A DNA stretch of 64,000 nt from Oscillospiraceae bacterium. GTDB taxonomy: Bacteria; Bacillota_I; Bacilli_A; RF39; UBA660. The position numbers and the translations under genes were made by a program. This document shows positions 1 through 64,000 of this stretch, piece by piece (the first letter of the stretch is position 1; each line of letters starts with the position of its first letter). The notes under the pieces were generated by a model. That model was not told the DNA's origin. It saw nothing but the letters and a program-made list of their open reading frames with translations, and did not search any database. The stretch is from positions 610 to 64,609 of the forward strand of contig CAVGWA010000005.1 of assembly GCA_963632935.1 (NCBI GenBank), written 5' to 3'.

Positions 1-146
1 AGATCCTGATTATTAGAAACAGATACATTACTAGAATTTCCCTTTGATGAATTATTAATCACAACATAAGTTAAAGCAACAATTAAAATTATAACCATAA
101 CCATTAAAATATAAATTAAAATTATCTTACCCTTTTCACTCTTCAT
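1..146 (-). CDS. Partial CDS (5' end only, runs off the window): N-terminally membrane-anchored protein, function unknown
   Basis: ATG at 144-146 (minus) preceded by an AGGTGAT Shine-Dalgarno. Translation MKSEKGKIILIYILMVMVIILIVALTYVVINNSSKG... is a short basic N-terminus plus one hydrophobic helix. The frame stays open to the window edge. Confidence 0.4.
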   Translation of the reverse strand, partial: MKSEKGKIILIYILMVMVIILIVALTYVVINNSSKGNSSNVSVSNNQD

Positions 147-188
147 CCTTATCACCTATTACTAATATAACACATTTCATTTTAAATT

Positions 189-3041
189 TCAATTTTCTAA
201 CTTAACTATTTCACTTGCAATCAATTGATATTCATTAAATCTTTTCTCTACCTTACACTTTATCTTTAAAAAATCAGCAATAAACAAATTATGCTTATAA
301 ACCTTAGGGAAAACAACAACTTCTATTTGTGAAAGTTCATCACTAACAGTCAAAAAAGCCATTTTTTCCTTATTTTTAGTATCTATCTCTCTTAACTTGT
401 CAACACTAACAATAACAGTAACATTCCTATCAAAATAATTAGCAATATTCTTTAAATCAATAATATCCTTATAAACTTTCTTATATTCACCGATTGGGTT
501 TACAGTTAAATAAAAACCAAACACATCAAGTTCCTTTTGCATCAGCTCTTTTTTAGAAAATTCTTTAAATAAATTCAACTGAGGTTTTAAACTATCATCA
601 ACATACCTACCAATTTCACTATAATTAATTATAATATCTAAATTATTAATTAATGTTTTCTTATTAGCAAATTCATCAAAAACACCCGCATATATTAAAC
701 TTTCAAATGAACTTCTACTAATATCACACCTACAAACAAAATCAAAAATATCATTAAATTTTCCTTTTTTTCTTTCGTCCAAAATCATATTTACATCAAA
801 TTTACTAACACCTTTTATAAAAGTCAAAGGAAAAATTATTCTATCATTTATCACCTTATAATCATTATCACTCAAATTTATATTAGGTTTTAAAACTTTA
901 ACTCCATTTAAACTACATTCATAAATATATTCTCTCATCTTCACTTCACTACCAGATGCGAAAGAAAGTAAATGTTTCATAAAAATAGCAGGAAAATGTG
1001 CCTTCAAATAAGCCATACGATATGAAATCATCCCATAAGCAATAGAATGAGAACGATTAAAACCATAATCAGCAAACTTAAAAATCATGTCATAAACCCT
1101 GCTAGCAGTATTTAAATCATAACCTTTTTTTAAACTACCAGCAATAAACTTATTTTTTTCATTTAAAAGAATACGTTCACTTTTTTTACTCATAGCTCTT
1201 CTTAATAAATCAGCCTCGGCCAAAGAATATCCAGCCATAACATTAGCAATTCTCATAATTTGTTCCTGATATACAATAATACCATATGTAGATTCCAATA
1301 TAACCTTTAAATCATCATGAAAATAATCAATCTTCTCTTCTCCATTTCTTCTTCTAATGTAAGAATCAATATTTTTCATAGGTCCTGGTCTAAATAAAGC
1401 TAAAGCAACCGCAACATCCTCAAAACTATCAGGTTTTAATCTTTTTAAAAAATTCTTCATTCCCTCAGATTCAAATTGGAAAATTCCAGCAGTTCTTCCA
1501 TCTTTAAAAACATTTAAAGTTAACTCATCATCAAGTACAATATCATCAAACTTCAAATTAATATCCTTTAAAATATCAGCTATAATAGTTAAATTTTTAA
1601 GACCCAAAAAATCCATCTTTAAAAAACCTATTTTTTCTAAATGATCTTTATCATATTCACTAACAAAAAAATCATTTACCTTATCAAGGGGAATATATTC
1701 ATCTAAATTATATCTTGACATAATAACCCCTGCCGCATGAAGCGAAGTATGTCGTTTTAAACCTTCAATTTTAGAAGCAATTTTATATAAACCTTGAAAC
1801 TCTTTATTAGCCTTCAAAAAATTTTTAACCTTAACGTTTTGATAATTTTGTTTTAAACTTAACCTAGAATCCAAAAGTTTACTTAACTCATCAGTCTTTT
1901 TTGCATCAACGCCAACTATCTTACTTACATCTCTTACAGCTTGCTTAGAAGCTAAAGTATTAAAAGTAACTATCAAAGCGACTTTTTTTTGACCATACTT
2001 TTCAATACAATATTTTATAACCTCTTCCCTTTTTGTGTCCTCAAAATCAACATCTATATCAGGCATAGTAATACGTTCAGGATTTAAAAATCTTTCAAAA
2101 AGTAAATTATATTTAATTGGATCAATAGTAGTAATATTTAAACAATAAGCAACTAAACAGCCAGCCGCACTACCCCTACCAGGACCAACCAATATATCAT
2201 GTTCTCTCGCATATTTAATATAATCCGCAACAATTAAAAAATAATCACAAAATCCCATCTTATTAATAACATCTAACTCTTTTTTTAACCTAATCGCATA
2301 CCTTTTAGAAACTTGATCACCAAAAATTCTCTTCATACCTAATATACATTGTCTTTTTAACTCCTGATAAGCATCTAAATTAGAATCATATACTGGAAGT
2401 AAATCATCTTCCTTTTTAATTTTTAAATTACAAATACTAACTAAATATTCATTATTTTTATCAAATCCTTTTAAAGGAAACAAACTTTTACCTTTAAAAT
2501 CATCCTCTATTTCATTAATCTTTATTCCATCACAAATTGCCTTTAAGTATTTTAAATTATTAATATCATCTTCATTTATACAAAGAATCTCACCCATATA
2601 AATAATATTTTTATTTTTAATTTTTAATCTTTCTTCTTCATTTTTATAACCGATAAAAATATACTCATAAATATTTTTAAGTTCTCTATAAATTTTTCCG
2701 CTTTCAAATGGAACTAAACACACAAGTCCAGATGAATATAAATTCAAATCATCAATTTTAATACTATCTTTTATAGTAACAAGTTTCATTAAATTTTTAT
2801 ATCCATCATAATTCATCGCATAAAATATCACGTTATAAGGAATAGAAAGTTCTAAACCAACAATAGGCTTAATGCCATTTAAAATGCATTTATTATAAAA
2901 TTCAAATGCACCATACATATTATAATCAGTAATAGTTAAAGCTTTGATATTATTTTTTAAAGCAACATCTATTAAATCATCAATTTTAATCATACTTTTT
3001 AAAAAAGAATTATCTGTTTTTATATTAATTGGTGCATTCAT
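189..3041 (-). CDS. dnaE: DNA polymerase III alpha subunit, DnaE type (short, about 950 aa)
   Basis: Polymerase core motifs GPGRGSAAGCLVAYCLNITTIDP, MPDIDVDFED, FRPGPM and IVYQEQIM, plus a C-terminal OB-fold-like region. The start is set at ATG 3041 (MNAPINIK) because AGGAGGT lies 6 nt upstream; the ORF track starts at 3062. Confidence 0.9.
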   Translation of the reverse strand: MNAPINIKTDNSFLKSMIKIDDLIDVALKNNIKALTITDYNMYGAFEFYNKCILNGIKPIVGLELSIPYNVIFYAMNYDGYKNLMKLVTIKDSIKIDDLNLYSSGLVCLVPFESGKIYRELKNIYEYIFIGYKNEEERLKIKNKNIIYMGEILCINEDDINNLKYLKAICDGIKINEIEDDFKGKSLFPLKGFDKNNEYLVSICNLKIKKEDDLLPVYDSNLDAYQELKRQCILGMKRIFGDQVSKRYAIRLKKELDVINKMGFCDYFLIVADYIKYAREHDILVGPGRGSAAGCLVAYCLNITTIDPIKYNLLFERFLNPERITMPDIDVDFEDTKREEVIKYCIEKYGQKKVALIVTFNTLASKQAVRDVSKIVGVDAKKTDELSKLLDSRLSLKQNYQNVKVKNFLKANKEFQGLYKIASKIEGLKRHTSLHAAGVIMSRYNLDEYIPLDKVNDFFVSEYDKDHLEKIGFLKMDFLGLKNLTIIADILKDINLKFDDIVLDDELTLNVFKDGRTAGIFQFESEGMKNFLKRLKPDSFEDVAVALALFRPGPMKNIDSYIRRRNGEEKIDYFHDDLKVILESTYGIIVYQEQIMRIANVMAGYSLAEADLLRRAMSKKSERILLNEKNKFIAGSLKKGYDLNTASRVYDMIFKFADYGFNRSHSIAYGMISYRMAYLKAHFPAIFMKHLLSFASGSEVKMREYIYECSLNGVKVLKPNINLSDNDYKVINDRIIFPLTFIKGVSKFDVNMILDERKKGKFNDIFDFVCRCDISRSSFESLIYAGVFDEFANKKTLINNLDIIINYSEIGRYVDDSLKPQLNLFKEFSKKELMQKELDVFGFYLTVNPIGEYKKVYKDIIDLKNIANYFDRNVTVIVSVDKLREIDTKNKEKMAFLTVSDELSQIEVVVFPKVYKHNLFIADFLKIKCKVEKRFNEYQLIASEIVKLEN

Positions 3042-3159
3042 AACCATACCTCCTAACTCCATTTTACTATAATTTAAATTTTTATAAAAGATATTATTTA
3101 CAACATAAATATGAATTTGCTATAATAAATACTAAAATTATTATGAAAGTTGGTTTAAT

Positions 3160-4566
3160 ATGAAAAGCAATAATATTTTAGATGCCTTTGGACTAGATGA
3201 CATTCTCGAAAACTTATGCATCTGTAATATATTTAAAAGAAACGAAAAGATAATTAATGAACATTTAATAGTATATTTTGAAAATATAGGACTAGATTTT
3301 GGCTTTGTTTGTAAAGATGTCAATTTATTTATCTCACTAAAAAAAGCTCCAGGAGAAGCTTTAAATATAAATGATAAAACAGATGATATTTGTGCTGTTT
3401 CATGCACATCATTAGATTTATTTTCAAACAATGTTGAAGAAATTATAAAAGAACGTTCTAAAGAAGACGGAAACTTTTATATTTTTAATGAGGAAGAAAA
3501 TAACTTTGAAGAAATTAATGACGAAAAAATACTAAAACTATGTAAACACAATGATGAAGAGGAAAATTTTTCAAATTTAAATATTTCAGAAATGTTTAAT
3601 TCAATAAAACAAACAATAATTTCCCAAGATAAACAAATAATGCAAATATTAGCATCAATTTACAAAAACCAAGCAATTATTAACTCTGATTTAGATGATT
3701 TCACAATAGCTAAATTAAAAGAAAATATAATTGTATATGGTCCCACCGGTACAGGTAAGACAGAAATATTAAAACAAATAGCTAAAATGTGTGGCATCCC
3801 AATTGTAATTGAAGACGCAACCTCGTTTACAGAAGTAGGATACGTTGGAAGAAATGTGCCAGAAATGCTGAATGATCTATATAACCAAACAAATGATGAC
3901 ATAGATATAGCACAAAAAGGAATATTAGTTATAGATGAATTTGATAAACTAGCAAGCAGTAGTTCAAATGGAAATGAAGATGGCCCATCTAGACAAGGCG
4001 TTCAAAGGTCACTATTAAAAATATTAGATGGTGGTACAGTTTCATTCGCAGAAGATACCCTTGGTGGAGATACGATAAACTTTGACACATCAAAATTAAC
4101 AGTTGTTGCCCTAGGTGCATTCGAAGGCATTACAAAAGATGAAGAATATGAAAATATAACAATTAAAGACTTTACCGAAAGAGGAATAATGAGAGAAGTA
4201 GTTGGAAGATTTTCAAAACTAGTAGCAATGAATTCGTTAAACAAAAAAGATTTTAAAAAAATACTAATAGAATCCAACTTAAGTCCATTAAATACATATA
4301 AAAGATTCTTTGAAAGCATTGGGGTAACATTTACCTACGATGAAGAATTAATAGATTATATCACAGACGAAGCACTAGCTTTAAATCTAGGTGCGAGAAG
4401 CTTAAAAACAGTATTGGACAATATCATTAATGATAAACTTTATGAAATATTTGCTGAAGAAAAAAAAGAACTTCATCTAACAAAACCAGAAAAAAATAAA
4501 TCATACATATTAAAAAATAAAAAAAGAAACAGCAAAACTTATATTGGTTTCGCACAAAATTATTAA
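3160..4566 (+). CDS. ClpX/HslU-family AAA+ ATPase with a unique acidic N-terminal region (orphan unfoldase-like)
   Basis: Walker A GPTGTGKTE, pore-loop segment ATSFTEVGYVGRNV (HslU/ClpX signature), Walker B ILVIDEFDKL, GVQRSLLKILDG, and sensor-2-like GARSLKTVL. No C4 zinc-binding domain, no HslU I-domain and no internal IGF loop. Confidence 0.75.
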   Translation: MKSNNILDAFGLDDILENLCICNIFKRNEKIINEHLIVYFENIGLDFGFVCKDVNLFISLKKAPGEALNINDKTDDICAVSCTSLDLFSNNVEEIIKERSKEDGNFYIFNEEENNFEEINDEKILKLCKHNDEEENFSNLNISEMFNSIKQTIISQDKQIMQILASIYKNQAIINSDLDDFTIAKLKENIIVYGPTGTGKTEILKQIAKMCGIPIVIEDATSFTEVGYVGRNVPEMLNDLYNQTNDDIDIAQKGILVIDEFDKLASSSSNGNEDGPSRQGVQRSLLKILDGGTVSFAEDTLGGDTINFDTSKLTVVALGAFEGITKDEEYENITIKDFTERGIMREVVGRFSKLVAMNSLNKKDFKKILIESNLSPLNTYKRFFESIGVTFTYDEELIDYITDEALALNLGARSLKTVLDNIINDKLYEIFAEEKKELHLTKPEKNKSYILKNKKRNSKTYIGFAQNY

Positions 4567-4582
4567 TTTATACCAATATTAT

Positions 4583-4611
4583 TTGACTTATTTAACATAA
4601 TATGGTAAAGT
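4583..4611 (+). promoter_or_regulatory. Sigma-A-type promoter for rpmB
   Basis: TTGACT (4583-4588), a 17-nt spacer, then TGgTAAAGT, an extended -10 (TAAAGT at 4606-4611). It lies about 34 nt upstream of the rpmB start. Confidence 0.45.
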
Positions 4612-4644
4612 TATAACCGTGAGAAAAACTTAAGGAGGGATATT

Positions 4645-4818
4645 ATGGCTAAAAAAATAACTGAAGCAAAACCTTTATTTGGTAATCGTCGTTCACATGC
4701 ATTAAATGCAACAAAACACGCATTTAAACCAAATTTACAAACAGTAACAATTGATGGTAAAAAATACAGAATTACTGCTCGTGAATTAAAAACAATTAAA
4801 AATAAATTATCTGCATAA
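4645..4818 (+). CDS. rpmB: 50S ribosomal protein L28 (57 aa; below the ORF-track length cutoff)
   Basis: GGAGGG SD 7 nt upstream of the ATG. Translation [57 protein letters not shown] matches the L28 pattern (GN..SHA.N.TKR.F.PNLQ). Confidence 0.9.
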
Positions 4819-4840
4819 GTTCATTATGAACTTTTTTTAT
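4817..4840 (+). terminator. Rho-independent terminator after rpmB
   Basis: Stem aagttca (4817-4823) / tgaactt (4827-4833) with a 3-nt loop, followed by tttttat. Confidence 0.6.
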
Positions 4841-4844
4841 TATC

Positions 4845-4874
4845 AAAAAAGAAAGCCCTGAGAGATAAGCTTTC
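4845..4874 (-). terminator. Possible terminator after the histidine kinase gene
   Basis: Stem gaaagc (4851-4856) / gctttc (4869-4874) with a 12-nt loop, and a T-run on the minus strand (plus-strand aaaaaa, 4845-4850). Confidence 0.4.
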
Positions 4875-6134
4875 TTATTTTATTGTAAATGATATACCAG
4901 TTCGTTCATTTTTTGCACTTACTTCATAACCAAGTAAAGACAGTGTTTGTTTAACAATAGATAAACCTAAACCAAACTGGCCTTTAATACCTTTTTTATA
5001 AGGAGTAAACATGTTGTTTAAAATATTTTCATCAATATTAGGACCGTCATTATAAAATGTAATGCGATGATTTTTAACCGTTATTTTTATTATTTTATCA
5101 GCATAACGAATAAAATTACTTAAGATATTATCAATAATCGCTTCCCACATATCGGTCGAACCTTTAAAATCAGTTCTTTTATCTAAAATATCGATTTGCC
5201 ATTTAATATCTGGCCTTGTTATTTTAAACTTAGATACAGAATCTTCTAATATTTCAGTAACATTTATAATATCACTTTTATAATTATCCATATCTTTAAA
5301 ATACGTTAATTTATTTAAATATAGTAAGGAGTGTACTTTAATTTCTAATTTTTTAATTTCTTGTTTAATAATTTTCAATCCGTGTTTTTCATCCTGCATG
5401 CCATCTTCAATCGCTTCAATATATGACTTTATAACGGTGAGAGGTGTCTTAAAATCATGAGAAATATTTTGATACATTTTGTTTTTATACTCTTCTCCTT
5501 TAGAAAGAGTAAGCTTCATTTCATCAATGGCATTTGACAAGACTTTTAATTCATCATCTACTTTATAGCTATATTTATCTACATAATTTTCATTATCTAA
5601 ATTATCAACCTTTTCCTTTAAATGATGAATTTTTTGGGCGAGCAGCTGACTCCACCATGCAACTATAGCAATCATTAGTAGCAAGGTAACAAACAAGACC
5701 GGGAATAAAGCCTCTAATATATCAGTCCGCATTTGACGAATATAAGCATCACTAGTTATAGCAACACGATAACTACCTTCGTCTTTTTTTGTATAATAGT
5801 AATATGTTTTATTTTTATAAACAAATTTACCATATTCCCCTTTTATGTTTTTCATAATTTGATTAGTTGGAAGATTAGTAACTTTATCCATATTTTTTGA
5901 CACTGTTATAACATCATTTTCAACATAAATATACGCTATTTTACTATCAATATCCTTCGAAAAAGTATCAGTCTGGACAACGTCTAATGGATTTTTTAAA
6001 TATAAATATATATTTTTCTCATAAATTGGTAATAAAACTCTAGGAAAAACAATTGCAAAACTTATATAAATCAAAGCAAACATAACTAAAACAATAGTTA
6101 AAATTTGCCTATATAAATTATGTTTTAATTTCAT
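4875..6134 (-). CDS. Sensor histidine kinase (two TM segments, HAMP-like linker, HisKA, HATPase_c)
   Basis: H-box ISHDFKTPLT, N-box IIDNILSNFIRYA, and G-boxes FYNDGPNI and GLGLSIVKQ. It overlaps the upstream response regulator gene by 4 nt. Confidence 0.85.
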   Translation of the reverse strand: MKLKHNLYRQILTIVLVMFALIYISFAIVFPRVLLPIYEKNIYLYLKNPLDVVQTDTFSKDIDSKIAYIYVENDVITVSKNMDKVTNLPTNQIMKNIKGEYGKFVYKNKTYYYYTKKDEGSYRVAITSDAYIRQMRTDILEALFPVLFVTLLLMIAIVAWWSQLLAQKIHHLKEKVDNLDNENYVDKYSYKVDDELKVLSNAIDEMKLTLSKGEEYKNKMYQNISHDFKTPLTVIKSYIEAIEDGMQDEKHGLKIIKQEIKKLEIKVHSLLYLNKLTYFKDMDNYKSDIINVTEILEDSVSKFKITRPDIKWQIDILDKRTDFKGSTDMWEAIIDNILSNFIRYADKIIKITVKNHRITFYNDGPNIDENILNNMFTPYKKGIKGQFGLGLSIVKQTLSLLGYEVSAKNERTGISFTIK

Positions 6135-6784
6135 GATAAGCGGTATCCATATCCATAAACTGTATTTAATCTTAACTCAGGCATTTTTTTTCTAAGTCTT
6201 CTAACTAAATCATCTACCACTCTATCACTTCCAAAGTAATCATCACCCCAAACATTTTTCAATATATGACTCCTAGAAAAAGATTTATTTTTATTATTTA
6301 TAAACATTATTAATAAATTAAATTCTAAAGTAGTGAGAGAAATTTCTTTAGTTTTACTTTTAACCAATCGCTTGTCTAAATCAATTTCATAACAGCCATA
6401 CTCAACAATCTTTCCATGAGATGTATAAGTTCTTTTTATTATATTATTAACTCTTAATACCAATTCTTTGGGAGAATATGGTTTAGTAATATAATCATCA
6501 CTTCCTAATTCTAAACCAATTATTTTATCCAAATCTTGATCTCTAGCAGAAGTAAATATTACAGGAACATCTTTACTTTCTCTTAATTTTTTTATAATGT
6601 CATAACCGCTTATTTCATCGCCTAACATTATATCCAATATCCATAAATCAACTTTATCAGTTGTGTGATTTAAAGCATCAGTTCCAGAATAATATGAAAC
6701 CACTTCATATCCTTCCCTTTCAAGATAAGATTTTATAAGATCATTCAAATTTTTTTCATCTTCAACTAAACAAATTTTATACAT
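6131..6784 (-). CDS. OmpR/PhoB-family response regulator
   Basis: Receiver domain (DLWILDIMLGDEISG, VIFTSA, KPYSPKEL) plus a winged-helix C-terminus (LTTLEFNLL...VWG...DRVVDDLVRRLRKK...TVYGYGYRL). Confidence 0.9.
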   Translation of the reverse strand: MYKICLVEDEKNLNDLIKSYLEREGYEVVSYYSGTDALNHTTDKVDLWILDIMLGDEISGYDIIKKLRESKDVPVIFTSARDQDLDKIIGLELGSDDYITKPYSPKELVLRVNNIIKRTYTSHGKIVEYGCYEIDLDKRLVKSKTKEISLTTLEFNLLIMFINNKNKSFSRSHILKNVWGDDYFGSDRVVDDLVRRLRKKMPELRLNTVYGYGYRLS

Positions 6785-6906
6785 TAATTATCGCCTCATT
6801 TAATAGTATAACACTATTTTACTGTTTTCTCATCTATCACTTCCTTTCAAGAGCTTTTCCTTCGCTCTGTAACCATAATACAAAAACATTATGGACAAAG
6901 TTTGAT

Positions 6907-6930
6907 AAAAATATGTGAAAATATGTGAAA
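6907..6930. repeat. Tandem 10-bp direct repeat (atatgtgaaa x2) upstream of the two-component operon; candidate response-regulator site
   Basis: aaaa-atatgtgaaa-atatgtgaaa read directly at 6907-6930, about 127-146 nt upstream of the response regulator start codon (6784). Confidence 0.3.
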
Positions 6931-6946
6931 AAAGAGTTCTACTCTT
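6925..6946 (-). terminator. Possible terminator after obg
   Basis: Stem aagagt (6932-6937) / actctt (6941-6946) with a 3-nt loop that contains the obg stop codon. On the minus strand it is followed by tttttc. Confidence 0.4.
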
Positions 6947-8207
6947 TAAATTCGAACTCATAATTAAACATTTTAATTAAATCACCATCTTTAGCACCTA
7001 ACGCTCTTAATTCATCATCAATCCCCATTTTCCTTAACTTATTAGAAAATCTAAATATAGCCTCATCAGTATCTAACCTACTCATTATTAATAACTTTTC
7101 AACCTCTTTACCACTAATAACCCAATAATCATTTTCTTTAACAATTTTATAAGGTTTTTCTTCTTTAAACTTATAAACAACATGACTTTCAAACTTTTCA
7201 CTGCTATATAAATCTTTCTTAGGAATACTATCTAAGGTATCAGCAATAACACATAAAATTTTAGAAATACCATCACCATTAATAGCTGACATTTCATATA
7301 TATCCTTATCAACTTTTTCTTTAAATAGTTCTAAATTTTTTTTAGAATCAGGCATATCCATTTTATTAGCAATAATTATTTGTGGTTTTTCTAATAACTT
7401 CTTATCAAAGTTTTCAAGTTCCTTATTAATTGTAATATAATCAATATAAGGATCATTAGTATAACCACTCATATCAATTATATGAGCAATCACCCTAGTC
7501 CTTTCGATATGTTTTAAAAACCTATCACCAAGCCCATGACCTAAAGAAGCTCCTTCAATTAATCCTGGTAAATCAGCAACAACAAAACTACGATTATCAA
7601 TAGTTTTAACGACTCCTAAATTAGGTTTTAAAGTAGTAAAAGGATAGTCAGCAATTTTAGGTCGAGATGCAGATATTTTAGAAATAAAAGTTGACTTCCC
7701 AACAGATGGCATACCAACCAAACCAACATCAGCCATCAATTTAAGTTCAATCTTAACCTTTATTCTTTCACCAGGCTCACCATTTTCAGCATAATGTGGA
7801 GCAGGATTAGATTGAGTAGCAAATGCCATATTTCCTCTACCACCACGGCCACCTTTAGCAATCACAAACTCTTCACCTGGTTTTGTTAAATCAGCAATAA
7901 CCAAATTAGTATCATAGTCAGTAACAACAGTTCCTTGAGGAACAGGAATTACAATATTAGACGCATTCTTACCGTGCATTCCCTTACCTAAACCATTTTC
8001 ACCATGATAACCCTTAATAATTTTTTTATACTTAAAATCAACTAAAGTATTAAGACCCAAATCAACCTTAAAAATAATATCAGAACCTTTTCCTCCATTA
8101 CCACCAAAAGGGCCTCCCATAGCAACATATTTTTCTCTTCTAAAAGCTAAGCAGCCATCTCCACCACTGCCAGCAATCAATTCAACTAAAGCTTCATCTA
8201 TAAACAT
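6939..8207 (-). CDS. obg: GTPase Obg/CgtA
   Basis: Obg fold N-terminus (FIDEA...GGDGC..FRREKY...GGP.GG.GG.G), G domain (GMPSVGKST, DLPGLIEGA, NKMD) and a C-terminal OCT domain. Confidence 0.95.
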   Translation of the reverse strand: MFIDEALVELIAGSGGDGCLAFRREKYVAMGGPFGGNGGKGSDIIFKVDLGLNTLVDFKYKKIIKGYHGENGLGKGMHGKNASNIVIPVPQGTVVTDYDTNLVIADLTKPGEEFVIAKGGRGGRGNMAFATQSNPAPHYAENGEPGERIKVKIELKLMADVGLVGMPSVGKSTFISKISASRPKIADYPFTTLKPNLGVVKTIDNRSFVVADLPGLIEGASLGHGLGDRFLKHIERTRVIAHIIDMSGYTNDPYIDYITINKELENFDKKLLEKPQIIIANKMDMPDSKKNLELFKEKVDKDIYEMSAINGDGISKILCVIADTLDSIPKKDLYSSEKFESHVVYKFKEEKPYKIVKENDYWVISGKEVEKLLIMSRLDTDEAIFRFSNKLRKMGIDDELRALGAKDGDLIKMFNYEFEFKE

Positions 8208-8257
8208 AACAATCGCTCCTTACTAAATACATTATACATTAAAGCATAGATAATAAC

Positions 8258-8283
8258 AAGAAAAACACATCGACGATGTGTTT
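8258..8283 (-). terminator. Rho-independent terminator after the LRR pilin-like gene
   Basis: Inverted repeat aaacacatcg (8263-8272) / cgatgtgttt (8274-8283), followed on the minus strand by ttttcttgtt. Confidence 0.6.
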
Positions 8284-8749
8284 AACTCCAATGTATAGTT
8301 GCATCTTCAGCCCCCCATGGAAAGCCAGACAAAGACCCAGTATCAATAGTTTTAACATAAAATATTATTCCACTATTTCCAACAAATGCATCAGATGAAA
8401 TTTCCAAAATATTAGACTTTATAGTAATATTAACTAAAGATTTATCTTTAAAAGCCGAAGATCCAATAGAATCAACAACTAACCCATTAATAGTTTCTGG
8501 AATAAATACTGTTTTATCACAATCACCACTATATCCAGTAATTGTCGCATTTCCATTAGAATTTTTCTGATAATAAAAACAAGATTCTTCCGTAGTCAAC
8601 TTTTGAACATCATCCAAAGCACCCTCCTTTATTTTATCATTACTAAGCTTATGATTAGATAAAATAGAAACAGTTCCCATAACCAAAACTAAAAAAAGTG
8701 ATAAAATACCATAAAGTAATGCGGAAGTTACAAAACCATTTTCTTTCAT
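8282..8749 (-). CDS. Pilin-like N-terminus fused to a BspA-type leucine-rich-repeat module (minor-pilin-like; no Glu at +5)
   Basis: N-terminus MKENG|FVTSALLYGILSLFLVLVMG. The C-terminal half (FIPETINGLVVDSIGSSAFKDKSLVNITIKSNILEISSDAFVGN) looks like LRR_5/BspA-type repeats. Confidence 0.6.
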   Translation of the reverse strand: MKENGFVTSALLYGILSLFLVLVMGTVSILSNHKLSNDKIKEGALDDVQKLTTEESCFYYQKNSNGNATITGYSGDCDKTVFIPETINGLVVDSIGSSAFKDKSLVNITIKSNILEISSDAFVGNSGIIFYVKTIDTGSLSGFPWGAEDATIHWS

Positions 8750-8773
8750 ATAATCCCCTTACCTTTTACTAAA

Positions 8774-8802
8774 ATTATACCCCATTTATTTATCCAAGGC
8801 AA
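8774..8802 (-). promoter_or_regulatory. Sigma-A-type promoter for the LRR pilin-like gene
   Basis: On the minus strand: TTGCCT (8797-8802), a 17-nt spacer, then TATAAT (8774-8779). It lies about 25 nt upstream of the start at 8749. Confidence 0.5.
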
Positions 8803-8851
8803 GTACTAACCAACCAGCAAAATAAATCATATAATAATAAAGGTGATATAA

Positions 8852-9025
8852 ATGAAAAACATCTTCTTTGGTAAAGGAAAATGGACATTACTATGCATAA
8901 TATGTATGATAATACTACTTTATCAAATACTAATTACAATATTTATTGTAACAAGATTTAATGTATTTTTAATATTCATATTTCTAATAATTTTATTTAT
9001 TTGTATCTTTAGACTCCTTTGGTAA
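8852..9025 (+). CDS. Possible small hydrophobic protein (57 aa, two predicted TM helices)
   Basis: AGGTGA SD 6 nt before the ATG. Translation is MKNIFFGKGKWTLLCIICMIILLYQILITIFIVTRFNVFLIFIFLIILFICIFRLLW. It overlaps the 3' end of the convergent 8993-9907 gene by 33 nt, and AT-rich sequence yields such ORFs by chance. Confidence 0.2.
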   Translation: MKNIFFGKGKWTLLCIICMIILLYQILITIFIVTRFNVFLIFIFLIILFICIFRLLW

Positions 9026-9907
9026 AATAAACTTATCTGTCTTTAAAATCATATTAACCATATTATTGATATGTTTACAATTATTATATTCACTATCCCT
9101 AAAATCAATTAATAAAGGCTGACTTATTAAAATAAAAAACAACTCTTTTTCTGAACTTAACAAAGGATAATATTTTTCATATCTCTCAAGTAAAACATCA
9201 AAATCAAAATCTAATCCATGATTCATATATAACTTATAAAGATCAAAAACAGGCGAAGCTATTTTAGCCTTATCCCAACTAATTAAATAAGGTTTATCAG
9301 AAACAAAAAAATGAGATAAATTTAAATTATTATGAATAAAAACCCTACGTTCTTTTCTTTTTTCTTTTATATGTTTATGCCACTTTAAAAGTCTTTTTTT
9401 ATTATCATCAATTGCCTTATAAATAACCGATACATTCCTTGCAAATAACTGCTGATAAGGACTCATATAAACCTTAGATTCAATAAGAGTAATTATATCA
9501 GTATAATATGTATATAAATAATCTAAATTATTATTCAAATCATCAAATATTTGTTCATAATAATCTAAATCAATTTCCTTATAATGAGTCGTTTTAGAAT
9601 GAAGAAGAGCTACTACATGAACTAAATCTAAAATCTTTTGTTCATCTGGAATAGAAAAATCATCAACATATTCCATCAATTGATATTCATCATTAAAATT
9701 AGTTAAATACTTAGGCATATAATCAAAATTACGTGATTTTAAATAATCAAATATCTCTTTATTTAATCTTCCTTCTTTATAAACATATCTTCCATCATCG
9801 GTAGTTACAATTAAACTCCTACCTTTTTTTTCATATCCGCTAGGTTTTAAATTATATTTCTTTAATACCTCATTAACTTTCATGTGCTGGTATAATAACT
9901 TTATCAA
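8993..9907 (-). CDS. CotS/YsxE-family spore coat protein (kinase-like fold)
   Basis: Phosphotransferase-like core IHNNLNLSHFFVSDKPYLISWDKAKIASPVFDLYKLY. It sits directly downstream of a SpoVID-like gene, as ysxE does in Bacillus subtilis. An alternative start at 9880 (MKVNEVL) is possible. Confidence 0.65.
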   Translation of the reverse strand: MIKLLYQHMKVNEVLKKYNLKPSGYEKKGRSLIVTTDDGRYVYKEGRLNKEIFDYLKSRNFDYMPKYLTNFNDEYQLMEYVDDFSIPDEQKILDLVHVVALLHSKTTHYKEIDLDYYEQIFDDLNNNLDYLYTYYTDIITLIESKVYMSPYQQLFARNVSVIYKAIDDNKKRLLKWHKHIKEKRKERRVFIHNNLNLSHFFVSDKPYLISWDKAKIASPVFDLYKLYMNHGLDFDFDVLLERYEKYYPLLSSEKELFFILISQPLLIDFRDSEYNNCKHINNMVNMILKTDKFILPKESKDTNK

Positions 9908-10451
9908 AAACAGTCAAATTATCAAGATCATTATACTCCGCAAGTTTTTCCCTAGTTACACCATATCTCTCAGCAATCGACAAGGCAGTATCATTTTCTA
10001 AAACAACATGAACCTTATAAGTAACATATCTTTCACCATCATCAAGATTAGAAAAAACAGACTTTGATAAATTATCTTCTAAAATAACTTCCTCATTTTC
10101 TTCTTTAACCTCTTCACTTCTTTCATTTTCAATAAGTCCATCAATGGCGACCTCAATATCAATAGAAAGAATTTTATCATCCTTAACCTCATAATAAAAA
10201 TCATTAATATCAATAACAATATTATCAGTATTATACTTTCCATCAATACTTATATCAAATGGTAACTTATATTCAAAATTATCAACAGTCAAACTAGCAG
10301 ATGTCATCTTATAACTACCACTCACCACAAATTCCAAAGAAACCAAATTATTTTCTTTTAATTTTAAACTATGATCTAAAGATATACTATTTACCTGTGC
10401 AATATTAGAATCAAATAAAATATCTTTAGAAAAAGGTACTATTTTTTTCAT
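9873..10451 (-). CDS. spoVID: SpoVID-like spore coat morphogenetic protein (N-terminal SpoVID domain plus C-terminal LysM)
   Basis: The start is set at 10451 (MKKIVPFSKDILFD) with an AGGAGGGG SD. C-terminal LysM is YKVHVVLENDTALSIAERYGVTREKLAEYNDLDNLTVFDKVIIP. An acidic middle region is present. Confidence 0.65.
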   Translation of the reverse strand: MKKIVPFSKDILFDSNIAQVNSISLDHSLKLKENNLVSLEFVVSGSYKMTSASLTVDNFEYKLPFDISIDGKYNTDNIVIDINDFYYEVKDDKILSIDIEVAIDGLIENERSEEVKEENEEVILEDNLSKSVFSNLDDGERYVTYKVHVVLENDTALSIAERYGVTREKLAEYNDLDNLTVFDKVIIPAHES

Positions 10452-10491
10452 ACCAACCCCTCCTAAAAAAATATATGCCATTAATAAAAAA

Positions 10492-11097
10492 TTATACTAA
10501 ACTATCATACAAACTACTTGCATAATCAAAATTAACCTTATTCCAAATATTTTTAAGATAACTATCCTTATCATTTTTATATTTCAAATAATATGCATGT
10601 TCCCATAAATCAACAGTAAAAAGAGGTATTAAATCATAAGAAAAAGGAGTCTCTTGATTAGGAAGATTAATAATAGATAAACTACCAACCTTATCCATAA
10701 CTAAAAAAGTATACCCACTACCAACTAACAACCTAGCCTTCGAAATAAAAATATCTTTAAAACTGTCAAAACTGCCAAACACTTCGCTAATCTTATCAGC
10801 AAGCTTACCACATGGATAAGACTTAACATCAAAAAGCCCTTGAAAATATAAATTGTGATTTAAAACGCCGCCCACATTATATAAAATTGTCCCTCTTTTT
10901 TCCAACGGAAACTCATCAATTCTTTTAGGAATATCCTCTAAAAGAATATCTTTAAATACCAATTTATTTAAATTATCCAAATATTTTTTATGATGTTTAT
11001 TATAATGAATATTAACCGTTTCAGAATCAATATATGGTTCTAAAGCATCATAATCATATGGAAGTTTAATAATATCAAACACAAAATCACCATCCAA
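10492..11097 (-). CDS. sodA: Fe/Mn superoxide dismutase
   Basis: LPYDYDALEPYID, HYNKHHKKY and DLWEHAYYLKYKN motifs. Confidence 0.9.
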   Translation of the reverse strand: MDGDFVFDIIKLPYDYDALEPYIDSETVNIHYNKHHKKYLDNLNKLVFKDILLEDIPKRIDEFPLEKRGTILYNVGGVLNHNLYFQGLFDVKSYPCGKLADKISEVFGSFDSFKDIFISKARLLVGSGYTFLVMDKVGSLSIINLPNQETPFSYDLIPLFTVDLWEHAYYLKYKNDKDSYLKNIWNKVNFDYASSLYDSLV

Positions 11098-11136
11098 TCT
11101 ATCATATTAAAAATCAAAAAAAAGATACCTAAAGTA

Positions 11137-12051
11137 TCATATAAAAATTTTATCAATTTCACTTTTTGGAAGTAACATTTTTATTCCCTTAACTATTTTT
11201 ATCTCATATTCCTTCGATCTATCATTAAGCTCCTCACCATCAATACAAAATCTTTTTTTAGGTCTTTCCTTTAGCTTGATTTTTAAATAATTAGTTTTAA
11301 AAAAATAAAATCCAGGAACCTTTGTAATATCACTAGTTTTAACATAATATAAACTCTTAATAATATCTTTTTTAGAAGAAATATTAGAAACCAAAACCTC
11401 AAACTTATCATCATTCATTTTAACATCTTGTAAAATTTCTAAACCACCCATCCTAGAAGCATTACAAATTAAAATAAATGAATAAAGACCTGTATATTCT
11501 TCACCATTGGCTGTTAAAGTCATTTCAAATAAAGAAGTTTTTCTATTAAATGATTTAATCGCATTTAACATATAAGCTAAATAACCAAAATTTTTCTTTA
11601 AACTTCTTGGAGTATCATATGCAACATTGGTAAACTTACCAAGTCCTGCAACATAAACAAATGGAACATCATTAATCGTACAAATATCTATATCCTTAAT
11701 GGTACCATCCAAAACCAATTTTAAATTTTGAACCGGATTTTTAACCATACCAAACATCGCACCTAAATCATTAGTAGTACCAAATGGAATATGTGTAAGC
11801 AATAATTTTTTATTTCTTTTTAAATTACCATTTACAACCTCATTAAATGTACCATCGCCACCAAAAGAAATAACTAAATCAACATCATCATCAAGATCAA
11901 ATATAATTTTTTTAGCATGTCCTTGATAAGATGTAAATAAAACTTGAACATCATAACTATATTTATTTAAAATCTCTTTAAATTTTGAAATATAAACATC
12001 TTTTTTTTTCTTACCACTATGTGGATTACAAATAACAACACATTTTTTCAT
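11137..12051 (-). CDS. Diacylglycerol/lipid kinase family protein (DagK/YegS-like)
   Basis: IICNPHSGKKK, GGDGTFNEVVNG and PFGTTNDLG motifs. Confidence 0.85.
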   Translation of the reverse strand: MKKCVVICNPHSGKKKKDVYISKFKEILNKYSYDVQVLFTSYQGHAKKIIFDLDDDVDLVISFGGDGTFNEVVNGNLKRNKKLLLTHIPFGTTNDLGAMFGMVKNPVQNLKLVLDGTIKDIDICTINDVPFVYVAGLGKFTNVAYDTPRSLKKNFGYLAYMLNAIKSFNRKTSLFEMTLTANGEEYTGLYSFILICNASRMGGLEILQDVKMNDDKFEVLVSNISSKKDIIKSLYYVKTSDITKVPGFYFFKTNYLKIKLKERPKKRFCIDGEELNDRSKEYEIKIVKGIKMLLPKSEIDKIFI

Positions 12052-12089
12052 TATATCACCTAATTCATCATATAATATATATGTGAAAT

Positions 12090-12533
12090 TTATATATTAT
12101 TAATTTTTTTATCAATTTGTTCAAAAAGAATCGAAAAATTTTCATCATCCTTATAAAATGTTGACAAAGCCCTTTTTGCCTTAATTAAATCAGATTTATT
12201 ACAAGAAGAAATCCAATCATCAAATTTACCTTTTGTATAATTTAAATACATATTCAAAAAGGAAGCATCTTCACTTTCATGTACATATGTAGTTAAAGTT
12301 AAAGTTAATCTTTGAATAATTAAATTATCTTCAAAAAAACTTAAAATTTCTAAAATTTCATAAATTTTTTCATATTCCAAATCATTAATATAATTATCTA
12401 AAGTATTATTCTTAAAAGCTTCCTTCATTTCATCTAAAATTACTTTATTAGAATTTAATAAACCTTTTCTTTTTTTAAATACCTCATCATCACATTCTTT
12501 TAAAATAAAATCATCAAACACTCTATCTACCAC
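12090..12533 (-). CDS. Hypothetical protein, tandem paralogue A
   Basis: 147-aa ORF, apparently cytoplasmic and helical. It shares blocks with the adjacent ORF (NTLDNYINDLEYEKIYEILEILSFFE vs NAIDSYISKCSYDELCEVWDIMAFMK; FDDWISS...LIKAKRALSTF vs FMNWLES...LRMLKKALFTF). Confidence 0.5.
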   Translation of the reverse strand: MVDRVFDDFILKECDDEVFKKRKGLLNSNKVILDEMKEAFKNNTLDNYINDLEYEKIYEILEILSFFEDNLIIQRLTLTLTTYVHESEDASFLNMYLNYTKGKFDDWISSCNKSDLIKAKRALSTFYKDDENFSILFEQIDKKINNI

Positions 12534-13005
12534 CCTTTAGTTTTTCATAATAGATATTTATCTTTTCTTCCATCAAAATATATTTATCATCCTTATTATC
12601 ATTTCCAAAATTAAATGTAAATAATGCTTTTTTTAACATCCTAAGTTCCTGCATGCTTAAGCTCTCAAGCCAATTCATAAAATTATTTTCATCAATATTT
12701 TTAATCATATCAATAAATATATCACCTTCATATTCATGAATCTTAGAAACAACTTTACCAATAACTTCATAATAATCATATTTCATAAAAGCCATAATAT
12801 CCCAAACTTCACATAGTTCATCATAGCTACATTTAGAAATATAACTATCAATCGCATTCTCATTATAAGCCTTTATTAAATCTTTCAAAATTTTATAACA
12901 ATGAACTCTTTTTTTATTTTCATGGTAAACTTTTTTAACATCATCTATATAATAAATACCATTATCATCCTTTACGCCTACCATATTAATTTTAAAATTT
13001 TCCAT
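12523..13005 (-). CDS. Hypothetical protein, tandem paralogue B
   Basis: The start is set at ATG 13005 (MENFKINMVG) with a GAGGGA SD; the ORF track starts at 13062. It overlaps paralogue A by 11 nt. Confidence 0.5.
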   Translation of the reverse strand: MENFKINMVGVKDDNGIYYIDDVKKVYHENKKRVHCYKILKDLIKAYNENAIDSYISKCSYDELCEVWDIMAFMKYDYYEVIGKVVSKIHEYEGDIFIDMIKNIDENNFMNWLESLSMQELRMLKKALFTFNFGNDNKDDKYILMEEKINIYYEKLKGGR

Positions 13006-13147
13006 AATATAATCCCTCAAAGATATAATAATATTTACAAGGAAAAAAGTCAAATCTGACATAGCACTTAAAAAATAATATCTTTATTATGATTTTTTTA
13101 GCAGTTGTCATACAAATTAAAAAGAAAGTCAAAGATAGTACTACTCA

Positions 13148-13357
13148 CTAAATAAAAATATTTAATTGTGAATATTTAAGTCTGTATTCAACAAGTGATA
13201 AATATCCAAGTTTCTTTTGAATTGCAAATTTTAATCTTACTGTTCCACAACCAGATATTCCATATTTGTTATTTAAATAAAATATAGTCGCCCTTGATTT
13301 AAATTCTTTTACTATTTTGACTTTATCATTCAAAGTCCATTTCTTATGTTTTTCCAC
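13148..13357 (-). pseudogene. Internally deleted IS3-family transposase remnant (OrfA HTH start fused to OrfB C-terminal tail)
   Basis: 69-aa ORF. KKWTLNDKVKIVKEF...LNNKYGIS resembles the IS3 OrfA N-terminal HTH. The C-terminus KKLGYLSLVEYRLKY resembles the conserved end of IS3 OrfB (LGY.SP.EYR). The DDE core is absent. Confidence 0.45.
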
Positions 13358-13463
13358 GAAAAAAACACCTTCAAAACTCTTTCTAAATATATTTTAACAC
13401 ATTTACATGTTTCTTTTTATTTAATGTGAGCTTTAAAGGTATTATAATCAATTGACTTCCTTT

Positions 13464-14504
13464 TTAAAAATTACTTCTTTTTCTAAGGAATGCTGGTATA
13501 ACAGTGTCTTCATCATCTAAACCAGAAATAGGTGTTATATCTTCTTCCTTTTTTTCTTTGGCTTGATCAAATCCAGTTGCAATAACTGTTACAATTAATT
13601 CATCTGTAAAATTTTCATTAATAACGGCACCAAATATTGTATTAATGTCAGTATTAGCTGATTTTCTTACTGCTTCTACTGCTTCTTCAACTTCAAATAA
13701 AGTTAAGTTTGGACCACCTGTAACATTGATAATTGCATCAGTTGCTCCATCAATACTAGTTTCTAAAAGTGGACTTAAAACCGCTTGATTAGCAGCTTCT
13801 ACTGCTCTATCTTCGCCAACACCTGCACCAATACCAATTAGGGCATTTCCACGTTTTTCCATTACTGTTTTTACATCAGCAAAATCCAAGTTAATTAATC
13901 CAGGACATGCAATTAAATCTGAAATAGATTGAACACCACGGCGAAGTACATTATCAACTTCTTTGAATGAATCAAGAAGTGGTGTTGATTTATCAATAAT
14001 TTCTCTTAATCTATCATTAGGAACAACAATTAATGTATCTACATGTTTTTTTAATTCCTCAATACCGTCTAAGGCTTGTGTCATTCTCTTTTTACCTTCG
14101 AAAGAAAACGGTTTTGTAACAATGCCAATTGTTAAGGCACCTGAATTTTGAGCAATATCTGCGATAACAGGAGCAGCACCGGTTCCAGTTCCACCACCCA
14201 TACCACAAGTGATAAATACCATATCAGCTCCTTTTAATGCTTCTTCTAGTTCTGTTTTAGATTCTAAAGCTGCTTCTTTACCAATTTGTGGATTTGCTCC
14301 AGCACCAAGGCCATGAGTAAGTTCAGTTCCTATTTGTATTTTATTTTCAGCCATTGAATTGTTAAGCACTTGTGAGTCTGTATTTGCAACTATAAATTCA
14401 ACGCCTTCTACTGATTCTATCATTCTATTGACGGCATTACATCCTCCGCCACCGACACCAATTACTTTTATTTTTGCTAATTGATCCATTTCAATTCCCA
14501 TCAT
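13464..14504 (-). CDS. ftsZ: Cell division protein FtsZ
   Basis: [32 protein letters not shown] and NLDFADVKT motifs. AGGAGG SD 7 nt upstream. Confidence 0.97.
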
Positions 14505-14515
14505 TATAATTCCTC

Positions 14516-15745
14516 CTATTCGCCAAAAAAGTATCCAAATACTTTTCCAAGCATTGTGTTATCTGAAATATTTTGTTTAGGCGATGAAATTTCATCCATA
14601 TCATTTTCACTAAACATGGAATAGTTCATTCCTTTTAATTTTAATGTATTTAGAAAATAAATTATATTTCCAATTACGGTACTATATTTATTATCCCTTA
14701 CACCGATTAATTTAACAGTCCCTTTATTAGCTACTGGCAAAACATCGTTTAAACAGCTTTCAAAATCCAACATATTACTGACACCACCAGTTACTATTAT
14801 ATACTGAATTGGCTTATTTGTTAAGTCATTTAACGTATTTTTTGCTAAAGTTAATGTCTCTTCAATCCTACTCATAACAACTTCTGAAGCGGCTGATTGG
14901 TTAATTTTTATTTTTACATTATCAATATTTAACGTTTCATATACTTCATTATTATTGGCATTTTTTTTATGAGCTAAGGCAAATTTTTCTTTTATTTTTT
15001 TTGCTTCATTAATGTCAATTTTATACATGTATGCTAGATCACGTTCAATATCTTTTCCACCTGTACCAATTATTTTTGTGCTTACAGGAATTGATTTATT
15101 ATATAAAGATACTGTTGTGACTTCTGCACCTATATTAATAATTGCACTTATTGAATTATCTAAGAATTCATTTTTAAAACAATTGATATCACCAATGCTT
15201 CCCACTGAAATATCAACAATTTCTATACCTAGACTTTCTATGATACTAGCTACTGAATATACATTTTTCTTTGGTGTTGTTACCATCATTGCTCTTCCCA
15301 TTAAAACGGTTCCAGGGAAACCTTTTGGATCTTTCATAACTGTTTTACCATTTATTTTAAAGTCAATTGGAACAACGGTTACGAATTCTTCGTTTGGTAA
15401 TATATTTTTCTTTATTCCATCCTTATAGGAATTTATCATATCACTAGCTGTAATTAGGTCGCCCACTACTTTGCACTCACCTTTGATAATTTTATATTCA
15501 GCCATATGATTAGGAATACTAACGATGATTTTTTTTATTTTTACTCCAAGCATATCTTCAACATCTTTTAAAGCAAGCATAATAGATTTTTTTGTTAAAT
15601 CAGGTTCAACAATTAAACCCTTTTTTATTCCCCGTGAAGGTATAGTAGATGCTGCAAGTAAGTTTAAATGATTTTGATAAAGTTCACAAACTACAAGTTT
15701 AATTGAATCACTACCAAGTTCCATACTTGCGTAAACCTGTTCCAT
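14516..15745 (-). CDS. ftsA: Cell division protein FtsA
   Basis: Actin-like ATPase. Motifs: [27 protein letters not shown] and VTGGVSNM. It lies immediately upstream of ftsZ. Confidence 0.95.
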
Positions 15746-15773
15746 AACATCATCCTCCTACGGTCTATCATTA

Positions 15774-15801
15774 ATTATACTATAATTTTACCTTATTGCA
15801 A
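15774..15801 (-). promoter_or_regulatory. Sigma-A-type promoter for ftsA-ftsZ
   Basis: On the minus strand: TTGCAA (15796-15801), a 16-nt spacer, then TATAAT (15774-15779). It lies about 28 nt upstream of the ftsA start. Confidence 0.45.
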
Positions 15802-15839
15802 AGAAAATGTAAATTAAAATTGCTCTTTAAACTTATTTT

Positions 15840-16514
15840 TTATTCTTTTACTTCAAAATATTCACCTGAGTCTAAATATAAAATTCCTTTTTTATTGTTA
15901 AATTCTTTAATTATTGTCAAATAATTATCAAGACTTGAAAATTTATTTAGTGTTAAGTAAACCTGATTACCATCGTTCATGGTAAGAAAAAATCTTCCAC
16001 TGTCAACTTCATTAGGGTCATATTTTATTTCTGAAATTCTTTTTACGATTGGATAATCAATTTTTGAAATTGCTTTTAAAAATTTTGTATACGTTTTATC
16101 AGGTATATAGTTTATAACGGTTGGTACTGAAAAGTTATCATCGGTTTCTGTTTTATCTTTCAATATTGTTTTTTGTTTTGGCAAGTAATAAAATAAAGGC
16201 AAGTTTTCTTCAACTTCAATGACTATGTTGTTAAAGTTTCTTTTTTTTACTTTAGCAGTTTTTATATATATATCTTTTTCTAAGGCTTTTTCTACATTTA
16301 TGGATAAAGTTTTTATACAGCTTGGATAATCTGAAAGTCCAGATTTTTTAATTATTTCCCAGTCAGTATATAAAACATTATTTTTTACAACTATATTGTT
16401 AATTTTTACATCAGTTAAAAAAGCAAACATAAGTAGTGCTAATGATGTTATTAAAAAAACAATTAGTATATTTTTTATTTTTAGTTTTCTTTTTTTCTTT
16501 GATTTTTTTGCCAC
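15840..16514 (-). CDS. divIB: Cell division protein DivIB/FtsQ (POTRA)
   Basis: Basic N-terminus, a single TM segment, then a POTRA-like region (INNIVVKNNVLYTDWEIIKKSGL). It sits between murG and ftsA. Confidence 0.8.
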   Translation of the reverse strand: MAKKSKKKRKLKIKNILIVFLITSLALLMFAFLTDVKINNIVVKNNVLYTDWEIIKKSGLSDYPSCIKTLSINVEKALEKDIYIKTAKVKKRNFNNIVIEVEENLPLFYYLPKQKTILKDKTETDDNFSVPTVINYIPDKTYTKFLKAISKIDYPIVKRISEIKYDPNEVDSGRFFLTMNDGNQVYLTLNKFSSLDNYLTIIKEFNNKKGILYLDSGEYFEVKE

Positions 16515-16526
16515 AAAACCACCTTT

Positions 16527-17600
16527 TTATTCTATTATTTTTTTTATTGCATTATATATAATTTCAGCACTATCTTTTATTAACATTTTGTCTAGGTTTT
16601 TTTTAATTTTTATACATTTATCTTGATTATTTATTAGTTCATCTATGGTATTTACTAGTTTGTTTTCTTTTAAATCTTTTTCTTCAATCATTAATGCGGC
16701 ATCATTATTTATTAAATCTATGGCATTTAAATATTGATGGTTATTAGCCACAAAAGGTGATGGAATTAGTATTGATGGAACTTTAAGGGAAATTATTTCG
16801 CTTAAGGTAGAGGCTCCTGCTCTTGAAACCATTACATCGGTTTTTTTCATAATACTAGTAAGTCCTTCATAAAATGGTAATATTTTAACATTTGATGGAT
16901 ATTTATTTTTATTTACTTCATCGTATGAACTTTTTCCTGTGATAAATAATACTTCATAATTTTTTCCTTCAAAGTTTTTAAGCTCATTTTCTAGGTATTT
17001 ACTAACTCTTGAAGCTCCAAGTGAACCCATTACAATTAAAACTAATTTTTTGTTTGGATTTAAATTTAATTTCCTTTTGTCTACTTCTTTAACTGTTTGT
17101 GCGAGTTCACTGCAAGGATTTCCTGTAACTATAGTTTTATTTTGTGGTAGTTTTTTTTGTGAGGAAGCAAATGATACGCCTATCATATCACAATATTTAC
17201 TTAAAAATTTGTTTGATTTTCCTGGAAGCGAATTTTGTTCATGTAAAAATGTTTTATAACCTAATTTTTTTGCACTAATGATTACTGGTACTGTTACGTA
17301 ACCACCTACTCCTATAACAATATCAGGGTTAAATTCTTTAATCATTTTTTTACAATCTTTATATGCTTTAATTAAGCATTTAAAAGTTTTTATGTTTTTA
17401 AGTGGTTTTTTACTAAAACCGTATATTTCAACTGTTTTAAATGGAATTTTTTTTGCTGGTACGATATCTTTTTCCATACGATTATGTGTGCCTATGTATA
17501 AAAATTCACTATTGGGTTCTTTTTGTTTTATTTTTTCAATTATTGCTAATGCAGGATATATGTGTCCACCTGTTCCACCAGCACTTATTACTACTCTCAT
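16527..17600 (-). CDS. murG: UDP-N-acetylglucosamine--N-acetylmuramyl-(pentapeptide) pyrophosphoryl-undecaprenol GlcNAc transferase MurG
   Basis: ISAGGTGGHIYPALAI, GVGGYVTVP and SRAGASTLSEI motifs. Confidence 0.93.
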   Translation of the reverse strand: MRVVISAGGTGGHIYPALAIIEKIKQKEPNSEFLYIGTHNRMEKDIVPAKKIPFKTVEIYGFSKKPLKNIKTFKCLIKAYKDCKKMIKEFNPDIVIGVGGYVTVPVIISAKKLGYKTFLHEQNSLPGKSNKFLSKYCDMIGVSFASSQKKLPQNKTIVTGNPCSELAQTVKEVDKRKLNLNPNKKLVLIVMGSLGASRVSKYLENELKNFEGKNYEVLFITGKSSYDEVNKNKYPSNVKILPFYEGLTSIMKKTDVMVSRAGASTLSEIISLKVPSILIPSPFVANNHQYLNAIDLINNDAALMIEEKDLKENKLVNTIDELINNQDKCIKIKKNLDKMLIKDSAEIIYNAIKKIIE

Positions 17601-17666
17601 CTCATCACATCCTTGTAATTATTATATATCATAATTATATTTAATCGCAAGTAAATAAATACGTAT

Positions 17667-19565
17667 TTAAAAAATATCACTTTTTATATTAACAATTAAA
17701 CTTTCTTTTTTTAAAGAATGATGGCTTAAAATCATGCATAAAGTTACGATGATAAAACAAATTAATAAACTTATTAATAAAATTTTATAATCAAAAATTG
17801 GCATTTTTACATTAAATATTTTTCCAAGATTTTCATATAAAAATTTGAAAACAAGTAAAATAAATGGTAAGGCATATATAAATGATTTTATCGTTATTAT
17901 TAAACTCTCTAGGCACAAGATTTCACTTATTTTTTTATTTGCAAGTCCAAAGCTTTTTAAGGAGGCAAGTTCTTTTTTCCTAAATTTAATGCTTGCAGAT
18001 ACAATATTTAATATCGTTGTTATACAGATAAATATTATAATCATTATGATTAAAAATACAAATATTTTAATTAATAAAATAAAGTTTTTGATAAATTGTT
18101 TGCTTTTTTTCACATTGCTATAACTTAATGAAATATCATGCTTTTTTGCATATTCATTTATAATATTGTCTAGTTTTTGTTTATTCGTTTCAAGAAATGC
18201 GGTGGTGATATGATTTGGACAAAATGTGAGAAAGTTTTCTTCATCTAAATTTAATATTACGTTATCACTTTTTAAGTTAGTTTTAAAACCATATGGTATT
18301 TTATTTGTTAGTTTTATGTTTAGAGTTTTTTCATTTATTGTAATTTGCTTTAGGTTTTTAAAAGGAATATAATCTTCTTTTTTCATTATTTCATTTTCTG
18401 TTATTACTTGTGATACCTTATTTACAATTTCATTATTACCCAAGTTTGTAATTGTTGCATTTTGATAGTTTTTATTATAATTTTGCTTGTTTATTTTTAT
18501 TGTAGCAGCACATGAAGAATATATTATAATTTTTTTTGGATTAAATTTTTTGCTAATATTTTTTATTTGTTTTTCTTCTTCTGAAATTAGTGCTAAATCA
18601 TACTGAGGAATCATTATATAATCATCAATTATTTTTATTGTATATTTTGCAAATGAAATGGTTGTATTAAAAAGAAAAAATAAAACAAAAATACATATAA
18701 TTAAACTTTTATACTTTTTTCTTTCTCGTTTATAATTAATTAAAGAATAACTTAAGATGTAGTTTTTTTTTAAATTATAACCTTCTATATTTTCATTTGT
18801 ATGATAAATTATGGTTTTTTTTATATTTTTAAGTGGCATTATTGAGGATATGATTATAATTAAAAACATAAAAAATGTCGGGATTATAATAAAACTAATA
18901 TATATTGAAAATTTTAATTTTTCTTTAAAAAATTCACATAATAGTACGTTAATTACTTTTATTAATATACAATTTAAAATTATACACATTAAAAATCCTA
19001 TAATTATTCCTGCTAGTCCAACTATAATTCCTTGTAGAAAATATATTTTATATAAATCTATATTACTCGCACCACTTATTTTAAGTAGAAATATATCTTT
19101 TTGTTGTTTTAAAATTGATATGTTGAAGGAGTTATATATGATAAAAAAAACTGATATTGATAATATTAATACTAATGTAATTATTATTTTTTTTAATGTA
19201 TTAAGAAGGTTTTCATCATTGTTTACTCCATATAGGGAAAGTAATTTACTATTATAGGTTATTTTCTCACATTTGTTTTTTTTACATATATTTTCTGTAT
19301 TTTCATATACTTTTTTTATATCTTTAAATTGGATATAATATTCATTTTCTTTTTTTATATTTAGGATTGTTTTATTTTTGGTTATGTTTCCTACTATTTT
19401 AACATGATAGGTACCAATATTTTTCTTTACATCTTCAATCATAAAATTTCTAAATGATGAAAATAATATACTGATGCTAAATAGTAAAATACTAGCTAAT
19501 ATGGTTCCAACAAGCATAGCAATTGTTTGTTTTTTATTATGTTTTAGATATTTAAAACTTATCAT
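17667..19565 (-). CDS. ABC transporter permease, FtsX/BceB-like (two FtsX modules with a roughly 200-aa extracytoplasmic loop)
   Basis: 632 aa with multiple TM helices, a large hydrophilic region in the middle, and FtsX-like segments (LKISGASNIDLYKIYFLQG; LKSFGLANKKISEILCLES). It overlaps the ATPase gene by 14 nt. Confidence 0.8.
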   Translation of the reverse strand: MISFKYLKHNKKQTIAMLVGTILASILLFSISILFSSFRNFMIEDVKKNIGTYHVKIVGNITKNKTILNIKKENEYYIQFKDIKKVYENTENICKKNKCEKITYNSKLLSLYGVNNDENLLNTLKKIIITLVLILSISVFFIIYNSFNISILKQQKDIFLLKISGASNIDLYKIYFLQGIIVGLAGIIIGFLMCIILNCILIKVINVLLCEFFKEKLKFSIYISFIIIPTFFMFLIIIISSIMPLKNIKKTIIYHTNENIEGYNLKKNYILSYSLINYKRERKKYKSLIICIFVLFFLFNTTISFAKYTIKIIDDYIMIPQYDLALISEEEKQIKNISKKFNPKKIIIYSSCAATIKINKQNYNKNYQNATITNLGNNEIVNKVSQVITENEIMKKEDYIPFKNLKQITINEKTLNIKLTNKIPYGFKTNLKSDNVILNLDEENFLTFCPNHITTAFLETNKQKLDNIINEYAKKHDISLSYSNVKKSKQFIKNFILLIKIFVFLIIMIIIFICITTILNIVSASIKFRKKELASLKSFGLANKKISEILCLESLIITIKSFIYALPFILLVFKFLYENLGKIFNVKMPIFDYKILLISLLICFIIVTLCMILSHHSLKKESLIVNIKSDIF

Positions 19566-20238
19566 TAACTATATCCTTTATAATTTTTCCATCTGACATT
19601 GTAATTATTCTATTAGTATTTTGTGCGAGTGAAATGTCGTGGGTTACCATAATAATTGTTTGTTTATATTTTTTATTGTAATATTTTAATAATCTCATTA
19701 TTTTTTTTGTATTTTTACTATCTAGGTTTCCTGTCGGTTCATCTGCTAATAATAATTTAGGACGATTTATTAACGCTCTACCAATACTTACACGTTGCTG
19801 CTGACCACCTGATAGGTCGTTTGGTAATATGTTTTCCTTTGTTGATAGATCTAATGTTTTAATTAATTCATTTAGTTTTTTTTCACTAATTTTACGATTA
19901 TCAAATAATGCTGGTAGTAAAATATTTTCTTTAACATTTAATACTGGTATTAAGTTGTAAAATTGATAAATAATTCCAATATTTTTTCTTCTAAAAATTG
20001 TTAAATCGTTATCTTTCATTTTGTTAATGTCTGTATTATTTATTAGTATTGTACCACTATCAGGTTTATCAAGGCCACCAATTAAATGAATAAGCGTACT
20101 TTTTCCAGAACCACTTTTTCCTATAATTGATACAAATTGTCCTTTTTTTATATTAATGTTGATGTTTTTTAATGCGTAAAATTCATTATTTCCATTTTTA
20201 TATTTTTTATTTAAATCTTTAATGTTTAATATATCCAT
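19552..20238 (-). CDS. ABC transporter ATP-binding protein (MacB/BceA/LolD-like)
   Basis: Walker A GKSGSGKST, signature LSGGQQQRV, Walker B LLLADEPTGNLD and H-loop VTHD. Confidence 0.92.
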   Translation of the reverse strand: MDILNIKDLNKKYKNGNNEFYALKNININIKKGQFVSIIGKSGSGKSTLIHLIGGLDKPDSGTILINNTDINKMKDNDLTIFRRKNIGIIYQFYNLIPVLNVKENILLPALFDNRKISEKKLNELIKTLDLSTKENILPNDLSGGQQQRVSIGRALINRPKLLLADEPTGNLDSKNTKKIMRLLKYYNKKYKQTIIMVTHDISLAQNTNRIITMSDGKIIKDIVNDKF

Positions 20239-20402
20239 ATTTGTTCCTTTCTAAATTTATCTTTCATTTAATAACATACGATTTTTTTGTCTTATTTCCT
20301 GCAAGAACGATAAAAAAAAATTAAGAATATGAAAAAAATATAAAAAGGTAAAATATTTAAATTTTTAAACATATTAAAAAAGACTAGAATAAAGACTAGC
20401 CT

Positions 20403-21806
20403 TTAATTATTTACTACATATGGATTAGAAATAGTTCCTTCACCTGATAAAGTAATATCAGATGATAAGAAGAAGACTGGAGATATAGAACTTACACTAG
20501 AAGGTAAACTCCAACCTGTTGACCAACTAATAGAATACAAATGGCCTGCATAATCAGTATAAGTTGGTGTAATTGTATAACTAGATAAATATGCTAACCA
20601 GTTTGTAGCCATACATTCATAACCTTCCTCATAAACAGAACTTTTACGTAAAGTACCACATAATTCTGTATTACTATTAGCCTTTACATAATCGCTTGCA
20701 TTTATTAATCCTATTTTGCCCTTCCACTGATAAGTGCTTTCTTGACTCAATGTATCAGATAAACTAGTATCTGCATAACTCATTGCACTTGTAATACCTA
20801 CATTAAACAAATGCGTTACTATTTTGCTTTGTATATTTGTGGGTAATGTATTTAACCATGTTTTATTTAAATATGTATTTATATATGCTTCTTTTTCCGG
20901 AAGATTATACAAATTTCCTCCTACAGTCCTTGGCATAGACGTTACATTATTTCCTGATGAATCTAACATTGTTGTCCTACTTCCCCATACATTACAGCCT
21001 GAATATTGAGCTTCTACTGAAGGAGAAGAAGGATTCCCATTCGAACCATAATAACAATAATCCGTAAATGAACTTGTATATCTTGTTCCAGTAACAGAAT
21101 TTGCATCCGTTACTCCTGATATACTTGTTGAATATCCTGGGTCAAATGGCATACTTCCAATGTTATCATTTTTAATTACTTTAAGTGTTCCATCTGATTC
21201 TATAGATATTATTCTATACATATCAGAACCTAATTTAATATAATTACCTGGAGTTACTCCTTTATACACATATCTATTTGATTCGGTACTATCAACATAT
21301 AACCCATCTCCCGATGTTACTACACCCTTAATCAAATCAGATGTTTCAGTAAAAATACCACATTCAGCTTCAGATACCTTAGTAAAAGTTAAAGTTTTAT
21401 CAGTATCTTTTTTTATGGCACATATTCCAACTGATTTATTATAAACAGCCATTGAAATTTTACCATCTTTATCAATTTTTATTGTTCCACTATCTGGATT
21501 TGTTCCAGAATATTTAAGTAAACTTTCAGTAGAAGTTTCTTCCTTTTTTGTTTGGGCGTTTGTATATGTATTTGTTTGATTTTGATTTTTAAATGTAATT
21601 TGTAATGGTAATTTTACTGTTTCTTCTAGTGATTGAGAACTATAATAGTTTTGAGAAGCTTTTAATAATAATGTTGTGCTATCTTCAAAACTCTTTGTTT
21701 TAGCAGTACTAATAACATTAAGAACAATTGGTGTTGTTATGGTTGCTATTATTCCAATGATTATAATGACAGCTAATAATTCAACTAATGTAAAACCTTT
21801 TTTCAT
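20403..21806 (-). CDS. Type IV pilin-like protein with a large (about 430 aa) C-terminal domain
   Basis: The start is set at ATG 21806 (MKKG|FTLVELLAVIIIIGIIATI), a prepilin class III signal with Glu at +5. This ATG overlaps the TAA of the upstream pilin gene (TAATG). Confidence 0.8.
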   Translation of the reverse strand: MKKGFTLVELLAVIIIIGIIATITTPIVLNVISTAKTKSFEDSTTLLLKASQNYYSSQSLEETVKLPLQITFKNQNQTNTYTNAQTKKEETSTESLLKYSGTNPDSGTIKIDKDGKISMAVYNKSVGICAIKKDTDKTLTFTKVSEAECGIFTETSDLIKGVVTSGDGLYVDSTESNRYVYKGVTPGNYIKLGSDMYRIISIESDGTLKVIKNDNIGSMPFDPGYSTSISGVTDANSVTGTRYTSSFTDYCYYGSNGNPSSPSVEAQYSGCNVWGSRTTMLDSSGNNVTSMPRTVGGNLYNLPEKEAYINTYLNKTWLNTLPTNIQSKIVTHLFNVGITSAMSYADTSLSDTLSQESTYQWKGKIGLINASDYVKANSNTELCGTLRKSSVYEEGYECMATNWLAYLSSYTITPTYTDYAGHLYSISWSTGWSLPSSVSSISPVFFLSSDITLSGEGTISNPYVVNN

Positions 21807-22210
21807 TAAGCACATTTTTCCTTATTATTTTTATTAATGTATTCATAAAAATATTTTTTATAATTGCTTGTTACCTTAACAACATCCTTTAACATTTCAC
21901 AATTTTTTTTGCTATTTATTGTATTGCTACTTATATAACCATTATCAACTAAAACTTGTCCTGTTATCTCACCACTACTACCATATTCTTTTATAACAGT
22001 ATCTGATTTTAATGCTTTAGGAAATTCATCAACATGATTATTTACATAATTTCTAGCAGCTGATATCATTAATTGTTTTGATGCTTCATCTGTTTCATTT
22101 TGCGAATTATTAAGCATGCTTAATACAGCAGGAAATGCTAATAAAGCTATAATAGCAAGTATAACAATCGTTCCTAATAGTTCAATTAAAGTAAATCCTT
22201 TATTTTTCAT
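21806..22210 (-). CDS. Type IV pilin-like protein (134 aa)
   Basis: MKNKG|FTLIELLGTIVILAIIALLAFP, a canonical prepilin cleavage/methylation motif followed by a pilin-sized globular part. Confidence 0.85.
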   Translation of the reverse strand: MKNKGFTLIELLGTIVILAIIALLAFPAVLSMLNNSQNETDEASKQLMISAARNYVNNHVDEFPKALKSDTVIKEYGSSGEITGQVLVDNGYISSNTINSKKNCEMLKDVVKVTSNYKKYFYEYINKNNKEKCA

Positions 22211-22254
22211 ATAAACACCTACTGTGATAATTATAGCATTTATGTTTTAAGATG

Positions 22255-23019
22255 TCAATTTACTTGATGAAAATCTAATCTTAATTTATCAGCAATAGTT
22301 ACCATAAATTCTGAATTAGTAGGTTTTGCTTTATCAATATCTACACTATATCCAAATATTTCTTCCATAAAATCTAAATTTCCTCTATTCCAGCTTACTT
22401 CTATTGCATGTCTTATTGCTCTTTCGACTCTTGATACTGTTGTATCAAATTTATCAGCTAATAATGGATATAATTCTTTAGTAATTCCTCCTATTATACC
22501 TGGATTTTCAAAAATAACATTTACAGCTTCCCTTATATATTGATATCCTTTTATATGTGAAGGTATTCCTAATTCATGTAGCATTTTAGTAATAGAAATT
22601 TGTAGATTACTTGTATAAAAATCAATGTTTTGATCACTATTTTCTTTTTCCATAATATCATATATTCTTTTTTCCAAAATAGATAAATCAAATGGTTTTA
22701 AAATATAATAACTTACTCCAAATTCTGATACTTCACGAATTACTTCAGCTGCATTATAACTTGTAGCTACTATAACTTTATTTTTTAAATTTCTTTTTTT
22801 CATTTCATTTAAAACATAAATTCCATCTTTGTTTGGCATAATTAAATCTAATATTATTAAGTCTATTTTATTTTGATATTTTTCTATTTGCTTTACTCCA
22901 TCTTCCCCATCATTTGCTTGATAAGCTATATTTATATTTTCATTTTCTTTAAAATATTCTTTTACCATTTCTATTAAATTTAAATTATCGTCTATCATTA
23001 AAATATTTATTTTTTTCAT
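22255..23019 (-). CDS. spo0A: Sporulation master regulator Spo0A
   Basis: Receiver domain (ILMIDDN..., DLIILDLIMPNKDG) plus a Spo0A-specific C-terminus (HIKGYQYIREAV...ITKELYPLLADKFDTTVSRVERAIRHAIEVSWNRGN). Confidence 0.95.
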   Translation of the reverse strand: MKKINILMIDDNLNLIEMVKEYFKENENINIAYQANDGEDGVKQIEKYQNKIDLIILDLIMPNKDGIYVLNEMKKRNLKNKVIVATSYNAAEVIREVSEFGVSYYILKPFDLSILEKRIYDIMEKENSDQNIDFYTSNLQISITKMLHELGIPSHIKGYQYIREAVNVIFENPGIIGGITKELYPLLADKFDTTVSRVERAIRHAIEVSWNRGNLDFMEEIFGYSVDIDKAKPTNSEFMVTIADKLRLDFHQVN

Positions 23020-23121
23020 ATGTTATCTCCCCTTTTTATTTAAAAATTTATTTATAAGCTTACTACACTAAAATTATACAAAAGTTTTTATTTTTATTCT
23101 AGGGTTAAAAATATCTAGTTT

Positions 23122-23128
23122 TGTCGAA
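23122..23128 (+). promoter_or_regulatory. Consensus 0A box (TGTCGAA) upstream of spo0A
   Basis: Exact TGTCGAA at 23122-23128, about 103 nt upstream of the spo0A start. An extended -10 (TGTATAAT on the minus strand) lies at 23073-23080. Confidence 0.4.
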
Positions 23129-23160
23129 TAAAAAAAGGAGTTATTTTTGAACAACTTCCT
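23129..23160 (-). terminator. Possible terminator at the end of tpiA
   Basis: On the minus strand: AGGAAGTT (23160-23153) pairs with AACTCCT (23142-23136) with one bulge and a 10-nt loop, followed by tttttttatt. Confidence 0.4.
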
Positions 23161-23803
23161 CAATTTTTAATAAACTACTAATTTTAACACCAGAAATTCC
23201 TAATAAAAAACCAGAAATATTCTTTATTTCATTTAATTTTTCTATATTACTTTCATCTATGCTACCACCATATAAAATTTTAAAATTTGGATATTTATTT
23301 TTTATATAATCTATTATTTTTTCTATTTCTTCAGCAGTAGGAGTTATGCCTGTTCCAATAGCCCACACGGGTTCATAAGCAATTATTACATTTCCTTTTA
23401 TATTTTTTAAAACATTTAATTGTTTATCTAAATGGTTTTTTATATTTTCATTTTTTTCTTCACCAACGCACAATACGGGAATCAAATTATTTTCTAAAGC
23501 TATTTTTATTTTTTCTTCTATTTCATCACTTATATTTTTTCTAACTTCACTATGACCGATTAAAGCATAATGACATCCCATTTCTTGTGCGGAAAGTGCG
23601 GATATTTCTCCAGTGTATGCCCCTGATGAATGTGAAGAGATATTTTGAATACCACAGGTAAAACCATTTTCTATAAATGTCCCAATATGAATAGATGAAG
23701 GGAAAAAAATTATATTTTTTTCTTTTAATGCTTTTATATAATTTTGAATATCTTCTTTTTTGTTCAAATACATCTTTAAATTAACAAATATCATTTTTTC
23801 CAT
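23141..23803 (-). CDS. tpiA: Triose-phosphate isomerase (short form, 220 aa)
   Basis: FVNLKMY (Asn/Lys), IGHSEVR (His) and AYEPVWAIGTG (Glu) catalytic motifs, plus YGGSI. The start overlaps the upstream glycosyltransferase gene by 13 nt. Confidence 0.9.
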   Translation of the reverse strand: MEKMIFVNLKMYLNKKEDIQNYIKALKEKNIIFFPSSIHIGTFIENGFTCGIQNISSHSSGAYTGEISALSAQEMGCHYALIGHSEVRKNISDEIEEKIKIALENNLIPVLCVGEEKNENIKNHLDKQLNVLKNIKGNVIIAYEPVWAIGTGITPTAEEIEKIIDYIKNKYPNFKILYGGSIDESNIEKLNEIKNISGFLLGISGVKISSLLKIEEVVQK

Positions 23804-25017
23804 TTAATCACCTTTTTGAAAAAATTTTCTATTTTTTCTTTATAACTTAATTTTCTATTTTTTAAAGCTAAATTGTAAACATCTAATACTCTTTCTGCGA
23901 AGTATTTTGCAGAATGCATCTCAGCACTATTTCTAGCCCCTTTTTTTAAAGATAAAAATAATTTTTTATCATTCATAATTTTTATTATTTTATTAATGCT
24001 ATCTTCTTCATTTTCAAATAAATAACCATTTAAATCATCAATTACAGTACCTGCGAAGCTTTCATCATTTATACATAATGAAGGAAGTGATGATGCCATA
24101 GCTTCAATTATTGTTAAACCTTGTGTTTCACTTTGAGAGGCGGATATAAATATATCAGCTAGATTATAATATGAAGGTACATCATCCCAAGGAACTTTCC
24201 CTGTAAAAATAATATTGTTCATACATTTACTAGATAATTTTTCATATCTTTCTTTATCAGGACCATCTCCAACAATTAATAATTTAAAGTTTGGTTTTTG
24301 TTTTATAATTTTTTCAGTTATATTTATTAAAAATGGAATATTTTTTTCTTCAGCTATTCTACCTACAAATATGGCTACAAAATCTTTATTTTTTATATTG
24401 TATTTTTTTTGTAATATGTTTGTTTTTTTTATATCAACATTTTCTTCATAAAAACGTTCCAATTCTATTCCAGTTGGAATTATATGAATATTTCTTGAAA
24501 CATTATATTTTTTCTTAAACAAATCATAAGCTTTTTTAGTTGGAACAATAAGTTCTGTTATAGTTCTATCACAATAGAATTTGGTTAAATATTCAAGTAG
24601 TTTTTTACTTGATCTATCAAAATGACCTTTAGTTATATAATATACATAATCTTCATACATTGTATGATATGTATGAACTATTGGTATATTATATTGCTTT
24701 GCGAATAATCTAGCAAATGTACCAATAGCGAATTCTGTTTGAGAATGTATAACATCTAAATTCCAACTTCTTATTTTATTTATTGCTTTAATTGGATAAA
24801 TACTAGTTAATCTTGAATCATATATACCCGTTGGTATTCCTGGGATTTTTAAAACTTTTTCTTTTTCATCATATTCATAATGAAAATTTTCTAAATTAGC
24901 AGTTACAACATAAACTTCATGTCCTTTTTTTTCTAAGGCCTGTTTTAACATAAGTTCACTTGTTACAAGACCACTAATATATGGTGTATATGTTTCAGTA
25001 AAAATTCCAATTCTCAT
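23791..25017 (-). CDS. GT4-family glycosyltransferase (diacylglycerol glycosyltransferase-like; membrane glycolipid synthesis)
   Basis: MRIGIFTETYTPYISGLV N-terminus and a C-terminal GT1/GT4 motif (SQSETQGLTIIEAMASSLP). It resembles 1,2-diacylglycerol 3-glucosyltransferases. Confidence 0.8.
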   Translation of the reverse strand: MRIGIFTETYTPYISGLVTSELMLKQALEKKGHEVYVVTANLENFHYEYDEKEKVLKIPGIPTGIYDSRLTSIYPIKAINKIRSWNLDVIHSQTEFAIGTFARLFAKQYNIPIVHTYHTMYEDYVYYITKGHFDRSSKKLLEYLTKFYCDRTITELIVPTKKAYDLFKKKYNVSRNIHIIPTGIELERFYEENVDIKKTNILQKKYNIKNKDFVAIFVGRIAEEKNIPFLINITEKIIKQKPNFKLLIVGDGPDKERYEKLSSKCMNNIIFTGKVPWDDVPSYYNLADIFISASQSETQGLTIIEAMASSLPSLCINDESFAGTVIDDLNGYLFENEEDSINKIIKIMNDKKLFLSLKKGARNSAEMHSAKYFAERVLDVYNLALKNRKLSYKEKIENFFKKVIKWKK

Positions 25018-26018
25018 TATTTTGCCTCCTTATTAAAGGAAAGTGTTAAACCACCTATTAATATTCCAAAGTAGTACGTTACTATTCTCCAAGCAATCAT
25101 AACACTTGATAAAACTGGTTCGGTTATAAAGTTTTTAAAAAATGAAAGAAAACTATATTCTAATCCACCAGTACCTCCAGGAATTGGTGTCATTGAACCT
25201 ATCAGCATAACATATGCGGATGTAATTACTACTTTTATTGGATTTAAATATATTCCAAGACCCATTAATAATGCGAATGGAATTAAATATTGACCTATTA
25301 AAGCTATAAAGTTTAATAAAATTATTTTAAATACATTTACTTTATCTTTAAAAAGTACTATCGCACTTTCATGAAAATTACTAATAAATTCTTCTGAACT
25401 TTTTAATTTTTCTTCTTTATTTTTAATTATTTTCAATTTATATAAAATATTAATGGAACCATCAATTAATTTTTTATTCCATTTTCGACTAAATGCGACT
25501 AAAAATAGAAAAATAACTACTAATGTATTTATTGTAAAACCTAATACTACTAATTTTTTTAAAAGTGCACTAGCTGGAAATAAACGGAGCTGATAATTTG
25601 TAATAATAGCAATTAATCCAAGTAAAACAAGAGCAATTTGATATGCTATAAAATCTTGAATTATAACATTACTAGCCTGACCTAAAGATAGACCATCTTT
25701 TTTTAATTTATATATCTGCCATGGCTGACCACCAGATGAAAATGGAGTTATTGCATGAAAAAATTGTGTAGTTACCATAAGTAAAATACCTTGCTTAATT
25801 GTATATTTATCATATACTTTTTTTGTGCAGTAATATAAAACTAATCCTTTAAAAAACCAATATAATAAAATTAAAGAAAAAGCTATTAATAACCATTTAA
25901 TATCAAATGAAAATAAATATTTAACCTTTTCTTGAAAATTATCTTTTAAAGCTAAATAAAGTACCAATACGGTAAGAACTAATATTATTATAAAATTTCT
26001 TTTATTATTTTTCATCAA
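25017..26018 (-). CDS. Flippase-like / lysyl-phosphatidylglycerol-synthase TM-region family membrane protein (UPF0104)
   Basis: 333 aa with about 8 TM helices and a PIPGGTGGLE motif typical of this family. There is a 1-nt overlap with the downstream GT4 gene and a 14-nt overlap with pgk. Confidence 0.7.
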   Translation of the reverse strand: MMKNNKRNFIIILVLTVLVLYLALKDNFQEKVKYLFSFDIKWLLIAFSLILLYWFFKGLVLYYCTKKVYDKYTIKQGILLMVTTQFFHAITPFSSGGQPWQIYKLKKDGLSLGQASNVIIQDFIAYQIALVLLGLIAIITNYQLRLFPASALLKKLVVLGFTINTLVVIFLFLVAFSRKWNKKLIDGSINILYKLKIIKNKEEKLKSSEEFISNFHESAIVLFKDKVNVFKIILLNFIALIGQYLIPFALLMGLGIYLNPIKVVITSAYVMLIGSMTPIPGGTGGLEYSFLSFFKNFITEPVLSSVMIAWRIVTYYFGILIGGLTLSFNKEAK

Positions 26019-27189
26019 TTATATCCAAAGCTTTTAAAGCTTTCCCTTCTAAATATTCTAAACTAGCTCCCCCTCCAGTTGAAATATGACTTATTTTATC
26101 TTCTAAGTTAAATTTATTAACACTTCTTACTGAATCTCCACCACCTACTACAGTGTAAGCTTTAGTTTCTGATATGATTTGTAATATTTTTTTAGTACCG
26201 TTTTCAAAAGGTTTTAATTCAAAATATCCTAATGGACCGTTTAAAAATATTGTTTTTGAATCGTCTATATACTGTTTAAAAACTTCTACTGTTTTTGGAC
26301 CAATGTCTAATCCAATTTCATCTTCTTTTATTTCATTTATAAATCTTTCATTAGTATTTGCTTTATCAGATATTTCATTAGCTGTTATGATATCAATTGG
26401 TAAAATAATTTTATCTTCATATTTATCAAGTAAATCTTTACAATATGATATTTTATCTTTTTCTAAAAGAGATTGTCCAATATTAAACCCTGCAGCTTTT
26501 AAAAATGTAAAAGACATTCCACCAGCAATTAAAATATAATCGGCTTTATTTATTAGATTACTAATAACTCCAATTTTATCACTTACTTTAGAACCGCCTA
26601 AAATAATTATATATGGTTTTTTAGGTTTATCTATTAGTTTACTTAATTTTTTTATTTCATTTTCAACTAAAAAGCCAATTCCACTAGGAATATTCTTTGA
26701 AATTCCATAGTTTGATGCATGAGTTCTATGAATAGTTCCGAAAGCATCATTTATAAATATATCACCTAAACTTGCCCAATATTTACTTAATTTTTCATCA
26801 CAATTACTTTCTTTTTTATTAGGTAAATCTTCAAACCTTGTGTTTTCTATTAAAATGACATCTTTATTTTTCATTTTATTTATAGCTTTTTCTATTTGTT
26901 CTCCACGAGTGATATCTATAAATGTAACTTTTTTTCTTAATAGTTTACTAAGTCTTTCTGAAACTGGTTTTAGGGTATATTTTTCTTTATCATCTTCTGT
27001 TTTAATTCTTCCTAAATGTGAAAGTAAAATTACTTTAGCTCCCATTTTTCTTGCATATCTAATTGTTTTTAAACTAGCTTTTAATCTTTTTTCATCTTTT
27101 ATAATTCCATTTTCTATTGGAACATTGAAGTCACATCTAATTATAACTTTTTTATCTAATAAGTCATAATCTTTTATTGTTTTTTTCAT
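26005..27189 (-). CDS. pgk: Phosphoglycerate kinase
   Basis: RCDFNVP, LLSHLGR, FEDLPNKKE, GGSKVSDKI and STGGGASLE motifs. Confidence 0.96.
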   Translation of the reverse strand: MKKTIKDYDLLDKKVIIRCDFNVPIENGIIKDEKRLKASLKTIRYARKMGAKVILLSHLGRIKTEDDKEKYTLKPVSERLSKLLRKKVTFIDITRGEQIEKAINKMKNKDVILIENTRFEDLPNKKESNCDEKLSKYWASLGDIFINDAFGTIHRTHASNYGISKNIPSGIGFLVENEIKKLSKLIDKPKKPYIIILGGSKVSDKIGVISNLINKADYILIAGGMSFTFLKAAGFNIGQSLLEKDKISYCKDLLDKYEDKIILPIDIITANEISDKANTNERFINEIKEDEIGLDIGPKTVEVFKQYIDDSKTIFLNGPLGYFELKPFENGTKKILQIISETKAYTVVGGGDSVRSVNKFNLEDKISHISTGGGASLEYLEGKALKALDIIDEK

Positions 27190-27193
27190 ATGC

Positions 27194-27559
27194 CTAACCT
27201 CCGTATGTATATTCTAATGTACCATTATTGTTTTTTACTTTTACATAGCTAGCTTCTTCAATAACTTTTGATTTTGTTTTAGGGTTTTGTAAAGTTCCTT
27301 GAACATAACCTGCAGCAACTAAATCTTCCGATTGTATTGTTTCTTCTGAACCATTTGTTGTTTTTAAAATATAATATTCATCTGAATGCACTTCCACATA
27401 TACTTCAGCCGCTTTTTCAATGGTATGTTTATATTCTGCATAATTATTTTCCTGAAATTTTTTATTTGTATCTATAATTGATGGAACAGATACTAAGATT
27501 ATAATTCCAAGTATAGTTAAAATTGCGAGTAATTCAACTAATGTAAAACCTTTATTCAT
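27194..27559 (-). CDS. Type IV pilin-like protein (121 aa), first gene of the pgk operon
   Basis: MNKG|FTLVELLAILTILGIIILVSVPS. Its stop codon lies 4 nt before the pgk start. A terminator lies upstream (27617-27641) and a candidate promoter lies between them. Confidence 0.85.
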   Translation of the reverse strand: MNKGFTLVELLAILTILGIIILVSVPSIIDTNKKFQENNYAEYKHTIEKAAEVYVEVHSDEYYILKTTNGSEETIQSEDLVAAGYVQGTLQNPKTKSKVIEEASYVKVKNNNGTLEYTYGG

Positions 27560-27576
27560 ATTATCACCCTATATTC

Positions 27577-27605
27577 ATTCTATAACATTTTTATAATAAT
27601 AACAA
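27577..27605 (-). promoter_or_regulatory. Candidate sigma-A-type promoter for the pilin-pgk operon
   Basis: On the minus strand: TTGTTA (27600-27605), a 17-nt spacer, then TAGAAT (27577-27582). It lies about 18 nt upstream of the pilin start. Confidence 0.35.
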
Positions 27606-27616
27606 GTTGTTTACAG

Positions 27617-27641
27617 ATAAAAACGTATCAGCTTGATACGT
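27617..27641 (-). terminator. Rho-independent terminator after the PASTA-domain gene
   Basis: Stem acgtatca (27623-27630) / tgatacgt (27634-27641) with a 3-nt loop, followed on the minus strand by ttttat. The stop codon lies in the stem. Confidence 0.55.
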
Positions 27642-28446
27642 CATTTGAAGTAGAATCACCTATTTTATCTTCTTCACTTATTTTATCTTCTTCACTTATT
27701 TTATCTTCTTTGGTTGTTTTATTATTTTCTTCATTGTTACTTTCTTCTTCATTATTTTTTGACACAGTTATTATTAATGTATCTGTTAATTTTATTTTTT
27801 TACCTTTTTTTACGTTTTGATTTATTACTGTGTCATTATCCTCGTCAGATAAAGAGTATACTATTTTATATTTTATATTATTTTTATTTAAAATATTTAT
27901 TGCTTCATTTAAATTAAGGTTAATTAAATTAGGAACTAAAATACTTGAATCTAAAATACCAACAGTTAATTTAATAGTAGTATTTTCCATTACCTTTGTA
28001 CCACTTTTTTTACTTTGATTAATTACAATTTTAGCATTGCTCTGATCAGTAACTATTTTTTCAATCTTAGCACATTGTAATTTTTTATTTTTAAGTATCC
28101 CACAAGCCTTTTCATAACTATAGCCAGTAACAGATGGAACAATAATATTTTGATTTGTATAAATATAATAACCTAAAAATCCAGCAAGACCTAAAGCCGA
28201 TAAACTTAATAAAACTAAAAATAACATCATAAATTTTTGGAATAAATTCATTTTACCTTTTTCTTTATTTCTATCAACATATTTTACTTTAGTTTTTTTC
28301 TTAGTTTTCACCTTAGTTTTTCCTTTTTTATACTTAATTTTTTCAAAGTTTTCAGGTTTTTCATCTAATGGAAAACCACATTTTTTACAAAAGAAAGAAT
28401 CTTCATCATTTTTTTTATTGCATTTTGGACAGTACATTTTCATCAC
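27628..28446 (-). CDS. Zinc-ribbon / single-TM / double-PASTA-domain protein (no kinase or PBP domain)
   Basis: N-terminal CPKC-N10-CKKC ribbon, a Lys-rich linker, a TM helix, two PASTA-like repeats (VPSVTGYSYEKACGILKNKKL...; VPNLINLNLNEAINILNKNNI...) and an acidic repeat tail. Confidence 0.75.
   Translation of the reverse strand: MMKMYCPKCNKKNDEDSFFCKKCGFPLDEKPENFEKIKYKKGKTKVKTKKKTKVKYVDRNKEKGKMNLFQKFMMLFLVLLSLSALGLAGFLGYYIYTNQNIIVPSVTGYSYEKACGILKNKKLQCAKIEKIVTDQSNAKIVINQSKKSGTKVMENTTIKLTVGILDSSILVPNLINLNLNEAINILNKNNIKYKIVYSLSDEDNDTVINQNVKKGKKIKLTDTLIITVSKNNEEESNNEENNKTTKEDKISEEDKISEEDKIGDSTSNDVSS
27661..27712. repeat. 18-bp tandem repeat x2.8 inside the PASTA-gene 3' end (encodes the SEEDKI repeats)
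   Basis: tattttatcttcttcact is repeated at 27661, 27679 and (partially) 27697. The protein reads KEDKISEEDKISEEDKIG. Confidence 0.9.
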
Positions 28447-28480
28447 CTACATATATTATACATTTTTTTAAAATAAAAAC

Positions 28481-29494
28481 CTAGTTTACACTAGATTTAA
28501 ATAAATATTTAGCTGTTCTTACCATCTGCATTGAGTAACTCATTTCATTATCATACCAAGCAATAACTTTTACTAAATCACCATTTTCAGTTTCTAATAC
28601 ATCTGTAAGAAGTCCATCAACAACACCACCATGTGTATCACCAATAATATCGCTTGATACAATTGGATCTTCTGTGTAACCTAAGGTTTCATTTGAATTT
28701 TGTTTAAATGCATCATTGATTTGATCTTTAGTAACTTTACTATTTAGCTGTAGTGTTAAATCTATAACAGAACCTGTCGTTACTGGAACTCTTATAGCGT
28801 TTCCATCTAATTTACCATTTAAAGATGGAATTACTTTACCAATGGCACTTGCTGCACCGGTTGATGTCGGTATTATATTAGCAGCCGCTGCTCTTCCTCT
28901 TCTTGCTTGAATACCTTTTTTGTGGGCAACATCTAATACTGTCTGATCATTTGTATAAGCGTGCACTGTTGTCATGTAACCATTTTTTATTCCAAAGTCA
29001 TTGTTTAAAACATTTAAAACAGGAGCTAAACAATTAGTTGTACAAGATGCGGCACTAATTATTTGTTCAGTTCCATCTAAAATATTTTCATTAACTCCAT
29101 ACACTATTGTTTTTAAATCACCCTTGGCAGGAGCTGAAATAATTACTTTTTTAGCACCAGCGTTTATATGAGATATTGCTTTTTCTTTATCAGTAAATTT
29201 ACCAGTACATTCAAATACTGCATCTATATCTAACTGTTTCCATGGTAAGTTATTAGGGTCTATTTCAGAATATATTTTTATCTTTCTTCCTTTTACAATA
29301 ACACTATCTTCATCATAAGAAATTTCATTTGGTAAATATTTTCTATGTGATGTATCATATTTAAGTAAATACGCTAGTTGTTTAGGATCTGTTAGATCAT
29401 TTATGGCAACTATTTCAATATTCTCATCTTCTTCCATTATTCTAAATACTAATCTTCCTATACGTCCAAATCCGTTTATTGCTACTTTTATCAT
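28481..29494 (-). CDS. gap: Glyceraldehyde-3-phosphate dehydrogenase
   Basis: The start is set at ATG 29494 (MIKVAINGFGRIGR) with a GAGGAGG SD. Active site is SCTTNCLAP, and WYDNE is also present. Confidence 0.96.
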   Translation of the reverse strand: MIKVAINGFGRIGRLVFRIMEEDENIEIVAINDLTDPKQLAYLLKYDTSHRKYLPNEISYDEDSVIVKGRKIKIYSEIDPNNLPWKQLDIDAVFECTGKFTDKEKAISHINAGAKKVIISAPAKGDLKTIVYGVNENILDGTEQIISAASCTTNCLAPVLNVLNNDFGIKNGYMTTVHAYTNDQTVLDVAHKKGIQARRGRAAAANIIPTSTGAASAIGKVIPSLNGKLDGNAIRVPVTTGSVIDLTLQLNSKVTKDQINDAFKQNSNETLGYTEDPIVSSDIIGDTHGGVVDGLLTDVLETENGDLVKVIAWYDNEMSYSMQMVRTAKYLFKSSVN

Positions 29495-29495
29495 T

Positions 29496-31157
29496 TTATT
29501 CCTCCTCAAAAACACTTCCACCAATAAATTCTCTTAATATAGAATCTTTAGGTACAACTTCACTTGTTATTGGTAAAAAGTTTCTTAATAAATTTATTAA
29601 TCTAACTGCTTCAGGATACTGATCACTACTACTAATTATTCCATAAAGTAATGGTTCAGCATATATTCTAAGAACACTTAATTCATAACCTAATGATGAG
29701 TTTATCATAGCATCAGCATCATCTTGATATGGATAAATATTTAAACTGGCTTCTTTATCAACGTTTGGCCACATTGCTAATGTCGCTTCAGCATTTGTTC
29801 CTCTAAATAAATTATCTCTTACAATTCTTCTTAATTTTCTAACATCGGTTGTATGAACTCTATTGTGGTTATCTAATTTTAAATGTATTAAAGGACTCAT
29901 AAATATTTTAAATTTATTTTCTCTTGGTATTATTTGTGTTAACGCTTCATTTAATGTATGAATTCCTTCAATAATTAAAACTTCTCCTTTTTCTAACTTT
30001 AAAAAATCACCTTTAAATATTTTTTTACCTGATACAAAATCATAATATGGTAGTTCGGTTTTTTTACTATCCAAAAGATCTTTCAAATTTTCTTCAAATA
30101 ATTTTGTGTCGATTGAGTCCATACTAGAAAAATCTAAGTTACCGTTTTCATCTCTTTTTGCTTTATCACGATCAACAAAATAATTATCCAAAGATATTTT
30201 ATGCGATTTTATACCTTTTACACGTAGATATAGTCCTAATTTTTTTGCGGTTGTTGTTTTACCACTTGAAGAAGGACCTGCGAGTAAAATTAATTTTATT
30301 TTATCCTTGTTTTGAAAAATATCTTCAGCTATTTGTGATAATTGATCTTCATAGTGTGTTTCAAATAGTCTTACTACATCTGGATGTTTTCCTTTTGTAC
30401 ATATTTCATTTAATTGCGAAACAGTACTTATATTAATAATTCTCCCCCATTTTTGAAAATTTTTATATGTTTCAAATGTTAGTTTATGATGTATGTATTC
30501 ATCTACTTTATTTGGATTTTTTACTGAAGGATATGTTAGTATAAAACTATTTTCTTTTAAATATATTATTCCAAAATGTTCAAGTATTGATGTATCATAA
30601 ACTAATGGTCCATAAAAATAATCATATACTCCATCTAAAGAATATAATGTTATTGTTTTATTTGTCATATATTTTAAGCTATCTACTTTATCTAATTGAT
30701 TATGCGTTTTAAAATAATTTATTGCGGAAAAACGGTTTACGTTAATTTCAATGTATGGTATTTTTTTATTTACCATTTCATGCATTTTATTTTCAATCAA
30801 AGCAAGTATTTGTTTATTAATATCTTCACCTGTTATTTCACAATATATTCCATTTTCTAATGAATAGTTTATTAATATATCAGCATTTTGTCCTAGTATT
30901 TTATTTGTAGCAACAGTTACTAAAAATTCTAAACTTCTCGAATAAATTCTATTACCTATATTTGATGAAATGTCATAAAATTCTATATTTCCATCAGATA
31001 TTACTTCTTTATTCAAATCAACTAAAAATTGATTTAATTTAGCTCCGACTATTGGATACTTAAAATCATTTTTTACTTGTTTAGCTATTTCATAAAGTGT
31101 TTTTTTTCCTTTTATTTCAATGTTTTTATCTTTATATTTTAAGTTTATACTATTCAT
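29496..31157 (-). CDS. Uridine/nucleoside kinase-family P-loop protein with an N-terminal ThrRS-like (TGS-type) extension
   Basis: P-loop LLAGPSSSGKTTTAKKL in the C-terminal half. The N-terminal roughly 270 aa resembles the TGS/second-additional domains found on long uridine-kinase-like proteins of Firmicutes. Confidence 0.7.
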   Translation of the reverse strand: MNSINLKYKDKNIEIKGKKTLYEIAKQVKNDFKYPIVGAKLNQFLVDLNKEVISDGNIEFYDISSNIGNRIYSRSLEFLVTVATNKILGQNADILINYSLENGIYCEITGEDINKQILALIENKMHEMVNKKIPYIEINVNRFSAINYFKTHNQLDKVDSLKYMTNKTITLYSLDGVYDYFYGPLVYDTSILEHFGIIYLKENSFILTYPSVKNPNKVDEYIHHKLTFETYKNFQKWGRIINISTVSQLNEICTKGKHPDVVRLFETHYEDQLSQIAEDIFQNKDKIKLILLAGPSSSGKTTTAKKLGLYLRVKGIKSHKISLDNYFVDRDKAKRDENGNLDFSSMDSIDTKLFEENLKDLLDSKKTELPYYDFVSGKKIFKGDFLKLEKGEVLIIEGIHTLNEALTQIIPRENKFKIFMSPLIHLKLDNHNRVHTTDVRKLRRIVRDNLFRGTNAEATLAMWPNVDKEASLNIYPYQDDADAMINSSLGYELSVLRIYAEPLLYGIISSSDQYPEAVRLINLLRNFLPITSEVVPKDSILREFIGGSVFEEE

Positions 31158-31241
31158 TTAACTCACCCTTACTTTCATATTTTAGCTTAGCACATTTATC
31201 TAAATTTGTCATGTTTTTTATTGAATAATATTTTCTCTTTA

Positions 31242-31262
31242 CACCTATTATATTAATAGGTG
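31242..31262. promoter_or_regulatory. Perfect 9-3-9 palindrome covering the clpP ribosome-binding site
   Basis: CACCTATTA-TAT-TAATAGGTG at 31242-31262. The right arm contains the AGGTG SD, and the clpP ATG is at 31268. Confidence 0.35.
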
Positions 31263-31267
31263 ATGAT

Positions 31268-31837
31268 ATGAGTTTAATTCCAAGTGTTGTTGAAAAAAGT
31301 AGTGATGGTGAAAGAGTTTATGATATTTATTCAAGATTATTAAAAGACAGAATTATTATTTTATCTGGTGAAATTGATGATAATTTAGCTAATAGTATAG
31401 TTGCTCAAATGCTTTATTTAGATTCTGTTAATAATGATACTATTAATTTATATATTAATTCTCCTGGTGGTTCTATTACTGCAGGATTTGCCATTTATGA
31501 TACAATGAAGTACATTGAAAGTAAGGTTTCAACTATTTGTATTGGTATGGCAGCAAGTATGGGAGCATTTTTACTTTCTTCTGGTGAAAAAGGTATGAGA
31601 TATATATTACCTAACAGTGAAGTTATGATTCATCAGCCCTTAGGAGGTGTGAAAGGACAAGCTACAGAAATTAAAATTGCAGCTGAAAGAATATTAAAAT
31701 TAAAAGAAAAATTAAATAATATTTTAAGTAAAAATACTGGACAAGATATAAAAAAAATTCAGAGTGATACTGAAAGAGATTATTTTTTATGTGCATCTGA
31801 AGCACTAAAATATGGACTTATAGATAAAATTCTATAA
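31268..31837 (+). CDS. clpP: ATP-dependent Clp protease proteolytic subunit ClpP
   Basis: Motifs: [29 protein letters not shown] (Ser) and IHQPLGG (His). Confidence 0.96.
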
Positions 31838-31839
31838 GT

Positions 31840-32496
31840 CTATTTAAATTTCACAAATTTCATGCCTAATTTTTTATAAACACTTGTGGCACGTGGAAGA
31901 TGAAATACTCTAGCAAATATTAAATTATAAAACTCATCAAATAAAATAATAAAGCATAAGATAAAACTAATAGATAAAAATACTTTTTTATTCATATGAT
32001 TAGCTAAATAAAAACAAAATGGCATAACAACATAAATCAAAAACAAGCTAGAAAGTCCAAAAAAAGTTACACTTCTTAAGCAAACAAAACCATCAATATT
32101 ACCAAAATTAAGTATTTCAGCATTATAGTTCCAACATCTCATTCCATGACCGATAATGTACATTCCAAGTCCTGAAAAATATTCTAAAATGCCACAAGAA
32201 ATTGCACTAACTAAAAAAACATAAAAAGGTTTATTTCTTAACTTATAAGTTAAAATAAATACCATAATAGCACCCGTCGCATAAATATTTATCCAAGGTA
32301 AAAAATTACCACCTCTCCAATAAAAAGTTTTCATTCCTCCATTGAAAAAATAAAAAATGAATTCATAAAGCCAACCAAAACAACCAGATATAACTATTAC
32401 TAAAGCAAATATTCCAAGTAATGTTATTCTGTCATAATCCATAATGTTGTCTAAATATTCTTTATATTTTTTTTTCATAAAACTAACTTCCTTCAT
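31840..32496 (-). CDS. Polytopic membrane protein (resembles the 'putative ABC-transporter type IV' / DUF1113 family)
   Basis: 218 aa with about 6 TM helices. The family call is by overall pattern only. Confidence 0.5.
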   Translation of the reverse strand: MKEVSFMKKKYKEYLDNIMDYDRITLLGIFALVIVISGCFGWLYEFIFYFFNGGMKTFYWRGGNFLPWINIYATGAIMVFILTYKLRNKPFYVFLVSAISCGILEYFSGLGMYIIGHGMRCWNYNAEILNFGNIDGFVCLRSVTFFGLSSLFLIYVVMPFCFYLANHMNKKVFLSISFILCFIILFDEFYNLIFARVFHLPRATSVYKKLGMKFVKFK

Positions 32497-32515
32497 TATA
32501 ATATTTTATATTTTT

Positions 32516-33085
32516 TTAATTTACGGATAAACAAGCGTGATCAATTGTACCGGTAATAAGCCTACTTACTTTATTAACAATTAATTCAGGATTTTCCTGC
32601 ATACCACTTTCTATCCAATTTAAAACTATTGAGGTAAATGAATATTTATAGAAATCTGCTATAAATTTTTTATCTTCTTGTTTTAAATTTTTTCCTTTAG
32701 ATTTTTCAATTATTTCGCTATATATTATTGGATAAACTAGGCTATATAAATTATTTCTTAATACTTCTGAAGAGACAGAGTGGTAGATGTTTTTTACAAA
32801 GATTTTTTCATCTTCCATTATTTTAAAAATAAGTAGAAATTTATCTTCCCATTTTTCACATTCATCTTCTATACTATCAAATTCATCTATACAGATCCAT
32901 TCTGTTAAATCTCTAATGTCTTTGAAATGATAATAAAATGTTTGTCTATTTATGTCACATTTACGAGCTATATCATTAATTGTAATTTTATTAAATGGTT
33001 TTTCTTTTAATAAATCTTTAAAAGTATATGCGATTGCTTTTTTTGTTGTTAAACTGCTCATTATATCACCTTTAACATTATACAT
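32516..33085 (-). CDS. TetR/AcrR-family transcriptional regulator
   Basis: N-terminal HTH FNKITINDIARKCDINRQTFYYHFKD. It lies directly downstream of the oleate hydratase gene. Confidence 0.85.
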   Translation of the reverse strand: MYNVKGDIMSSLTTKKAIAYTFKDLLKEKPFNKITINDIARKCDINRQTFYYHFKDIRDLTEWICIDEFDSIEDECEKWEDKFLLIFKIMEDEKIFVKNIYHSVSSEVLRNNLYSLVYPIIYSEIIEKSKGKNLKQEDKKFIADFYKYSFTSIVLNWIESGMQENPELIVNKVSRLITGTIDHACLSVN

Positions 33086-33113
33086 TAAAAAAAATATGAA
33101 AACAAATCATATT

Positions 33114-34904
33114 TTATTTAAATAAGCCACTTTCTTTAAATAATATTTCAAGGTCAGTTCCTTTAATTTTCTTTTCAAATATTTTTATAACTTGTTTTTC
33201 AGCAAATGATAGTGGCAGATTATTAATTGATTTTTTATCAACGGCATAATAACAAGCTTTTAAAAGTTCTCTTACATCATATTTACTGCCCCATACTTCA
33301 GGAACGGCTCTATCTATTTTTAGTAAGCTATAAACTGCTTCCATGCCTGTACGTATTGAATATTCTGTTGTAAATATTGTGTCCCTTGGAGTTTCTGCAA
33401 ATTGTCCTATGAATGCGAAATTAATTGATTCATTTGGTACTACAAGTGGCCTATCTTTTTCTTCACGTGGTTGAAAAAATGCATTTATGTATGGCATATA
33501 ACATGTTGTTGTATTACATCTATCTGCATATTTTTCAATTTCGTTTGTATTAATACCAATATGGTATAACCATTCTTCACATACTTCTTTTCCTGTGCAT
33601 GTTTTTATTTTTTTATTTACAAAATTACCATTTTTATTAGTGTTTAATGCATATACCCAAACTAAAATGCTGTTTTTATTTTGTGATTTGAATTGAGGCT
33701 GTCTATTAATTGTCCAAGATAAATACCAATTTTCTATACTATCTTTTACGGTTACAATTCCCCCTGTTGTAACTTTTCCTTCTTTTGGATCACGTTTACA
33801 AATATTTATGATGTGTTTAATTATATCATCTTCTGTTACCTCTATAGTCGCACTCATCCAATTAGTTAAGTTTTCATTACCGCAGAACTTGTCTGGATTA
33901 CCAAATTCACCATTATTAGCTTGCTTTGCTATATTTTTCCATAAATCCCATGATTCACCGTGTCCATTTTTTATGTCTGATAAATCAGGTGCATTGTTTT
34001 GATCTCCATAGCAAGATGTATCTGTGCAGCACCCATTTGTAATAAATACTAGATCATCTTCTGTTAAATTTATTTCTTTTTCTTGATTATTATTTTCATA
34101 TATAATTTTTTTTGCTAATTTTTTATTTTGTTTAGATTCAAATATAACGTTTTTAACATCTACTGCATATTCAATTTTTACACCGTTTTTTTCTAAATAT
34201 TTTGTGAGTGGTAAAATCATTGATTCATATTGATTATATTTCGTAAATCTTAGTGCTGAAAAATCAGGCAGTCCATCTATATGATGAACGTATCTACATA
34301 GATATCTTTTCATTTCTAGTGCAGATGACCATTTTTGAAATGCAAACATAGTTTGCCAATATAGCCAGAAATTTGTTTCCCAAAACGAATCTGGTAAAAC
34401 ATCTGATATTTTTTTGTTTTCTAAATCTTTCTCTGGCGTAATAAATAATTTAGAAAGTGCTAGTGCAGATTTTTTATCTAAATTAAATAATTTATCAGTA
34501 TGAGCATCTTCACCACAATTTATAGTTGCTCTACACAATGAATAATTTGGGTCGTGTTTATTAAGCCAATAATATTCATCTAATACAGATATATTTGGTG
34601 TTTCTATTGATGGGATACTTCTAAACATATCCCACATGCATTCAAAATGGTTATCCATCTCACGACCACCACGCATATAAAATCCTTTAGTAATATCTTT
34701 TCTTCCATCACATGAACCACCAGCTAAATCTAGTTTTTCTAGTAAATGAATATTTTCACCTTTCATTTGTCCATCTCTAACTAAATAAAATGCGGCTGAA
34801 AGTCCAGCTAAACCTGTACCAATTATATAAGCAGTTTTTTTATCTACTCCTTCTGGTTTTTCTGGTTTGGCAAAAGCCTCGTATGTTCCTGATCCATAAT
34901 ACAT
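33114..34904 (-). CDS. ohyA: Oleate hydratase (myosin-cross-reactive antigen family, FAD-dependent)
   Basis: 596 aa with FAD motif AYIIGTGLAGLSAAFYL, plus GGREM and the conserved C-terminal region FIGQFAE...TTEYSIRTGMEAVY. Confidence 0.92.
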   Translation of the reverse strand: MYYGSGTYEAFAKPEKPEGVDKKTAYIIGTGLAGLSAAFYLVRDGQMKGENIHLLEKLDLAGGSCDGRKDITKGFYMRGGREMDNHFECMWDMFRSIPSIETPNISVLDEYYWLNKHDPNYSLCRATINCGEDAHTDKLFNLDKKSALALSKLFITPEKDLENKKISDVLPDSFWETNFWLYWQTMFAFQKWSSALEMKRYLCRYVHHIDGLPDFSALRFTKYNQYESMILPLTKYLEKNGVKIEYAVDVKNVIFESKQNKKLAKKIIYENNNQEKEINLTEDDLVFITNGCCTDTSCYGDQNNAPDLSDIKNGHGESWDLWKNIAKQANNGEFGNPDKFCGNENLTNWMSATIEVTEDDIIKHIINICKRDPKEGKVTTGGIVTVKDSIENWYLSWTINRQPQFKSQNKNSILVWVYALNTNKNGNFVNKKIKTCTGKEVCEEWLYHIGINTNEIEKYADRCNTTTCYMPYINAFFQPREEKDRPLVVPNESINFAFIGQFAETPRDTIFTTEYSIRTGMEAVYSLLKIDRAVPEVWGSKYDVRELLKACYYAVDKKSINNLPLSFAEKQVIKIFEKKIKGTDLEILFKESGLFK

Positions 34905-35057
34905 ATATTATCCCTCCTTGTATGATCACTTAAGATTGTATTATTTTTAAAAATCTTGTTCAATAATCATTTTATCTAGTGTGTAAAAATAACAAGACAC
35001 TAAATTAAATTTGGAGTAATATCTATACATAAACAGTAAAATGTATATTAAATTTAA

Positions 35058-35543
35058 TTATAACAAATTAATCCAACTATTTATTTCATCTTCTGATGTA
35101 ACAAGTTTATCACTATAGCTTTTAAAAACTATATTCATTTCATTTTTAATATTTGAATTTGGACATAAATTTTCTATTTCTTTAAATGTTCCACCAAGCC
35201 ATCCAGCGTTAGTTGCATATGGAATTACTGTTTTTCCAGTTAAATTATTTTCTTTTAAAAACGTTCTAACTACTGGACAGATTGTGTACCACCAAACCGG
35301 TGTTCCAATTATAATTTCATCATAATCATTTAAATCAATATTTATATTTTGAATTTCTGCTGTTTTTTTACTACTTTCATTATTTTGTTCTTCATCTACT
35401 ACTGTTTGGTAATTATTGGAATATGGCTTGACTGGTTTCAATTCTAATATATCACAGTGCAATTTTCCTTTTATTTTTTCTGCTATTTTTCTTGTGTTTC
35501 CTGTATATGAAAAATGTATTATTAATTTTTTACTATTTTGCAT
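35058..35543 (-). CDS. Flavodoxin-family protein
   Basis: Motifs: IIHFSYTGNTRKIAEKI and IIIGTPVWWYT. It overlaps the upstream cupin gene by 11 nt. Confidence 0.8.
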   Translation of the reverse strand: MQNSKKLIIHFSYTGNTRKIAEKIKGKLHCDILELKPVKPYSNNYQTVVDEEQNNESSKKTAEIQNINIDLNDYDEIIIGTPVWWYTICPVVRTFLKENNLTGKTVIPYATNAGWLGGTFKEIENLCPNSNIKNEMNIVFKSYSDKLVTSEDEINSWINLL

Positions 35544-36024
35544 CTTTATCTTCTTTACTTTCTAATTTATTATATTCCTCATCAGTAACTTTTTCACACC
35601 ATTCATTTGATGTATTTTCTCCTGGCACTTCAACAGCCAAATGACTAAACCAACAATTTTTAGCTCCATGCCAATGTTTAATATTTGAAGGTATTTTTAC
35701 AACATCTCCTGGTTTCAGACTTTGTGCCTCTTTGCCTTCTTCTTGGTACCAGCCTTCTCCATCAACACAAATTAGAATTTGGCCTCCACCTTTAGTTGCA
35801 CGATGAATATGCCAATTATTTCTACAATTTGGTTCAAATGTTACATTTGTTATGGAAAAATTATCAGTTTGAGCTAGTAGTTTTAAATATGAATTTCCTA
35901 CAAAATATTGTGCGAATTTTATGTTAGGATTTCCCATTCCAAACACTCCTCCATGTTTTTCTTTTATATCATCTTTATAAATTTCTTTGGCTAAATTGTC
36001 TCTGCCAGCTGTTTGTTTTATCAT
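35533..36024 (-). CDS. Cupin-domain protein
   Basis: Cupin motifs NWHIH....GGQILICVDGEG and GDVVKIPSNIKHWHGA. Confidence 0.8.
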   Translation of the reverse strand: MIKQTAGRDNLAKEIYKDDIKEKHGGVFGMGNPNIKFAQYFVGNSYLKLLAQTDNFSITNVTFEPNCRNNWHIHRATKGGGQILICVDGEGWYQEEGKEAQSLKPGDVVKIPSNIKHWHGAKNCWFSHLAVEVPGENTSNEWCEKVTDEEYNKLESKEDKDAK

Positions 36025-36045
36025 TTTATATTTCCTTTCAAATTT

Positions 36046-36426
36046 TTAATTTTCTGTAAAATCTTTTCTTTTACCATCTATAATTTCATTATATAGTTTT
36101 ACTTTATAATCTAATCTTTCAAGTGTTTGATTAATATTATTTTGTTTTTCTATTAATTTATTTTTCTGCATTTCTAAAAGTTGTTTTCTTTTTTCTACGG
36201 TTTTTTTTCCTTTTTCAAGTAAAGCCATGTATTCTATTAAAATTTCAATTTCTACGCCTGCTGTTCTCATGCACTTTACAAATTCTATTTTTTTGCATGT
36301 TTGTTCATTATAATTTCTTATACTGTTTGAATTTCTTGGAACATTTGAAATTAATCCAATTTTTTCATAATATCTTAGTGTATCTGGAGATATATTATAT
36401 TTTTTACTTACTTCGGATATTGTCAT
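36046..36426 (-). CDS. MerR-family transcriptional regulator
   Basis: N-terminal HTH MTISEVSKKYNISPDTLRYYEKIGLI followed by a coiled-coil dimerisation helix. Confidence 0.9.
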   Translation of the reverse strand: MTISEVSKKYNISPDTLRYYEKIGLISNVPRNSNSIRNYNEQTCKKIEFVKCMRTAGVEIEILIEYMALLEKGKKTVEKRKQLLEMQKNKLIEKQNNINQTLERLDYKVKLYNEIIDGKRKDFTEN

Positions 36427-36440
36427 TGTTAGTCCTTTCT

Positions 36441-38201
36441 TTAAATCATTTTTCTTAAATCATCCACTATGTTTTCTTTAGTTATACCATTTTCTTTTAA
36501 TAATTTTTCAACATCATATCTATCGTAAAAAGCTTTTTTTATTCCATAATTTTTTATTTTTATATTACTTTTTCCATAAAATCTAGCTATTTTTTCGCCA
36601 AATCCTCCATCTAATATTCCATCTTCAAGTGTGATTACAATATCATGGCTTTCTTTTAATTTTTCAAGTAACTCTATATCTAATCCTGTTATATATCTTG
36701 GGTTTATTAGTGTCGCATTTATATTTAATTTATCAGATATTTCTTTTAGTATTTCTTCTGCTAATTGATAGAAATCACCTAGTGCGAGTAGTGCTATTTT
36801 TTCTCCTTGCTTTTCTACTTTGTATTTATTTAAATTACTATAGTCTTTTTCCACTTTTCTTTCATCTTTTATTACACCATTACAAGGAACACGAACAGCA
36901 ACTGGGTATTTATTTTGCTCGATACTCCAGTTTAGCATCGCAAAATATTCTTTTTTAGAAGTTGGTGCTAGATAAACCATATTAGGTATATTTGAAATTA
37001 GTGGTATATCAAATATTCCCAGATGAGTAACATCATTCATGCCATATACAGATGCTGTATTTATTATTATTGTTGCGGGGTTGTTATTTATACATAAGTC
37101 TTGTGATAGTTGGTCATATGTTCTTTGAATAAAACTAGAATGAGTAGCGAAAATAGGTTTACCACCATTTGCAGCAATTCCAGATGCCATTGCAATACCA
37201 TGTTCTTCGGCAATTCCTACATCTATAAATTGTTTTCCAGCAAGGGCTCTTTTTTCTTTTGTAAATCCAATATTTGATGGGACAGCTGCAACTATTGTAA
37301 CAACTTTTTCATCTTTTTTCATTTTTTCTAATAAAAAATCTGCAGTTAATGAAGCATAATTTTCTTTATTTAAATCAATTTTGATTTTTCCTGTTTCGAT
37401 ATCAAATGGCATAGTCCAATGCCATTTTTCTTTATTTCCTTCAGCTAGTTTGTAACCTTTTCCTTTTTTTGTATTTATATGAACTACTATTGGATGGTCT
37501 ATATCTTTTACAATTTTAAATATTTCTATAAGTTTTTCGATGTTGTTTCCTTCTTGTACATATATGTAATCTAATCCCATTGCTTTGAATAAATTACATT
37601 CACTTTTTCCATTTGTTTCTCTTAGTTCTTTTAAATTTTTATATAATCCCCCATGATTTTCTGCAATTGACATATCATTATCATTAACTATTATTATAAA
37701 ATTAGTCTTTTGTTCACCTGCAAAATCTAATCCTTCTAGTGCTTCTCCGCCACTTAAAGAACCGTCACCTATAACTGCAATTACATTATAATGTTCATTT
37801 TTTAAATCTCTTGCTTGAGCTAAACCTGAGGCTAAACTAATTGAAGTTGAAGTATGACCAATTCTAAAAAAGTCATGTTCACTTTCATTTTGGTCAGTAT
37901 AACCTGTAACATCATCATACTTTTCTTCATATATAAAAGCATCTTTTCTTCCTGTTAATATTTTGTGAGTATAGCTTTGGTGTGAGACATCAAATACTAT
38001 TTTATCTATTGGCGAGTTAAATACATAATGCATAGCAATAGTTGCCTCTACCATACCAAAATTTGGTCCAAAATGTCCTCCATGAATACTTAATTTTTTT
38101 AATAATACTTCCCTTATTTCTGAGCTTAATTTTTCTAAATTATCTTTCGATAAGTCTTTTAAATCTTCTGGCCCATTAATTTTATTTAATATTTCTAACA
38201 T
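36441..38201 (-). CDS. 1-deoxy-D-xylulose-5-phosphate synthase-like transketolase-family enzyme (586 aa, shorter than canonical DXS)
   Basis: Motifs: GGHFGPNFGMVEATIAMHYVF, DVSHQSYTHKILTGR, GHTSTSISLASG, and TPP motif GDGSLSGGEALEGL...NDND. It is the first gene of the MerR operon. Confidence 0.8.
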   Translation of the reverse strand: MLEILNKINGPEDLKDLSKDNLEKLSSEIREVLLKKLSIHGGHFGPNFGMVEATIAMHYVFNSPIDKIVFDVSHQSYTHKILTGRKDAFIYEEKYDDVTGYTDQNESEHDFFRIGHTSTSISLASGLAQARDLKNEHYNVIAVIGDGSLSGGEALEGLDFAGEQKTNFIIIVNDNDMSIAENHGGLYKNLKELRETNGKSECNLFKAMGLDYIYVQEGNNIEKLIEIFKIVKDIDHPIVVHINTKKGKGYKLAEGNKEKWHWTMPFDIETGKIKIDLNKENYASLTADFLLEKMKKDEKVVTIVAAVPSNIGFTKEKRALAGKQFIDVGIAEEHGIAMASGIAANGGKPIFATHSSFIQRTYDQLSQDLCINNNPATIIINTASVYGMNDVTHLGIFDIPLISNIPNMVYLAPTSKKEYFAMLNWSIEQNKYPVAVRVPCNGVIKDERKVEKDYSNLNKYKVEKQGEKIALLALGDFYQLAEEILKEISDKLNINATLINPRYITGLDIELLEKLKESHDIVITLEDGILDGGFGEKIARFYGKSNIKIKNYGIKKAFYDRYDVEKLLKENGITKENIVDDLRKMI

Positions 38202-38241
38202 TTTTATCCTCCTTTTTTAGGAAAATAAATTTCCCTCTTAT

Positions 38242-38272
38242 TTTATATTACTTGGAGTTTACTCTAAGTCAA
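38242..38272 (-). promoter_or_regulatory. MerR-type promoter: -35 TTGACT, 19-bp spacer containing a dyad, -10 TATAAA
   Basis: The minus strand reads cTTGACTtagagtaaactccaagtaaTATAAAat. The -35 is at 38267-38272, the -10 at 38242-38247, and the spacer is exactly 19 nt. The dyad ACTTAGAGT-aa-ACTCCAAGT matches at 8 of 9 positions. Confidence 0.6.
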
Positions 38273-38290
38273 GAGTTTTTTTGAAATTTA

Positions 38291-38313
38291 AAAAAAATAG
38301 TGAACATTCACTA
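38291..38313 (-). terminator. Rho-independent terminator after the phosphatase pseudogene
   Basis: Stem tagtgaa (38298-38304) / ttcacta (38307-38313), followed on the minus strand by tttttttt (38291-38297). Confidence 0.55.
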
Positions 38314-38711
38314 CTTGACAAAGAACCTTAATCCTCCGTGCGTTACTAACAAAATATTCTCATCTTTGTATTTTTTCTTCAATTCATCTAAAAGTTCTTT
38401 AATTCTTTGATAAACATCTTTCATAGATTCAAGTTCTGGTATTACAATCTGAATTATAATCCCAAAACACATTCCAATCCAAATTATCAAATGGAATATT
38501 TTCATATATCCCCATATTTCTTTCTTTTAACCTATCTTCTATTAATACAGGAATACTCCTATCTAAGTCTAATTTTCTTAATTTTTTTCTAACGTTAATA
38601 GCTTGATTCATTCCTTTTTTATTTAATGGTTAACTTAAATTAGCAATAATTCTATTTTTCCCTTGTTCCGTTTTTTCATTATATACACACTAATATGGTA
38701 TAGGTAAACAT
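38311..38711 (-). pseudogene. Histidine phosphatase (phosphoglycerate mutase/CobC family) pseudogene, with multiple frameshifts and stops
   Basis: Family-like pieces lie in three frames: ATG 38711 with a GAGGAG SD then a stop after 10 codons; TEQGKNRIIANLS*PLNKKG; the 38429-38611 ORF (IEDRLKERNMGIYE...); and the 38311-38505 ORF ending ILLVTHGG. Confidence 0.65.
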
Positions 38712-38835
38712 ATTCTCCTCAAACAACCTCCATAAAATTTTATCACATTTTTTTTAAAAATAAGTGTTTTTTTATCAAAAATATACTTTTTTTTGATAGT
38801 CACTGAACAGTTGATTTTCGTCTAAATATAAGGCA

Positions 38836-40020
38836 TTATTTAAATTTTAAAACACACACGCACTCTACGTGATGTGTTTGTGGGAACATATCAAATGGTA
38901 TAACTTTTATAACATCATATTTATCAAGCAATTTAATATCACGTGCTAAAGTTACTGGATCGCATGAAACATATATAATTTTTTTAGAATTAATTTTTAA
39001 TATATCACCAATTGCTTGTTTAGTAAGTCCTGCTCTTGGTGGATCAACAACAATACAATCTGGTTTAAACGATAATTTATCTATTTCTTTAGAAACATCC
39101 CCACATATAAAATTAACATTATTAATATTATTTATTTTTTTATTTAAATTTGCACACTCAACTGCATCTTTATTTATTTCTATACCTAATACACTTTTAA
39201 CCTTTTGAGCTAAGAATAAACTAATTGTACCTGTACCACAATATAAATCTAATACGTTGTTGCCATCAATATTATTTAAAACTTCTTTATAAAGTTTTTC
39301 GGTTATTTCATTATTAACTTGAAAAAAAGCTTCGCTACCAACTAAAAATTTTAAATTATTAATATGATTATAAACATACTTTTTCCCATATACACAAATA
39401 TTATTCATGTATATACTATCAGCATGTTTTTTCAAATTATCTATATTCATTTTTCCAGTAATTACTATCATAATCTCATCATATGATTTTATAACAATTT
39501 CAGTAACATTATTTAAATTTTCTTTATTAAGTAAAGTAATTATTTCATTTATTTTTTCACTTGCTAGTTCATGTCTTTCAATAGCTACAAAGTCATGTGT
39601 TTTATTTTTATAATAACCACATTTTCCCTGCACCTTTAAAGTTACTTTATTTCTATAGTTCCAATTTTTATTACCAGAAATAATATGGTTTACAATATTG
39701 TCCATATTTAAAAATTTTAAAAATATATTACGTAATTTTTCTTCTTTATATTCTAATTGTTTACTATATTTTAAGTGTTTTAAGTCACATCCACAATCTT
39801 CGTTTTTACATTTTCCTTCTACTTTATCAGGTGATTTTTTTATAATTTCTATTATTTTTCCTTCCATGTAATTCTTTTTTTCTAATGTTTTTATTACATA
39901 TGCTTCTTCGCCTGGAAGCAAGTTTTTAACAAACATAATTTTATTATTAATTTTAACTATTCCTCTTCCAAAATTATCTAATTTTTCGCATTCAACTAAA
40001 ATCTTTTCCATATGAAACAT
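38836..40020 (-). CDS. 23S rRNA (uracil-5-)-methyltransferase RlmCD/RumA family (TRAM plus SAM-MTase)
   Basis: TRAM-like N-terminus, then LDLYCGTGTISL, VVDPPRAGL and YVSCDP motifs. An alternative start at 40011 (MEKILVE) is possible. Confidence 0.88.
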   Translation of the reverse strand: MFHMEKILVECEKLDNFGRGIVKINNKIMFVKNLLPGEEAYVIKTLEKKNYMEGKIIEIIKKSPDKVEGKCKNEDCGCDLKHLKYSKQLEYKEEKLRNIFLKFLNMDNIVNHIISGNKNWNYRNKVTLKVQGKCGYYKNKTHDFVAIERHELASEKINEIITLLNKENLNNVTEIVIKSYDEIMIVITGKMNIDNLKKHADSIYMNNICVYGKKYVYNHINNLKFLVGSEAFFQVNNEITEKLYKEVLNNIDGNNVLDLYCGTGTISLFLAQKVKSVLGIEINKDAVECANLNKKINNINNVNFICGDVSKEIDKLSFKPDCIVVDPPRAGLTKQAIGDILKINSKKIIYVSCDPVTLARDIKLLDKYDVIKVIPFDMFPQTHHVECVCVLKFK

Positions 40021-40024
40021 TATA

Positions 40025-40054
40025 ACATAATTTTAATATTAAATAGCCATAATA
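40025..40054 (+). promoter_or_regulatory. Possible forespore (sigma-G/F-like) promoter for the ger operon
   Basis: ACATA (40025-40029), 18 nt, then CATAATA (40048-40054), compared with my recollection of the sigma-G consensus GHATR-N18-CATXHTA. The first base mismatches. Confidence 0.25.
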
Positions 40055-40076
40055 TAAAAAGAAAGAAAGGTATAAT

Positions 40077-41537
40077 ATGGAAAAAATATGTAAAAATGCG
40101 AAATTAGCCATTGAAAAGGTTAAGTTTATTTATGGTAATTCACCTGATATAAATACTCGTTTGATAAAGGTTAAAAATAAAAATGTTGGTGTGGTTTTTC
40201 TAGAAAGTTCTTCTGAGACTAAAACGATATCTGATTTTATAATTAAAGGTACTTTATATGCTAAAAATGATAAGTCTTTTTTTGAAAGTTTATTTAGTGT
40301 TTTAAAAAACAGTTTATTTAATTGTCAGTTATTTACGATTAAAGATTTTAAACAGTTTCCTTTTTATCTTTCAAGTGGTTTTACTATTATTTGTGTGGAT
40401 GGCGTAGATAAAGCTATTGTAATGGAAACGAGGGCTTCTTTGGATAGAGGTGTTAGTGAGGCAACTAGTGAGCCTGTTTTAAGAGGACCAAAAGATGGAT
40501 TTACTGAAAGTCATTCTAAAAATCTAGGATTAATTAGAAAAAGAATTAAAGATGAAAATTTATGGTTTAAGGATTTAAAGATAGGTAGAAGAACGATGTC
40601 TAGAGTTACTATTGCTTATATTAATGGAATTGCGGATGAAAAAAAGTTAAATATAATTATGGATAGATTAAGTAAAATTGATATTGATGGGGTTTTGGAT
40701 AGTGGTAATTTAAGAGATTATCTTCTTGATAAAAAATCTATTTTTCCACAAATTCAAAGTAGTGAAAGACCTGATGTCGCATCTGAGGCACTTTTGGATG
40801 GTAAAATAATTATTTTTGTAGAAAATTCCCCTTTTGTTTTAATTTTACCTACTGTTTTTATTGATTATATTCATAGTTCGGCTGATAAAAATCAAAAATC
40901 ATCTAATGTTTCGATTACTAGATTACTTAGGTTACTTGCTTTAATTATAACTTTATTTACACCGGCTATTTATATTGCCATTACGACTTATGATCAAAAT
41001 ACGATACCCGATAAATTATTAATTTCTATTGCTGTTCAAAGAGAGGGAGTTCCTTTCCCAACTGCCTTTGAAATTATTATGTTGGAAATTATTTTTGAAA
41101 TTATTAGGGAAAGTAATATTCGTTCTCCTAGTAGTATGTCGGCTGCAATGAGTATTGTTGGTGCTTTAGTTTTAGGTCAATCTGCAGTTGATGCGGGTAT
41201 TGTGTCACCAATAAGTGTTATTATTGTGGCTGTAACTTCTATTTGTAGTTTGATTTTTACTGATATTGATTTTATGAATGCAATTAGATCTTGGAGATTT
41301 TTGTTTATGCTTTCTGCAAGTCTTTTAGGTCTTATTGGAATAATGTGTATGAGTATTATTTGGCTTATTAAAATGGCAAGTTTAGAAAATTTATATACTA
41401 GTTATATCTCTCCTTTCGCTCCTTTTGATATTTATGGGCAGCAAAATGCGATTGTAAAATTTCCAAATAATAAGATGTTTATAAGGCCAAGATATATTAG
41501 TAAAGAAAATCCACATAGACAAAGGAGAGGTTTATGA
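40077..41537 (+). CDS. Spore germination protein, GerA (A-subunit) family
   Basis: 486 aa with a soluble N-terminal domain and a C-terminal TM bundle. Conserved blocks: EPVLRGPKDGFTES, SSERPD and FPTAFEIIMLE. Confidence 0.9.
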   Translation: MEKICKNAKLAIEKVKFIYGNSPDINTRLIKVKNKNVGVVFLESSSETKTISDFIIKGTLYAKNDKSFFESLFSVLKNSLFNCQLFTIKDFKQFPFYLSSGFTIICVDGVDKAIVMETRASLDRGVSEATSEPVLRGPKDGFTESHSKNLGLIRKRIKDENLWFKDLKIGRRTMSRVTIAYINGIADEKKLNIIMDRLSKIDIDGVLDSGNLRDYLLDKKSIFPQIQSSERPDVASEALLDGKIIIFVENSPFVLILPTVFIDYIHSSADKNQKSSNVSITRLLRLLALIITLFTPAIYIAITTYDQNTIPDKLLISIAVQREGVPFPTAFEIIMLEIIFEIIRESNIRSPSSMSAAMSIVGALVLGQSAVDAGIVSPISVIIVAVTSICSLIFTDIDFMNAIRSWRFLFMLSASLLGLIGIMCMSIIWLIKMASLENLYTSYISPFAPFDIYGQQNAIVKFPNNKMFIRPRYISKENPHRQRRGL

Positions 41538-42703
41538 AGAAATTAATTTTATTTATTATTACTTTATTTTTATGTGGTTGTGGTAATTATGCGGAGTTAA
41601 ATAAGTTATCTATTGTTACAGCTGTTGGTATTGATAAAAGTAATGATGGATATGAACTTAGTTTTTTAATTGCGAATGCTCCTAAGGCTGAGACAAGTAG
41701 TAAAGAGGGAGAAGCTAAAACTACTGTTTATAAAGGTAGTGGTAAAACGATACCTGAAGCTGCTCAAGCAATTGATCAGATAAGTCCTAAAAGGCTTTAT
41801 TTTGGACATATTAATGTTGTTATTATATCTGAGGATATTGCTGAGGAAGGCTTTTTTAAGTCTGCTGATTGGCTTCTTAGAAATCCTCAAACTAGAAAAA
41901 AGTTTTATCTTCTTCAAGCTAAAAATGTTAAAGCTGGCAATATTTTAAAGATTGTATCTCCACTTGAATCTTTTCCTTCTCAAAATATTGCGACTTTAAT
42001 TGAATCTAATCAAAATTCTAAATCAATTGCAACTTCGATTAGTTATAGTACGTTTATTGGTACTTCTTTGCAACAAGGTTTAGATCCTGTTTTACCATCA
42101 ATTACTATTAAAGGTAGTGTCAAAAAAGGAAGTAGTGAGAAGAATTTAGAAACAACGACGCCTGAGTCTTATCTTGCTTTAGGCCCTTTAGCCATTTATA
42201 GAAAAGATAAATTAAAAGGATTTGTTACAAAAAAAGAAAGTCAATCTATAAATATTTTGAAAAATGATACTAAGGAATTAAATTATACTATAAAGTATAA
42301 GGGTGAAAATATTAGTATTGATTCTAGAAATTTAAAGACGATAATAAAGTATGATGGAGATAATAGTTTTAATATTAATGTATATGGTAAAGGAAATATT
42401 TATAATGTTAATGGAAATATTAATATTAAAGATTATAAGGTTTTAGAAAATATAGAAAAGGTTTGGAATAAACAAGCCAAAAAAGATTTACAAAGGGTAA
42501 TTTTAAAGATGAAAAAGAATTATAAAACTGATATATTTGGATTTGGGAATATTATTTATAAGAATAATCCAAAGAAATGGAAAAAAATAAAATCAAAATG
42601 GAATGATAAATATTTTCCTAAAATTAATGTTAAAATTAACTGTAATTTAAATATTTCTGCAACCGGATCACTTGCTAAAACTATAAAGGAGGTGGCAAAA
42701 TGA
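41534..42703 (+). CDS. Spore germination lipoprotein, Ger(x)C family
   Basis: Lipobox LFLCGCG, then a GerxC-like N-terminal block (LSIVTAVGIDK) and C-terminal domain. There are 4-nt overlaps with both neighbouring genes. Confidence 0.88.
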   Translation: MKKLILFIITLFLCGCGNYAELNKLSIVTAVGIDKSNDGYELSFLIANAPKAETSSKEGEAKTTVYKGSGKTIPEAAQAIDQISPKRLYFGHINVVIISEDIAEEGFFKSADWLLRNPQTRKKFYLLQAKNVKAGNILKIVSPLESFPSQNIATLIESNQNSKSIATSISYSTFIGTSLQQGLDPVLPSITIKGSVKKGSSEKNLETTTPESYLALGPLAIYRKDKLKGFVTKKESQSINILKNDTKELNYTIKYKGENISIDSRNLKTIIKYDGDNSFNINVYGKGNIYNVNGNINIKDYKVLENIEKVWNKQAKKDLQRVILKMKKNYKTDIFGFGNIIYKNNPKKWKKIKSKWNDKYFPKINVKINCNLNISATGSLAKTIKEVAK

Positions 42704-43770
42704 GAAAAATTTCTTCATTGGAATATAATACTATTTTGTTTTTTTTAATAAGAGCATGTTTTATAGAAGTTACTGTGGGTATTTTAATTTCTATGTGCAA
42801 TGAAGATGCTTGGATAAGTATTGTTTTGGGTATTATATTAGGTATTATTCCGTTTTTTTTGTTTCATTTTATTAAAATAAATAATCCAAATAAAAATATT
42901 ATAGATATTATTAATAATAATTTTAAATTTTGCCTCGGTTTAAATTTTATTATTTTAATTGGTGTATTGATTTTTACAATATGTAATTTTTGGAATTTAA
43001 TTCATTTTATTGATTCACAGTTTTTATATAAAACATCTACTTGGATAATAACTAGTGCGGTGATTTTACCTATTTGCTATGCCGTTAGTAAAGATTTTCA
43101 TATTGTTAGTAAGGTTAGTTTAATTTTATTTTATGTTGTTATAATATTTATGATTTTTATAATTTTAGGCTTAATTTCTGGTATAAATATTGATAATTTA
43201 AAACCAATTTTATTTACAAGGCCTAAAAATATCTTATGTGGATCTTTTATTTTTATAGCTTATAATGTTTTGCCATTGTTTCTTTTAACCATTATACCTA
43301 ATGATAAAATAATTAATTATTCGGTTAAAAAAAATTTTTTATTTTATTTATTTGCGACTATTTCTCTTTTGAATATTATGTTTTTAACAATAAGTATTTT
43401 TGGTATAGATTTAGCTTCACTTTATGACTACCCTAGTTTTCATTTGTTAAAAAGGGTCAGTGTTTTAGAGATTGCTAACAGAATTGAAAGTATTTTATCT
43501 TTGGAATGGATATTTGCTTTGTTTATTTTAATAATTATAGGATTATTTTTTATTAAAGAAGGAATAAAGGTAATTTTTAAAGTAGATAAAAAAACAAATA
43601 ACAAAATAATAATTGTTATTTGCATTGCTATGAGTTTTATATCTAATGTTATTTTTTTAACTCATGGAACGAGTGAATATTTTTTTCAAAATTATCTTAT
43701 TTATATACTTTATATTATATTTTTTATAATTCCTTTTGTTGTTTTTATTAAATGTAAGGTTTTAAAATAG
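42700..43770 (+). CDS. Spore germination permease, GerAB/ArcD-like (B-subunit) family
   Basis: 356 aa with about 10 TM helices. It is the third gene of the ger operon. Confidence 0.85.
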   Translation: MRKISSLEYNTILFFLIRACFIEVTVGILISMCNEDAWISIVLGIILGIIPFFLFHFIKINNPNKNIIDIINNNFKFCLGLNFIILIGVLIFTICNFWNLIHFIDSQFLYKTSTWIITSAVILPICYAVSKDFHIVSKVSLILFYVVIIFMIFIILGLISGINIDNLKPILFTRPKNILCGSFIFIAYNVLPLFLLTIIPNDKIINYSVKKNFLFYLFATISLLNIMFLTISIFGIDLASLYDYPSFHLLKRVSVLEIANRIESILSLEWIFALFILIIIGLFFIKEGIKVIFKVDKKTNNKIIIVICIAMSFISNVIFLTHGTSEYFFQNYLIYILYIIFFIIPFVVFIKCKVLK

Positions 43771-44544
43771 ATTCAGTTTTTTAGCAACCAAAATTCCAAC
43801 AACTGTAATAATTCCTAAAATTATAATTGTTATTAAAATGGTTTTAAAAACTGATGATTTATTATCTTTGTAACCAACAAAGTCTGCTTTTTTTAGTTTT
43901 ATATTTGAAGTAAAAAATGAATTATCCATGGTTTGTTCTTTTTTCTTTGTTTCATTTATTAATTCTTTAAAATCTTTAATATCTGAAACTTTTGTATCAT
44001 CGTTATTTGCTTTTAAGTCACTAAACATATCACTAGCTAAATCAATATCATTCATTTTATTAAGCATACTTGTATTAGAGATTGTTTGAATCATATCTTT
44101 AAGTTCTTCTTTTTCATATTCTTGGTCTATGTTAGTTTTTAAATTTAATTTTTTTAATATGTCGTAGCTCGTTTTACTTAATACTCTTTCTTTGTCATCA
44201 GGTGTTTTACTTTCTTTTGCTTTTGATAAGACGTCCATAATATCATAATTTCTGTTTTCTTCTTTATATCTTTTTTTTACTTCTGGTATTTTATTTATTT
44301 CTTCATTATTTGTTAATCTACGATATTTTCTTTCTGCTTGATATTTTTCTCTATTATCAAGCATTTCTTTTATTTTTGTAATATCTATTTCGTTTGTATT
44401 ATCTATTGATGCAATTCCTTCGATATTACTGTATTTTCCATATGAATATATACTATTATATAATGTTTTATTTCTATTAGTTCTTGATGAATTACTAGCA
44501 TTTTTTTTATAATAGCGTTCCATCCTTGATGCCACCCGTACCAC
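43762..44544 (-). CDS. Hypothetical C-terminally membrane-anchored protein (charged, Lys/Glu/Asn-rich)
   Basis: About 255 aa with a single C-terminal TM helix (VFKTILITIIILGIITVVGILVA). The likely start is GTG 44535 or ATG 44523, after the AGAGGTGG SD. It overlaps the convergent gerAB-like gene by 9 nt. Confidence 0.5.
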   Translation of the reverse strand: MVRVASRMERYYKKNASNSSRTNRNKTLYNSIYSYGKYSNIEGIASIDNTNEIDITKIKEMLDNREKYQAERKYRRLTNNEEINKIPEVKKRYKEENRNYDIMDVLSKAKESKTPDDKERVLSKTSYDILKKLNLKTNIDQEYEKEELKDMIQTISNTSMLNKMNDIDLASDMFSDLKANNDDTKVSDIKDFKELINETKKKEQTMDNSFFTSNIKLKKADFVGYKDNKSSVFKTILITIIILGIITVVGILVAKKLNLF

Positions 44545-44643
44545 CTCTTATTTTAATGATATCATATTTTGATATTTTTTTAAAGGCAAGGTATTGCTTT
44601 TTTTAATGATTGCAAATATAATTTTTATATAGGAGGATTTATA

Positions 44644-44829
44644 ATGGATAAAGTTAAAGTTGATAAAGAAAAATGTATTGGCTGTGGTGCATGCACTGCA
44701 ATATGCCCTGATGTATTTGATTTTGGTGATGATGGGCTTGCAGAAGTTATTAAACAAGAAATTAATGATGATGTAAAAATGGCTGCAGAAGGTTGCCCAA
44801 CTGAAGCCATTGAAATTGAAACTGAATAA
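44644..44829 (+). CDS. 4Fe-4S ferredoxin (61 aa)
   Basis: AGGAGG SD, a CIGCGACTAICP cluster motif and a distal CP. Confidence 0.9.
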   Translation: MDKVKVDKEKCIGCGACTAICPDVFDFGDDGLAEVIKQEINDDVKMAAEGCPTEAIEIETE

Positions 44830-44837
44830 GTTTCTTT

Positions 44838-45548
44838 TTATTTTAATGAATATAATTTTTTTACTTCTTTAATGTTTAAATGTCTATATTCACCTGATTT
44901 TAATCCAGATAAATCTAAACCAGCAAATTTTTCTCTTTTTAATTTTGAAACTTTGTAACCTATTGCTTCAAACATTTTTTTTACTTGATGATTTCTTCCC
45001 TCATGGATTGTTAATTCAATTAATGAAGTTTTTTTCTTTCTATCCAGTTTTTTTATTTTTACTTTTGCTTTAGCTGTTTTTTTACCATCAATAATTACTC
45101 CATTTGCTAAAGATTTTACTTTAGTTGGAATTACTAATTCGTCTATTTTTACTAAATAAACTTTTTCAACTTCATGTTTTGGATGTATTAAAATGTTTGT
45201 TAATTCACCATCATTAGTAAGTAAAATGATTCCACTAGTATCATAGTCTAATCTACCAACGGGATATAGTCTATTTGTAGTTTCTATTATATCAACTACT
45301 GTTTTTCTACCTTTTTCATCATGTGCTGATGTAACTATTCCTCTTGGTTTGTATAGTAAGATATATTCTTTATCTTCTAGTTTTAATGTTGTATTATTTA
45401 TTACAATAGTATCACTATATGAAGCTTTGGTACCTAAATCAGAAACTACATTACCATTAACTTTAACTAATCCTTTTTTAATTAATTCTTCTGCTTTTCT
45501 TCTTGAACAGTATCCACTATTTGCTATTATTTTTTGTAATCTTTCCAC
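44838..45548 (-). CDS. rluB: Pseudouridine synthase, RluB/RsuA family (S4 domain plus catalytic domain)
   Basis: S4 N-terminus (RLQKIIANSGYCSRRKAEELI) and the catalytic GRLDYDTSGIILLTNDG motif. Confidence 0.92.
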   Translation of the reverse strand: MERLQKIIANSGYCSRRKAEELIKKGLVKVNGNVVSDLGTKASYSDTIVINNTTLKLEDKEYILLYKPRGIVTSAHDEKGRKTVVDIIETTNRLYPVGRLDYDTSGIILLTNDGELTNILIHPKHEVEKVYLVKIDELVIPTKVKSLANGVIIDGKKTAKAKVKIKKLDRKKKTSLIELTIHEGRNHQVKKMFEAIGYKVSKLKREKFAGLDLSGLKSGEYRHLNIKEVKKLYSLK

Positions 45549-45596
45549 TTAAATCACCGTGTTTATTATACTTAAAAATACTTAAAAATACAAGGT

Positions 45597-47990
45597 TTAT
45601 ATTTGATCTATATATTCAAGTAATTTTAGAAACATTCTAACAAATTTTTTATCAAGACCAATGCGTGATAGTTTACGAACTGCTATTCTTTTTTTCTTAA
45701 TATCGTTGATACTGAATAATATTGAATCAATTTTTTCTTTCATTTGTGTTGATATTTGTAAGTCACTTATGATTCTTTTAATATCTTCATTAATTAATCT
45801 TACGGCATCTATTTCAATGTCTTTACCTTTACAACTTAATGATAGTTGTCCAACTGTTGGTACATCTTTTATTTCAACTACAAAATCTGGTCCATCAACA
45901 TATGTTTTTAATGAAATTGGAGTATTATTGCTTTGTGCGGCAACATCTGTGGTTCTTTTTGTGTTTCTGAAGACAATTTTGTAATTACGTTTTTCAGGGA
46001 TGATACCACTTTTTCCTTCAATAGCTCGTATAACAACACTATAGTTATTTGGCATATATGTATAATCTATTTGTGTTAAAATATAATAATTTTTACGATA
46101 TAGATCACTTTCTCCATCATCTTCAAATAGCGTATATGAATTGCTTGTGCCTGGGAATATATGAATTTCCATATCAGTTGGTGGTGTTGTATCATTTAAG
46201 TTTTCATTGTTGCTTAAAGGAATAATGGAACCTGATTTAGCAAATACAGGGTAATCTTCATCTCTAAAAAAACTAATATAGCTTTTGTTTCCTGAAAATT
46301 TTTTGCCAGTAACAAAGTCATACCATATTCCATCTGGAAGGTAAAAGTTATGTACAACACGGTTCATGACAGTGTCTTTTGGTGTGATTATTGGTGCTAT
46401 AAATAATGATGTACCGAAAAAATATTCATTACGGTATAAAACGTCATCATATAATTTGTTTTTAATGTAATAAAGGGGTTTTATTAATTGATCACCAAAT
46501 TTATGATATTTATATGCTTCGCTATATATATATGGAATTAATTTATGCCTTAGTGTTAGGTAATCTTTGGCTATTGTGTATGTTTTTATATCCCATCGCC
46601 ATGGTTCTCTTTTATAATAGTTTCCTTTATCAACACCAAATTTTAAAATTGGTGAAAAGGTTGCTAGTTGAATTGACCTTAGATACAACTCATTATCTTC
46701 GGTTCCTTTAAAATATCCACTAATATCATGTGCCCAAAATGGTGCACCATTATTAAAGCTGTTATTATTATAAAAAGGAATTTTTCTTAATGTATGCCAA
46801 CCTACACTTGTTTTACCTGAATATAATACTGGATAGCGGTGTTGGGCGATATTATTGCCATTTGAAAGTAACAATGGACGACGTTTAAAGTCTCTTTTCA
46901 TATCTGAAAATTGATAATGTTTTAGAAGATTTAATTCTGGGTTATTTTTGTCTGTGTCCAGCCAATAGAAATCAACGCCTAATGAGTCTAGCGAATGAAT
47001 TAGTAGTTTAAAATATACATCTATGAATTTAGGATTTAATATATTAAATGGTATTTTATTGTTTTCCTCTGATAAATATTTTAGTGCTTCATTGTAGTAT
47101 TTATCAATGTTATAAATTCCTGATGTTGGGTCTATGCTTAATCCTAAACGAATATTTTTTGTATGTAGATAATCTATCATGGCTTTAGGATTTTTGAAGT
47201 AATTATTGTTAAATGTAAATCCTGTTTTTAATAGTTTATCTCCAATTTTTATACGGTTGTGCCAATCTTTATCTAATACTACTACTGATAATGGGATTTC
47301 TTTATTTTCAAAGGTATCTACTAATGTTTTTAAACTTAAATCATTATAATCGTTATTGCTACTCCACCAATTGCCTAATGCATATCTTGGAATTAAAGCA
47401 GGATATCCTGTTATTTGATAATAGTCTTTTAATGCTAATTCAAAGTCTTTATTATACATGAAAAGATACGTGTCTATTCTTAAATTTTCTACAGTTTTAG
47501 TTGTGCCATCTTCATTCATTATTAAGGAGGATGTATCATCAATACTTGCCATACCATCTGCTGAATATAATCCTTTTCCTTTAAGTCCACCCTCTTCTAA
47601 TGAGCTATTGGGAATTCCGTAGTTACGTATTTCTGGATGCCCATAATACCAATAGTATTCTGTATTTAATAATTCTACTTTTAAATTGGCAGCTGGTGAT
47701 GCTTTACCACCTAAAAATGATTTTTCTTTGATATATGTCAATTTAAAGTATTTTGTTTTTATGACTAAAAAGTTTGTATCTTCATCTACATCAAATGATG
47801 GTGTTTTTAAATCTCTATATAAAACTAATTGCGTTGGTTCATCTAAAAAAATGCCATTATCATTATATTCTAATCTTATTAATCTTTCGGTTAAGATTGT
47901 AAATCTATATTTTTTTCCTTTAATTATATTTTTAGGATTTGCTAGTGCTCTTTTTTTATCTATTTTAAATTGTTCCCCTAAATTATACAT
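45597..47990 (-). CDS. Glycoside hydrolase family 31 (alpha-glucosidase/xylosidase-like)
   Basis: 797 aa. GVDFYWLDTD (nucleophile-region-like) and FWAHDISGY (acid/base-region-like) blocks, with N- and C-terminal beta-sandwich-sized flanks. Confidence 0.8.
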   Translation of the reverse strand: MYNLGEQFKIDKKRALANPKNIIKGKKYRFTILTERLIRLEYNDNGIFLDEPTQLVLYRDLKTPSFDVDEDTNFLVIKTKYFKLTYIKEKSFLGGKASPAANLKVELLNTEYYWYYGHPEIRNYGIPNSSLEEGGLKGKGLYSADGMASIDDTSSLIMNEDGTTKTVENLRIDTYLFMYNKDFELALKDYYQITGYPALIPRYALGNWWSSNNDYNDLSLKTLVDTFENKEIPLSVVVLDKDWHNRIKIGDKLLKTGFTFNNNYFKNPKAMIDYLHTKNIRLGLSIDPTSGIYNIDKYYNEALKYLSEENNKIPFNILNPKFIDVYFKLLIHSLDSLGVDFYWLDTDKNNPELNLLKHYQFSDMKRDFKRRPLLLSNGNNIAQHRYPVLYSGKTSVGWHTLRKIPFYNNNSFNNGAPFWAHDISGYFKGTEDNELYLRSIQLATFSPILKFGVDKGNYYKREPWRWDIKTYTIAKDYLTLRHKLIPYIYSEAYKYHKFGDQLIKPLYYIKNKLYDDVLYRNEYFFGTSLFIAPIITPKDTVMNRVVHNFYLPDGIWYDFVTGKKFSGNKSYISFFRDEDYPVFAKSGSIIPLSNNENLNDTTPPTDMEIHIFPGTSNSYTLFEDDGESDLYRKNYYILTQIDYTYMPNNYSVVIRAIEGKSGIIPEKRNYKIVFRNTKRTTDVAAQSNNTPISLKTYVDGPDFVVEIKDVPTVGQLSLSCKGKDIEIDAVRLINEDIKRIISDLQISTQMKEKIDSILFSINDIKKKRIAVRKLSRIGLDKKFVRMFLKLLEYIDQI

Positions 47991-48007
47991 AAGTATTTTT
48001 TCCCCCT

Positions 48008-49420
48008 TTATATTTCTTCTATTTGCATAAAGTTTGTGTGCATTACTTTTTTAAATGGATAACCACCTGTTATTATGATTTTGTCTCCTTGTTTTAAATT
48101 TAATTCTTTTATCAATTTTTCTTTTACGTTTTGTGTTAGGCTTTCTAGGGTATCACCTTCTGCTTTTAAAGGTAATATTCCAAAATTTAATTGCATACTT
48201 TTTACTACTTCTTCATTTGATGCTGCTGCTATAATTGGGCATGGTGGTTTTAATTTACTTATATATCGTGCTGTTTTTCCAAAGTTTGTTGCTACAAGTA
48301 TTGCTTTACATTCAAGTTCATTTGCTCCTAGAACAACACTTGATGAAATTGTAGATGTTATGTTTTTTTCTTTTGTTGAAAGTGAATTCCTAAAGAAATA
48401 TTTGTAGTCAATGCTGTCTTCAGATTCTTTAATTATTTTACTTACTATTCTTACTGTGTCTATTGGGTGTGCACCTATGGTTGTTTCGCTTGTAAGCATA
48501 ATAGCATCAATCGCATCAGAAACTAAGGTTGAAAGATCTGATACTTCTGCTCTATTTGGAACAGATTTTCTTGTTAGAAAGCTATTAAATTCTGCTGTTA
48601 TTATCATTAAACATCCTTGTTCATAACATTTATGAATAATTTTCTTTTGAATGTTTGGAACTACTTCTATAGGCATATCAATACCTATATCACCTCTGTC
48701 TAATATAATCCCATCTGCAATATTTATAATATTGTCAATGTCATCTACCGCTCTTTTATTTTCTATTTTGGCAAGCAAGCCTATATGTTCATTTTTTAAT
48801 TCTATTAATAAATCATTAATTTCTAATACATCTTCGGCTGAAGAAATTGATGATATGCTGATAAAATCTACGTTCATTTCATTAGCAAACAGTATATCTT
48901 CATAATCTTGTTTTGTTAAAAATTTTCTATTTGGTTTTGTTTCCGGCAAATATATTTTTGAATTATCAGTTACTTCGCCACCTTTTAATACTTGACAAAC
49001 AACATAATCTAATCCTTTTTCAGTGACTTGAAGAATGACATTTCCTTTACTTAGTTTTATTTTTGTATGATATTTTAAATCATTTACTAAATTAGGATAA
49101 TTGACTGAAAACCCTGTCATATCTCCTTTCATATCATCCATATATATTCTTATTTTATCACCAGTATTTAGCATTGCTTTACCGTTTATAAACTTATTTG
49201 TTCTAATACATGGTCCCTCTAAATCAAGCATAACAGCTACATTGGTATTTAATTTTTGATTTTCTTCTTCTATTAGTCTAATTAATCTTTTGCATATTTC
49301 ATGATTTGAATAGCTCATGTTTAAACGTATAACATCGATACCACTTTTAATAAATTCTTCTATTTGTCTTTTTTCATCTCTGTTTTCGCATATTGTCGCA
49401 ATTAATTTTGTTTTTTCCAT
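48008..49420 (-). CDS. pyk: Pyruvate kinase
   Basis: The start is set at ATG 49420 (MEKTKLIATI) with an AGGTGA SD. Motifs: RLNMSYS, KIENKRAV, DGIILDRGDIGI and MLTSETTIG. Confidence 0.95.
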   Translation of the reverse strand: MEKTKLIATICENRDEKRQIEEFIKSGIDVIRLNMSYSNHEICKRLIRLIEEENQKLNTNVAVMLDLEGPCIRTNKFINGKAMLNTGDKIRIYMDDMKGDMTGFSVNYPNLVNDLKYHTKIKLSKGNVILQVTEKGLDYVVCQVLKGGEVTDNSKIYLPETKPNRKFLTKQDYEDILFANEMNVDFISISSISSAEDVLEINDLLIELKNEHIGLLAKIENKRAVDDIDNIINIADGIILDRGDIGIDMPIEVVPNIQKKIIHKCYEQGCLMIITAEFNSFLTRKSVPNRAEVSDLSTLVSDAIDAIMLTSETTIGAHPIDTVRIVSKIIKESEDSIDYKYFFRNSLSTKEKNITSTISSSVVLGANELECKAILVATNFGKTARYISKLKPPCPIIAAASNEEVVKSMQLNFGILPLKAEGDTLESLTQNVKEKLIKELNLKQGDKIIITGGYPFKKVMHTNFMQIEEI

Positions 49421-49539
49421 TGTCCTTATCACCTACTTTAATTAAATTATAATTGATATATCTTTTAAAGTCAATTAATTTTATATGCGGTTTCATATGA
49501 ACTTTTGTATAAATTTTAGTGGCTTGAAGAAATTATAAA

Positions 49540-49568
49540 CATAAAAGAGATGATTTTTGTCATCTCTT
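49540..49568 (-). terminator. Rho-independent terminator after the giant pilin gene
   Basis: Stem aagagatga (49545-49553) / tcatctctt (49560-49568) with a 6-nt loop, followed on the minus strand by ttttat. Confidence 0.65.
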
Positions 49569-49570
49569 AA

Positions 49571-52500
49571 TTAAGATACTCTTAAAACAAATTGTGCCCA
49601 AGCTTCGTTACCTGCATTATCCCATATTTTACGTTGCTCATCAAAGTCAATCGGACGATAAAAATCAGATTCTATATGATATGCACAGGTGGTTGTCCAT
49701 ATACAATTTGAAAATGAACCATTCGTTGGTTTCCAATATATTAAATCCGAACCTGCTTTAACTCCTGATAAACTATCAGCTTTATATACGCTTGCATCAT
49801 AAGCAATCCAGCCATTAAACGTTGCATTGGCATAACAGCTTTGTCTTCCGTCGCAATTCGAATATGTTATGGTTAACTTGCTACCTCCGACTACATTATA
49901 GAAATAAAGTGTTGGTGAAGTCACATCCATCATTAATTTTGCTGATGAAGAATTTGAAACATTTCCAGCTTTATCTACTGCTCTATAGTAAATTGTTTGA
50001 TTCTTTTCTGGTGACCAGTTATTTGTGGCACCAGTATCAGTCCAGGTACCATTATTACCTAAACGATATTGATATTTAGAAATTCCAGAGCCTTCATCTT
50101 TTGAAGATACAGTTGTAATTATACTACTATTGTTCCACTGTGAATTAGATGCTCTAACACCTAATTTATTGATTTTATATTTCAATCCAGAAACATTACC
50201 AATGTCAAATCTAACATTGTTATAAGTTCCATTTGGAATTGTAATTGTAATTTTAGTTTGTCCTGCTTTTAATGTTGCTTTTTTGGAATTAGCTTCACTA
50301 TGACCATTTCCACTTGTTGCGTAGAATATTTGGATATTTATGTCTTTAGTTAGTGCTGATGCTAATTCAATGTAGGCACCATCTATATTTTTTATCCAGT
50401 TTCCAACTTCAATGTCTATTATTGGATCATTAGTTGAGGTTTCCCATGTTCCTGTTGTTCCAGCATCACTTTTGTATCCATTTAAGGATTTTGTTTTAGT
50501 TCCCCATATGTTATATATTGTACTTATTGTTGGTGTAGTTGGCGCTGTTTTATCTAAAGCATTTGCATATAAAGTTTTATTACCAGTTAATGTATATTTA
50601 CTACCGGCTGAGGTACCTGAAGTAGCTCCACTAGTTGTATTCCATCCAACTGATGTATATCCAGTTTTTGCTGTAATACTAGGTAAAGTTACTGTGCAAC
50701 TAGTTGCTTGAGCTGTTCCATTATAAGTTGCTGCACGTGTGCAGCTTCCAGTAGTTGCTCCAATTGCAGATACATTAGCTCCTTTACTATAAGTTATAGT
50801 ATGAGTTTTCGCATTTGCTTTAGTAATTGCATAATATGTTGCATTTGAACTTACTGCTTTAGCTGTATTTTGATTCCATCCACTTGTTGTAGCTGATGAA
50901 GAAGTATTATATCCAACTACTGTTGGTGTATTACTACTTCCTACTATTGTTGGACTAGTTACACTACATGTTGTTGCTTGCGAAGCATTATTATAAACTG
51001 CAGCTATTGTACAAGAACGTGTTACAGTAGTATCACTTACAGCTGTCCCACTACTATTTGTTTGCGTTGATGCATTATTTTTATTAAATGTAACTGTTAT
51101 TGTTTTTGCTTCTTTTCTATATATTGCATACAAAGTTACATTACTAGTTCCCATCGTTAAACTAGATAATTTACTAGTCGCATCCTTATTTGTATTCCAT
51201 CCAACAAATGTATAACCTGATTTGGTTGCTGTTGGAGTTAAATCTATAGCTGATGATTCATTAACTATCGCTGACGTTTTAGTAGAAGATGTTCCTCCAT
51301 TTGTTTTATAATTGTATGTTACTGTTCTTCTAATAGCAATATTATATGAAGTTGATATGGTATTTGTTCCATCAGTTACTTTCGCTATTAAAGTGGTATT
51401 GCTTGTAAATTCTATGGTTGGATTAGATGTTACTGTAACCCAGTTAGTTCCACCATCTTTACTATAAGAACATGTTAATCCATTAGAGCATCCTGATGGA
51501 TATGTAACAGTTACTTTTGATTTGCCTATTTCAGTCTCTTCTGAGAAAGTAGGTTTATTTATTGTTACTGTTGAGACTGTTTTACTTGCAGTATTTTGTT
51601 TAGAAGCTGTAGAAGTTACTCTTACTTTTATATTATAATTTGTTCCATGTGTTAATTTATCAAATGTATAAGTATTACCGGTTCCGGTAACCCATGTAGA
51701 ACCACCATCTTTAGAATATTCATATTTTGAAATACCTGATAAAGCATATGCATTAGCTACTACGGTTATGCTTTTGGAAGTTGATGTTGTTGATATACTT
51801 AATGTAGGTGCGGTTGCATCCCTTTTTACAGTTAAATTACATGTTCCAGTATTTCCAGCTTTATCTTTAACAAAACCATAGTATGTTTTTGATGATACAT
51901 CTTGATTTAATGTTTTTTCTGTTACATTATTGTATTCTACATTATTTGTCTCGGTTAATCCTTTAGATGCTACTCCACTTTCTTTGTCTGTTGCTGTTAG
52001 GGTTATCTTTACATCTGATGTATACCAATTATTATTTCCCAAAGTTCCTGATGAAGTTATTTTACAAGTTGGTTTTACTGTATCTGTTATCTTAAATGTT
52101 TTACCATCAGAGATATTACCCGCTTTATCTTTTGTCCATACATAATAAGTACCTAATGAATAACTATTAGTATATACCTTTTCTTCATTTGCCTTAGATG
52201 TAAATGATGTCCAACTATTACTTGTTTCACTCGGTTTTGTACTAGAAGTACTGATATATATACCATTTATTCCTGATATAGTATCTTTTACAGTAATATT
52301 AACTTTTTGTTTTTCATTAGACCAAGAGTCTAATTTAATATTTGTAATTAAAGGATTAACACTATCTACATTTATTACTTTATATTTATTTGTTATTGTG
52401 TTGTTTCCTTTTAGTTGTGCAGTTATTGTAGATATTTTAGTGAACGTTAGTTTTGTTTTTCCTCCAGAGTTTGCTCCATCTATGATCCAATTTCCTTCAT

Positions 52501-52996
52501 CTATTTTATATTTTGATTTATAATCACCTTCAACTTCTGGGTACAATATTGTAACGGTTCTTGATTTTACCCAACTGTTCCCATATGGATTTACAATAAA
52601 ATCAATGGTAGGCATTGCGGCTTCTTCTTTACATGAAGTGGTATCTTTTATTTCATATTCTGATGTACCTTGTGAATATATTGTTACTAATACAGTTTTA
52701 TCAGTTATATCTTTATTAGTTTCAACATCCTTTACAGGCGAAACTAAATATCCATTATCGACAAGTATTTGTATAGGAATGCAGTACTTACCACTTTTCC
52801 CTTTGGGATATAAATTACTATTTTCATCAATATATTGCTGTGTAGCTGTCCCTATAACACTATCACTTGCTATTTTTGATGGTGCTTTTGTTTTTGCAAT
52901 ATTATTTATAATTGTTGGCACAATTAAAATAAGTAACAGAGATATTATTACTATTACTCCTAATAATTCTGCTAATGTAAATCCTTTATTTTTCAT
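49571..52996 (-). CDS. Giant type IV pilin-like adhesin (about 1,141 aa): prepilin N-terminus, Ig-like modules and Listeria-Bacteroides-type repeats
   Basis: The start is set at ATG 52996 (GGGTGA SD): MKNKG|FTLAELLGVIVIISLLLILIVP. There are four D(K/N)AGN-terminated modules (KDKAGNIS, KDKAGNTG, VDKAGNVS, WDNAGNEA) and three GY(T)xVGWNT/GYNT repeat modules. Confidence 0.8.
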   Translation of the reverse strand: MKNKGFTLAELLGVIVIISLLLILIVPTIINNIAKTKAPSKIASDSVIGTATQQYIDENSNLYPKGKSGKYCIPIQILVDNGYLVSPVKDVETNKDITDKTVLVTIYSQGTSEYEIKDTTSCKEEAAMPTIDFIVNPYGNSWVKSRTVTILYPEVEGDYKSKYKIDEGNWIIDGANSGGKTKLTFTKISTITAQLKGNNTITNKYKVINVDSVNPLITNIKLDSWSNEKQKVNITVKDTISGINGIYISTSSTKPSETSNSWTSFTSKANEEKVYTNSYSLGTYYVWTKDKAGNISDGKTFKITDTVKPTCKITSSGTLGNNNWYTSDVKITLTATDKESGVASKGLTETNNVEYNNVTEKTLNQDVSSKTYYGFVKDKAGNTGTCNLTVKRDATAPTLSISTTSTSKSITVVANAYALSGISKYEYSKDGGSTWVTGTGNTYTFDKLTHGTNYNIKVRVTSTASKQNTASKTVSTVTINKPTFSEETEIGKSKVTVTYPSGCSNGLTCSYSKDGGTNWVTVTSNPTIEFTSNTTLIAKVTDGTNTISTSYNIAIRRTVTYNYKTNGGTSSTKTSAIVNESSAIDLTPTATKSGYTFVGWNTNKDATSKLSSLTMGTSNVTLYAIYRKEAKTITVTFNKNNASTQTNSSGTAVSDTTVTRSCTIAAVYNNASQATTCSVTSPTIVGSSNTPTVVGYNTSSSATTSGWNQNTAKAVSSNATYYAITKANAKTHTITYSKGANVSAIGATTGSCTRAATYNGTAQATSCTVTLPSITAKTGYTSVGWNTTSGATSGTSAGSKYTLTGNKTLYANALDKTAPTTPTISTIYNIWGTKTKSLNGYKSDAGTTGTWETSTNDPIIDIEVGNWIKNIDGAYIELASALTKDINIQIFYATSGNGHSEANSKKATLKAGQTKITITIPNGTYNNVRFDIGNVSGLKYKINKLGVRASNSQWNNSSIITTVSSKDEGSGISKYQYRLGNNGTWTDTGATNNWSPEKNQTIYYRAVDKAGNVSNSSSAKLMMDVTSPTLYFYNVVGGSKLTITYSNCDGRQSCYANATFNGWIAYDASVYKADSLSGVKAGSDLIYWKPTNGSFSNCIWTTTCAYHIESDFYRPIDFDEQRKIWDNAGNEAWAQFVLRVS

Positions 52997-53014
52997 ATCA
53001 TCACCCATAAATGG

Positions 53015-53035
53015 CCGTATAAATACCATTTATAC
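53015..53035. promoter_or_regulatory. Palindromic motif copy 1 (CCGTATAAATA-cca-TTTATAC) in the giant-pilin leader
   Basis: Read directly at 53015-53035, between the candidate -10 (53054-53059) and the start codon (52996). Confidence 0.3.
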
Positions 53036-53053
53036 AATACCTTTCATACTAAA

Positions 53054-53062
53054 ATTATATCA
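53054..53062 (-). promoter_or_regulatory. Extended -10 (TGaTATAAT) candidate promoter for the giant pilin gene
   Basis: The minus strand reads tttGATATAATttt. TATAAT is at 53054-53059 and TG at 53061-53062. The -35 is weak (AAGACT). Confidence 0.35.
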
Positions 53063-53122
53063 AATTTATATAAAAAAGTCTTAAAAAAGTAAGAATATTG
53101 TTTTTTGCAGCACTTTTTTTGC

Positions 53123-53143
53123 CGTATAAATAGTATTTATACG
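53123..53143. promoter_or_regulatory. Palindromic motif copy 2: perfect 10-1-10 palindrome CGTATAAATA-g-TATTTATACG
   Basis: Read directly at 53123-53143. It shares CCGTATAAATA with copy 1. It is flanked by T-runs on the plus strand and A-runs on the minus strand. Confidence 0.3.
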
Positions 53144-53234
53144 ACCTTTTTTTCACATATTATTAATAAAATTAAATTTTACATTTTTTACACTGGTTAT
53201 TTTTTTATAAAAAAATATGACTTACATTGCATAT

Positions 53235-53558
53235 TTATTTTAAATCATCAATATTTTTCTTTAATTGTTTAGCATCTTCACCAAAAATTATTTTTAATTG
53301 ATTATCAATTTCAACTATTCCTTGAGCACCCATTTTTTGAATTGCTTCTTTGTTTACAAGATCAATGTTGTGAAGATTAACAACAAATCTTGAATTATTT
53401 ACTTCATAATTAATAATATTTGCTGTTCCACCTAGGTATTCAATTAGTTTGTTTGCTTCAAGTTTAAAATCTTTGTTTTTAGCTTTCAAAATTGCAAATG
53501 CTATTACAAGTAAAATTACAATTATTACTATATATTGCCACATCATTTTATCACCCAT
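53235..53558 (-). CDS. Membrane-anchored PTS EIIB(Glc)-like domain protein lacking the phosphorylatable cysteine
   Basis: An N-terminal TM helix, then LIEYLGGTANIINYEVNNSRFVVNL...GAQGIVEIDNQLKIIFG, which parallels the EIIB pattern LGG..NI.....C.TRLR......G..G......Q.I.G. Cys-x-Thr-Arg-Leu-Arg is replaced by Asn-Asn-Ser-Arg-Phe-Val. Confidence 0.6.
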   Translation of the reverse strand: MGDKMMWQYIVIIVILLVIAFAILKAKNKDFKLEANKLIEYLGGTANIINYEVNNSRFVVNLHNIDLVNKEAIQKMGAQGIVEIDNQLKIIFGEDAKQLKKNIDDLK

Positions 53559-53562
53559 TTTA

Positions 53563-53722
53563 ATTATACTATATTTTTTATTATTTGGACAAAAGTTTTT
53601 ATTTAATGTTATAAATTTTATATTTTCTTTACTGTTTTTTTTGTGTGTTAGTGTATTATATTAGTGGTAATATAAATGAAAAATATTTCTAAATACCAAC
53701 TTGATAAAACTATATTAATTCC
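53563..53722. repeat. Direct repeat copy 1 (160 bp): duplicate of the rodA promoter, RBS and first 16 codons
   Basis: About 96% identical to 54042-54202, with roughly 6 differences including two indels in T-runs. Confidence 0.9.
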
Positions 53723-53738
53723 CAAGTTTAACAGTTGA
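53676..53738 (+). pseudogene. Truncated 5' fragment of the RodA/FtsW gene (20 codons, then element-derived sequence and a stop)
   Basis: MKNISKYQLDKTILIP-KFNS* compared with the intact gene MKNISKYKLDKTILIP-ILIF.... The SD is weakened (GGTAAT vs GGTGAT). Confidence 0.6.
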
Positions 53739-54041
53739 AAAAAATTTTAGCTCTCTAAGCCTTATAAATCCTAGGTTTAGCTAGTTTTTGAAATTGTCGT
53801 AGTATTCGTAACTATTGACTATTGATTTAACTTTATATATAATTTTTATATAAATTAAAAGAAAATAAAGAAAATTTAATATTACTTATAAAGTAAGAAA
53901 TTATAAGGTTTTATACAAATTTTCAAAAAAAATTTTTAAGTAAATTAAATAATAGATACTACGCAAAAAAATAAATCCTCTCATTCCCAGTATTTATAAT
54001 GGTTTGTGGGGATTTTTTATGGTACAACTGTCAAACTCAAG
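53723..54041. mobile_element. 319-bp non-coding insert with imperfect terminal inverted repeats (MITE-like or IS/integrative-element scar)
   Basis: The left end caAGTTTAACAGTTG (53723-53737) matches the reverse complement of the right end CAACTGTCAAACTcaag (54025-54041) at 12 of 13 positions. There is no ORF over 30 codons. It is bracketed by the 160-bp direct repeats. Confidence 0.35.
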
Positions 54042-54202
54042 ATTATACTATATTTTTTATTATTTGGACAAAAGTTTTATTTAATGTTATAAATTTTATA
54101 TTTTCTTTACTGGTTTTTTTTTGTGTGTTAGTGTATTATATTAGTGGTGATATAAATGAAAAATATTTCTAAATACAAGCTTGATAAAACTATATTAATT
54201 CC
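54042..54202. repeat. Direct repeat copy 2 (161 bp): functional promoter, RBS and 5' end of the RodA/FtsW gene
   Basis: See copy 1. This copy continues into the intact 376-codon ORF. Confidence 0.9.
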
Positions 54203-55286
54203 TATTTTGATTTTTGCTTTTATTAGTATTATTACTTTATATGGAGCTAAAAGTATTTTACCAAGTACTATGAGCCATTTGATGACAAATCAAATAATTT
54301 GGTATATTGCTGGCTTTATTTTAATTTATTTAATAATGACAATTGGAAATACTTACATTTATAGAATAAGCTGGTTTTTATATTTTGTAGGAATAATTTC
54401 ATTAATCGGACTTTTTTTCTTCGGAAAATCCATTAATAACGCAGTATGCTGGTACGAAATAAAAGGTATTGGTACAATTCAACCTAGTGAATTTATGAAA
54501 ATAATTTTAATTATTATAAATGCATCTATGATTTCTAAATTTAATGAAGAATTTCCAAATCCAAGTGTTAGAGAAGAATTTATGTTTTTAGTAAAAGTAT
54601 TTCTTGTTATTTTACCCCCAAGTATTTTAACATTTATGCAACCAGACACTGGTGTTGTTTTAATTTATTTATTAATTACATTTGTTATGCTTTTTATTTC
54701 TGGCATTAGATATAGGTGGTTTATTGCCGTTATTGCAACAGGAGTTATTACTGTTGGATTTGTTTTAGGAATTTATTTTTTAAATCAAGATTTATTTATT
54801 AAAATATTTGGAACTAGTTTCTTTTTAAGGGTTGATAGATTATTAGATTGGTCTAATCAAAGTGGCTATCAACTTGAAAACAGTTTAAGTTCCATTGGTT
54901 CAGCGGGTCTTTTTGGGCATGGTTTAACTAGTAACCCAATTTATTTTCCTGAAGCTCAAACTGATTTTATCTTTGCAGTTTATGCAAGTCATTTTGGATT
55001 TATTGGATCTATTATTTTACTTTCTTTGCTTGCTATTTTTGATATAAGATTAATCACATTAGCTTTAAAAACCAATAAATTAGTAAATAAATATGTCATT
55101 GCAGGTGTTGTTGGTATGCTTATATATCAACAAGTTCAAAACATTGGTATGACTTTTGGCTTACTTCCAATAACTGGTATTACACTACCTTTTATCAGTT
55201 ATGGTGGTTCAAGTTTATTAAGTTATATGCTTGCAATGGGAATGATATTTAATATTTCAAATGAAAACATGAGATATACAAATTAA
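54156..55286 (+). CDS. SEDS-family peptidoglycan glycosyltransferase (RodA/FtsW/SpoVE family)
   Basis: 376 aa with 10 TM helices. Motifs: IQPSEFMKI, PDTGVVLIY, EAQTDFIFA and LPITGITLPFISYGGSS. Confidence 0.92.
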   Translation: MKNISKYKLDKTILIPILIFAFISIITLYGAKSILPSTMSHLMTNQIIWYIAGFILIYLIMTIGNTYIYRISWFLYFVGIISLIGLFFFGKSINNAVCWYEIKGIGTIQPSEFMKIILIIINASMISKFNEEFPNPSVREEFMFLVKVFLVILPPSILTFMQPDTGVVLIYLLITFVMLFISGIRYRWFIAVIATGVITVGFVLGIYFLNQDLFIKIFGTSFFLRVDRLLDWSNQSGYQLENSLSSIGSAGLFGHGLTSNPIYFPEAQTDFIFAVYASHFGFIGSIILLSLLAIFDIRLITLALKTNKLVNKYVIAGVVGMLIYQQVQNIGMTFGLLPITGITLPFISYGGSSLLSYMLAMGMIFNISNENMRYTN

Positions 55287-55313
55287 AAACTGCTTATTCA
55301 GCAGTTTCTTTTT
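55287..55313. terminator. Bidirectional terminator between the SEDS gene (+) and rpmF (-)
   Basis: Stem aaactgct (55287-55294) / agcagttt (55300-55307) with a 5-nt loop and a T-run downstream on the plus strand. It overlaps the last codons of rpmF. Confidence 0.55.
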
Positions 55314-55482
55314 TAGCAACTATTTCTTTGCCTTTATAAGTTCCACATTCTTTACATACGCGATGTGGTTTTACTGGTGCACCACATTTAGGGCATACTG
55401 TAACAGTTTTAGCACTTATTTTATAATGGGTACGACGCATTCTTCCACTAGTTTTACTAACTTTTCTTGCTGGTACGGCCAT
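55294..55482 (-). CDS. rpmF: 50S ribosomal protein L32
   Basis: MAVPARKVSKTSGRMRRTH... with a CPKC...CKEC zinc ribbon. Confidence 0.93.
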   Translation of the reverse strand: MAVPARKVSKTSGRMRRTHYKISAKTVTVCPKCGAPVKPHRVCKECGTYKGKEIVAKKETAE

Positions 55483-55493
55483 GATAACACCTC

Positions 55494-55952
55494 CTATAAT
55501 AAATCTTTTAACTTAGCTAGGCTATGGTTGCCTTCTTTTTCGCTATCAGTTATAAGTTCCCAACCATTTCCCTTAGCTTTAATATTTCCTTCATTTTTGC
55601 TAACGACTTTAATGGGAATTTCCATTAATATATTTTCCCATATTATTGGTAAAATATCAATAGTTTTTTGATTTTTTTTAAAGTTTTCTAATATTTCTGA
55701 AAAGTTTTCTTCAACTTTTATCGAAAATGGATAATCAACTGGTTCTAAAGTTAAACTACTAGGAAGAACCATTTTACCTTTTATATCAAGGTCAATCATA
55801 TATTCATCATAAGAACATGTTATTTTACCTATTACATTTACCTTTTCCATTTTTAAAATTCCTGCTTTTTTTAAATCGTTTTCATCAAATTGAATTTTTT
55901 CATTTATATCAATACTGTTTTTTGTATTTAAAATATTTAAATCAATATTCAT
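55494..55952 (-). CDS. YceD/DUF177 family protein (23S rRNA accumulation protein-like)
   Basis: 152 aa and acidic. It sits in the conserved position immediately upstream of rpmF. Confidence 0.8.
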   Translation of the reverse strand: MNIDLNILNTKNSIDINEKIQFDENDLKKAGILKMEKVNVIGKITCSYDEYMIDLDIKGKMVLPSSLTLEPVDYPFSIKVEENFSEILENFKKNQKTIDILPIIWENILMEIPIKVVSKNEGNIKAKGNGWELITDSEKEGNHSLAKLKDLL

Positions 55953-55988
55953 TTTATCACCTGCTTAAATTATAACACTTTTTTTATT

Positions 55989-56648
55989 TTAAGCAAGTTT
56001 TGATATATATAAAAATGCATTAGTATCTGGGGCAGTTGTTAGTTCTGATGCCTTTCTTGTCTTAACAACTAGGTTTATAATATCTCCTTTTTTAGCTCTA
56101 GTAACTGCCATACTGTGGAAATCGGTATCATTATTTACTATAACATCTTTACTAACTTCCGAACCTTCAACAAATTCACCGTTTAACCATATTTCAGTGA
56201 ATAAAGCTGTTTGAACAGAAGAAGAAGCCGAAAAAAAGTATTCTATTTTATATATGCCATCTTCATTAATTGTAAAAGCATTTCCTGTATTAATTATTCC
56301 TATTACTTCACCAGTTCTATTTAATTCAACTTCTTTAAATGTATCATCTTCTAAGTTCATTATATTTCCAGCATCACTAAATTTATATCCAAATACACTA
56401 CGTGGCAAAGGTCCAGTTGGTCCTGTTGGGCCAATACTTCCTTTTGGAATTTTAAAATCTAAAATATGAGTTTTATCTATTAATGTATCTATAACTACAG
56501 CTTCTGTGTCTGGTTCTGTTGTTTCCGTTTTTCTTACTTTAATACTTTCAGATTCTCCTACTGGTCCAGTTGGACCAATATTACCATATTTTTCTTTACA
56601 TTTTTTTCCTTCTATTAAAATATCATCAATTTTTTTTGAATATTTCAT
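55989..56648 (-). CDS. BclA-like spore-surface protein: two mini collagen-like (GXY)4 runs plus a C-terminal beta-rich (C1q/TNF-like?) domain
   Basis: GNIGPTGPVGES (residues 22-33; DNA 56550-56585) and GSIGPTGPTGPL (residues 70-81; DNA 56406-56441). GPT triplets are the hallmark of Bacillus/Clostridium exosporium collagen-like proteins. The C-terminal roughly 135 aa is beta-strand-rich. Confidence 0.55.
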   Translation of the reverse strand: MKYSKKIDDILIEGKKCKEKYGNIGPTGPVGESESIKVRKTETTEPDTEAVVIDTLIDKTHILDFKIPKGSIGPTGPTGPLPRSVFGYKFSDAGNIMNLEDDTFKEVELNRTGEVIGIINTGNAFTINEDGIYKIEYFFSASSSVQTALFTEIWLNGEFVEGSEVSKDVIVNNDTDFHSMAVTRAKKGDIINLVVKTRKASELTTAPDTNAFLYISKLA

Positions 56649-56726
56649 ATATCATTCCCCTCGTATTATTATATGTTTTATGTATAGTTTTAATAATTTA
56701 ATTCAAAATAAATTTAGGTGAAATGT

Positions 56727-57197
56727 ATGATAACTTATTTATTAGTTTTTATTTTTAAAATTATAGAAGATGCATTAGCTACATTAAGAATAATTGTTGT
56801 TAGTAATGGTAAAAAAAAATTAGGAGCTTTTTTACAATTCATCGTTACTTTGATATGGATTATTTTAACAGGAACTGTTTTATTTAATTTACAAAAGGAT
56901 ATATTTAAAGCGATTGCCTTCGCTTTTGGTTCCTTTTTCGGTTCGTATTGTGGGAGTTTATTAGAAGAAAAAATAGCTTTAGGTACAAATATAATTATGG
57001 TAGAAGTTAATAATGATGATGCGAATGCTATTATTAAAAAATTAAAAGATTATAATATTTTAAAAATATTAAATAACAATAATACAATTTTAATAATTAC
57101 ATGTCCTAGAAAAGAGAATGATAAAATACTTTTTACAATTAAGTGCATTGAGGATAAAGCTTTTATATTAAGTGAAAAAGTTAAGGTTTTTTTATAA
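56727..57197 (+). CDS. UPF0316 family membrane protein (YebE-like; DUF2179 C-terminal domain)
   Basis: The start is set at ATG 56727 after a TAGGTGA SD. The N-terminus has TM helices (IFKIIEDALATLRIIVVSNGKKKLGAFLQFIVTLIWII), and a small soluble C-terminal domain follows. Confidence 0.7.
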   Translation: MITYLLVFIFKIIEDALATLRIIVVSNGKKKLGAFLQFIVTLIWIILTGTVLFNLQKDIFKAIAFAFGSFFGSYCGSLLEEKIALGTNIIMVEVNNDDANAIIKKLKDYNILKILNNNNTILIITCPRKENDKILFTIKCIEDKAFILSEKVKVFL

Positions 57198-57789
57198 AAT
57201 TATATATTAATTTACAGTTGTCTGTTATAAAATTATCATTTTTATTTTTTATATTTTCTAATTTATTTACCGTCCATTTAAAAGTTTCTTTATTTGATAA
57301 TTTATTGCATAAATAATTTATTGAATTAAAGTCAAATTCATTGTTTATATACTTTGTATTTATTTTTATCCCTATAATTAATCCACATTTTATTTTATAA
57401 TTTTCTTTTAAATGCTTTAGTAATTTATAATTAAATGAACAAATGTAAATATTTAAATTATATTTTGATATTGTTTTAATAATTACTTTTGATATTCTTT
57501 TAATATTATTATCACACTTTATTTCTATCATTATTATTTTATTTGTTTTTATTTTATTTAATACTTCGCTTAAAGTATTCAAACCTAATTGTCTTAATTT
57601 TTTTGAATTTTCTTTTTTAATTAATTTTCCTTTATAAAATGGATCGTGGTTTAAAATTAATTTATTATCTTTAGTTAATCTTACATCAATTTCTATTCCA
57701 TCAACATAATATTTACTTAAACTATTTAAAATAGCTTCTATACTATTTTCTCTATGAATATTATCATTAGCTCTATGGGCAATTATCAT
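57181..57789 (-). CDS. Glycerophosphodiester phosphodiesterase family protein (short)
   Basis: Motifs: MIIAHRANDN..ENSIEA and GIEIDVRLTKDNKLILNHD. Confidence 0.75.
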   Translation of the reverse strand: MIIAHRANDNIHRENSIEAILNSLSKYYVDGIEIDVRLTKDNKLILNHDPFYKGKLIKKENSKKLRQLGLNTLSEVLNKIKTNKIIMIEIKCDNNIKRISKVIIKTISKYNLNIYICSFNYKLLKHLKENYKIKCGLIIGIKINTKYINNEFDFNSINYLCNKLSNKETFKWTVNKLENIKNKNDNFITDNCKLIYNFIKKP

Positions 57790-57818
57790 ATTTTAAATAT
57801 ATTAAAAACAAAAGGATT

Positions 57819-58505
57819 TTATACCCTTTTGTTCATAAATGGTTTAACTTTTTTATAAACTAGTTCACTAATTTCAGCTATACTTTTAGGATTTTCATTT
57901 TCAAAACATTCTATAGTTTCAAATTTATATTTTTGTGCAAGTTCTAAATATGCTTGTTCCGCATTTTTTAAATGATTAATATCTTTTTCATGTTCGTCAG
58001 CTTTTTCTTTTCTGTTTGCTTTTAATTTTTCAGCTATTAATACAGGCATATGAAGAAATATAGTTAAATCTGGCTTTGGTAATTCCATTAAATCAAATTC
58101 TAATTTATCTAACCAATTATACATTTCATTTCTTTCAGTTTTATTTTTTATTTTTCCACCTTGATGAGCCATATTAGAATAAATATATCTATCTAAAATA
58201 ACATTATATCCTTGATTTAATAGAAAATTTATTTTATCAATGTTATATTTTCTATCAGCAGCATAATAAAGTGATGCAACTTTTGGATCAACGTTAGTAG
58301 GTCCTTCTTCAAAATAACATTTATCAAAATTTTCTTTTCCTAAATATGGTCCCCCTATAATTTTTCCTGTTGGTGAATTATAATTTGGAAATGAAAAGTT
58401 TTGTACTTGATATCCTTCTTCTCTTAATTTTTTTATTAATAAATTAGTTTGTGTTTCTTTGCCTGAACAATCAGTTCCTTCAATTGTGATTAATTTTCCT
58501 TTCAT
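57819..58505 (-). CDS. tmk: Thymidylate (dTMP) kinase
   Basis: P-loop ITIEGTDCSGKETQ, the DRY motif region ILDRYIYSNMAHQG, and a LID-like region. Confidence 0.88.
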   Translation of the reverse strand: MKGKLITIEGTDCSGKETQTNLLIKKLREEGYQVQNFSFPNYNSPTGKIIGGPYLGKENFDKCYFEEGPTNVDPKVASLYYAADRKYNIDKINFLLNQGYNVILDRYIYSNMAHQGGKIKNKTERNEMYNWLDKLEFDLMELPKPDLTIFLHMPVLIAEKLKANRKEKADEHEKDINHLKNAEQAYLELAQKYKFETIECFENENPKSIAEISELVYKKVKPFMNKRV

Positions 58506-58516
58506 ATATTTCTCCT

Positions 58517-59533
58517 TTACTGAGCTAATGGAAATCTAATCTTCCCATGATGTTTATAATTTAATACTTTAACATCTTTACATTCTTTGGAATTATCAAA
58601 TTTAAAGAAATCATTAACTTCTGGATTAAGCCATAACTCTGGTGCTTTTAAATCTTCAAGTTCTTCTCCGCGACAAATTTGCTCTTTTATACCATCAATT
58701 TGATTTACATATATATGTGCATCTTTAATACTCCAATCTAAAGAACCTGGAGTTAAATTTGTAACTTGTGCAAGCATATTTAGCAGTACTGCATATTGTG
58801 TGACATTAAATGGAAGACCTAGTGGCACATCACAACTACGTTGATGAACCCAAGCATTTAATTTACCATCCGCAACATCCCATTCACTAGACCAAACGCA
58901 TGATGGTAAAACTGCTGTATTTATATAATCATCTTGCCAAAGACTAATAACATTTCTTCTATCAGATTGATTTTCTTTTAAATTAATAATTAAATTTTGA
59001 ATAGATTGAAATTTTCCAACAATATATCCATATGCTGTTCCAATTGTATGGGCATATTTTTTTCCATAAAATTTTGCCTTTTTAATATTTCTACCATTTT
59101 TTAAGCTTTTAGCAGTCATTATATTATTTTTCATTTGTTTAAATTGCATATTATCATTGTGCTGATGCTTTGGAATACTATAAACATCTAAAACAGAAAC
59201 TTCTTTATTTTCATCATATGGTGCTTTTTCTGATTCATATATACGGTAAATTCCATCTTCATCTATTTCCCACTCATCCCATATATGAACGTTTCTTTCT
59301 TGAAGCCATCTAACATCATTACTTTGTGCTTGATAAATCCAAAGCATTTCTAAAACTGCTTGCCTTATAAATAATTGTTTTGTTGTTAGAATTGGAAATT
59401 CTTCATCTAAATTAAATTTAAAATGATAAGATGGAATTTTTATTGTGTTTATTCCCGTTCTATTTTCAACTTCATATCCATTTGTTAATATTTCTTTACA
59501 TAATTCTAAATATTCTTTATCCCATTTAGCCAT
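58517..59533 (-). CDS. thyA: Thymidylate synthase, ThyA type (B. subtilis ThyA-like) with a roughly 68-aa insertion
   Basis: Motifs: NRTGINT, FPILTTKQ, HIWDEW, SDRRNVISLWQ, active-site LPSCVW, HQRSCDVPLGLPFNVTQYAVLL and DAHIYVNQ. An extra segment spans residues 95-162 (DNA 59048-59251). Confidence 0.88.
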   Translation of the reverse strand: MAKWDKEYLELCKEILTNGYEVENRTGINTIKIPSYHFKFNLDEEFPILTTKQLFIRQAVLEMLWIYQAQSNDVRWLQERNVHIWDEWEIDEDGIYRIYESEKAPYDENKEVSVLDVYSIPKHQHNDNMQFKQMKNNIMTAKSLKNGRNIKKAKFYGKKYAHTIGTAYGYIVGKFQSIQNLIINLKENQSDRRNVISLWQDDYINTAVLPSCVWSSEWDVADGKLNAWVHQRSCDVPLGLPFNVTQYAVLLNMLAQVTNLTPGSLDWSIKDAHIYVNQIDGIKEQICRGEELEDLKAPELWLNPEVNDFFKFDNSKECKDVKVLNYKHHGKIRFPLAQ

Positions 59534-59534
59534 A

Positions 59535-60116
59535 TTATTCCTCTATTTCATTATCAACAAACTTTATATCCAAAAATTTTCTACTAGCAAGAAAATCACA
59601 CATATGAACAAATCTTTGATATTTATTTTTAGGAATTGGCAAAACAACATCACTATATGGATTTGTATTCCAACTACCCATGTGTGATGAAATCACACTT
59701 GCTATAAAATTTATTTCATTTTCTGAAAATGATAATTTATCTTTATTTTCTTTAATGTAATTAGCCATTAAAATAGGGTGATCAAATCTAACATATTTTT
59801 CTTTTGTAAGGCCATGTTTTAGTCCATCGTGCATAATTAATGCGATTAACATTAAATCTTTTTCATTATTCATAAATGAATAACCTATAACATCGTCTTC
59901 TAATATTTCATGAGCTATTTTAACGGCTGCTTTAGTATGTCTTACTAACCCACCTTCATTTAAGGCAAATGAAGGATGATACTTTCCTGTAGAACTTGCA
60001 GCTACTTCATAAAAATAGTCTGGTAGCAGTTCTATTAATTCTGCTGCTGCTTTTTTATATTTTTCATTTTTTATGTACGTAAGTTCTTTTTCAAATGCAT
60101 TTTTCATATTCATCAC
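59535..60116 (-). CDS. HD-domain phosphohydrolase-like protein
   Basis: The motifs are GKYHP..., LVRHT and IALIMHDGLKHG (HD motif). Confidence 0.75.
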   Translation of the reverse strand: MMNMKNAFEKELTYIKNEKYKKAAAELIELLPDYFYEVAASSTGKYHPSFALNEGGLVRHTKAAVKIAHEILEDDVIGYSFMNNEKDLMLIALIMHDGLKHGLTKEKYVRFDHPILMANYIKENKDKLSFSENEINFIASVISSHMGSWNTNPYSDVVLPIPKNKYQRFVHMCDFLASRKFLDIKFVDNEIEE

Positions 60117-60137
60117 CTATAATAAGAATATCACAAA

Positions 60138-61220
60138 CTAATGTTTGTGTAAAGAAATATCAACAAAATTTAATAAAATTTCATTTGATACATATATATA
60201 TTTAGGATTAATATATATATTTGTTTGATTTTCTTTCAATATTTTATTTTTTAATAATTCTTCTACTTTTTGTATTTCTTTTATATTTTTTTTATACTTT
60301 TTAAAAAATATTTGTTTATTTATACCATTTATTTTTCTAAGACCTAATATAAATTCATTTTGAAGTTTTTCATCTATAGTAAGTACATGGGATTCTAATT
60401 TATAATTTTCTTTTAAATAATTAGATAAGCTCCTAGTATTTTCATATCTTACATTATTTAAATAACCTGAAGCCCCTAAGCCAAAACCATAATAATTTTC
60501 ATTGTTCCAATATACTAAATTATGCTTCGATTCATAATTTTTTTTTGAAAAATTTGAAAATTCATATTGATGATATCCACTTTGTTTTAATTTTTGTATT
60601 ATAAAATCATACATTTTTCTTTCATTATCATCAGATTGTGATTGATAATTTTCTATATATAATTTTGTGTTTTTTTCTATAATTAAACAGTATGTTGAAA
60701 TATGCGTGGGATTTAATTTTAATATTTTATTAATATCGTCATTTAAATCATTTAAATTTTGATTATTAAATCCATACATTAGGTCAATATTTATATTTTT
60801 AAAATGTTTAAATGCCTGTTTTATATTATTAATATTTAATTTTCTATTTAATAATTTTAAATTATTTTTATTAAATGTTTGAACACCTATACTTAATCTA
60901 TTTACTTTATTTTTTAAATATAAAATTTTATCTATAGTTAAATCTTCACTGTTAGATTCAAATGTTATTTCAGCATTTTCATTCAAATTAAATATGCTTA
61001 TGATTTCAAACAGTTTTTTTAATTGATTTAAATTAAGTACACTTGGAGTTCCACCGCCTATATAAATATTATTTATTTTTTCTCCTTTATAATTTATTTC
61101 TACTTCTTTTTTCAAAGCCGATAAATATTCATCTATCCATATTTGATTTTTTAAAAGTTTACAAAAATCACAATAAGAACAAATTGATAAACAAAATGGA
61201 ATATGAATATAAATACTCAT
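60138..61220 (-). CDS. hemW: Radical SAM heme chaperone HemW (oxygen-independent coproporphyrinogen-III-oxidase-like)
   Basis: YIHIPFCLSICSYCDF (CxxxCxxC), GGGTPS and an HemN_C-like C-terminus. It is downstream of lepA, as in many Firmicutes. Confidence 0.88.
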   Translation of the reverse strand: MSIYIHIPFCLSICSYCDFCKLLKNQIWIDEYLSALKKEVEINYKGEKINNIYIGGGTPSVLNLNQLKKLFEIISIFNLNENAEITFESNSEDLTIDKILYLKNKVNRLSIGVQTFNKNNLKLLNRKLNINNIKQAFKHFKNINIDLMYGFNNQNLNDLNDDINKILKLNPTHISTYCLIIEKNTKLYIENYQSQSDDNERKMYDFIIQKLKQSGYHQYEFSNFSKKNYESKHNLVYWNNENYYGFGLGASGYLNNVRYENTRSLSNYLKENYKLESHVLTIDEKLQNEFILGLRKINGINKQIFFKKYKKNIKEIQKVEELLKNKILKENQTNIYINPKYIYVSNEILLNFVDISLHKH

Positions 61221-61600
61221 AACTGTTTTCCTTTTCTTTTTTCTTTTATTTCACTATGTAATTGACCCATTTCTTTATTAATTATGTCATATTCTGTAGA
61301 ATTTCCAAACAAATAAGTCTTTAATCTAGAATAATTTCTTCTTGTTGTACCTATTTGATTATAGTCTAAAAATTTCAGATCAATAGTATGGAGTTGTCTC
61401 AGTTTAATTTTTCCCTTTAAAAATAATTCTACTCTTAAATCAATTTCGTTTTTTAATTTTATATTTTCATCTGAAATACTTTCGGTATTAATTTTTTCTG
61501 AATAATTGTTTGCATCCGAATTTTCATTAATTGTATCAGAATTATCAGGTATTGTGTTTGATAAATCTGGTATAACATTTTTTATTTCACTATTTTTCAT
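61217..61600 (-). CDS. Hypothetical protein inserted between lepA and hemW
   Basis: The start is set at ATG 61600, 1 nt after the lepA stop (the ORF track starts at 61618, inside lepA). The N-terminal half is Asn/Asp/Ser-rich and low-complexity (IPDLSNTIPDNSDTINENSDA), and the C-terminal half is basic. There is a 4-nt overlap with hemW. Confidence 0.45.
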   Translation of the reverse strand: MKNSEIKNVIPDLSNTIPDNSDTINENSDANNYSEKINTESISDENIKLKNEIDLRVELFLKGKIKLRQLHTIDLKFLDYNQIGTTRRNYSRLKTYLFGNSTEYDIINKEMGQLHSEIKEKRKGKQL

Positions 61601-61601
61601 A

Positions 61602-63404
61602 TTATTTACCTTCTTCATCTAATTTTAAAACAGCTAAAAATGCAGAACTTGGTAGTTCAACATTACCTACCATTTTCATTCTTTTTTTACCTTCTTTTTG
61701 CTTTTCTAATAATTTTCTTTTCCTTGTAATATCGCCACCATAACATTTAGCTAAAACATTTTTTCTTAAAGCTTTTATGTCAGCTCTAGCTATTACTTTA
61801 GAACCTATTACTGATTGAATAGGTACTTCAAATAATTGTCTTGGAATTATTTCTTTTAATTTTTCTACTATTGCTTTTCCTCTTGTATATGCAAAATTTT
61901 TATGAACAATTATACTTAATGCATCAATTACCTCACCATTTAATAATATATCCATTTTAACTAAATCACTAGGTTTATAACCTATTAATTCATAGTCAAA
62001 TGAGGCATATCCTTTTGTTGAACTTTTTAATTTGTCAAAAAAATTATAAACTATTTCTGATAAAGGTATTTCATAGTGAATATTAACTCTTGTTTCACTA
62101 ATATATTCCATGTTTATATATATTCCCCTTTTATTTTGACATAATTCCATTATTGGTCCTATATAATTTGTTGGAACATATATATTTGTTTTTACATATG
62201 GTTCTTCTACTTGTTTTATTTTTTGTCTATCAGGCATTTTAGCTGGACTATCAATGTAAATTACTTCATTATCTGTTTTTGTTATTTTATAAATTACAGA
62301 AGGACTTGTCGCAATATGATCTAAATTGAATTCTCTTTCTAGCCTTTCTTGTATTATTTCCATGTGAAGTAAACCTAGAAAACCACATCTAAAACCAAAA
62401 CCTAAAGCTTTTGATGTTTCTGGTTCAAATTCTAAAGCAGAATCATTTAATTTTAATTTTTCTAAAGCTTCTCTTAATTCTGGATATTTATTTGTTTCTA
62501 TTGGATATAATCCACAAAATACCATTGGTTTCATTGGTTTATAACCCGGGAGGCTTTCTTCAGCTGGGTTATTTTCTAAAGTAATAGTATCTCCTACTTT
62601 AATATCACTGATACTTTTTATACTAGCACATAAGTAACCAACTTCACCACAGGATAAAGATGTTTTTTTCTCTAAATGTGGATTACTTACACCAAGTTCC
62701 GTTACTTCATAGACTGCATTTACTTTCATAAATTTTATTTTGTCTTTTAATTTAATACTACCACTTTTAATTCTAACTAAAACCACAACACCTTTATATG
62801 AATCAAAATGACTATCAAATACTAGTGCTTTTAATTTGTCATTTGTATTACTTTCTGGTGATGGTATTCTTTCAATTACAGCTTCTACTAATTCTTTTAT
62901 TCCTTGTCCTGTTTTAGCACTTGTTAAAATTATTTCATCTTCTTTAAATCCTAATGTTTCTAACTCTTTTTTTACTTTTGGAATATCTGCATTCGGAAGA
63001 TCTATTTTATTTATTACTGGTATTATTTTTAAGTCATTTTCTATAGCTAAATATACATTGGCAAGAGTTTGAGCTTCTATTCCTTGTGCGGCATCTACTA
63101 CCAATATTGCACCCTCACAAGCTGCTAGACTTCTAGATACTTCATATGAAAAATCTACATGACCTGGAGTATCAATTAAATGCATTATATAATCTTCATT
63201 TTTATAATTATAATGAAGCTGGACAGCATTTAATTTTATCGTTATTCCTCTTTCTCTTTCAATGTCCATATTATCTAATAATTGGTCTTTTTTTTCTCTT
63301 TCACTAATAGCACCTGTTAGTTCTAATATTCTATCGGCAATTGTGCTTTTTCCATGATCTATATGGGCTATTATTGAAAAGTTTCTGATGTTTTTTTGAT
63401 TCAT
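61602..63404 (-). CDS. lepA: Translation elongation factor 4 (LepA)
   Basis: The start is set at ATG 63404 ([21 protein letters not shown]). [13 protein letters not shown] and the LepA-specific C-terminal domain are present. Confidence 0.97.
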
Positions 63405-63450
63405 GTATATCACCGATTTAATTATATCAAAAAAAAAAGTAATACGCTAC

Positions 63451-63900
63451 TTACCATTTGAATTTACAATCTAAAGTTTTTCCTGCTTTTTGGTTGCATG
63501 CATACAAACCAAATTTTAAATCTTTAACTTCTATTTCACCATCTGTATTTATTACTACTTTACCACTAGATGCTTGTTTTCCTTCAATTTTTATTTTAAC
63601 TGTATTAGGTATTGTATATTCTCTTCCATCTTCATAAAGTGTATATTTTCCATGTTTATATTCAACGGTAAAAGGCAGAGCAACATCATCTCTTAAATTA
63701 ATAGATGCATACATGTCTTTTACAGTAGAAATGGTACCCTCTGTATTTAATTTTGCTGAATTATACATAGTAGTTGATACTATTTTAGTAAATGAAGGTG
63801 TTAATATTATTAAGATTATAAATAACATTAATATGACTAGTCCATATTCTATCATTTGTATTCTTTTACTATCTTCATTGACTTCTTTCATCGCACCCAT
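63451..63900 (-). CDS. Hypothetical secreted/anchored protein with a Flp/pilin-like N-terminal segment (IEYGLVI)
   Basis: AAGGGG SD. The N-terminus ...SKRIQMIEYGLVILMLFIILIILTP contains an EY plus hydrophobic helix as in Flp/TadE-type pilins, but has no Gly at -1. The C-terminal roughly 110 aa is beta-rich. Confidence 0.45.
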   Translation of the reverse strand: MGAMKEVNEDSKRIQMIEYGLVILMLFIILIILTPSFTKIVSTTMYNSAKLNTEGTISTVKDMYASINLRDDVALPFTVEYKHGKYTLYEDGREYTIPNTVKIKIEGKQASSGKVVINTDGEIEVKDLKFGLYACNQKAGKTLDCKFKW

Positions 63901-64000
63901 ATTTCATACCCCTTTATGCTAATAATATATCATAAAATTTAATGTCATACAATAGTCAGTTTTAATATGATAGTGTAAAATGGGATAGTGTAACAATTTA

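Follow-up and report, generated by a model that had tools for sequence, protein, structure and literature searches.

Six open reading frames that resemble type IV pilin genes lie at five loci among the core genes of an uncultured, very AT-rich (low-GC), spore-forming gut Firmicute, and they raise the question of whether they encode genuine filament subunits and where the machinery for their assembly is encoded. We analyzed the 64,000-nucleotide stretch of DNA that contains them (hereafter, the window). The coordinates given to the six ORFs in an earlier, sequence-only reading proved correct, to which we add that all six (ORF1 to ORF6) are on the minus strand; the neighbors that it named (obg, spo0A, an ABC transporter, gap/pgk, pyk and lepA) are likewise as described, and its observation as a whole was partly confirmed. 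We estimate a probability of roughly 0.7 that ORF1 to ORF6 are genuine type IV filament subunits, most likely type IVa-like, with their genes spread over the core genome.

The set comprises four canonical members (ORF2 to ORF5) and two divergent ones (ORF1 and ORF6). The prepilin junctions read MKKG↓FTLVELL in ORF2, MKNKG↓FTLIELL in ORF3, MNKG↓FTLVELL in ORF4 and MKNKG↓FTLAELL in ORF5. A leader of 4–5 residues ending in K/N-G↓F is found in ORF1 to ORF5, with ORF6 (Arg at −1) as the exception. ORF2 to ORF5 carry Glu at +5 and exceeded the gathering cutoff of the Pfam model N_methyl (PF07963; 22.8–31.7 bits vs. 21.2); the TIGR02532 cutoff was passed by ORF2, ORF3 and ORF4, with ORF5 slightly under. 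When searched as a DNA pattern, K-G-F-T-L-x-E-L-L matched precisely these four ORFs, with 0 matches in 100 shuffles, and the class III signal peptides of ORF2 to ORF5 are far beyond chance expectation. Independent gene calls backed these four reading frames and those of the other pilin-like ORFs, and a six-frame search of the window yielded no further pilin-type N-termini. ORF3, ORF4 and ORF5 have pilin modules that are homologous to one another, as are the pilin heads of ORF2 and ORF6. Neither an Rfam nor a tRNA scan gave a match in the window, and a PHROGs scan returned pilin-like N-terminal matches and a single weak match in the DUF6273 region.

ORF4 (27194..27559, minus strand; 121 aa) is a small canonical type IV pilin that scores over the N_methyl cutoff and ends 4 nt from the start codon of pgk. 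This adjacency is kept in the window and in relative loci L002, L007/L008, L009/L010, L011/L012, L039 and L051/L067, with the ORF4-type pilin 4–16 nt upstream of pgk in all relatives examined. Across the ORF4 family (n = 53), M1, F5, T6, L7, E9, L10 and L11 are invariant against a mean identity of 50%, a pattern in the leader and alpha1N that speaks for selection on processing and assembly. The AlphaFold2 (AF2) model of ORF4 (pLDDT 84.7) has a helix at residues 7–57 and a small alpha/beta head. We consider ORF4 a candidate for the abundant (major) subunit.

ORF3 (21806..22210, minus strand; 134 aa; N_methyl E = 1e-7) is a second small canonical type IV pilin, and its top sequence match in the PDB is PilE1 of S. 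sanguinis (8pfb, E = 7.5e-6); matches of the window pilins to PilE1 and other pilins are confined to the alpha1 helix. Because the stop codon of ORF3 overlaps the start of ORF2 (20403..21806, minus strand), the two form a bicistronic unit, which lies beside spo0A. A putative consensus sigma-70-type promoter, TTGACA-17-TATAAT with TG (22230..22258, minus strand), immediately precedes ORF3 and overlaps the end of spo0A; it is the sole 12/12 pattern match across the 11.3 kb scanned. A terminator-like hairpin with a T run (20379..20404, minus strand) stands right behind the ORF2 stop codon.

ORF2 (467 aa) is a bimodular type IV pilin that passes both the N_methyl and TIGR02532 cutoffs. Its class III signal peptide, alpha1 helix and small beta head (approximately residues 1–150) are followed by a module at approximately residues 160–467, and in its AF2 model (pLDDT 73.5) these appear as a helix at 7–56, strands at 95–143 and a module at 163–467 with pLDDT mostly 85–95. 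What had been described as an unrecognized domain of roughly 430 aa is an approximately 100-aa pilin head joined to an approximately 300-aa DUF6273-like module with a C-type-lectin-like fold. The likeness to DUF6273 lies in the C-terminal half of the module; it is weak in ORF2 and over the cutoff in relative L009. ORF2 has more than 460 homologues, and the module is also carried by other N-termini, including a K-rich stretch, a transmembrane segment and a “GYAAF/L” motif, or LRR proteins. A SipW/TasA-type signal was considered for the “GYAAF” N-termini of the non-pilin DUF6273 proteins and dropped, as neither TIGR04088 nor any other NCBIfam model supported it. In the AF2 models of both ORF2 and ORF4, an N-terminal helix of about 50 residues precedes a beta head; Foldseek searches of the two models against the PDB returned no significant solved pilin structure, and support for the pilin fold therefore comes from the secondary-structure layout and the sequence. 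An exact look-up of a 470-aa version of ORF2 found no record, since gene callers begin at the MKKG codon. In a scan of genome contigs with overly specific single-protein patterns from ORF2, the lone match was an N-terminus in a CPR bacterium (locus L006).

ORF5 (49571..52996, minus strand; 1141 aa) is a multi-module type IV pilin that forms its own unit upstream of pyk. A ribosome binding site (RBS) precedes its ATG at 52996, a terminator-like hairpin (49545..49568, minus strand) lies behind it, and an 11/12 promoter match for pyk (49446–49474, minus strand) is found downstream of that hairpin. Its pilin module, which is homologous to ORF3 (E = 7e-18), is followed by Ig/FN3-like domains, Listeria-Bacteroides repeats and OmpL47-type beta-barrel domains; the matches comprise N_methyl, Flg_new (E = 4.6e-16), DUF7743 and NF047446 (E = 5e-13).

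The prepilin N-termini claimed by the sequence-only reading thus stand for ORF2 to ORF5, in both motif and N_methyl score; for ORF1 the claim fares less well. ORF1 (8282..8749, minus strand; 155 aa), upstream of obg, begins MKENG↓FVTSALLYGILS, has Ala5 instead of Glu5, and matched neither N_methyl nor any other pilin HMM above cutoff. It contains one BspA-type LRR unit whose LRR_5 score (E = 8e-5) is under the gathering score. An exhaustive search returned 15368 LRR matches and 8 small full-length homologues, which make up a small family whose start, KG↓F[VI]TSALLYG(ILS), is invariant and precedes a BspA LRR_5 unit; one of them, P0197, attains the LRR_5 cutoff. RBS and −10-like sequences are found upstream of ORF1, and we regard its product as a candidate tip or minor pilin. 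ORF6 (63451..63900, minus strand; 149 aa), upstream of lepA with an RBS ahead of its ATG at 63900, is a stand-alone divergent paralog of the ORF2-type pilin head (BLASTP: 32% identity to residues 26–133 of the ORF2-family protein P0033, E = 1e-10; E = 1e-5 to ORF2). It had been called looser than the rest; it has Glu at the aligned +5 position followed by Tyr6, Arg replaces Gly at −1, and no Pfam or NCBIfam model matches. The conserved N-terminus is [KNA]R-[IM]xx[IL]EY, of which R-[IM]xx[IL]EY is kept in 5 homologue clusters. An assignment to the Flp/TadE (type IVc) pilins was rejected: the xxxxEY spacing is right, but Arg occupies −1 and no Pfam match appears at E ≤ 0.1. ORF6 is pilin-like, yet is probably not cleaved by PilD.

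We also searched for the assembly machinery in the window, which comes from a contig of 66 kb. Pfam scans of the 49 other window proteins found no T2SSE, T2SSF, Peptidase_A24 or PilN/O, and the lone PilM_2 match is weak and corresponds to FtsA, adjoining ftsZ. Searches with phmmer using E. coli HofB, HofC, GspE, GspF, GspO, GspL and GspM returned nothing in the window at E ≤ 10; the positive control for machinery detection, the CPR locus L006, worked. Both methods agree with the earlier claim that PilB, PilC, PilD, PilMNO and ComG are absent from the window. No machinery genes were found in approximately 220 kb of closely syntenic relative loci. Relative loci sampled from a metagenome collection with an ORF2-family alignment did uncover machinery: in relatives that share the window's pilin families, genes for a PilB/GspE-type ATPase, PilC and PilD lie at scattered loci. 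In L099 (GC 27.7%), a T2SSE ATPase (GspE, E = 2e-110) is divergent from P0002, a minor pilin with a DUF6273 module 64% identical to that of ORF2, and a second minor pilin follows; this type of cassette, with the ATPase beside minor pilins, recurs in L083. In L072, dnaG-sigA is followed by PilC and then a bifunctional A24 peptidase (PilD). L072 and L062 have assembly, coverage and a paralogous gene in common and are probably from one organism, and L062 retains the murG-divIB-ftsA-ftsZ order of the window, with FtsZ 78% identical. A Tad-like set (two TadE-like proteins, CpaE-like, CpaF and TadB/C) adjoins a modular pilin in L086. The sequence-only reading supposed one filament machinery; the relatives carry both type IVa-like and Tad-like sets. 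The relatives' ATPase scored 481 bits with GspE/PilB models vs. 266 with ComGA, and the platform protein 284 bits with the GspF model vs. 145 with ComGB. PilM/N/O and PilT were found in none of the relative loci examined. From these loci of close relatives, we infer that the machinery for the window pilins is most likely encoded elsewhere in the genome.

Such a system would begin with insertion of the prepilins into the membrane through their hydrophobic N-terminal helix. A bifunctional PilD-type peptidase encoded elsewhere would then cut the 4–5-residue leader after Gly and methylate Phe1, and a PilB/GspE-type ATPase with a PilC platform would polymerize the subunits through their alpha1 helices. 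The shaft would consist of the small pilins ORF4 and/or ORF3, the former co-transcribed with pgk and the latter placed behind the consensus promoter. ORF2 and ORF5 would be modular minor pilins that present their binding modules (DUF6273/C-type-lectin-like in ORF2; Ig-like, Listeria-Bacteroides and beta-barrel in ORF5), probably at the tip, and ORF1, with its LRR unit and lacking Glu5, is a candidate capping subunit. Modular pilins combine an N-terminal pilin module with one or more further domains not restricted to type IV pilus biology (Raynaud et al. 2021, PMC8179133), and we find this combination in ORF2 (DUF6273-like module), in ORF5 (DUF7743, Flg_new and OmpL47-type barrels) and in ORF1 (pilin-like N-terminus and LRR_5 unit). 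The suggestion that pilin N-termini here carry cargo or adhesin modules for display by machinery encoded elsewhere is partly supported: it agrees with all of our observations, among them the architecture of ORF2 and ORF5 and the machinery in relatives, and may hold for this genome.

It is possible, though unlikely, that the pilin N-terminus serves mainly as a prepilin-peptidase-dependent export or anchor signal, with no long filament and with ORF2 and ORF5 as surface adhesins held by the helix, on the model of a short pseudopilus or of the archaeal “bindosome”, in which sugar-binding proteins have class III signal peptides. The variety of anchors that precede the DUF6273 module makes it a general surface-display cargo, ORF5 is very big for a polymerized subunit, and the lack of PilM/N/O and PilT at the loci examined also fits this explanation. 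However, a plain anchor has no need for Glu5 and the entire alpha1N assembly interface, which are strictly conserved; small pilins free of cargo (ORF3 and ORF4) exist and are highly conserved, the extension ATPase adjoins minor pilins in relatives, and pili are known to take in 50-kDa modular pilins (PMC8179133).

We consider it improbable that the ORFs encode pseudopilins for competence, in a ComG-type pilus that takes up DNA. ORF3, ORF4 and ORF5 do score below threshold on ComGC/ComGE, ORF2 and P0002 weakly on ComGD, and the only two named homologues are labeled Bacilli. These equivalog scores are nonetheless far under the cutoffs (the best, ORF4 with ComGC, is 39.5 bits vs. 75) and the matches span just the shared N-terminal helix; the genes lie outside any comG operon, and the window has neither comGA nor comGB. 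In the relatives, GspE/PilB and GspF models suit the ATPase and the platform protein better than ComGA and ComGB models do, and Com pili are not known for adhesin-type modules. A fortuitous likeness, in which plain signal anchors of an AT-rich genome or mis-called ORFs mimic pilins, draws on the failure of ORF1 and ORF6 to match a pilin model and has a negligible probability for the set: the exact motif matches, the scores over curated cutoffs, the conservation of the families with invariant motifs and the concordant gene calls speak against it, and for ORF2 to ORF5 it is already refuted.

On our reading, ORF1 to ORF6 belong with the type IV and modular pilins, a class already known. S. sanguinis has modular pilins PilB, with a vWA module, and PilC, with a lectin module, as well as a tip subunit without Glu5, PilA (PMC8179133, PMC9934059). 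The similarities include a monoderm host, a canonical class III signal peptide, short pilin modules with bulky grafted binding modules (as in ORF2 and ORF5), small major-type pilins (as in ORF3 and ORF4) and, like ORF1, a small Glu5-less pilin missed by bioinformatic tools. In contrast, S. sanguinis has a single pil locus that includes the machinery, and its modules differ from the DUF6273/C-type-lectin-like, Listeria-Bacteroides, OmpL47-type and LRR modules of the window pilins, which have leaders of just 4–5 residues and are predicted from sequence. The premise that pilin genes are normally clustered with their machinery was too strong, as the type IVa genes of diderms are classically scattered and clustering is seen only in the Firmicutes studied so far (PMC6916266). 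Diderm systems (Neisseria, Pseudomonas) share with the window lineage short leaders, G↓FTLxE and dispersed pilin and machinery genes; the window differs in its spore-forming Firmicute host, and we found no sign of a secretin, of PilY1 or of a HIJK-type set.

DUF6273 proteins with a C-type-lectin fold are also known as phage receptor-binding proteins, the “tentaclins” and related targets of diversity-generating retroelements (DGRs) (PMC10743442). The AF2 model of ORF2 matched phage DUF6273 proteins in BFVD, a modest likeness (E = 4e-4 to 2e-3), and the ORF2 module is joined to a pilin rather than a virion anchor. We rejected ORF2 as a DGR target, as the window holds no template repeat of its 3' end and no reverse transcriptase-like ORF; strain differences in ORF2 concentrate in the last 250 nt in a pattern that is not adenine-specific. 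TANB77, an uncultured gut order, has a conserved Tad-type pilus cluster (PMC11680825). Its pilin-like proteins have lately been tied to host immune effects. It resembles the window lineage in being a low-GC clade of uncultured gut Firmicutes whose pilin-like proteins are lineage-specific, and the Tad-like set of L086 is comparable to its cluster. However, the TANB77 genes form one compact Tad cluster, whereas the window has dispersed pilins of a type IVa-like kind (GFTLxE) and no Tad gene; ORF6 is the sole window pilin with a Flp/TadE-like “IEY” look, which no HMM supports.

The dispersed layout is unusual for a Firmicute. To our knowledge, monoderm type IV pili have been studied in very few species, with clustered genes in all of them. 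A bolder reading, which we hold tentatively and consider doubtful, is that the whole type IV pilus system of this uncultured gut Firmicute clade was dismantled and wired into core operons. The shaft pilin may have been fixed directly ahead of pgk at divergences from genus to family level, with paralogs that adjoin eno and gpmI in relatives further away, pilC-pilD placed behind sigA and pilB left alone with minor pilins. The slots beside spo0A, ftsZ, pyk and pcrA may be hot spots for interchangeable receptor-binding modules, and DUF6273/C-type-lectin-like modules (a type that phage receptor-binding proteins also have), ricin lectins and LRRs may be swapped between pilin anchors and the second, unrelated “GYAAF” anchor. 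If this were true, expression of the pilus would be tied to central metabolism, and strains would differ in their repertoire of adhesins. The understanding of how type IV filaments work is unchanged by the window pilins. What this lineage would add is a Firmicute whose pilus genes are all dispersed, uncharted modular pilins, one of them with a phage-receptor-binding-type (DUF6273) module, and a pilin inside a glycolytic operon. For gut ecology, the window pilins offer candidate adhesins for a host-associated spore former that has yet to be cultured.

All six pilin-like ORFs lie on the minus strand, and four of them carry canonical prepilin N-termini. ORF2 (20403-21806), ORF3 (21806-22210), ORF4 (27194-27559) and ORF5 (49571-52996) each start with a short leader (4-5 residues) whose last residue is Gly; FTLxELL and then a hydrophobic stretch come next. 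These four exceeded the Pfam N_methyl gathering score, and ORF2-ORF4 exceeded the TIGR02532 cutoff as well. The back-translated pattern K-G-F-T-L-x-E-L-L occurred at exactly four sites in the window, those of ORF2-ORF5, compared with 0 in 100 shuffles. A six-frame motif scan of the window yielded no prepilin N-terminus beyond the known ones; N_methyl gene density is ~60 per Mb in the window alone. ORF3, ORF4 and ORF5 share pilin modules that are homologous to one another across ~115 residues, ORF2 and ORF6 (63451-63900) represent a second module type, and ORF1 (8282-8749) stands apart from both. The sequence-only reading had described a prepilin-type N-terminus in five of these ORFs and a looser one in ORF6; the description is real for four genes, and for ORF1 and ORF6 it is defensible with qualifications.

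ORF1 had no match to pilin models, and its residue at +5 from the cleavage site is Ala, not Glu. Using an exhaustive HMMER search, we found that its family comprises 150-200-aa proteins with a practically invariant N-terminus, KG/F[VI]TSALLYGILS (predicted cleavage at the slash), and that a BspA-type LRR unit makes up the C-terminal part of ORF1. Pilins without Glu5 that standard tools overlook, such as GspK/PilK and S. sanguinis PilA, are documented as tip or capping subunits (PMC9934059); judged from its sequence, ORF1 is a candidate Glu5-less cap. No family model matched ORF6, and its residues 34-144 align to the head of ORF2-family pilins (32% identity and E 1e-10 against the homologous protein P0033). 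With the alignment anchored on the conserved Thr-Pro that closes the hydrophobic helix, Glu18 occupies the +5 position of pilins and Arg13 the -1 position, and [KNA]R-[IM]xx[IL]EY is kept in all five known ORF6 homologues. Because of the pilin-head homology and the conserved Arg at -1, ORF6 is a pilin-head paralog that a Gly-specific prepilin peptidase probably could not cleave. Upstream of it, just past window position 64000, lies a UPF0236 (transposase-like) gene (539-1285 of locus L017), and ORF6 may therefore be located at a rearrangement point.

The canonical four differ in what follows the N-terminus. The model of ORF4 (pLDDT 84.7) is that of a minimal pilin in which a helix (7-57) is joined to a small alpha/beta head, and ORF5 joins its pilin module to DUF7743/Ig-like, FN3-like, Listeria-Bacteroides repeat and OmpL47-type barrel domains. 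Based on pattern matches only, which underlie all promoter and terminator calls here, TTGACA-17-TATAAT (+TG), the sole perfect match in 11 kb, precedes the ORF3-ORF2 unit and a terminator-like hairpin lies behind it; ORF5 carries a terminator of its own, after which comes pyk with an 11/12 promoter match. Since only 4 nt separate the end of ORF4 from the pgk start codon, co-transcription of these two genes, as predicted from sequence, seems almost unavoidable.

In the AF2 model of ORF2 (pLDDT 73.5), a helix (7-56) and a small sheet (95-143) precede a confidently modelled module (163-467). This module is widespread, with >460 homologues, and is found behind prepilin N-termini, a ComGD-like minor-pilin module (in the homologue P0002), LRR regions, and an unrelated N-terminus that is K-rich with a TM segment and GYAAF/L. 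Pfam DUF6273 corresponds to its C-terminal half, the match being weak in ORF2 and above cutoff in one relative. DUF6273 has been described as a C-type-lectin-like fold of gut-phage receptor-binding proteins diversified by DGRs (PMC10743442). The ORF2 model matched phage DUF6273 proteins in BFVD (E 4e-4 to 2e-3) and nothing in the PDB, and neither a DGR template repeat nor a reverse transcriptase was found for ORF2 in the window. ORF2 differs at 64 nucleotides between two strains ~95% identical, and 37 of these differences lie within the last 250 nt, which encode the C-terminus of the DUF6273-like module (20403-20650 in the window; 11150-11401 in L002). The module also occurs in a second class of surface proteins, which begin with a K/R-rich stretch, a TM segment and then [VI]GYAA[FL]S (L003 8300-9658; L009 941-2371 and 8382-9896; L062 9515-10969; L072 9515-10939, directly 3' of pilD). 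We considered this N-terminus as a TasA/SipW-type signal and rejected it, the likeness being by eye and without HMM support.

The ORF4 family comprises 53 clusters. In every case in which the neighbouring genes could be read, pgk begins 4-16 nt after the pilin gene, and the order is gap-[variable]-pilin-pgk-LPG_synthase_TM-GT4-tpi-spo0A. This arrangement is kept down to 41% pilin, 68% PGK and 77% Spo0A identity, and leader and alpha1N (the N-terminal part of the pilin helix) are invariant against 50% average overall identity. In the window, the interrupted glycolytic operon (23141-29524, minus strand) consists of gap, a PASTA/zinc-ribbon protein, ORF4, pgk, an LPG_synthase_TM protein, a GT4 glycosyltransferase and tpi; this tpi is unusually short (220 aa). 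Relatives keep the gene order down to 68% PGK identity, whereas their tpi diverges much faster (41-55% identity). The slot after spo0A holds ORF3 and ORF2 in the window, a pilin pair of 125 and 157 aa in L011, and, in L007, a 660-aa pilin that combines Listeria-Bacteroides repeats with ricin lectins; it is empty in L009. More distant, small pilin paralogs follow eno (L013 8400-10363, order eno-pilin-pilin, overlapping eno by 11 nt) or precede gpmI by 15 nt (L015 10001-11953), so that linkage of pilins to glycolysis recurs in the window and in more distant relatives. An ORF2 homologue in L003 lies between pcrA and ligA. Because pilins of relatives also sit at various core-gene sites, dispersal among core genes is a lineage trait and not peculiar to this window. 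The lineage also uses sortase anchoring besides pilin-type and GYAAF-type N-terminal anchors, as sortases adjoin MucBP-repeat surface proteins in L007 (2490-3179) and L011 (153-3095).

The window itself has a GC content of 24-33%, is coding nearly throughout on the minus strand, and by Pfam scan is a core-genome stretch typical of a spore-forming Firmicute: dnaE, a two-component system, obg, a CotS-like kinase, a SpoVID/LysM protein, sodA, ftsZ-ftsA-divIB-murG, an FtsX/ABC pair, spo0A, tpi, pgk, gap, clpP, dxs, gerA/gerC/gerB, a GH31 glycosidase, pyk, ftsW, a BclA-like collagen protein, tmk, thyA, hemW and lepA. The collagen-like (GPT repeat) protein (55989-56648, minus strand; counterpart in L003 675-1439) bears a BclA_C exosporium domain which, with the spo0A, gerA/B/C, SpoVID-like and CotS-like genes, indicates an exosporium-bearing spore former. 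Two adjoining proteins (147 and 179 aa; 12090-13062, minus strand) look like paralogs and had no family match, and a stand-alone ClpX-like AAA+ protein (AAA_2 + ClpB_D2-small; 3160-4566, plus strand) is divergent from dnaE. Scans of the window for tRNA and Rfam families found none. The contig from which the window comes is 66 kb long. Exact matches to the window were restricted to short Logan contigs of SRR13434688, a strain ~95-98% identical is present in ENA assembly ERZ15610575, and the sole organism label on homologues was "MAG: Bacilli bacterium."

The claim of the sequence-only reading that the window lacks assembly machinery holds. T2SSE, T2SSF, Peptidase_A24 and PilN/O were absent from the other 49 window proteins by Pfam scan, and the sole, weak PilM_2 match is a bona fide FtsA beside ftsZ. 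Using phmmer, E. coli HofB, HofC, GspE, GspF, GspO, GspL and GspM hit nothing at E<=10 among all window ORFs >=50 aa; as a positive control, these queries detected PilB, PilT and PilC in a CPR locus. Relatives were sampled by scanning metagenomes with an alignment of the ORF2 family, which gave 79 loci (712 kb, GC 24-35%). L083 carries a T2SSE ATPase (Pfam E 1.5e-124) that fits GspE/PilB better than ComGA and is divergent from two minor pilins. The contig that encodes P0002, L099 (GC 27.7%), bears a 441-aa T2SSE ATPase (GspE E 2e-110; 75% identical to that of L083) divergent from P0002, and a second canonical minor pilin follows P0002. Among non-orthologous modules, the DUF6273 module of P0002 is the one closest to ORF2 (64% identity). 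In L072, dnaG-sigA-trmK is followed by PilC (T2SSF), a bifunctional A24 peptidase and a DUF6273 protein. Given their shared assembly, coverage and paralogous DUF6273 gene, L072 and L062 are probably from one organism; L062 keeps the window order murG-divIB-ftsA-ftsZ, with FtsZ 78% identical. From L083, L072 and L099, near relatives encode an extension ATPase, platform protein and prepilin peptidase, likewise scattered. L086 (3956-8939), which belongs to a rumen-type contig of 564 kb, and three similar loci (L026, L033, L093) contain a compact Tad-like set; GC is 25-27% across these four. In L086 a type IVa-style N_methyl+DUF6273 pilin lies ~1 kb downstream of the set, whose members are two TadE-like pseudopilins, a CpaE/ParA-like ATPase, a CpaF ATPase and TadB/TadC-like proteins, with neither a Flp pilin nor TadV identified.

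The best-supported reading is that of a conventional type IV filament, with small pilins forming the shaft, modular minor pilins bearing adhesins and, as a candidate cap, the subunit lacking Glu5. PilD would process these subunits and PilB/PilC would polymerise them, the genes for this machinery presumably lying outside the window. Other explanations are less well supported. If the N-termini served purely as surface anchors without polymerisation, strict conservation of Glu5 and alpha1N would be difficult to reconcile with that role; for ComG pseudopilins, the ComG scores are sub-threshold; and chance N-terminal similarity is at odds with both the motif statistics and the HMM scores.

The earlier suggestion that modules are displayed on a filament is broadly right and matches the modular pilins described in the literature, a concept that takes in >1,200 proteins in 264 architectures (PMC8179133). 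Its premise that pilins normally cluster with their machinery applies to the Firmicute systems studied so far, from which the window layout differs, but not to the classical type IVa systems of diderms, whose genes are scattered (PMC6916266). Some originality lies in a Firmicute having its pilins as well as its machinery scattered, in the conserved pilin-pgk linkage, and in a phage receptor-binding-type DUF6273 module carried on a pilin and also used with a different N-terminal anchor.

What the first reader, a model, noticed from the sequence alone, without database searches (positions are those of the whole stretch)
23141..29494. Glycolytic gap-pgk-tpi cluster split by a PASTA protein, a pilin and a membrane-glycolipid gene pair, with translational coupling
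Gene order on the minus strand is: gap, zinc-ribbon/PASTA protein, terminator (27617-27641), candidate promoter (27577-27605), pilin (27194-27559), pgk, UPF0104 flippase-like protein, GT4 glycosyltransferase, tpiA.

The pilin stop is 4 nt from the pgk start. pgk and UPF0104 overlap by 14 nt, UPF0104 and GT4 by 1 nt, and GT4 and tpiA by 13 nt. No pgm or eno follows tpiA; spo0A does.

In most Firmicutes, gap-pgk-tpi-pgm-eno is one uninterrupted operon. Here a pilin gene leads a transcription unit that couples two glycolytic enzymes to envelope-lipid genes. Inference: surface and envelope functions are co-regulated with central carbon flux, or accessory genes have inserted into a highly expressed operon.
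Basis: partly seen in the sequence, partly recalled or inferred. Interest (0 to 1): 0.6.

Follow-up and report, generated by a model that had tools for sequence, protein, structure and literature searches.

The report
Pilin-led glycolysis and glycolipid operon
In a small-genome, uncultured gut bacterium, two glycolysis genes (pgk, tpiA) share one tightly packed gene string with a pilus-subunit gene and two membrane-glycolipid genes; the layout is real and inherited by at least 80 related species, so it is an odd but stable gene order built from known parts, not a new system.

Summary
In detail: every gene call, junction and hairpin is at the stated place.

**Not an artefact.** The layout is neither strain-specific nor an assembly error. 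All 80 best related loci, from uncultured gut Bacilli with 1-1.5 Mb genomes, carry pgk-UPF0104-GT4-(tpiA)-spo0A. The overlaps are the same, and most loci have the pilin just before pgk.

**Operon boundaries.**
- A promoter and Shine-Dalgarno footprint lies before the pilin and is at least 90% conserved in 57 loci.
- A hairpin with a T-tail lies upstream of the pilin in 29 of 33 loci.
- A second hairpin overlaps the tpiA stop in 65 of 67 loci.

Together they delimit a five-gene unit: pilin-pgk-UPF0104-GT4-tpiA. There are no transcript data.

**Gene identities.** The GT4 is an Acholeplasma Mgs-like Glc-DAG synthase. The UPF0104-Mgs pair is an older module, also found without pgk or tpiA in other Bacilli families. 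Here it sits inserted between pgk and tpiA.

**Pilins.** They are scattered singly through housekeeping gene strings. A second one overlaps the stop of eno.

**Prior reports.** The scan has already reported this layout on other genomes.

**Verdict.** A new variant of known kinds, of modest interest.

The parts
29496..31157 (-). 553-aa protein with a C-terminal uridine-kinase/PRK domain and an unassigned N-terminal half. Its stop lies 1 nt before the gap ATG.
   Evidence: Pfam PRK and NCBIfam udk for residues 284-490. Junction read. Found upstream of gap in most relatives.
28481..29494 (-). gap (GAPDH). The true start is ATG 29494, not the TTG at 29524.
   Evidence: Pfam Gp_dh_N/C. The N-terminus MIKVAINGFGRIG is preceded by a GAGGAGG SD.
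28469..28498 (-). Hairpin (-7.8 kcal/mol) overlapping the gap stop, followed by a T-rich tail. Terminator-like.
   Evidence: A similar element occurs in 10 of 17 gap>PASTA intergenic regions.
27628..28437 (-). Zn-ribbon, TM segment and 2 PASTA domains, with no kinase domain and a C-terminal EEDKIS repeat. Has its own extended -10 (TGTATAAT, 28462-28455) and SD. Probable start is ATG 28437.
   Evidence: Pfam PASTA x2 and Zn_Ribbon_1. Matches only the PASTA part of PknB. Sequence read. Present in only some relatives.
27612..27642 (-). Hairpin (9 bp, -8.6 kcal/mol) with the PASTA stop codon in its loop, followed by a T-run. Terminator-like.
   Evidence: An equivalent element lies upstream of the pilin in 29 of 33 loci.
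27577..27605 (-). Promoter: -35 TTGTTA, 17 nt, -10 TAGAAT (TAAAAT in relatives). A GGGTGAT SD follows at 27569-27563.
   Evidence: Scan hit. CTTG, GTATAAAAT and TAGGTGAT are at least 90% conserved in 57 loci, with unconserved sequence upstream.
27194..27559 (-). Type IV pilin-like gene (121 aa): MNKG|FTLVE class III signal, then a hydrophobic helix. First cistron of the unit.
   Evidence: Pfam N_methyl. Weak ComGC/GspG matches. AF2 model with pLDDT 87.6, a long N-helix and a small beta domain. Orthologues before pgk form one clade.
26005..27189 (-). pgk (phosphoglycerate kinase). The only copy found in the genome.
   Evidence: Pfam PGK, 484 bits. One match in G000.
25017..26015 (-). UPF0104 / LPG_synthase_TM flippase-like polytopic membrane protein. 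The only one in the genome.
   Evidence: Pfam PF03706, 139.6 bits, and TIGR00374, 94 bits, both over cut-off. Single copy. Start read.
23791..25017 (-). GT4 glycosyltransferase, Mgs-like (alpha-monoglucosyl-diacylglycerol synthase type).
   Evidence: NF049988 full-length match, 287 bits, E 3e-85; next best family 95 bits. The only such gene in the genome.
23141..23803 (-). tpiA, a compact 220-aa triosephosphate isomerase with its catalytic motifs kept.
   Evidence: Pfam TIM, 185.7 bits. NLK, GHSE, YEPVWAIGTG and YGGS are present, and about 28 residues are lost in small deletions relative to 248-aa TIMs. Single copy.
23127..23161 (-). Hairpin (27 nt, -7.9 kcal/mol) containing the tpiA stop codon, followed by TTTTTATT. 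Terminator of the unit.
   Evidence: Present at the same place in 65 of 67 loci, with arm changes that keep pairing.
22255..23019 (-). spo0A, a separate unit with its own TGTATAAT extended -10 and SD in the 121-nt spacer.
   Evidence: Pfam Spo0A_C and Response_reg. Spacer read. The tpi>spo0A gap has a median of 104 nt and never overlaps.
20403..22258 (-). Perfect sigma-70 consensus promoter (22258-22230), then a second pilin (pil2, 21806-22210) and a 470-aa pilin-like protein (20403-21815) overlapping it.
   Evidence: Promoter scores 12 of 12 with a TG. N_methyl / IV_pilin_GFxxxE matches. The spo0A-linked pilins form one clade.

Best explanation
The region holds a vertically inherited five-gene operon: pilin-pgk-UPF0104-mgs(GT4)-tpiA. 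It is flanked by a conserved sigma-A-type promoter and a conserved intrinsic terminator.

Proposed origin (inferred). The ancestral pgk-tpiA pair kept its promoter. A pre-existing two-gene glycolipid module was inserted between pgk and tpiA. That module is a UPF0104 flippase-like membrane protein plus an Acholeplasma Mgs-type Glc-DAG synthase. In one sub-clade a type IV pilin gene was placed between the promoter and pgk.

Proposed mechanism (inferred). One strong housekeeping promoter makes a single mRNA. The overlapping or abutting stop/start junctions couple translation of pgk, UPF0104, mgs and tpiA. The GT4 makes monoglucosyl-diacylglycerol on the inner leaflet. The UPF0104 protein moves it, or a derivative, to the outer leaflet, where an LtaS-like enzyme can use it as an anchor. 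The pilin is processed by the genome's prepilin peptidase and assembled by its PilB/PilC-like machinery.

The co-expression is most simply read as accessory genes riding on an essential, constitutively expressed operon in a regulator-poor 1.1 Mb genome. It need not be a dedicated metabolic control circuit.

Shown: gene identities, junctions, and conservation of order, promoter and terminators. Inferred: co-transcription, lipid product, flippase role, pilus assembly.
For: - Gene families.
- Order is kept in 21 species of the genus, in two other families, and in 80 of 80 best loci of 490.
- Junction distances over 81 loci: pgk>UPF0104 median -11 nt; UPF0104>GT4 median -1 nt; GT4>tpi overlapping in 71 of 71; pilin>pgk median 13 nt; tpi>spo0A median 104 nt.
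- Hairpin with T-tail: after tpiA in 65 of 67 loci and before the pilin promoter in 29 of 33, against 24 of 240 coding windows.
- Promoter and SD footprint at least 90% conserved in 57 loci.
- Pilin-less relatives have a similar TTGTA-N17-TAAAAT promoter directly before pgk.
- UPF0104 lies immediately upstream of an Mgs-like GT4 in many other Bacilli families. These include the two genomes whose GT4 scores 779-791 bits on the Mgs model. None of them has pgk or tpi nearby.
- mgs-like and UPF0104 are each single-copy in this genome.
- An LtaS-like gene is present.
- A prepilin peptidase, a PilC-like gene and a PilB-like gene are present.
- The pgk-linked pilins form one clade, SH-aLRT 95.
- Published precedent for a GT4 plus a UPF0104 predicted flippase in one lipid operon: gpgSDF and hexSDF (PMC12713373).
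Against:
- An internal promoter inside the pilin or pgk coding sequence cannot be excluded. Promoter-like hexamers are everywhere in 24% GC DNA.
- The hairpins are AT-rich and weak (about -8 kcal/mol), so read-through from gap/PASTA into the pilin, and from tpiA into spo0A, is possible.
- The GT4 scores below the curated Mgs cut-off (287 against 400 bits), so its sugar and acceptor are not established.
- No UPF0104 protein outside MprF has a demonstrated flippase activity. GpgF is only predicted.
- The direction of events (pilin gained or lost) is not rooted.
Confidence: 0.7

Rival explanations
1. Adaptive co-regulation. The glycolipid genes sit between pgk and tpiA because membrane-lipid synthesis must track lower glycolysis. 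tpiA supplies DHAP for glycerol-3-phosphate and diacylglycerol, and the pilin is tied to growth rate. On this view selection maintains the order for stoichiometric co-expression.
For: The order and the overlapping junctions persist across species whose pgk is only 54-58% identical. This holds although the region between gap and the pilin is a hot spot for other inserts. A second glycolytic gene, eno, is also overlapped by a pilin gene in 14 of 22 genus genomes. The genome lacks a CggR-type regulator, so operon membership may be the main control available.
Against: Variants are tolerated: pgk-GT4-tpi without UPF0104 in G127, GT4-spo0A without tpiA in 8 loci, and the pilin after pgk in G030. The UPF0104-mgs pair works without glycolytic neighbours in other families. 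Tight packing is common genome-wide. No regulatory site was found.
Confidence: 0.2
2. Passive packing with independent expression. The genes are merely squeezed together by genome reduction, and each is driven by its own internal promoter, so the string is not one transcription unit.
For: 41% of same-strand neighbours in this genome lie within 15 nt. Promoter-like hexamers occur throughout the AT-rich coding sequence. Reduced genomes related to Mollicutes are known (general knowledge) to have many internal start sites.
Against: Only the site before the pilin shows a phylogenetic footprint. Hairpin/T-tail elements occur at the ends of the string and are about nine times rarer in coding windows. 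Three of the four junctions leave no room for a promoter outside coding sequence.
Confidence: 0.1
3. Strain-specific rearrangement or mis-assembly of a metagenome bin.
For: The genome is a 43-contig draft.
Against: The same order occurs in closed single-contig genomes (G009, G012) and in 80 independent assemblies from different hosts and studies.
Confidence: 0.01

Closest known systems
Bacillus subtilis central glycolytic operon cggR-gapA-pgk-tpiA-pgm-eno (general knowledge)
   Same: gap, pgk and tpiA lie on one strand in the same order. pgk and tpiA appear to share one promoter.
   Different: - No CggR-like gene was found.
- gap is coupled to a udk-like gene and has its own hairpin.
- pgk and tpiA are separated by two lipid genes and preceded by a pilin.
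- eno and a gpmA-like mutase lie on another contig.
- spo0A follows tpiA.
Acholeplasma laidlawii alpha-monoglucosyl-diacylglycerol synthase (alMGS; NCBIfam NF049988)
   Same: Full-length GT4 match (residues 1-389 to model positions 1-392 of 398, E 3e-85), far above any other GT4 family. In the class genomes whose GT4 passes the Mgs cut-off, a UPF0104 gene sits immediately upstream, as it does here.
   Different: The score of 287 bits is below the curated cut-off of 400. Identity to the true-Mgs genomes is about 38%. The product was not assayed. In those genomes the pair is not flanked by pgk or tpiA.
gpgSDF of Pseudomonas aeruginosa and hexSDF of Clostridioides difficile (PMC12713373)
   Same: A cytoplasmic GT4 lipid glycosyltransferase is encoded in one operon with a UPF0104/COG0392 predicted flippase. 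The UPF0104 protein here gives a weak match to the GpgF model NF053789 (66.8 bits).
   Different: There is no deacetylase gene here. The GT4 resembles Mgs, not GpgS (81 bits on NF053787). Gene order is flippase first. Flippase activity is unproven in those systems too.
Listeria monocytogenes lafA-lafB-lafC LTA-anchor operon (PMC2764115)
   Same: A Glc-DAG-forming GT4 (LafA) was found through similarity to an alMGS-like streptococcal protein. It shares an operon with an 8-TM membrane protein of accessory, unknown function (LafC) acting downstream of glycolipid synthesis. An LtaS-like gene is present here too.
   Different: No LafB-type second transferase lies in the string, and the membrane gene is upstream, not last. 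Whether LafC belongs to UPF0104 was not tested here; the lead comes from an earlier scan note.
Type IV pilins / Com pseudopilins of Firmicutes (ComGC; C. difficile PilA1 and PilJ)
   Same: Class III signal with G-1, F+1 and E+5; a hydrophobic N-terminal helix; a small globular head. A prepilin peptidase, a platform protein and an ATPase are encoded in the genome.
   Different: The pilin genes are not clustered with the machinery. They are scattered singly through housekeeping gene strings (pgk, eno, xseB, trmD region, spoVA region). No family model reaches its cut-off, and fold matches are weak.

Membership tests
Firmicute central glycolytic (cggR-gapA) operon | Contiguous gapA-pgk-tpiA-pgm-eno | tested here: not met
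   A PASTA gene and a pilin separate gap from pgk, and UPF0104 plus GT4 separate pgk from tpiA. eno is on contig C8.
Firmicute central glycolytic (cggR-gapA) operon | SorC-type repressor CggR encoded upstream of gapA | tested here: not met
   The upstream gene is a udk-like 553-aa protein. PF04198 has no match in the 94%-complete genome.
Type IV pilin (class III signal peptide proteins) | Short leader ending in G, then F/M at +1 and E at +5, followed by about 20 hydrophobic residues | tested here: met
   MNKG|FTLVELLAILTILGIIILV. Pfam N_methyl at 24.3 bits, above its 21.2 cut-off. F5, T6, L7 and E9 are invariant in 36 orthologues.
Type IV pilin (class III signal peptide proteins) | Prepilin peptidase, assembly ATPase and platform protein in the same genome | tested here: met
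   Peptidase_A24 on C4. An adjacent 577-aa protein with two T2SSF domains. A T2SSE ATPase of 446 aa at 420 bits on C13.
Type IV pilin (class III signal peptide proteins) | Pilin fold: long alpha-1 helix packed on a beta-sheet head | tested here: inconclusive
   The AF2 model (pLDDT 87.6) has helix 7-57 plus three strands. The top Foldseek hit is gonococcal pilin 1ay2, but at E 0.83. The VIA top hits are PilJ, GspI and type IVb pilins at only Z 4.4-4.9.
alpha-Monoglucosyl-diacylglycerol synthase Mgs (NF049988) | Score above the curated equivalog cut-off (400 bits) | tested here: not met
   287 bits, full length, E 3e-85. It is Mgs-like and not shown to be an equivalog.
alpha-Monoglucosyl-diacylglycerol synthase Mgs (NF049988) | GT4 (GT-B) two-domain architecture | tested here: met
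   Glyco_transf_4 at residues 15-188 and Glycos_transf_1 at 202-363, both over cut-off.
alpha-Monoglucosyl-diacylglycerol synthase Mgs (NF049988) | Transfers glucose from UDP-Glc to diacylglycerol | not testable with these tools
   Needs lipidomics or an enzyme assay.
UPF0104 / LPG_synthase_TM flippase-like family (PF03706, TIGR00374) | Full-length match over the curated cut-offs | tested here: met
   PF03706 at 139.6 bits (cut-off 33.4), covering residues 12-322. TIGR00374 at 94.2 bits (cut-off 43.2).
UPF0104 / LPG_synthase_TM flippase-like family (PF03706, TIGR00374) | Lipid translocation activity | not testable with these tools
   Only inferred, from the MprF flippase domain and from the conserved pairing with lipid GT4 genes.
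Triosephosphate isomerase | TIM family match with catalytic Lys, His and Glu and the phosphate-binding loops | tested here: met
   PF00121 at 185.7 bits. NLK, GHSE, YEPVWAIGTG and YGGS are aligned to solved TIMs. The NCBIfam equivalog cut-offs are not reached (145.9 against 298 bits) because the protein is short and divergent.
PASTA Ser/Thr kinases (PknB/Stk1) | N-terminal Hanks-type kinase domain | tested here: not met
   Only model positions 307-509 (TM plus PASTA) match. The N-terminus is a zinc ribbon.

The most novel reading that the evidence does not exclude
In this clade of reduced gut Bacilli the type IV pilin repertoire has been taken apart. Each pilin gene is fixed as an orthologous, position-locked cistron inside a different essential or housekeeping gene string: before pgk, overlapping the stop of eno, and after spo0A. 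In this genome, pilins also lie next to xseB, trmD/rimM and spoVA. If so, pilus-subunit supply is hard-wired to growth-linked expression instead of a dedicated pilus regulon.

In parallel, the class-wide UPF0104-Mgs pairing may identify UPF0104 as the missing glycolipid (Glc-DAG / LTA-anchor) translocase of Acholeplasma-type and related Bacilli.
Probability: 0.25. Interest if true: 0.55.

Novelty: new variant of a known kind. Interest (0 to 1): 0.36.

Why it matters
It shows how an essential, near-universal gene pair (pgk-tpiA) can absorb unrelated genes without losing its promoter or terminator. The resulting mosaic can stay frozen through genus- to family-level divergence in regulator-poor, reduced genomes.

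It gives two testable leads:
- UPF0104 proteins as partners of Mgs-type glycolipid synthases. The pairing extends to Acholeplasma-like genomes, where Mgs is a classic model enzyme.
- Pilin genes embedded one by one in housekeeping operons of uncultured gut Bacilli, which bears on how these organisms attach or take up DNA.

None of the parts is new, and the scan has already seen this layout in relatives.

Tried and rejected
- **Promoter scan alone.** It is uninformative: 61 sites found against 73.9 expected in shuffles. Only conservation rescued the site before the pilin.
- **Built-in terminator scan.** It missed the hairpins after gap and tpiA because they have fewer than 3 G-C pairs. A custom RNAfold scan with a coding-region control was used instead.
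- **Fold search of the pilin model.** Foldseek against pdb gave no hit at E <= 0.001. VIA-align wide gave Z <= 4.9. Pilins and pseudopilins top both lists but do not stand clear of coiled-coil noise.
- **Fusion idea.** Mgs-like open frames of 660-675 aa in other families looked like possible UPF0104-GT4 fusions. This was rejected: in L187 UPF0104 is in another frame upstream, so the extra length is a C-terminal extension of unknown nature.
- **Short TIM as a degenerate or archaeal-type enzyme.** Rejected. All catalytic motifs are kept and the best matches are bacterial/eukaryotic-type TIMs.
- **Literature.** A search for a pilin-pgk operon found nothing relevant.
- **Listeria LafC.** Whether LafC is a UPF0104 member could not be checked. 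No sequence was on hand, and the papers do not name the family.
- **Careful IQ-TREE search.** It did not finish in time, so the quick tree was used.

Full report
**1. What is there**

The window comes from a 1.13 Mb, 43-contig genome that is 94% complete and about 27% GC. ORF listing and Pfam/NCBIfam scans confirm the following minus-strand order:
- a 553-aa udk-like protein (29496-31157)
- gap
- a Zn-ribbon/TM/2xPASTA protein with no kinase domain
- a 121-aa N_methyl pilin (27194-27559)
- pgk (26005-27189)
- a PF03706/TIGR00374 "flippase-like" UPF0104 membrane protein
- a GT4 glycosyltransferase (23791-25017)
- a 220-aa TIM (23141-23803)
- spo0A
- a second pilin (pil2)
- a 470-aa pilin-like protein

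**2. Junctions**

- The pilin stop is 4 nt before the pgk ATG. The pgk SD (GGAGG) lies in the last pilin codons.
- pgk and UPF0104 overlap by 11 nt (ATG 26015) or 14 nt (TTG 26018).
- UPF0104 and GT4 share one base (TAATG), with an AAGGAGG SD.
- GT4 and tpiA overlap by 13 nt. The GGTGAT SD spacing favours the first ATG.
The real gap start is 29494 (MIKVAINGFGRIG), 1 nt after the udk-like stop, so gap is coupled to that gene. The PASTA gene has its own extended -10 (TGTATAAT) and SD.
- A crude genome-wide gene call puts 22% of same-strand neighbours in overlap and 41% within 15 nt. Tightness alone is therefore ordinary here.

**3. Not an artefact, and not strain-specific**

- pgk was located in 38 of 41 relatives. 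The regions were fetched and mapped with the window's proteins.
- All 21 genus members with pgk, at 58-80% pgk identity, show udk-like-gap-(PASTA)-pilin-pgk-UPF0104-GT4-tpi-spo0A-pil2. These include two closed genomes.
- A genome from another family (G030) has gap-pgk-pilin-GT-UPF0104-GT4-tpi-spo0A. A same-order genome (G025) has pgk-UPF0104-GT4-tpi. Other class members have plain gap-pgk-tpi.
- A scan of one genome per species with a UPF0104 alignment found 490 related loci. All 80 best, labelled uncultured Bacilli/"Tenericutes" (one as Candidatus Coprosoma sp.), carry pgk-UPF0104-GT4-(tpi)-spo0A. Eight of them lack tpi between GT4 and spo0A.
- These are the reduced, partly sporulating gut Bacilli orders discussed in PMC10868615.

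**4. Boundaries of the unit**

Distances over 81 loci:

| Junction | Median (nt) | Note |
|---|---|---|
| pgk > UPF0104 | -11 | |
| UPF0104 > GT4 | -1 | 80 of 81 within 10 nt |
| GT4 > tpi | | overlaps in 71 of 71 |
| pilin > pgk | 13 | never overlapping, range 1-190 |
| tpi > spo0A | 104 | |
| gap or PASTA > pilin | 112-127 | |

- An RNAfold scan looked for a single hairpin of dG <= -6 followed by a T-rich tail. It is positive right after tpiA in 65 of 67 loci, upstream of the pilin in 29 of 33, and after gap in 10 of 17. Coding windows of 130 nt are positive in 24 of 240.
- In the window the tpiA hairpin is at 23161-23135 with the stop codon inside it. The arms vary between species while pairing is kept.
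- The 110 nt before the pilin ATG show an obvious footprint. In a MAFFT alignment of 57 loci, CTTG (-35), GTATAAAAT (-10) and TAGGTGAT (SD) are each at least 90% conserved, and nothing further upstream is.
- Distant relatives without the pilin carry a very similar TTGTA-N17-TAAAAT element directly before pgk.
- The best reading is a promoter > pilin-pgk-UPF0104-GT4-tpiA > terminator operon. gap (with the udk-like gene), the PASTA gene and spo0A are neighbouring units. Co-transcription itself remains inferred, because no RNA data could be reached.

**5. The lipid pair**

- The GT4 matches the alpha-monoglucosyl-diacylglycerol synthase model NF049988 over its full length (287 bits, E 3e-85). The next family scores 95 bits, but the match is below the curated 400-bit cut-off.
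- It is the only such gene in the genome, and UPF0104 is the only PF03706 gene.
- A class-wide search with the Mgs model followed by tblastn shows a UPF0104 gene immediately upstream of the Mgs-like GT4 in many other families. These include the two genomes scoring 779-791 bits (Acholeplasma-type Mgs). None has pgk or tpi next to the pair.
- The pair is therefore an old two-gene module that in this lineage sits between pgk and tpiA.
- One same-family genome (G127) has pgk-GT4-tpi without UPF0104.
- An LtaS-like gene is present (278 bits, below its cut-off). A role in making and presenting a glycolipid anchor is therefore plausible.
- Published parallels are gpgSDF and hexSDF, which combine a GT4, a deacetylase and a UPF0104 predicted flippase (PMC12713373). 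Another is Listeria lafA-lafB-lafC, where LafC is an 8-TM protein of unknown function acting after glycolipid synthesis (PMC2764115). Whether LafC is a UPF0104 protein was not tested.

**6. The pilin**

- It has a textbook class III signal (MNKG|FTLVE), and F5, T6, L7 and E9 are invariant in 36 orthologues.
- The AF2 model (pLDDT 87.6) has a 50-residue N-helix and a small beta head. Fold matches to pilins and pseudopilins rank first but are weak.
- The genome encodes a prepilin peptidase next to a two-domain PilC-like protein, a PilB-like ATPase, and two Tad-like loci.
- A motif search finds at least 14 prepilin genes, plus pil2.
- The small pilins lie singly and co-directionally in housekeeping strings:
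  - one overlaps the eno stop by 11 nt and is followed by another
  - one overlaps the end of xseB
  - one lies between a sigma factor and spoVAC-D-E
  - one lies before a SpoU methylase-rimM-trmD string
  - one lies before a GtrA gene near pyk
- eno > pilin is seen in 14 of 22 genus genomes.
- In a quick ML tree the pgk-linked pilins (59 sequences), the spo0A-linked pilins (39) and the eno-linked pilins (13 of 14) each form one group, with SH-aLRT 95, 99 and 98. Each placement therefore looks like a single, inherited event.

**7. TIM**

The 220-aa TIM keeps NLK, GHSE, YEPVWAIGTG and YGGS. Relative to 248-aa TIMs it has lost about 28 residues in several small deletions. It is the only TIM in the genome. 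It is compact and fast-evolving, at 38-62% identity among relatives, but not degenerate.

**8. Verdict**

- All parts belong to known families. The new element is the stable mosaic order and the dispersal of pilin genes.
- The scan has already reported the same layout on other genomes, and two follow-ups reached the same "lineage trait" conclusion.
  - the promoter and terminator footprints
  - the class-wide UPF0104-Mgs module, including Acholeplasma-type genomes
  - the eno-pilin link
  - the position-specific pilin clades
- Interest is modest.

Noticed in passing
G000 contig C8; L119:1090-3062 (eno 1090-2325, pilins 2315-2680 and about 2697-3062): A second glycolysis-pilin link. The ATG of a 121-aa pilin overlaps the last codons of eno by 11 nt, and a second pilin follows. 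A gpmA-like His_Phos_1 gene lies about 2.5 kb upstream. eno>pilin is found in 14 of 22 genomes of the genus, and these pilins form one clade.
   Followed up: partly
G000 contigs C2 (74788-75282), C11 (6053-7414), C24 (2711-4141), C30 (4388-5368): Four pilin-like paralogues of 164-476 aa share an almost identical 45-residue N-terminus (MRENYKGFTLVELLAIIV...). Their lengths differ, so the rest of the protein must differ. They could be variable tip or adhesin pilins, or a variation system.
   Followed up: no
window 22230-22258 (-): A perfect sigma-70 consensus (TTGACA-17-TATAAT with an upstream TG) overlaps the end of spo0A. It sits directly before pil2 and the 470-aa pilin-like gene.
   Followed up: no
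window 23141-23803 (-): The TIM is only 220 aa (220-231 aa in the genus) and diverges faster than pgk or the GT4. It falls below all NCBIfam TIM equivalog cut-offs although its catalytic motifs are intact.
   Followed up: partly
window 29496-31157 (-): A 553-aa protein has a uridine-kinase-like C-terminal half and an N-terminal 280 residues with no family match. It is translationally coupled to gap and conserved upstream of gap in most relatives, in the place where Bacillus has cggR.
   Followed up: no
window 27628-28446 (-): A kinase-less Zn-ribbon/TM/2xPASTA protein ends in an acidic EEDKIS repeat. It is present between gap and the pilin in only some relatives. Other relatives carry other inserts there, with gaps up to 6 kb, so this spacer is an insertion hot spot.
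   Followed up: partly
L187, L194, L195, L197, L198 (other Bacilli families): The Mgs-like GT4 lies in an open frame of 660-675 aa. That is a C-terminal extension of about 270 aa of unknown nature. It is not a fusion with UPF0104.
   Followed up: partly
L179 (G127), and L090, L099, L101, L103, L104, L108, L113, L114: Variants of the string exist: pgk-GT4-tpi without UPF0104 in one same-family genus, and GT4-spo0A with no tpiA between them in eight loci. Where tpiA is in those genomes was not looked up.
   Followed up: no
G000 contigs C15 (L164:4539-8806) and C25 (L161:6674-11703): Two Tad/Flp-like loci (CpaF-like ATPase, TadB/C-like proteins, small TadE/Flp-like proteins) occur in addition to the PilB/PilC/PilD set. 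That is three pilus-type systems in a 1.13 Mb genome.
   Followed up: no
whole genome G000: No SorC/CggR-type sugar-binding regulator (PF04198) was found in the 94%-complete genome.
   Followed up: partly

What the first reader, a model, noticed from the sequence alone, without database searches (positions are those of the whole stretch)
49571..52996. Roughly 1,140-aa pilin-adhesin fusion, monocistronic
A canonical class III signal (MKNKG|FTLAELL plus a hydrophobic helix) is followed by about 1,100 aa, against about 120-170 aa for ordinary pilins.

Internal periodicity is visible in the sequence. Four modules end in D(K/N)AGN (KDKAGNIS, KDKAGNTG, VDKAGNVS, WDNAGNEA), a pattern I associate with bacterial Ig-like surface domains. 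Three modules carry G-Y-T-x-V-G-W-N-T or V-G-Y-N-T motifs typical of Listeria-Bacteroides (Flg_new-type) repeats.

The gene has its own extended -10 promoter candidate (53054-53062) and a strong terminator (49545-49568). It lies between pyk and an EIIB-like gene. A filament subunit carrying a megadalton-scale adhesin stalk would be unusual. It is more likely a tip or minor pilin, or a pilin-anchored adhesin.
Basis: partly seen in the sequence, partly recalled or inferred. Interest (0 to 1): 0.7.

Follow-up and report, generated by a model that had tools for sequence, protein, structure and literature searches.

The report
Giant modular type IV pilin adhesin
This gene from an uncultured gut bacterium encodes a 122-kDa protein with a complete pilus-subunit module followed by about eleven beta-sandwich domains, including a probable sugar-binding one; this "modular pilin" design is already known, but this example is unusually large and belongs to an unannotated family.

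Summary
Window 49571-52996 (-) is an intact, monocistronic 1,141-aa ORF. It has a prepilin (class III) signal, four D-x-AGN Ig-like modules, three Flg_new repeats and a strong terminator.

The first ~125 aa form a complete pilin module. It is homologous along its whole length to the window's own 121- and 134-aa pilins (hhalign 98-99%). Mature Glu5, Pro22 and a Cys pair are invariant in 59 relatives.

AlphaFold2 models (pLDDT 85) show an alpha1 helix, a small beta head and a short floppy linker. A string of beta-sandwich domains follows. One of them (aa 811-945) is an uncatalogued module with a CBM32-like fold.

The protein belongs to a large, almost unannotated family in uncultured gut Bacilli (Ca. 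Coprosoma, CAG:822, CAG:956). Family members occur in several copies per genome, with conserved ends and a variable middle.

No pilus machinery lies in the window. The closest relative sits directly after pilC-pilD.

Best reading: a minor or tip modular type IV pilin acting as a glycan-binding adhesin, the kind exemplified by Streptococcus sanguinis PilB and PilC. Assembly into a filament is inferred. "Megadalton-scale" is wrong: the protein is 122 kDa. It is a new member of a known kind and of moderate interest.

The parts
49571..52996 (-). Complete CDS, 1,141 aa plus stop (an alternative upstream ATG at 53029 would only lengthen the leader peptide)
52622..52996 (-). Pilin module, aa 1-125. 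Leader MKNKG, then mature F1, E5, P22. Alpha1 helix aa 8-58, small beta head aa 69-117, Cys72/Cys122 pair. A low-confidence linker at aa 124-126 follows.
   Evidence: Pfam/NCBIfam; AF2 model; profile hits to solved pilins and GspG; hhalign to the window's short pilins, 97.9% and 99.0%; family invariants
51812..52609 (-). Conserved stem of three beta-sandwich (Ig-like) domains, aa 130-395. The second matches DUF7743. The second and third end in KDKAGN.
   Evidence: AF2 pLDDT >90; Foldseek hits to tandem Ig/Fn3 adhesin stalks; DUF7743 35.1 bits on aa 1-410; conserved at 40-75% identity in the family
51332..51811 (-). Fn3-like domain (aa ~396-490) and CHB_HEX_C-like domain (aa ~491-555)
   Evidence: Weak Pfam hits below cut-off; 50-60% identical blocks in P0002, P0008 and P0020
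50567..51331 (-). Three Flg_new (Listeria-Bacteroides) repeats, aa 556-810. Repeats 2 and 3 carry an inserted Cys-Cys loop.
   Evidence: Pfam Flg_new 4.4e-16 and TIGR02543; alignment of the three repeats
50162..50566 (-). Uncatalogued beta-sandwich module, aa 811-945, CBM32-like; probable glycan-binding domain
   Evidence: No Pfam model covers it. Only 78 relatives among 1.84 billion representatives, many on pilin-type proteins. Foldseek hit to CBM32 4zy9 (TMt 0.60) and glycosidase accessory domains. The top profile hits in the PDB are all CBM32, at E 0.2-0.4.
49922..50161 (-). OmpL47-type Ig-like domain, aa 946-1025 (D-x-x-SG ... VDKAGN)
   Evidence: NCBIfam NF047446, 49.3 bits against cut-off 40; AF2
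49574..49921 (-). C-terminal Cys-rich D-x-LSG...DNAGN domain, aa 1026-1141, conserved at the C-terminus of the ~690-aa family members
49545..49568 (-). Intrinsic terminator just after the stop codon
   Evidence: sequence
53054..53062 (-). Extended -10 candidate TGATATAAT (not statistically distinguishable in this AT-rich DNA)
53017..53035 (.). Palindrome GTATAAAT-NN-TATTTATAC, copy 2, between the -10 candidate and the start codon; candidate operator
53124..53142 (.). Palindrome GTATAAAT-NN-TATTTATAC, copy 1, about 65 nt upstream of the -10 candidate; candidate operator
27194..27559 (-). 121-aa prepilin; candidate partner or major pilin of the same system
20403..22210 (-). Two overlapping prepilin genes (134 aa and 470 aa) downstream of spo0A; candidate partner pilins

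Best explanation
The gene encodes a modular type IV pilin.

Shown:
- It has a class III signal and a complete pilin module.
- It has an all-beta multi-domain stalk.
- Its family has conserved ends and a variable middle.
- PilB, PilC and PilD genes exist in the lineage.

Inferred mechanism:
- A prepilin peptidase (PilD type, peptidase A24) cuts after Gly5, leaving Phe1...Glu5...Pro22.
- A PilB/PilC-type machine encoded elsewhere in the genome inserts the N-terminal pilin module (alpha1 helix plus small beta head) into a type IV filament built mainly of short pilins. Candidates are the 121- and 134-aa pilins in this window.
- Because ~1,000 aa of bulky domains hang from the pilin head by a short flexible linker, it is most likely a low-abundance subunit at or near the filament tip.
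- The stalk has about eleven beta-sandwich domains: three conserved Ig-like domains, an Fn3-like domain, a CHB_HEX_C-like domain, three Flg_new repeats, a CBM32-like module, an OmpL47-type domain and a Cys-rich terminal domain.
- This stalk would hold binding modules tens of nanometres from the filament. It would mediate adhesion to glycans on mucus, food particles or other cells in the gut.
For: Signal and pilin module:
- G-1/F+1/E+5 followed by a hydrophobic stretch. N_methyl is borderline at 20.2-21.7 bits against a cut-off of 21.2.
- F6, T7, L8, E10, P27 (mature P22), C72 and C122 are invariant or nearly so in 59 relatives.
- A profile of the module hits solved pilins and GspG at E 4e-5 to 6e-3.
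- hhalign matches 114 and 89 columns of the window's own 121- and 134-aa pilins at 97.9% and 99.0%.
- AF2 (pLDDT 85) gives alpha1 at aa 8-58, beta strands at aa 69-117, a low-confidence linker at aa 124-126, then beta-sandwich domains.

Adhesin part:
- Flg_new, OmpL47-type and DUF7743 HMM hits.
- Foldseek matches to SiiE, GhpA, the ice-binding adhesin extender and fibronectin.
- CBM32-like module, supported by Foldseek 4zy9 (TMt 0.60) and by sub-threshold profile hits that are all CBM32.
- 14 Cys forming 7 intradomain pairs.

Machinery link:
- The closest relative (75% identity over aa 1-416) lies directly downstream of T2SSF (PilC) and Peptidase_A24 (PilD).
- A T2SSE PilB lies in L074 and L062.

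Surface-antigen-like evolution: the syntenic neighbours are 80-96% identical, but the pilin homologue at that locus is only 32-62% identical and 558-873 aa long.
Against: - No PilB, PilC or PilD gene lies in the 64-kb window. The rest of this genome could not be read.
- About 70 of 78 related loci also lack adjacent machinery.
- There is no experimental evidence of cleavage, methylation or filament incorporation.
- Pfam N_methyl is borderline because Ala replaces the usual L/I/V/P before Glu5.
- The CBM32 assignment rests on fold similarity and on E-values of 0.2-0.4.
- Glu5 is retained, so by the GspK/PilA criterion this is not the very first (capping) subunit.
Confidence: 0.6

Rival explanations
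1. Pilin-anchored surface adhesin that is not polymerised. The class III signal and alpha1 helix serve only as a membrane anchor, with or without PilD cleavage. The ~1,000-aa stalk spans the cell wall and displays binding modules. This resembles archaeal class III-signal surface proteins that are not classical pili.
For: - The gene is orphan, with no machinery in the window or beside most homologues.
- There are several paralogues per genome, up to four among the kept loci.
- The protein has no LPXTG motif and no other wall anchor.
- A stalk of about eleven domains would be long enough to cross a Gram-positive wall (inference).
Against: - The whole globular pilin head is conserved, not just the hydrophobic helix. 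It is homologous to short pilins, including the Cys pair, Glu5 and Pro22. A mere anchor would not need these features.
- The closest relative is in a pilC-pilD-pilin arrangement.
Confidence: 0.25
2. Major subunit of a 'bottle-brush' filament in which every subunit carries the stalk.
For: - The pilin module is complete and keeps Glu5.
- The linker after the head is predicted to be flexible.
- PMC8179133 does not exclude a location in the filament body when the linker is flexible.
Against: - The same window encodes ordinary 121- and 134-aa pilins, which are better major-pilin candidates.
- Packing 122-kDa subunits at a ~1-nm rise would crowd the filament (inference).
- The paralogues and orthologues are highly divergent and vary in length. 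This is not expected of a structural major subunit.
Confidence: 0.07
3. An ordinary Sec-secreted or wall-associated adhesin whose N-terminus merely resembles a prepilin signal.
For: - Pfam N_methyl (20.2 bits) and TIGR02532 (14.6 bits, cut-off 16.3) fall just below their cut-offs on the full-length protein.
- Non-pilin proteins such as P0002 carry the same middle block.
Against: - A charged Glu inside the hydrophobic segment is invariant in 59 relatives.
- No A-x-A type cleavage site follows the hydrophobic stretch (sequence).
- Homology to short pilins extends 60-90 residues beyond the hydrophobic helix.
- The profile matches solved pilins.
Confidence: 0.04
4. An assembly chimera or decaying gene that joins unrelated pieces.
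For: - G+C is raised (0.325 against ~0.26) in 50-52 kb.
- The architecture is a mosaic shared with different protein classes.
Against: - The 3.4-kb frame is uninterrupted.
- Independent homologues bridge every domain junction: P0008 (aa 4-555), P0002 (305-785), P0020 (399-792), P0011, P0054 and P0102 (~590-1030), P0121 (811-1023), and P0014, P0016 and P0007 (~905-1139).
- Both AF2 models are confident.
- The higher G+C fits the Thr/Ser/Gly/Ala-rich composition.
Confidence: 0.02

Closest known systems
Modular type IV pilins, e.g. Streptococcus sanguinis PilB (pilin + vWA) and PilC (pilin + lectin) (Raynaud et al. 2021, PMC8179133; PMC9934059)
   Same: - Canonical class III signal with Glu5.
- A small complete pilin module joined by a short flexible linker to non-pilus modules.
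- Monoderm host.
- Predicted adhesive, glycan-binding role.
- Expected tip or minor location.
   Different: - It has about eleven extra domains and 1,141 aa, against one or two modules and ~450-500 aa. The largest modular pilin cited in the 2021 survey was 860 aa.
- The gene is orphan among housekeeping genes rather than inside a pil operon.
- It belongs to a multi-copy family with a conserved 'pilin + three Ig' stem and conserved C-terminal domain but a variable middle.
- About half of the relatives tested (31 of 59) have no N_methyl match at E <= 0.001, and most showed no precomputed Pfam domain, so InterPro-based surveys would miss much of the family.
CofB (ETEC type IVb minor pilin) and ComZ, GspK: large minor pilins with extra structural domains
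   Same: A pilin module followed by beta-rich domains, with a tip location, acting as an adaptor or adhesin.
   Different: No sequence similarity was detected. Those proteins have one or two extra domains, are encoded in diderm operons, and CofB forms trimers.
Giant Ig-repeat adhesins (SiiE, the ice-binding adhesin MpIBP, GhpA grappling hook) and Flg_new/choline-binding wall proteins such as P0002 of Firmicutes bacterium CAG:822
   Same: - Rod of tandem beta-sandwich domains (Foldseek).
- aa 305-785 are 59% identical to a block of P0002.
   Different: Those proteins are exported and anchored by type I secretion, choline-binding repeats or other N-terminal anchors. None has a pilin module.
CBM32 carbohydrate-binding modules (YeCBM32 2jd9; chitosan-binding modules 4zy9, 2rv9)
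   Same: Similar size and beta-sandwich fold for aa 811-945 (Foldseek TMt 0.60). The profile aligns in the same register.
   Different: Sequence similarity is below significance (E 0.2-0.4). No Pfam model matches. The ligand is unknown.

Membership tests
Type IV pilin / type 4 filament subunit | Class III signal peptide: short polar leader ending in Gly, then Phe1, Glu5 and ~20 hydrophobic residues | tested here: met
   MKNKG|FTLAELLGVIVIISLLLILIVP. N_methyl scores 21.7 bits on aa 1-410 and 20.2 bits on the full length, against a cut-off of 21.2. The motif is invariant in 59 relatives.
Type IV pilin / type 4 filament subunit | Long N-terminal alpha1 helix packed on a beta-sheet globular head | tested here: met
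   AF2 gives a helix at aa 8-58 and strands at aa 69-117. hhalign to the 121- and 134-aa pilins of the window scores 97.9% and 99.0%. The profile hits solved pilins and GspG.
Type IV pilin / type 4 filament subunit | Prepilin peptidase, assembly ATPase and platform protein encoded in the same genome | tested here: inconclusive
   None in the 64-kb window. Present in relatives: PilC and PilD directly upstream of the closest homologue (L003, L031), and PilB in L074 and L062.
Type IV pilin / type 4 filament subunit | Cleavage, N-methylation and incorporation into a filament | not testable with these tools
   Needs proteomics or microscopy.
Modular pilin (sensu Raynaud et al. 2021) | N-terminal pilin module fused through a short linker to one or more domains not specific to pilus biology | tested here: met
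   Pilin module aa 1-125, linker aa 124-126 with pLDDT <50, then Flg_new, OmpL47-type, DUF7743 and CBM32-like domains.
Competence pilin ComGC / T2SS pseudopilin GspG (NCBIfam equivalogs) | Whole-protein score above the curated cut-off | tested here: not met
   ComGC scores 33.4 bits against 75. GspG scores 27.3 against 88.85. Only the N-terminal helix matches.
Flg_new (Listeria-Bacteroides repeat, PF09479) | Pfam score above the gathering threshold | tested here: met
   59.2 bits against 27, over two stretches. The third repeat is shown by alignment.
OmpL47-type beta-barrel/Ig-like domain (NF047446) | Score above the curated cut-off | tested here: met
   49.3 bits against 40, at aa 955-1020.
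CBM32 carbohydrate-binding module | Significant sequence or fold match, plus sugar binding | tested here: inconclusive
   Foldseek hit to 4zy9: TMt 0.60, probability 1.0, E 2.5e-3. The top four profile hits are CBM32 but at E 0.2-0.4. Binding is not testable here.
Sortase-anchored (LPXTG) Gram-positive adhesin or pilin | C-terminal LPXTG motif, hydrophobic segment and positively charged tail | tested here: not met
   The C-terminus is ...WDNAGNEAWAQFVLRVS, with no LPXTG motif and no C-terminal hydrophobic segment.

The most novel reading that the evidence does not exclude
These small-genome gut Bacilli (~1.5 Mb; Ca. Coprosoma, CAG:822 and CAG:956 relatives) may use the type IV pilin pathway as their general display system for a rapidly diversifying, multi-copy set of giant adhesins. 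Each would have a constant 'pilin + three Ig' stem and a constant Cys-rich end domain, with swappable middle cassettes: Flg_new, lectins and CBM32-like modules, and in more distant pilin-type proteins LRR (P0120). Pilin-type proteins reach ~3,800 aa. The genes are scattered at housekeeping loci and move between neighbouring intergenic slots. This would be a pilus-based counterpart of sortase- or S-layer-based surface display, and a source of host- or niche-specific adhesion.
Probability: 0.25. Interest if true: 0.6.

Novelty: new member of a known kind. Interest (0 to 1): 0.4.

Why it matters
Modular pilins explain how simple type IV filaments gain new functions, but only a few have been studied (S. 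sanguinis PilB and PilC, CofB).

This gene extends the design to a ~1,000-aa stalk of about eleven domains. It also exposes a sizeable family in uncultured gut Bacilli:
- 244 protein clusters.
- 346 stretches in species-representative genomes.

The family is nearly invisible to domain databases. Only 28 of 59 relatives match N_methyl, and most show no Pfam domain at all. InterPro-based censuses of modular pilins therefore undercount it.

The family also carries an uncatalogued CBM32-like module that recurs on pilin-type proteins. This is a concrete candidate for how these uncultivated, reduced-genome gut bacteria attach to glycans.

The finding is useful for annotation and as a target for structural and binding work. 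It does not overturn current understanding.

Tried and rejected
- Pilus machinery in the window. Pfam scans of 30 large ORFs and tblastn with the PilB, PilC and PilD of relatives found none. The genes there are cell-division, glycolysis and translation genes.
- The look-up of encoding contigs for the window's own protein found nothing on record. The rest of the genome could not be examined.
- phmmer of the full-length protein against PDB sequences gave no hit at E <= 0.01.
- Self-BLAST found no internal repeat at E <= 1e-3. The repeated modules are too divergent and show up only by motif, HMM or alignment.
- Tandem repeats at DNA level: only trivial short arrays, with no evidence of a phase-variable tract in the CDS.
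- The word-indexed homologue search with aa 810-1141 gave only 6 hits. The exhaustive HMMER search was needed to find 78.
- NCBIfam did not recognise the alternative N-terminus 'MHRSKKKRN...GYAAFQT' of the non-pilin relatives. I had suspected a SipW/TasA-type signal from memory; this is unconfirmed.
- The upstream palindrome was sought in 80 related loci, both exactly and with up to 2 mismatches, and was absent. It is therefore not a conserved family operator.
- Literature searches for pili in RFN20, or for pilin plus Listeria-Bacteroides repeat, returned nothing relevant.
- ComGC and GspG membership is rejected on score.
- Sec-signal and chimera explanations are rejected (see rivals).
Full report
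**1. What is there**

The ORF listing shows one uninterrupted ORF on the minus strand, 49571..53029 (1,152 aa). It is preceded by GGGTGA four bases upstream and matches the starts of dozens of homologues (M-x-K-K-G-F-T-L...). The upstream ATG would only lengthen the leader, and the mature protein would be the same.

The protein is 122.6 kDa, pI 9.1, and rich in Thr, Ser and Asn. It has 14 Cys that fall into seven close, within-domain pairs. 'Megadalton-scale' in the finding is therefore wrong.

A 9-bp-stem terminator followed by a T-run lies immediately after the stop codon, at 49568-49545. TGATATAAT sits at 53062-53054 as stated. Promoter-like matches here are no more frequent than in shuffled sequence, so the promoter is plausible but not demonstrated.

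The neighbours are pyruvate kinase downstream (PK and PK_C) and a 107-aa protein upstream with a weak, sub-threshold PTS_EIIB match. Gaps of 138 and 238 nt plus the terminator fit a monocistronic unit.

**2. The N-terminus is a real, complete pilin module**

The sequence MKNKG|FTLAELLGVIVIISLLLILIVP has Gly-1, Phe+1, Glu+5 and Pro+22.
- Pfam N_methyl is borderline: 20.2 bits for the whole protein and 21.7 bits for aa 1-410, against a cut-off of 21.2. The cause is Ala in place of the usual L/I/V/P before Glu5.
- The NCBIfam ComGC, GspG, ComGE and ComGD models match only through the N-terminal helix, far below their equivalog cut-offs. This is not a ComGC or GspG orthologue.
- In an alignment of 59 relatives, F6, T7, L8, E10, P27, C72 and C122 are invariant or nearly so.
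- A profile of aa 1-135 finds solved pilins and pseudopilins (Geopilin, GspG 5wda, PilA, PilE1) at E 4e-5 to 6e-3.
- Profile-sequence comparison aligns the module with the window's own 121-aa pilin over 114 columns (97.9%) and with its 134-aa pilin over 89 columns (99.0%). These spans reach well beyond the hydrophobic helix.
- AlphaFold2 on aa 1-410 with 59 homologues (mean pLDDT 85) gives a helix at aa 8-58, a small beta head at aa 69-117, and a low-confidence hinge at aa 124-126. Three confident beta-sandwich domains follow.

A Sec signal would not conserve a buried Glu or a globular pilin head, so that alternative is rejected.

**3. The rest is an all-beta stalk with a probable lectin module**

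HMM hits:
- DUF7743, 35.1 bits on aa 1-410.
- Weak Fn3 and CHB_HEX_C matches at aa ~400-555.
- Flg_new, 59.2 bits (cut-off 27) over two stretches.
- OmpL47-type domain, 49.3 bits against a cut-off of 40, at aa 955-1020.

The three GWNT/GYNT repeats align with each other. Repeats 2 and 3 carry an extra Cys-Cys loop. The four D-x-AGN motifs (aa 290, 378, 1008, 1126) each follow a D-x-x-SG motif. They mark one recurrent Ig-like domain type.

Foldseek of the N-terminal model returns tandem Ig/Fn3 stalks: the GhpA grappling hook, the extender of the ice-binding adhesin, and alpha2-macroglobulins.

AlphaFold2 on aa 810-1141 (pLDDT 85, pTM 0.77) gives three beta domains. Foldseek matches them to the following:
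- SiiE and GhpA.
- Accessory domains of glycosidases: Endo-D, Endo-A, a fucosidase, and Akkermansia sialidase/fucosidase.
- A CBM32 chitosan-binding module (4zy9; TMt 0.60 over 138 columns).

The stretch aa 811-945 has no Pfam model, either here or in its relatives. An exhaustive HMMER search of 1.84 billion representatives found only 78 relatives. At least 14 of them begin with a pilin-type signal, including proteins of 1,368 to 3,792 aa. The closest relative in the word-indexed search is a 377-aa pilin-like protein, P0121, carrying the same module.

A 22-sequence profile of this module finds CBM32 modules as its top PDB hits (2jd9, 2rv9, 4zxe, 4zy9), in the same register, but only at E 0.2-0.4. 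Fold and sequence hints agree, so I call it CBM32-like and probably glycan-binding. This is an inference.

**4. Not a chimera**

Independent homologues bridge every domain junction:
- P0008, aa 4-555.
- P0002, aa 305-785.
- P0020, aa 399-792.
- P0011, P0054 and P0102, aa ~590-1030.
- P0121, aa 811-1023.
- P0014, P0016 and P0007, aa ~905-1139.

The raised G+C in 50-52 kb fits the amino-acid composition.

**5. The family**

The full-length search gave 244 clusters. Most are 630-1,450-aa proteins that start M-x-K-K-G-F-T-L-A-E-I/L-L-G-V-I-V-I-I and share aa 1-406 at 40-60% identity. Many also share the last ~180 aa (OmpL47-type plus Cys-rich DNAGN domain) at ~30%. The ends are conserved and the middle is variable.

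Almost none of these proteins has a name. Most show no precomputed Pfam domain. Only 28 of 59 match N_methyl, and 19 match DUF7743.

The middle block of the window's protein (aa ~305-825) is 59% identical to part of P0002, a 1,853-aa non-pilin surface protein of Firmicutes bacterium CAG:822. P0002 carries choline-binding repeats and begins with a different N-terminus, MHRSKKKRN...GYAAFQT. Adhesin cassettes are therefore exchanged between pilin-borne and otherwise anchored proteins.

In species-representative genomes, 346 stretches encode relatives. All are in uncultured gut 'Bacilli', 'Tenericutes', Ca. Coprosoma, CAG:822 or Mycoplasma sp. CAG:956 MAGs, including two closed ~1.5-Mb chromosomes. 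A single genome often has 2-4 loci.

**6. Genomic context and machinery**

The window has no PilB, PilC or PilD. It does have three more prepilin genes scattered among housekeeping genes: a 121-aa gene between a PASTA-domain gene and pgk, and an overlapping 134-aa and 470-aa pair after spo0A.

The closest relative (L003; 75% identity over aa 1-416, contig end) sits directly after a 574-aa T2SSF protein and a 256-aa Peptidase_A24 prepilin peptidase. L031 has the same arrangement. A 553-aa T2SSE ATPase lies in L074, and one also lies in L062. The lineage therefore has a PilB/PilC/PilD-type machine with dispersed genes.

In seven relatives the neighbourhood yceD-ftsW-EIIB-like-pyk-GH31 is conserved at 80-96% amino-acid identity. 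A family member is present there too, but in a different intergenic slot: before ftsW, between ftsW and the EIIB-like gene, or, as here, between the EIIB-like gene and pyk. These copies are only 32-62% identical over the stem and 558-873 aa long. The three copies scanned with Pfam (L004, L005, L008) showed no Flg_new match. Fast divergence and variation in length and cassettes are what one expects of a surface adhesin or antigen.

**7. Mechanism**

Shown:
- A class III signal, a complete pilin module and a flexible hinge.
- A long beta-domain stalk.
- A family with conserved ends.
- Pilus machinery in the lineage.

Inferred:
- PilD cleaves after Gly5.
- A T4P machine inserts the pilin module into a filament made mostly of short pilins.
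- Because of its bulk, the protein is a low-abundance subunit at or near the tip, as modelled for S. sanguinis PilB and PilC, which also retain Glu5 (PMC8179133, PMC9934059).
- The stalk presents a CBM32-like module and the conserved terminal domain for adhesion to glycans.

The main rival (about 0.25) is that the pilin helix acts only as a membrane anchor and the stalk crosses the wall without polymerisation. The orphan, multi-copy genes favour this. The conserved globular pilin head and the pilC-pilD linkage of the closest relative argue against it.

**8. Comparison with what is known, and novelty**

Modular pilins are a described and widespread class. The 2021 survey found more than 1,200 proteins in 264 architectures, the largest cited being 860 aa (PMC8179133). 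This protein meets that definition.

It differs in several ways:
- Degree: 1,141 aa and about eleven extra domains.
- Its particular domain set, including an uncatalogued CBM32-like module.
- It is orphan and multi-copy.
- Much of its family escapes N_methyl-based detection.

I file it as a new member of a known kind, with moderate interest (0.4). The most novel reading not excluded is that these bacteria use the pilin pathway as a general, cassette-swapping display system for giant adhesins (probability ~0.25).

Noticed in passing
window 53017-53035 and 53124-53142: A 19-bp palindrome, GTATAAAT-NN-TATTTATAC (both copies followed by GGC), occurs exactly twice in the 64-kb window. The copies are 107 bp apart and bracket the candidate -10 of the giant pilin gene. 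The downstream copy overlaps the alternative ATG and the 5' UTR. The palindrome is absent, even with 2 mismatches, from 80 related loci. It looks like a paired operator for an unknown regulator.
   Followed up: partly
window 27194-27559 (-), 21806-22210 (-), 20403-21815 (-): Three further prepilin genes (121, 134 and 470 aa) are scattered among housekeeping genes: one between a PASTA-domain gene and pgk, and two just downstream of spo0A. None has machinery nearby. The C-terminal part of the 470-aa pilin is shared with many of the giant-pilin loci in relatives.
   Followed up: partly
P0002 and about 40 other hits (e.g. P0011, P0055, P0082-P0119): A second class of large surface proteins shares the Fn3/Flg_new cassettes. 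They start with a different conserved N-terminus, MHRSKKKRNIIIFSLVGVLLCMVVGYAAFQT-x-L-x-I-x-GTS-x-VTSNWDI. NCBIfam does not recognise it. The type of signal or anchor is unknown.
   Followed up: partly
L004, L005, L006, L008, L009, L016, L058 against window 45597-55952: The yceD-ftsW-EIIB-like-pyk-GH31 neighbourhood is conserved at 80-96% amino-acid identity. The giant pilin gene occupies a different intergenic slot in different relatives and is far more divergent (32-62%). This suggests local transposition or replacement of the adhesin gene.
   Followed up: partly
L003 5128-7628; L074 17149-18810: Type IV pilus machinery genes are dispersed in this lineage. An unusually long PilC (574 aa) and PilD sit after dnaG-sigA-trmK. 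PilB stands alone next to an unrelated AAA ATPase.
   Followed up: no
window 55989-56648 (-) and 22255-23019 (-); L002 16488-17941: The window has a collagen-like (GPT repeat) protein with a BclA C-terminal domain, and Spo0A. L002 has SpoIIGA and a sigma factor. These are sporulation and exosporium-type genes in a ~1.5-Mb lineage whose records are variously labelled 'Tenericutes' or 'Mycoplasma sp.'.
   Followed up: no
window 53235-53558 (-): The 107-aa 'EIIB-like' protein has an N-terminal hydrophobic segment and only a sub-threshold PTS_EIIB match (E 0.0027). It is nevertheless 92-96% identical across relatives and always sits next to pyk. It is a conserved small protein of unclear role.
   Followed up: no
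P0181 (3,792 aa), P0174, P0163, P0151, P0131: Pilin-type N-termini (K-x-GFTL-I/V-E) occur on proteins of 1,368-3,792 aa that carry the same CBM32-like module. Pilin-fused proteins can therefore be several times larger than the one in this window.
   Followed up: no
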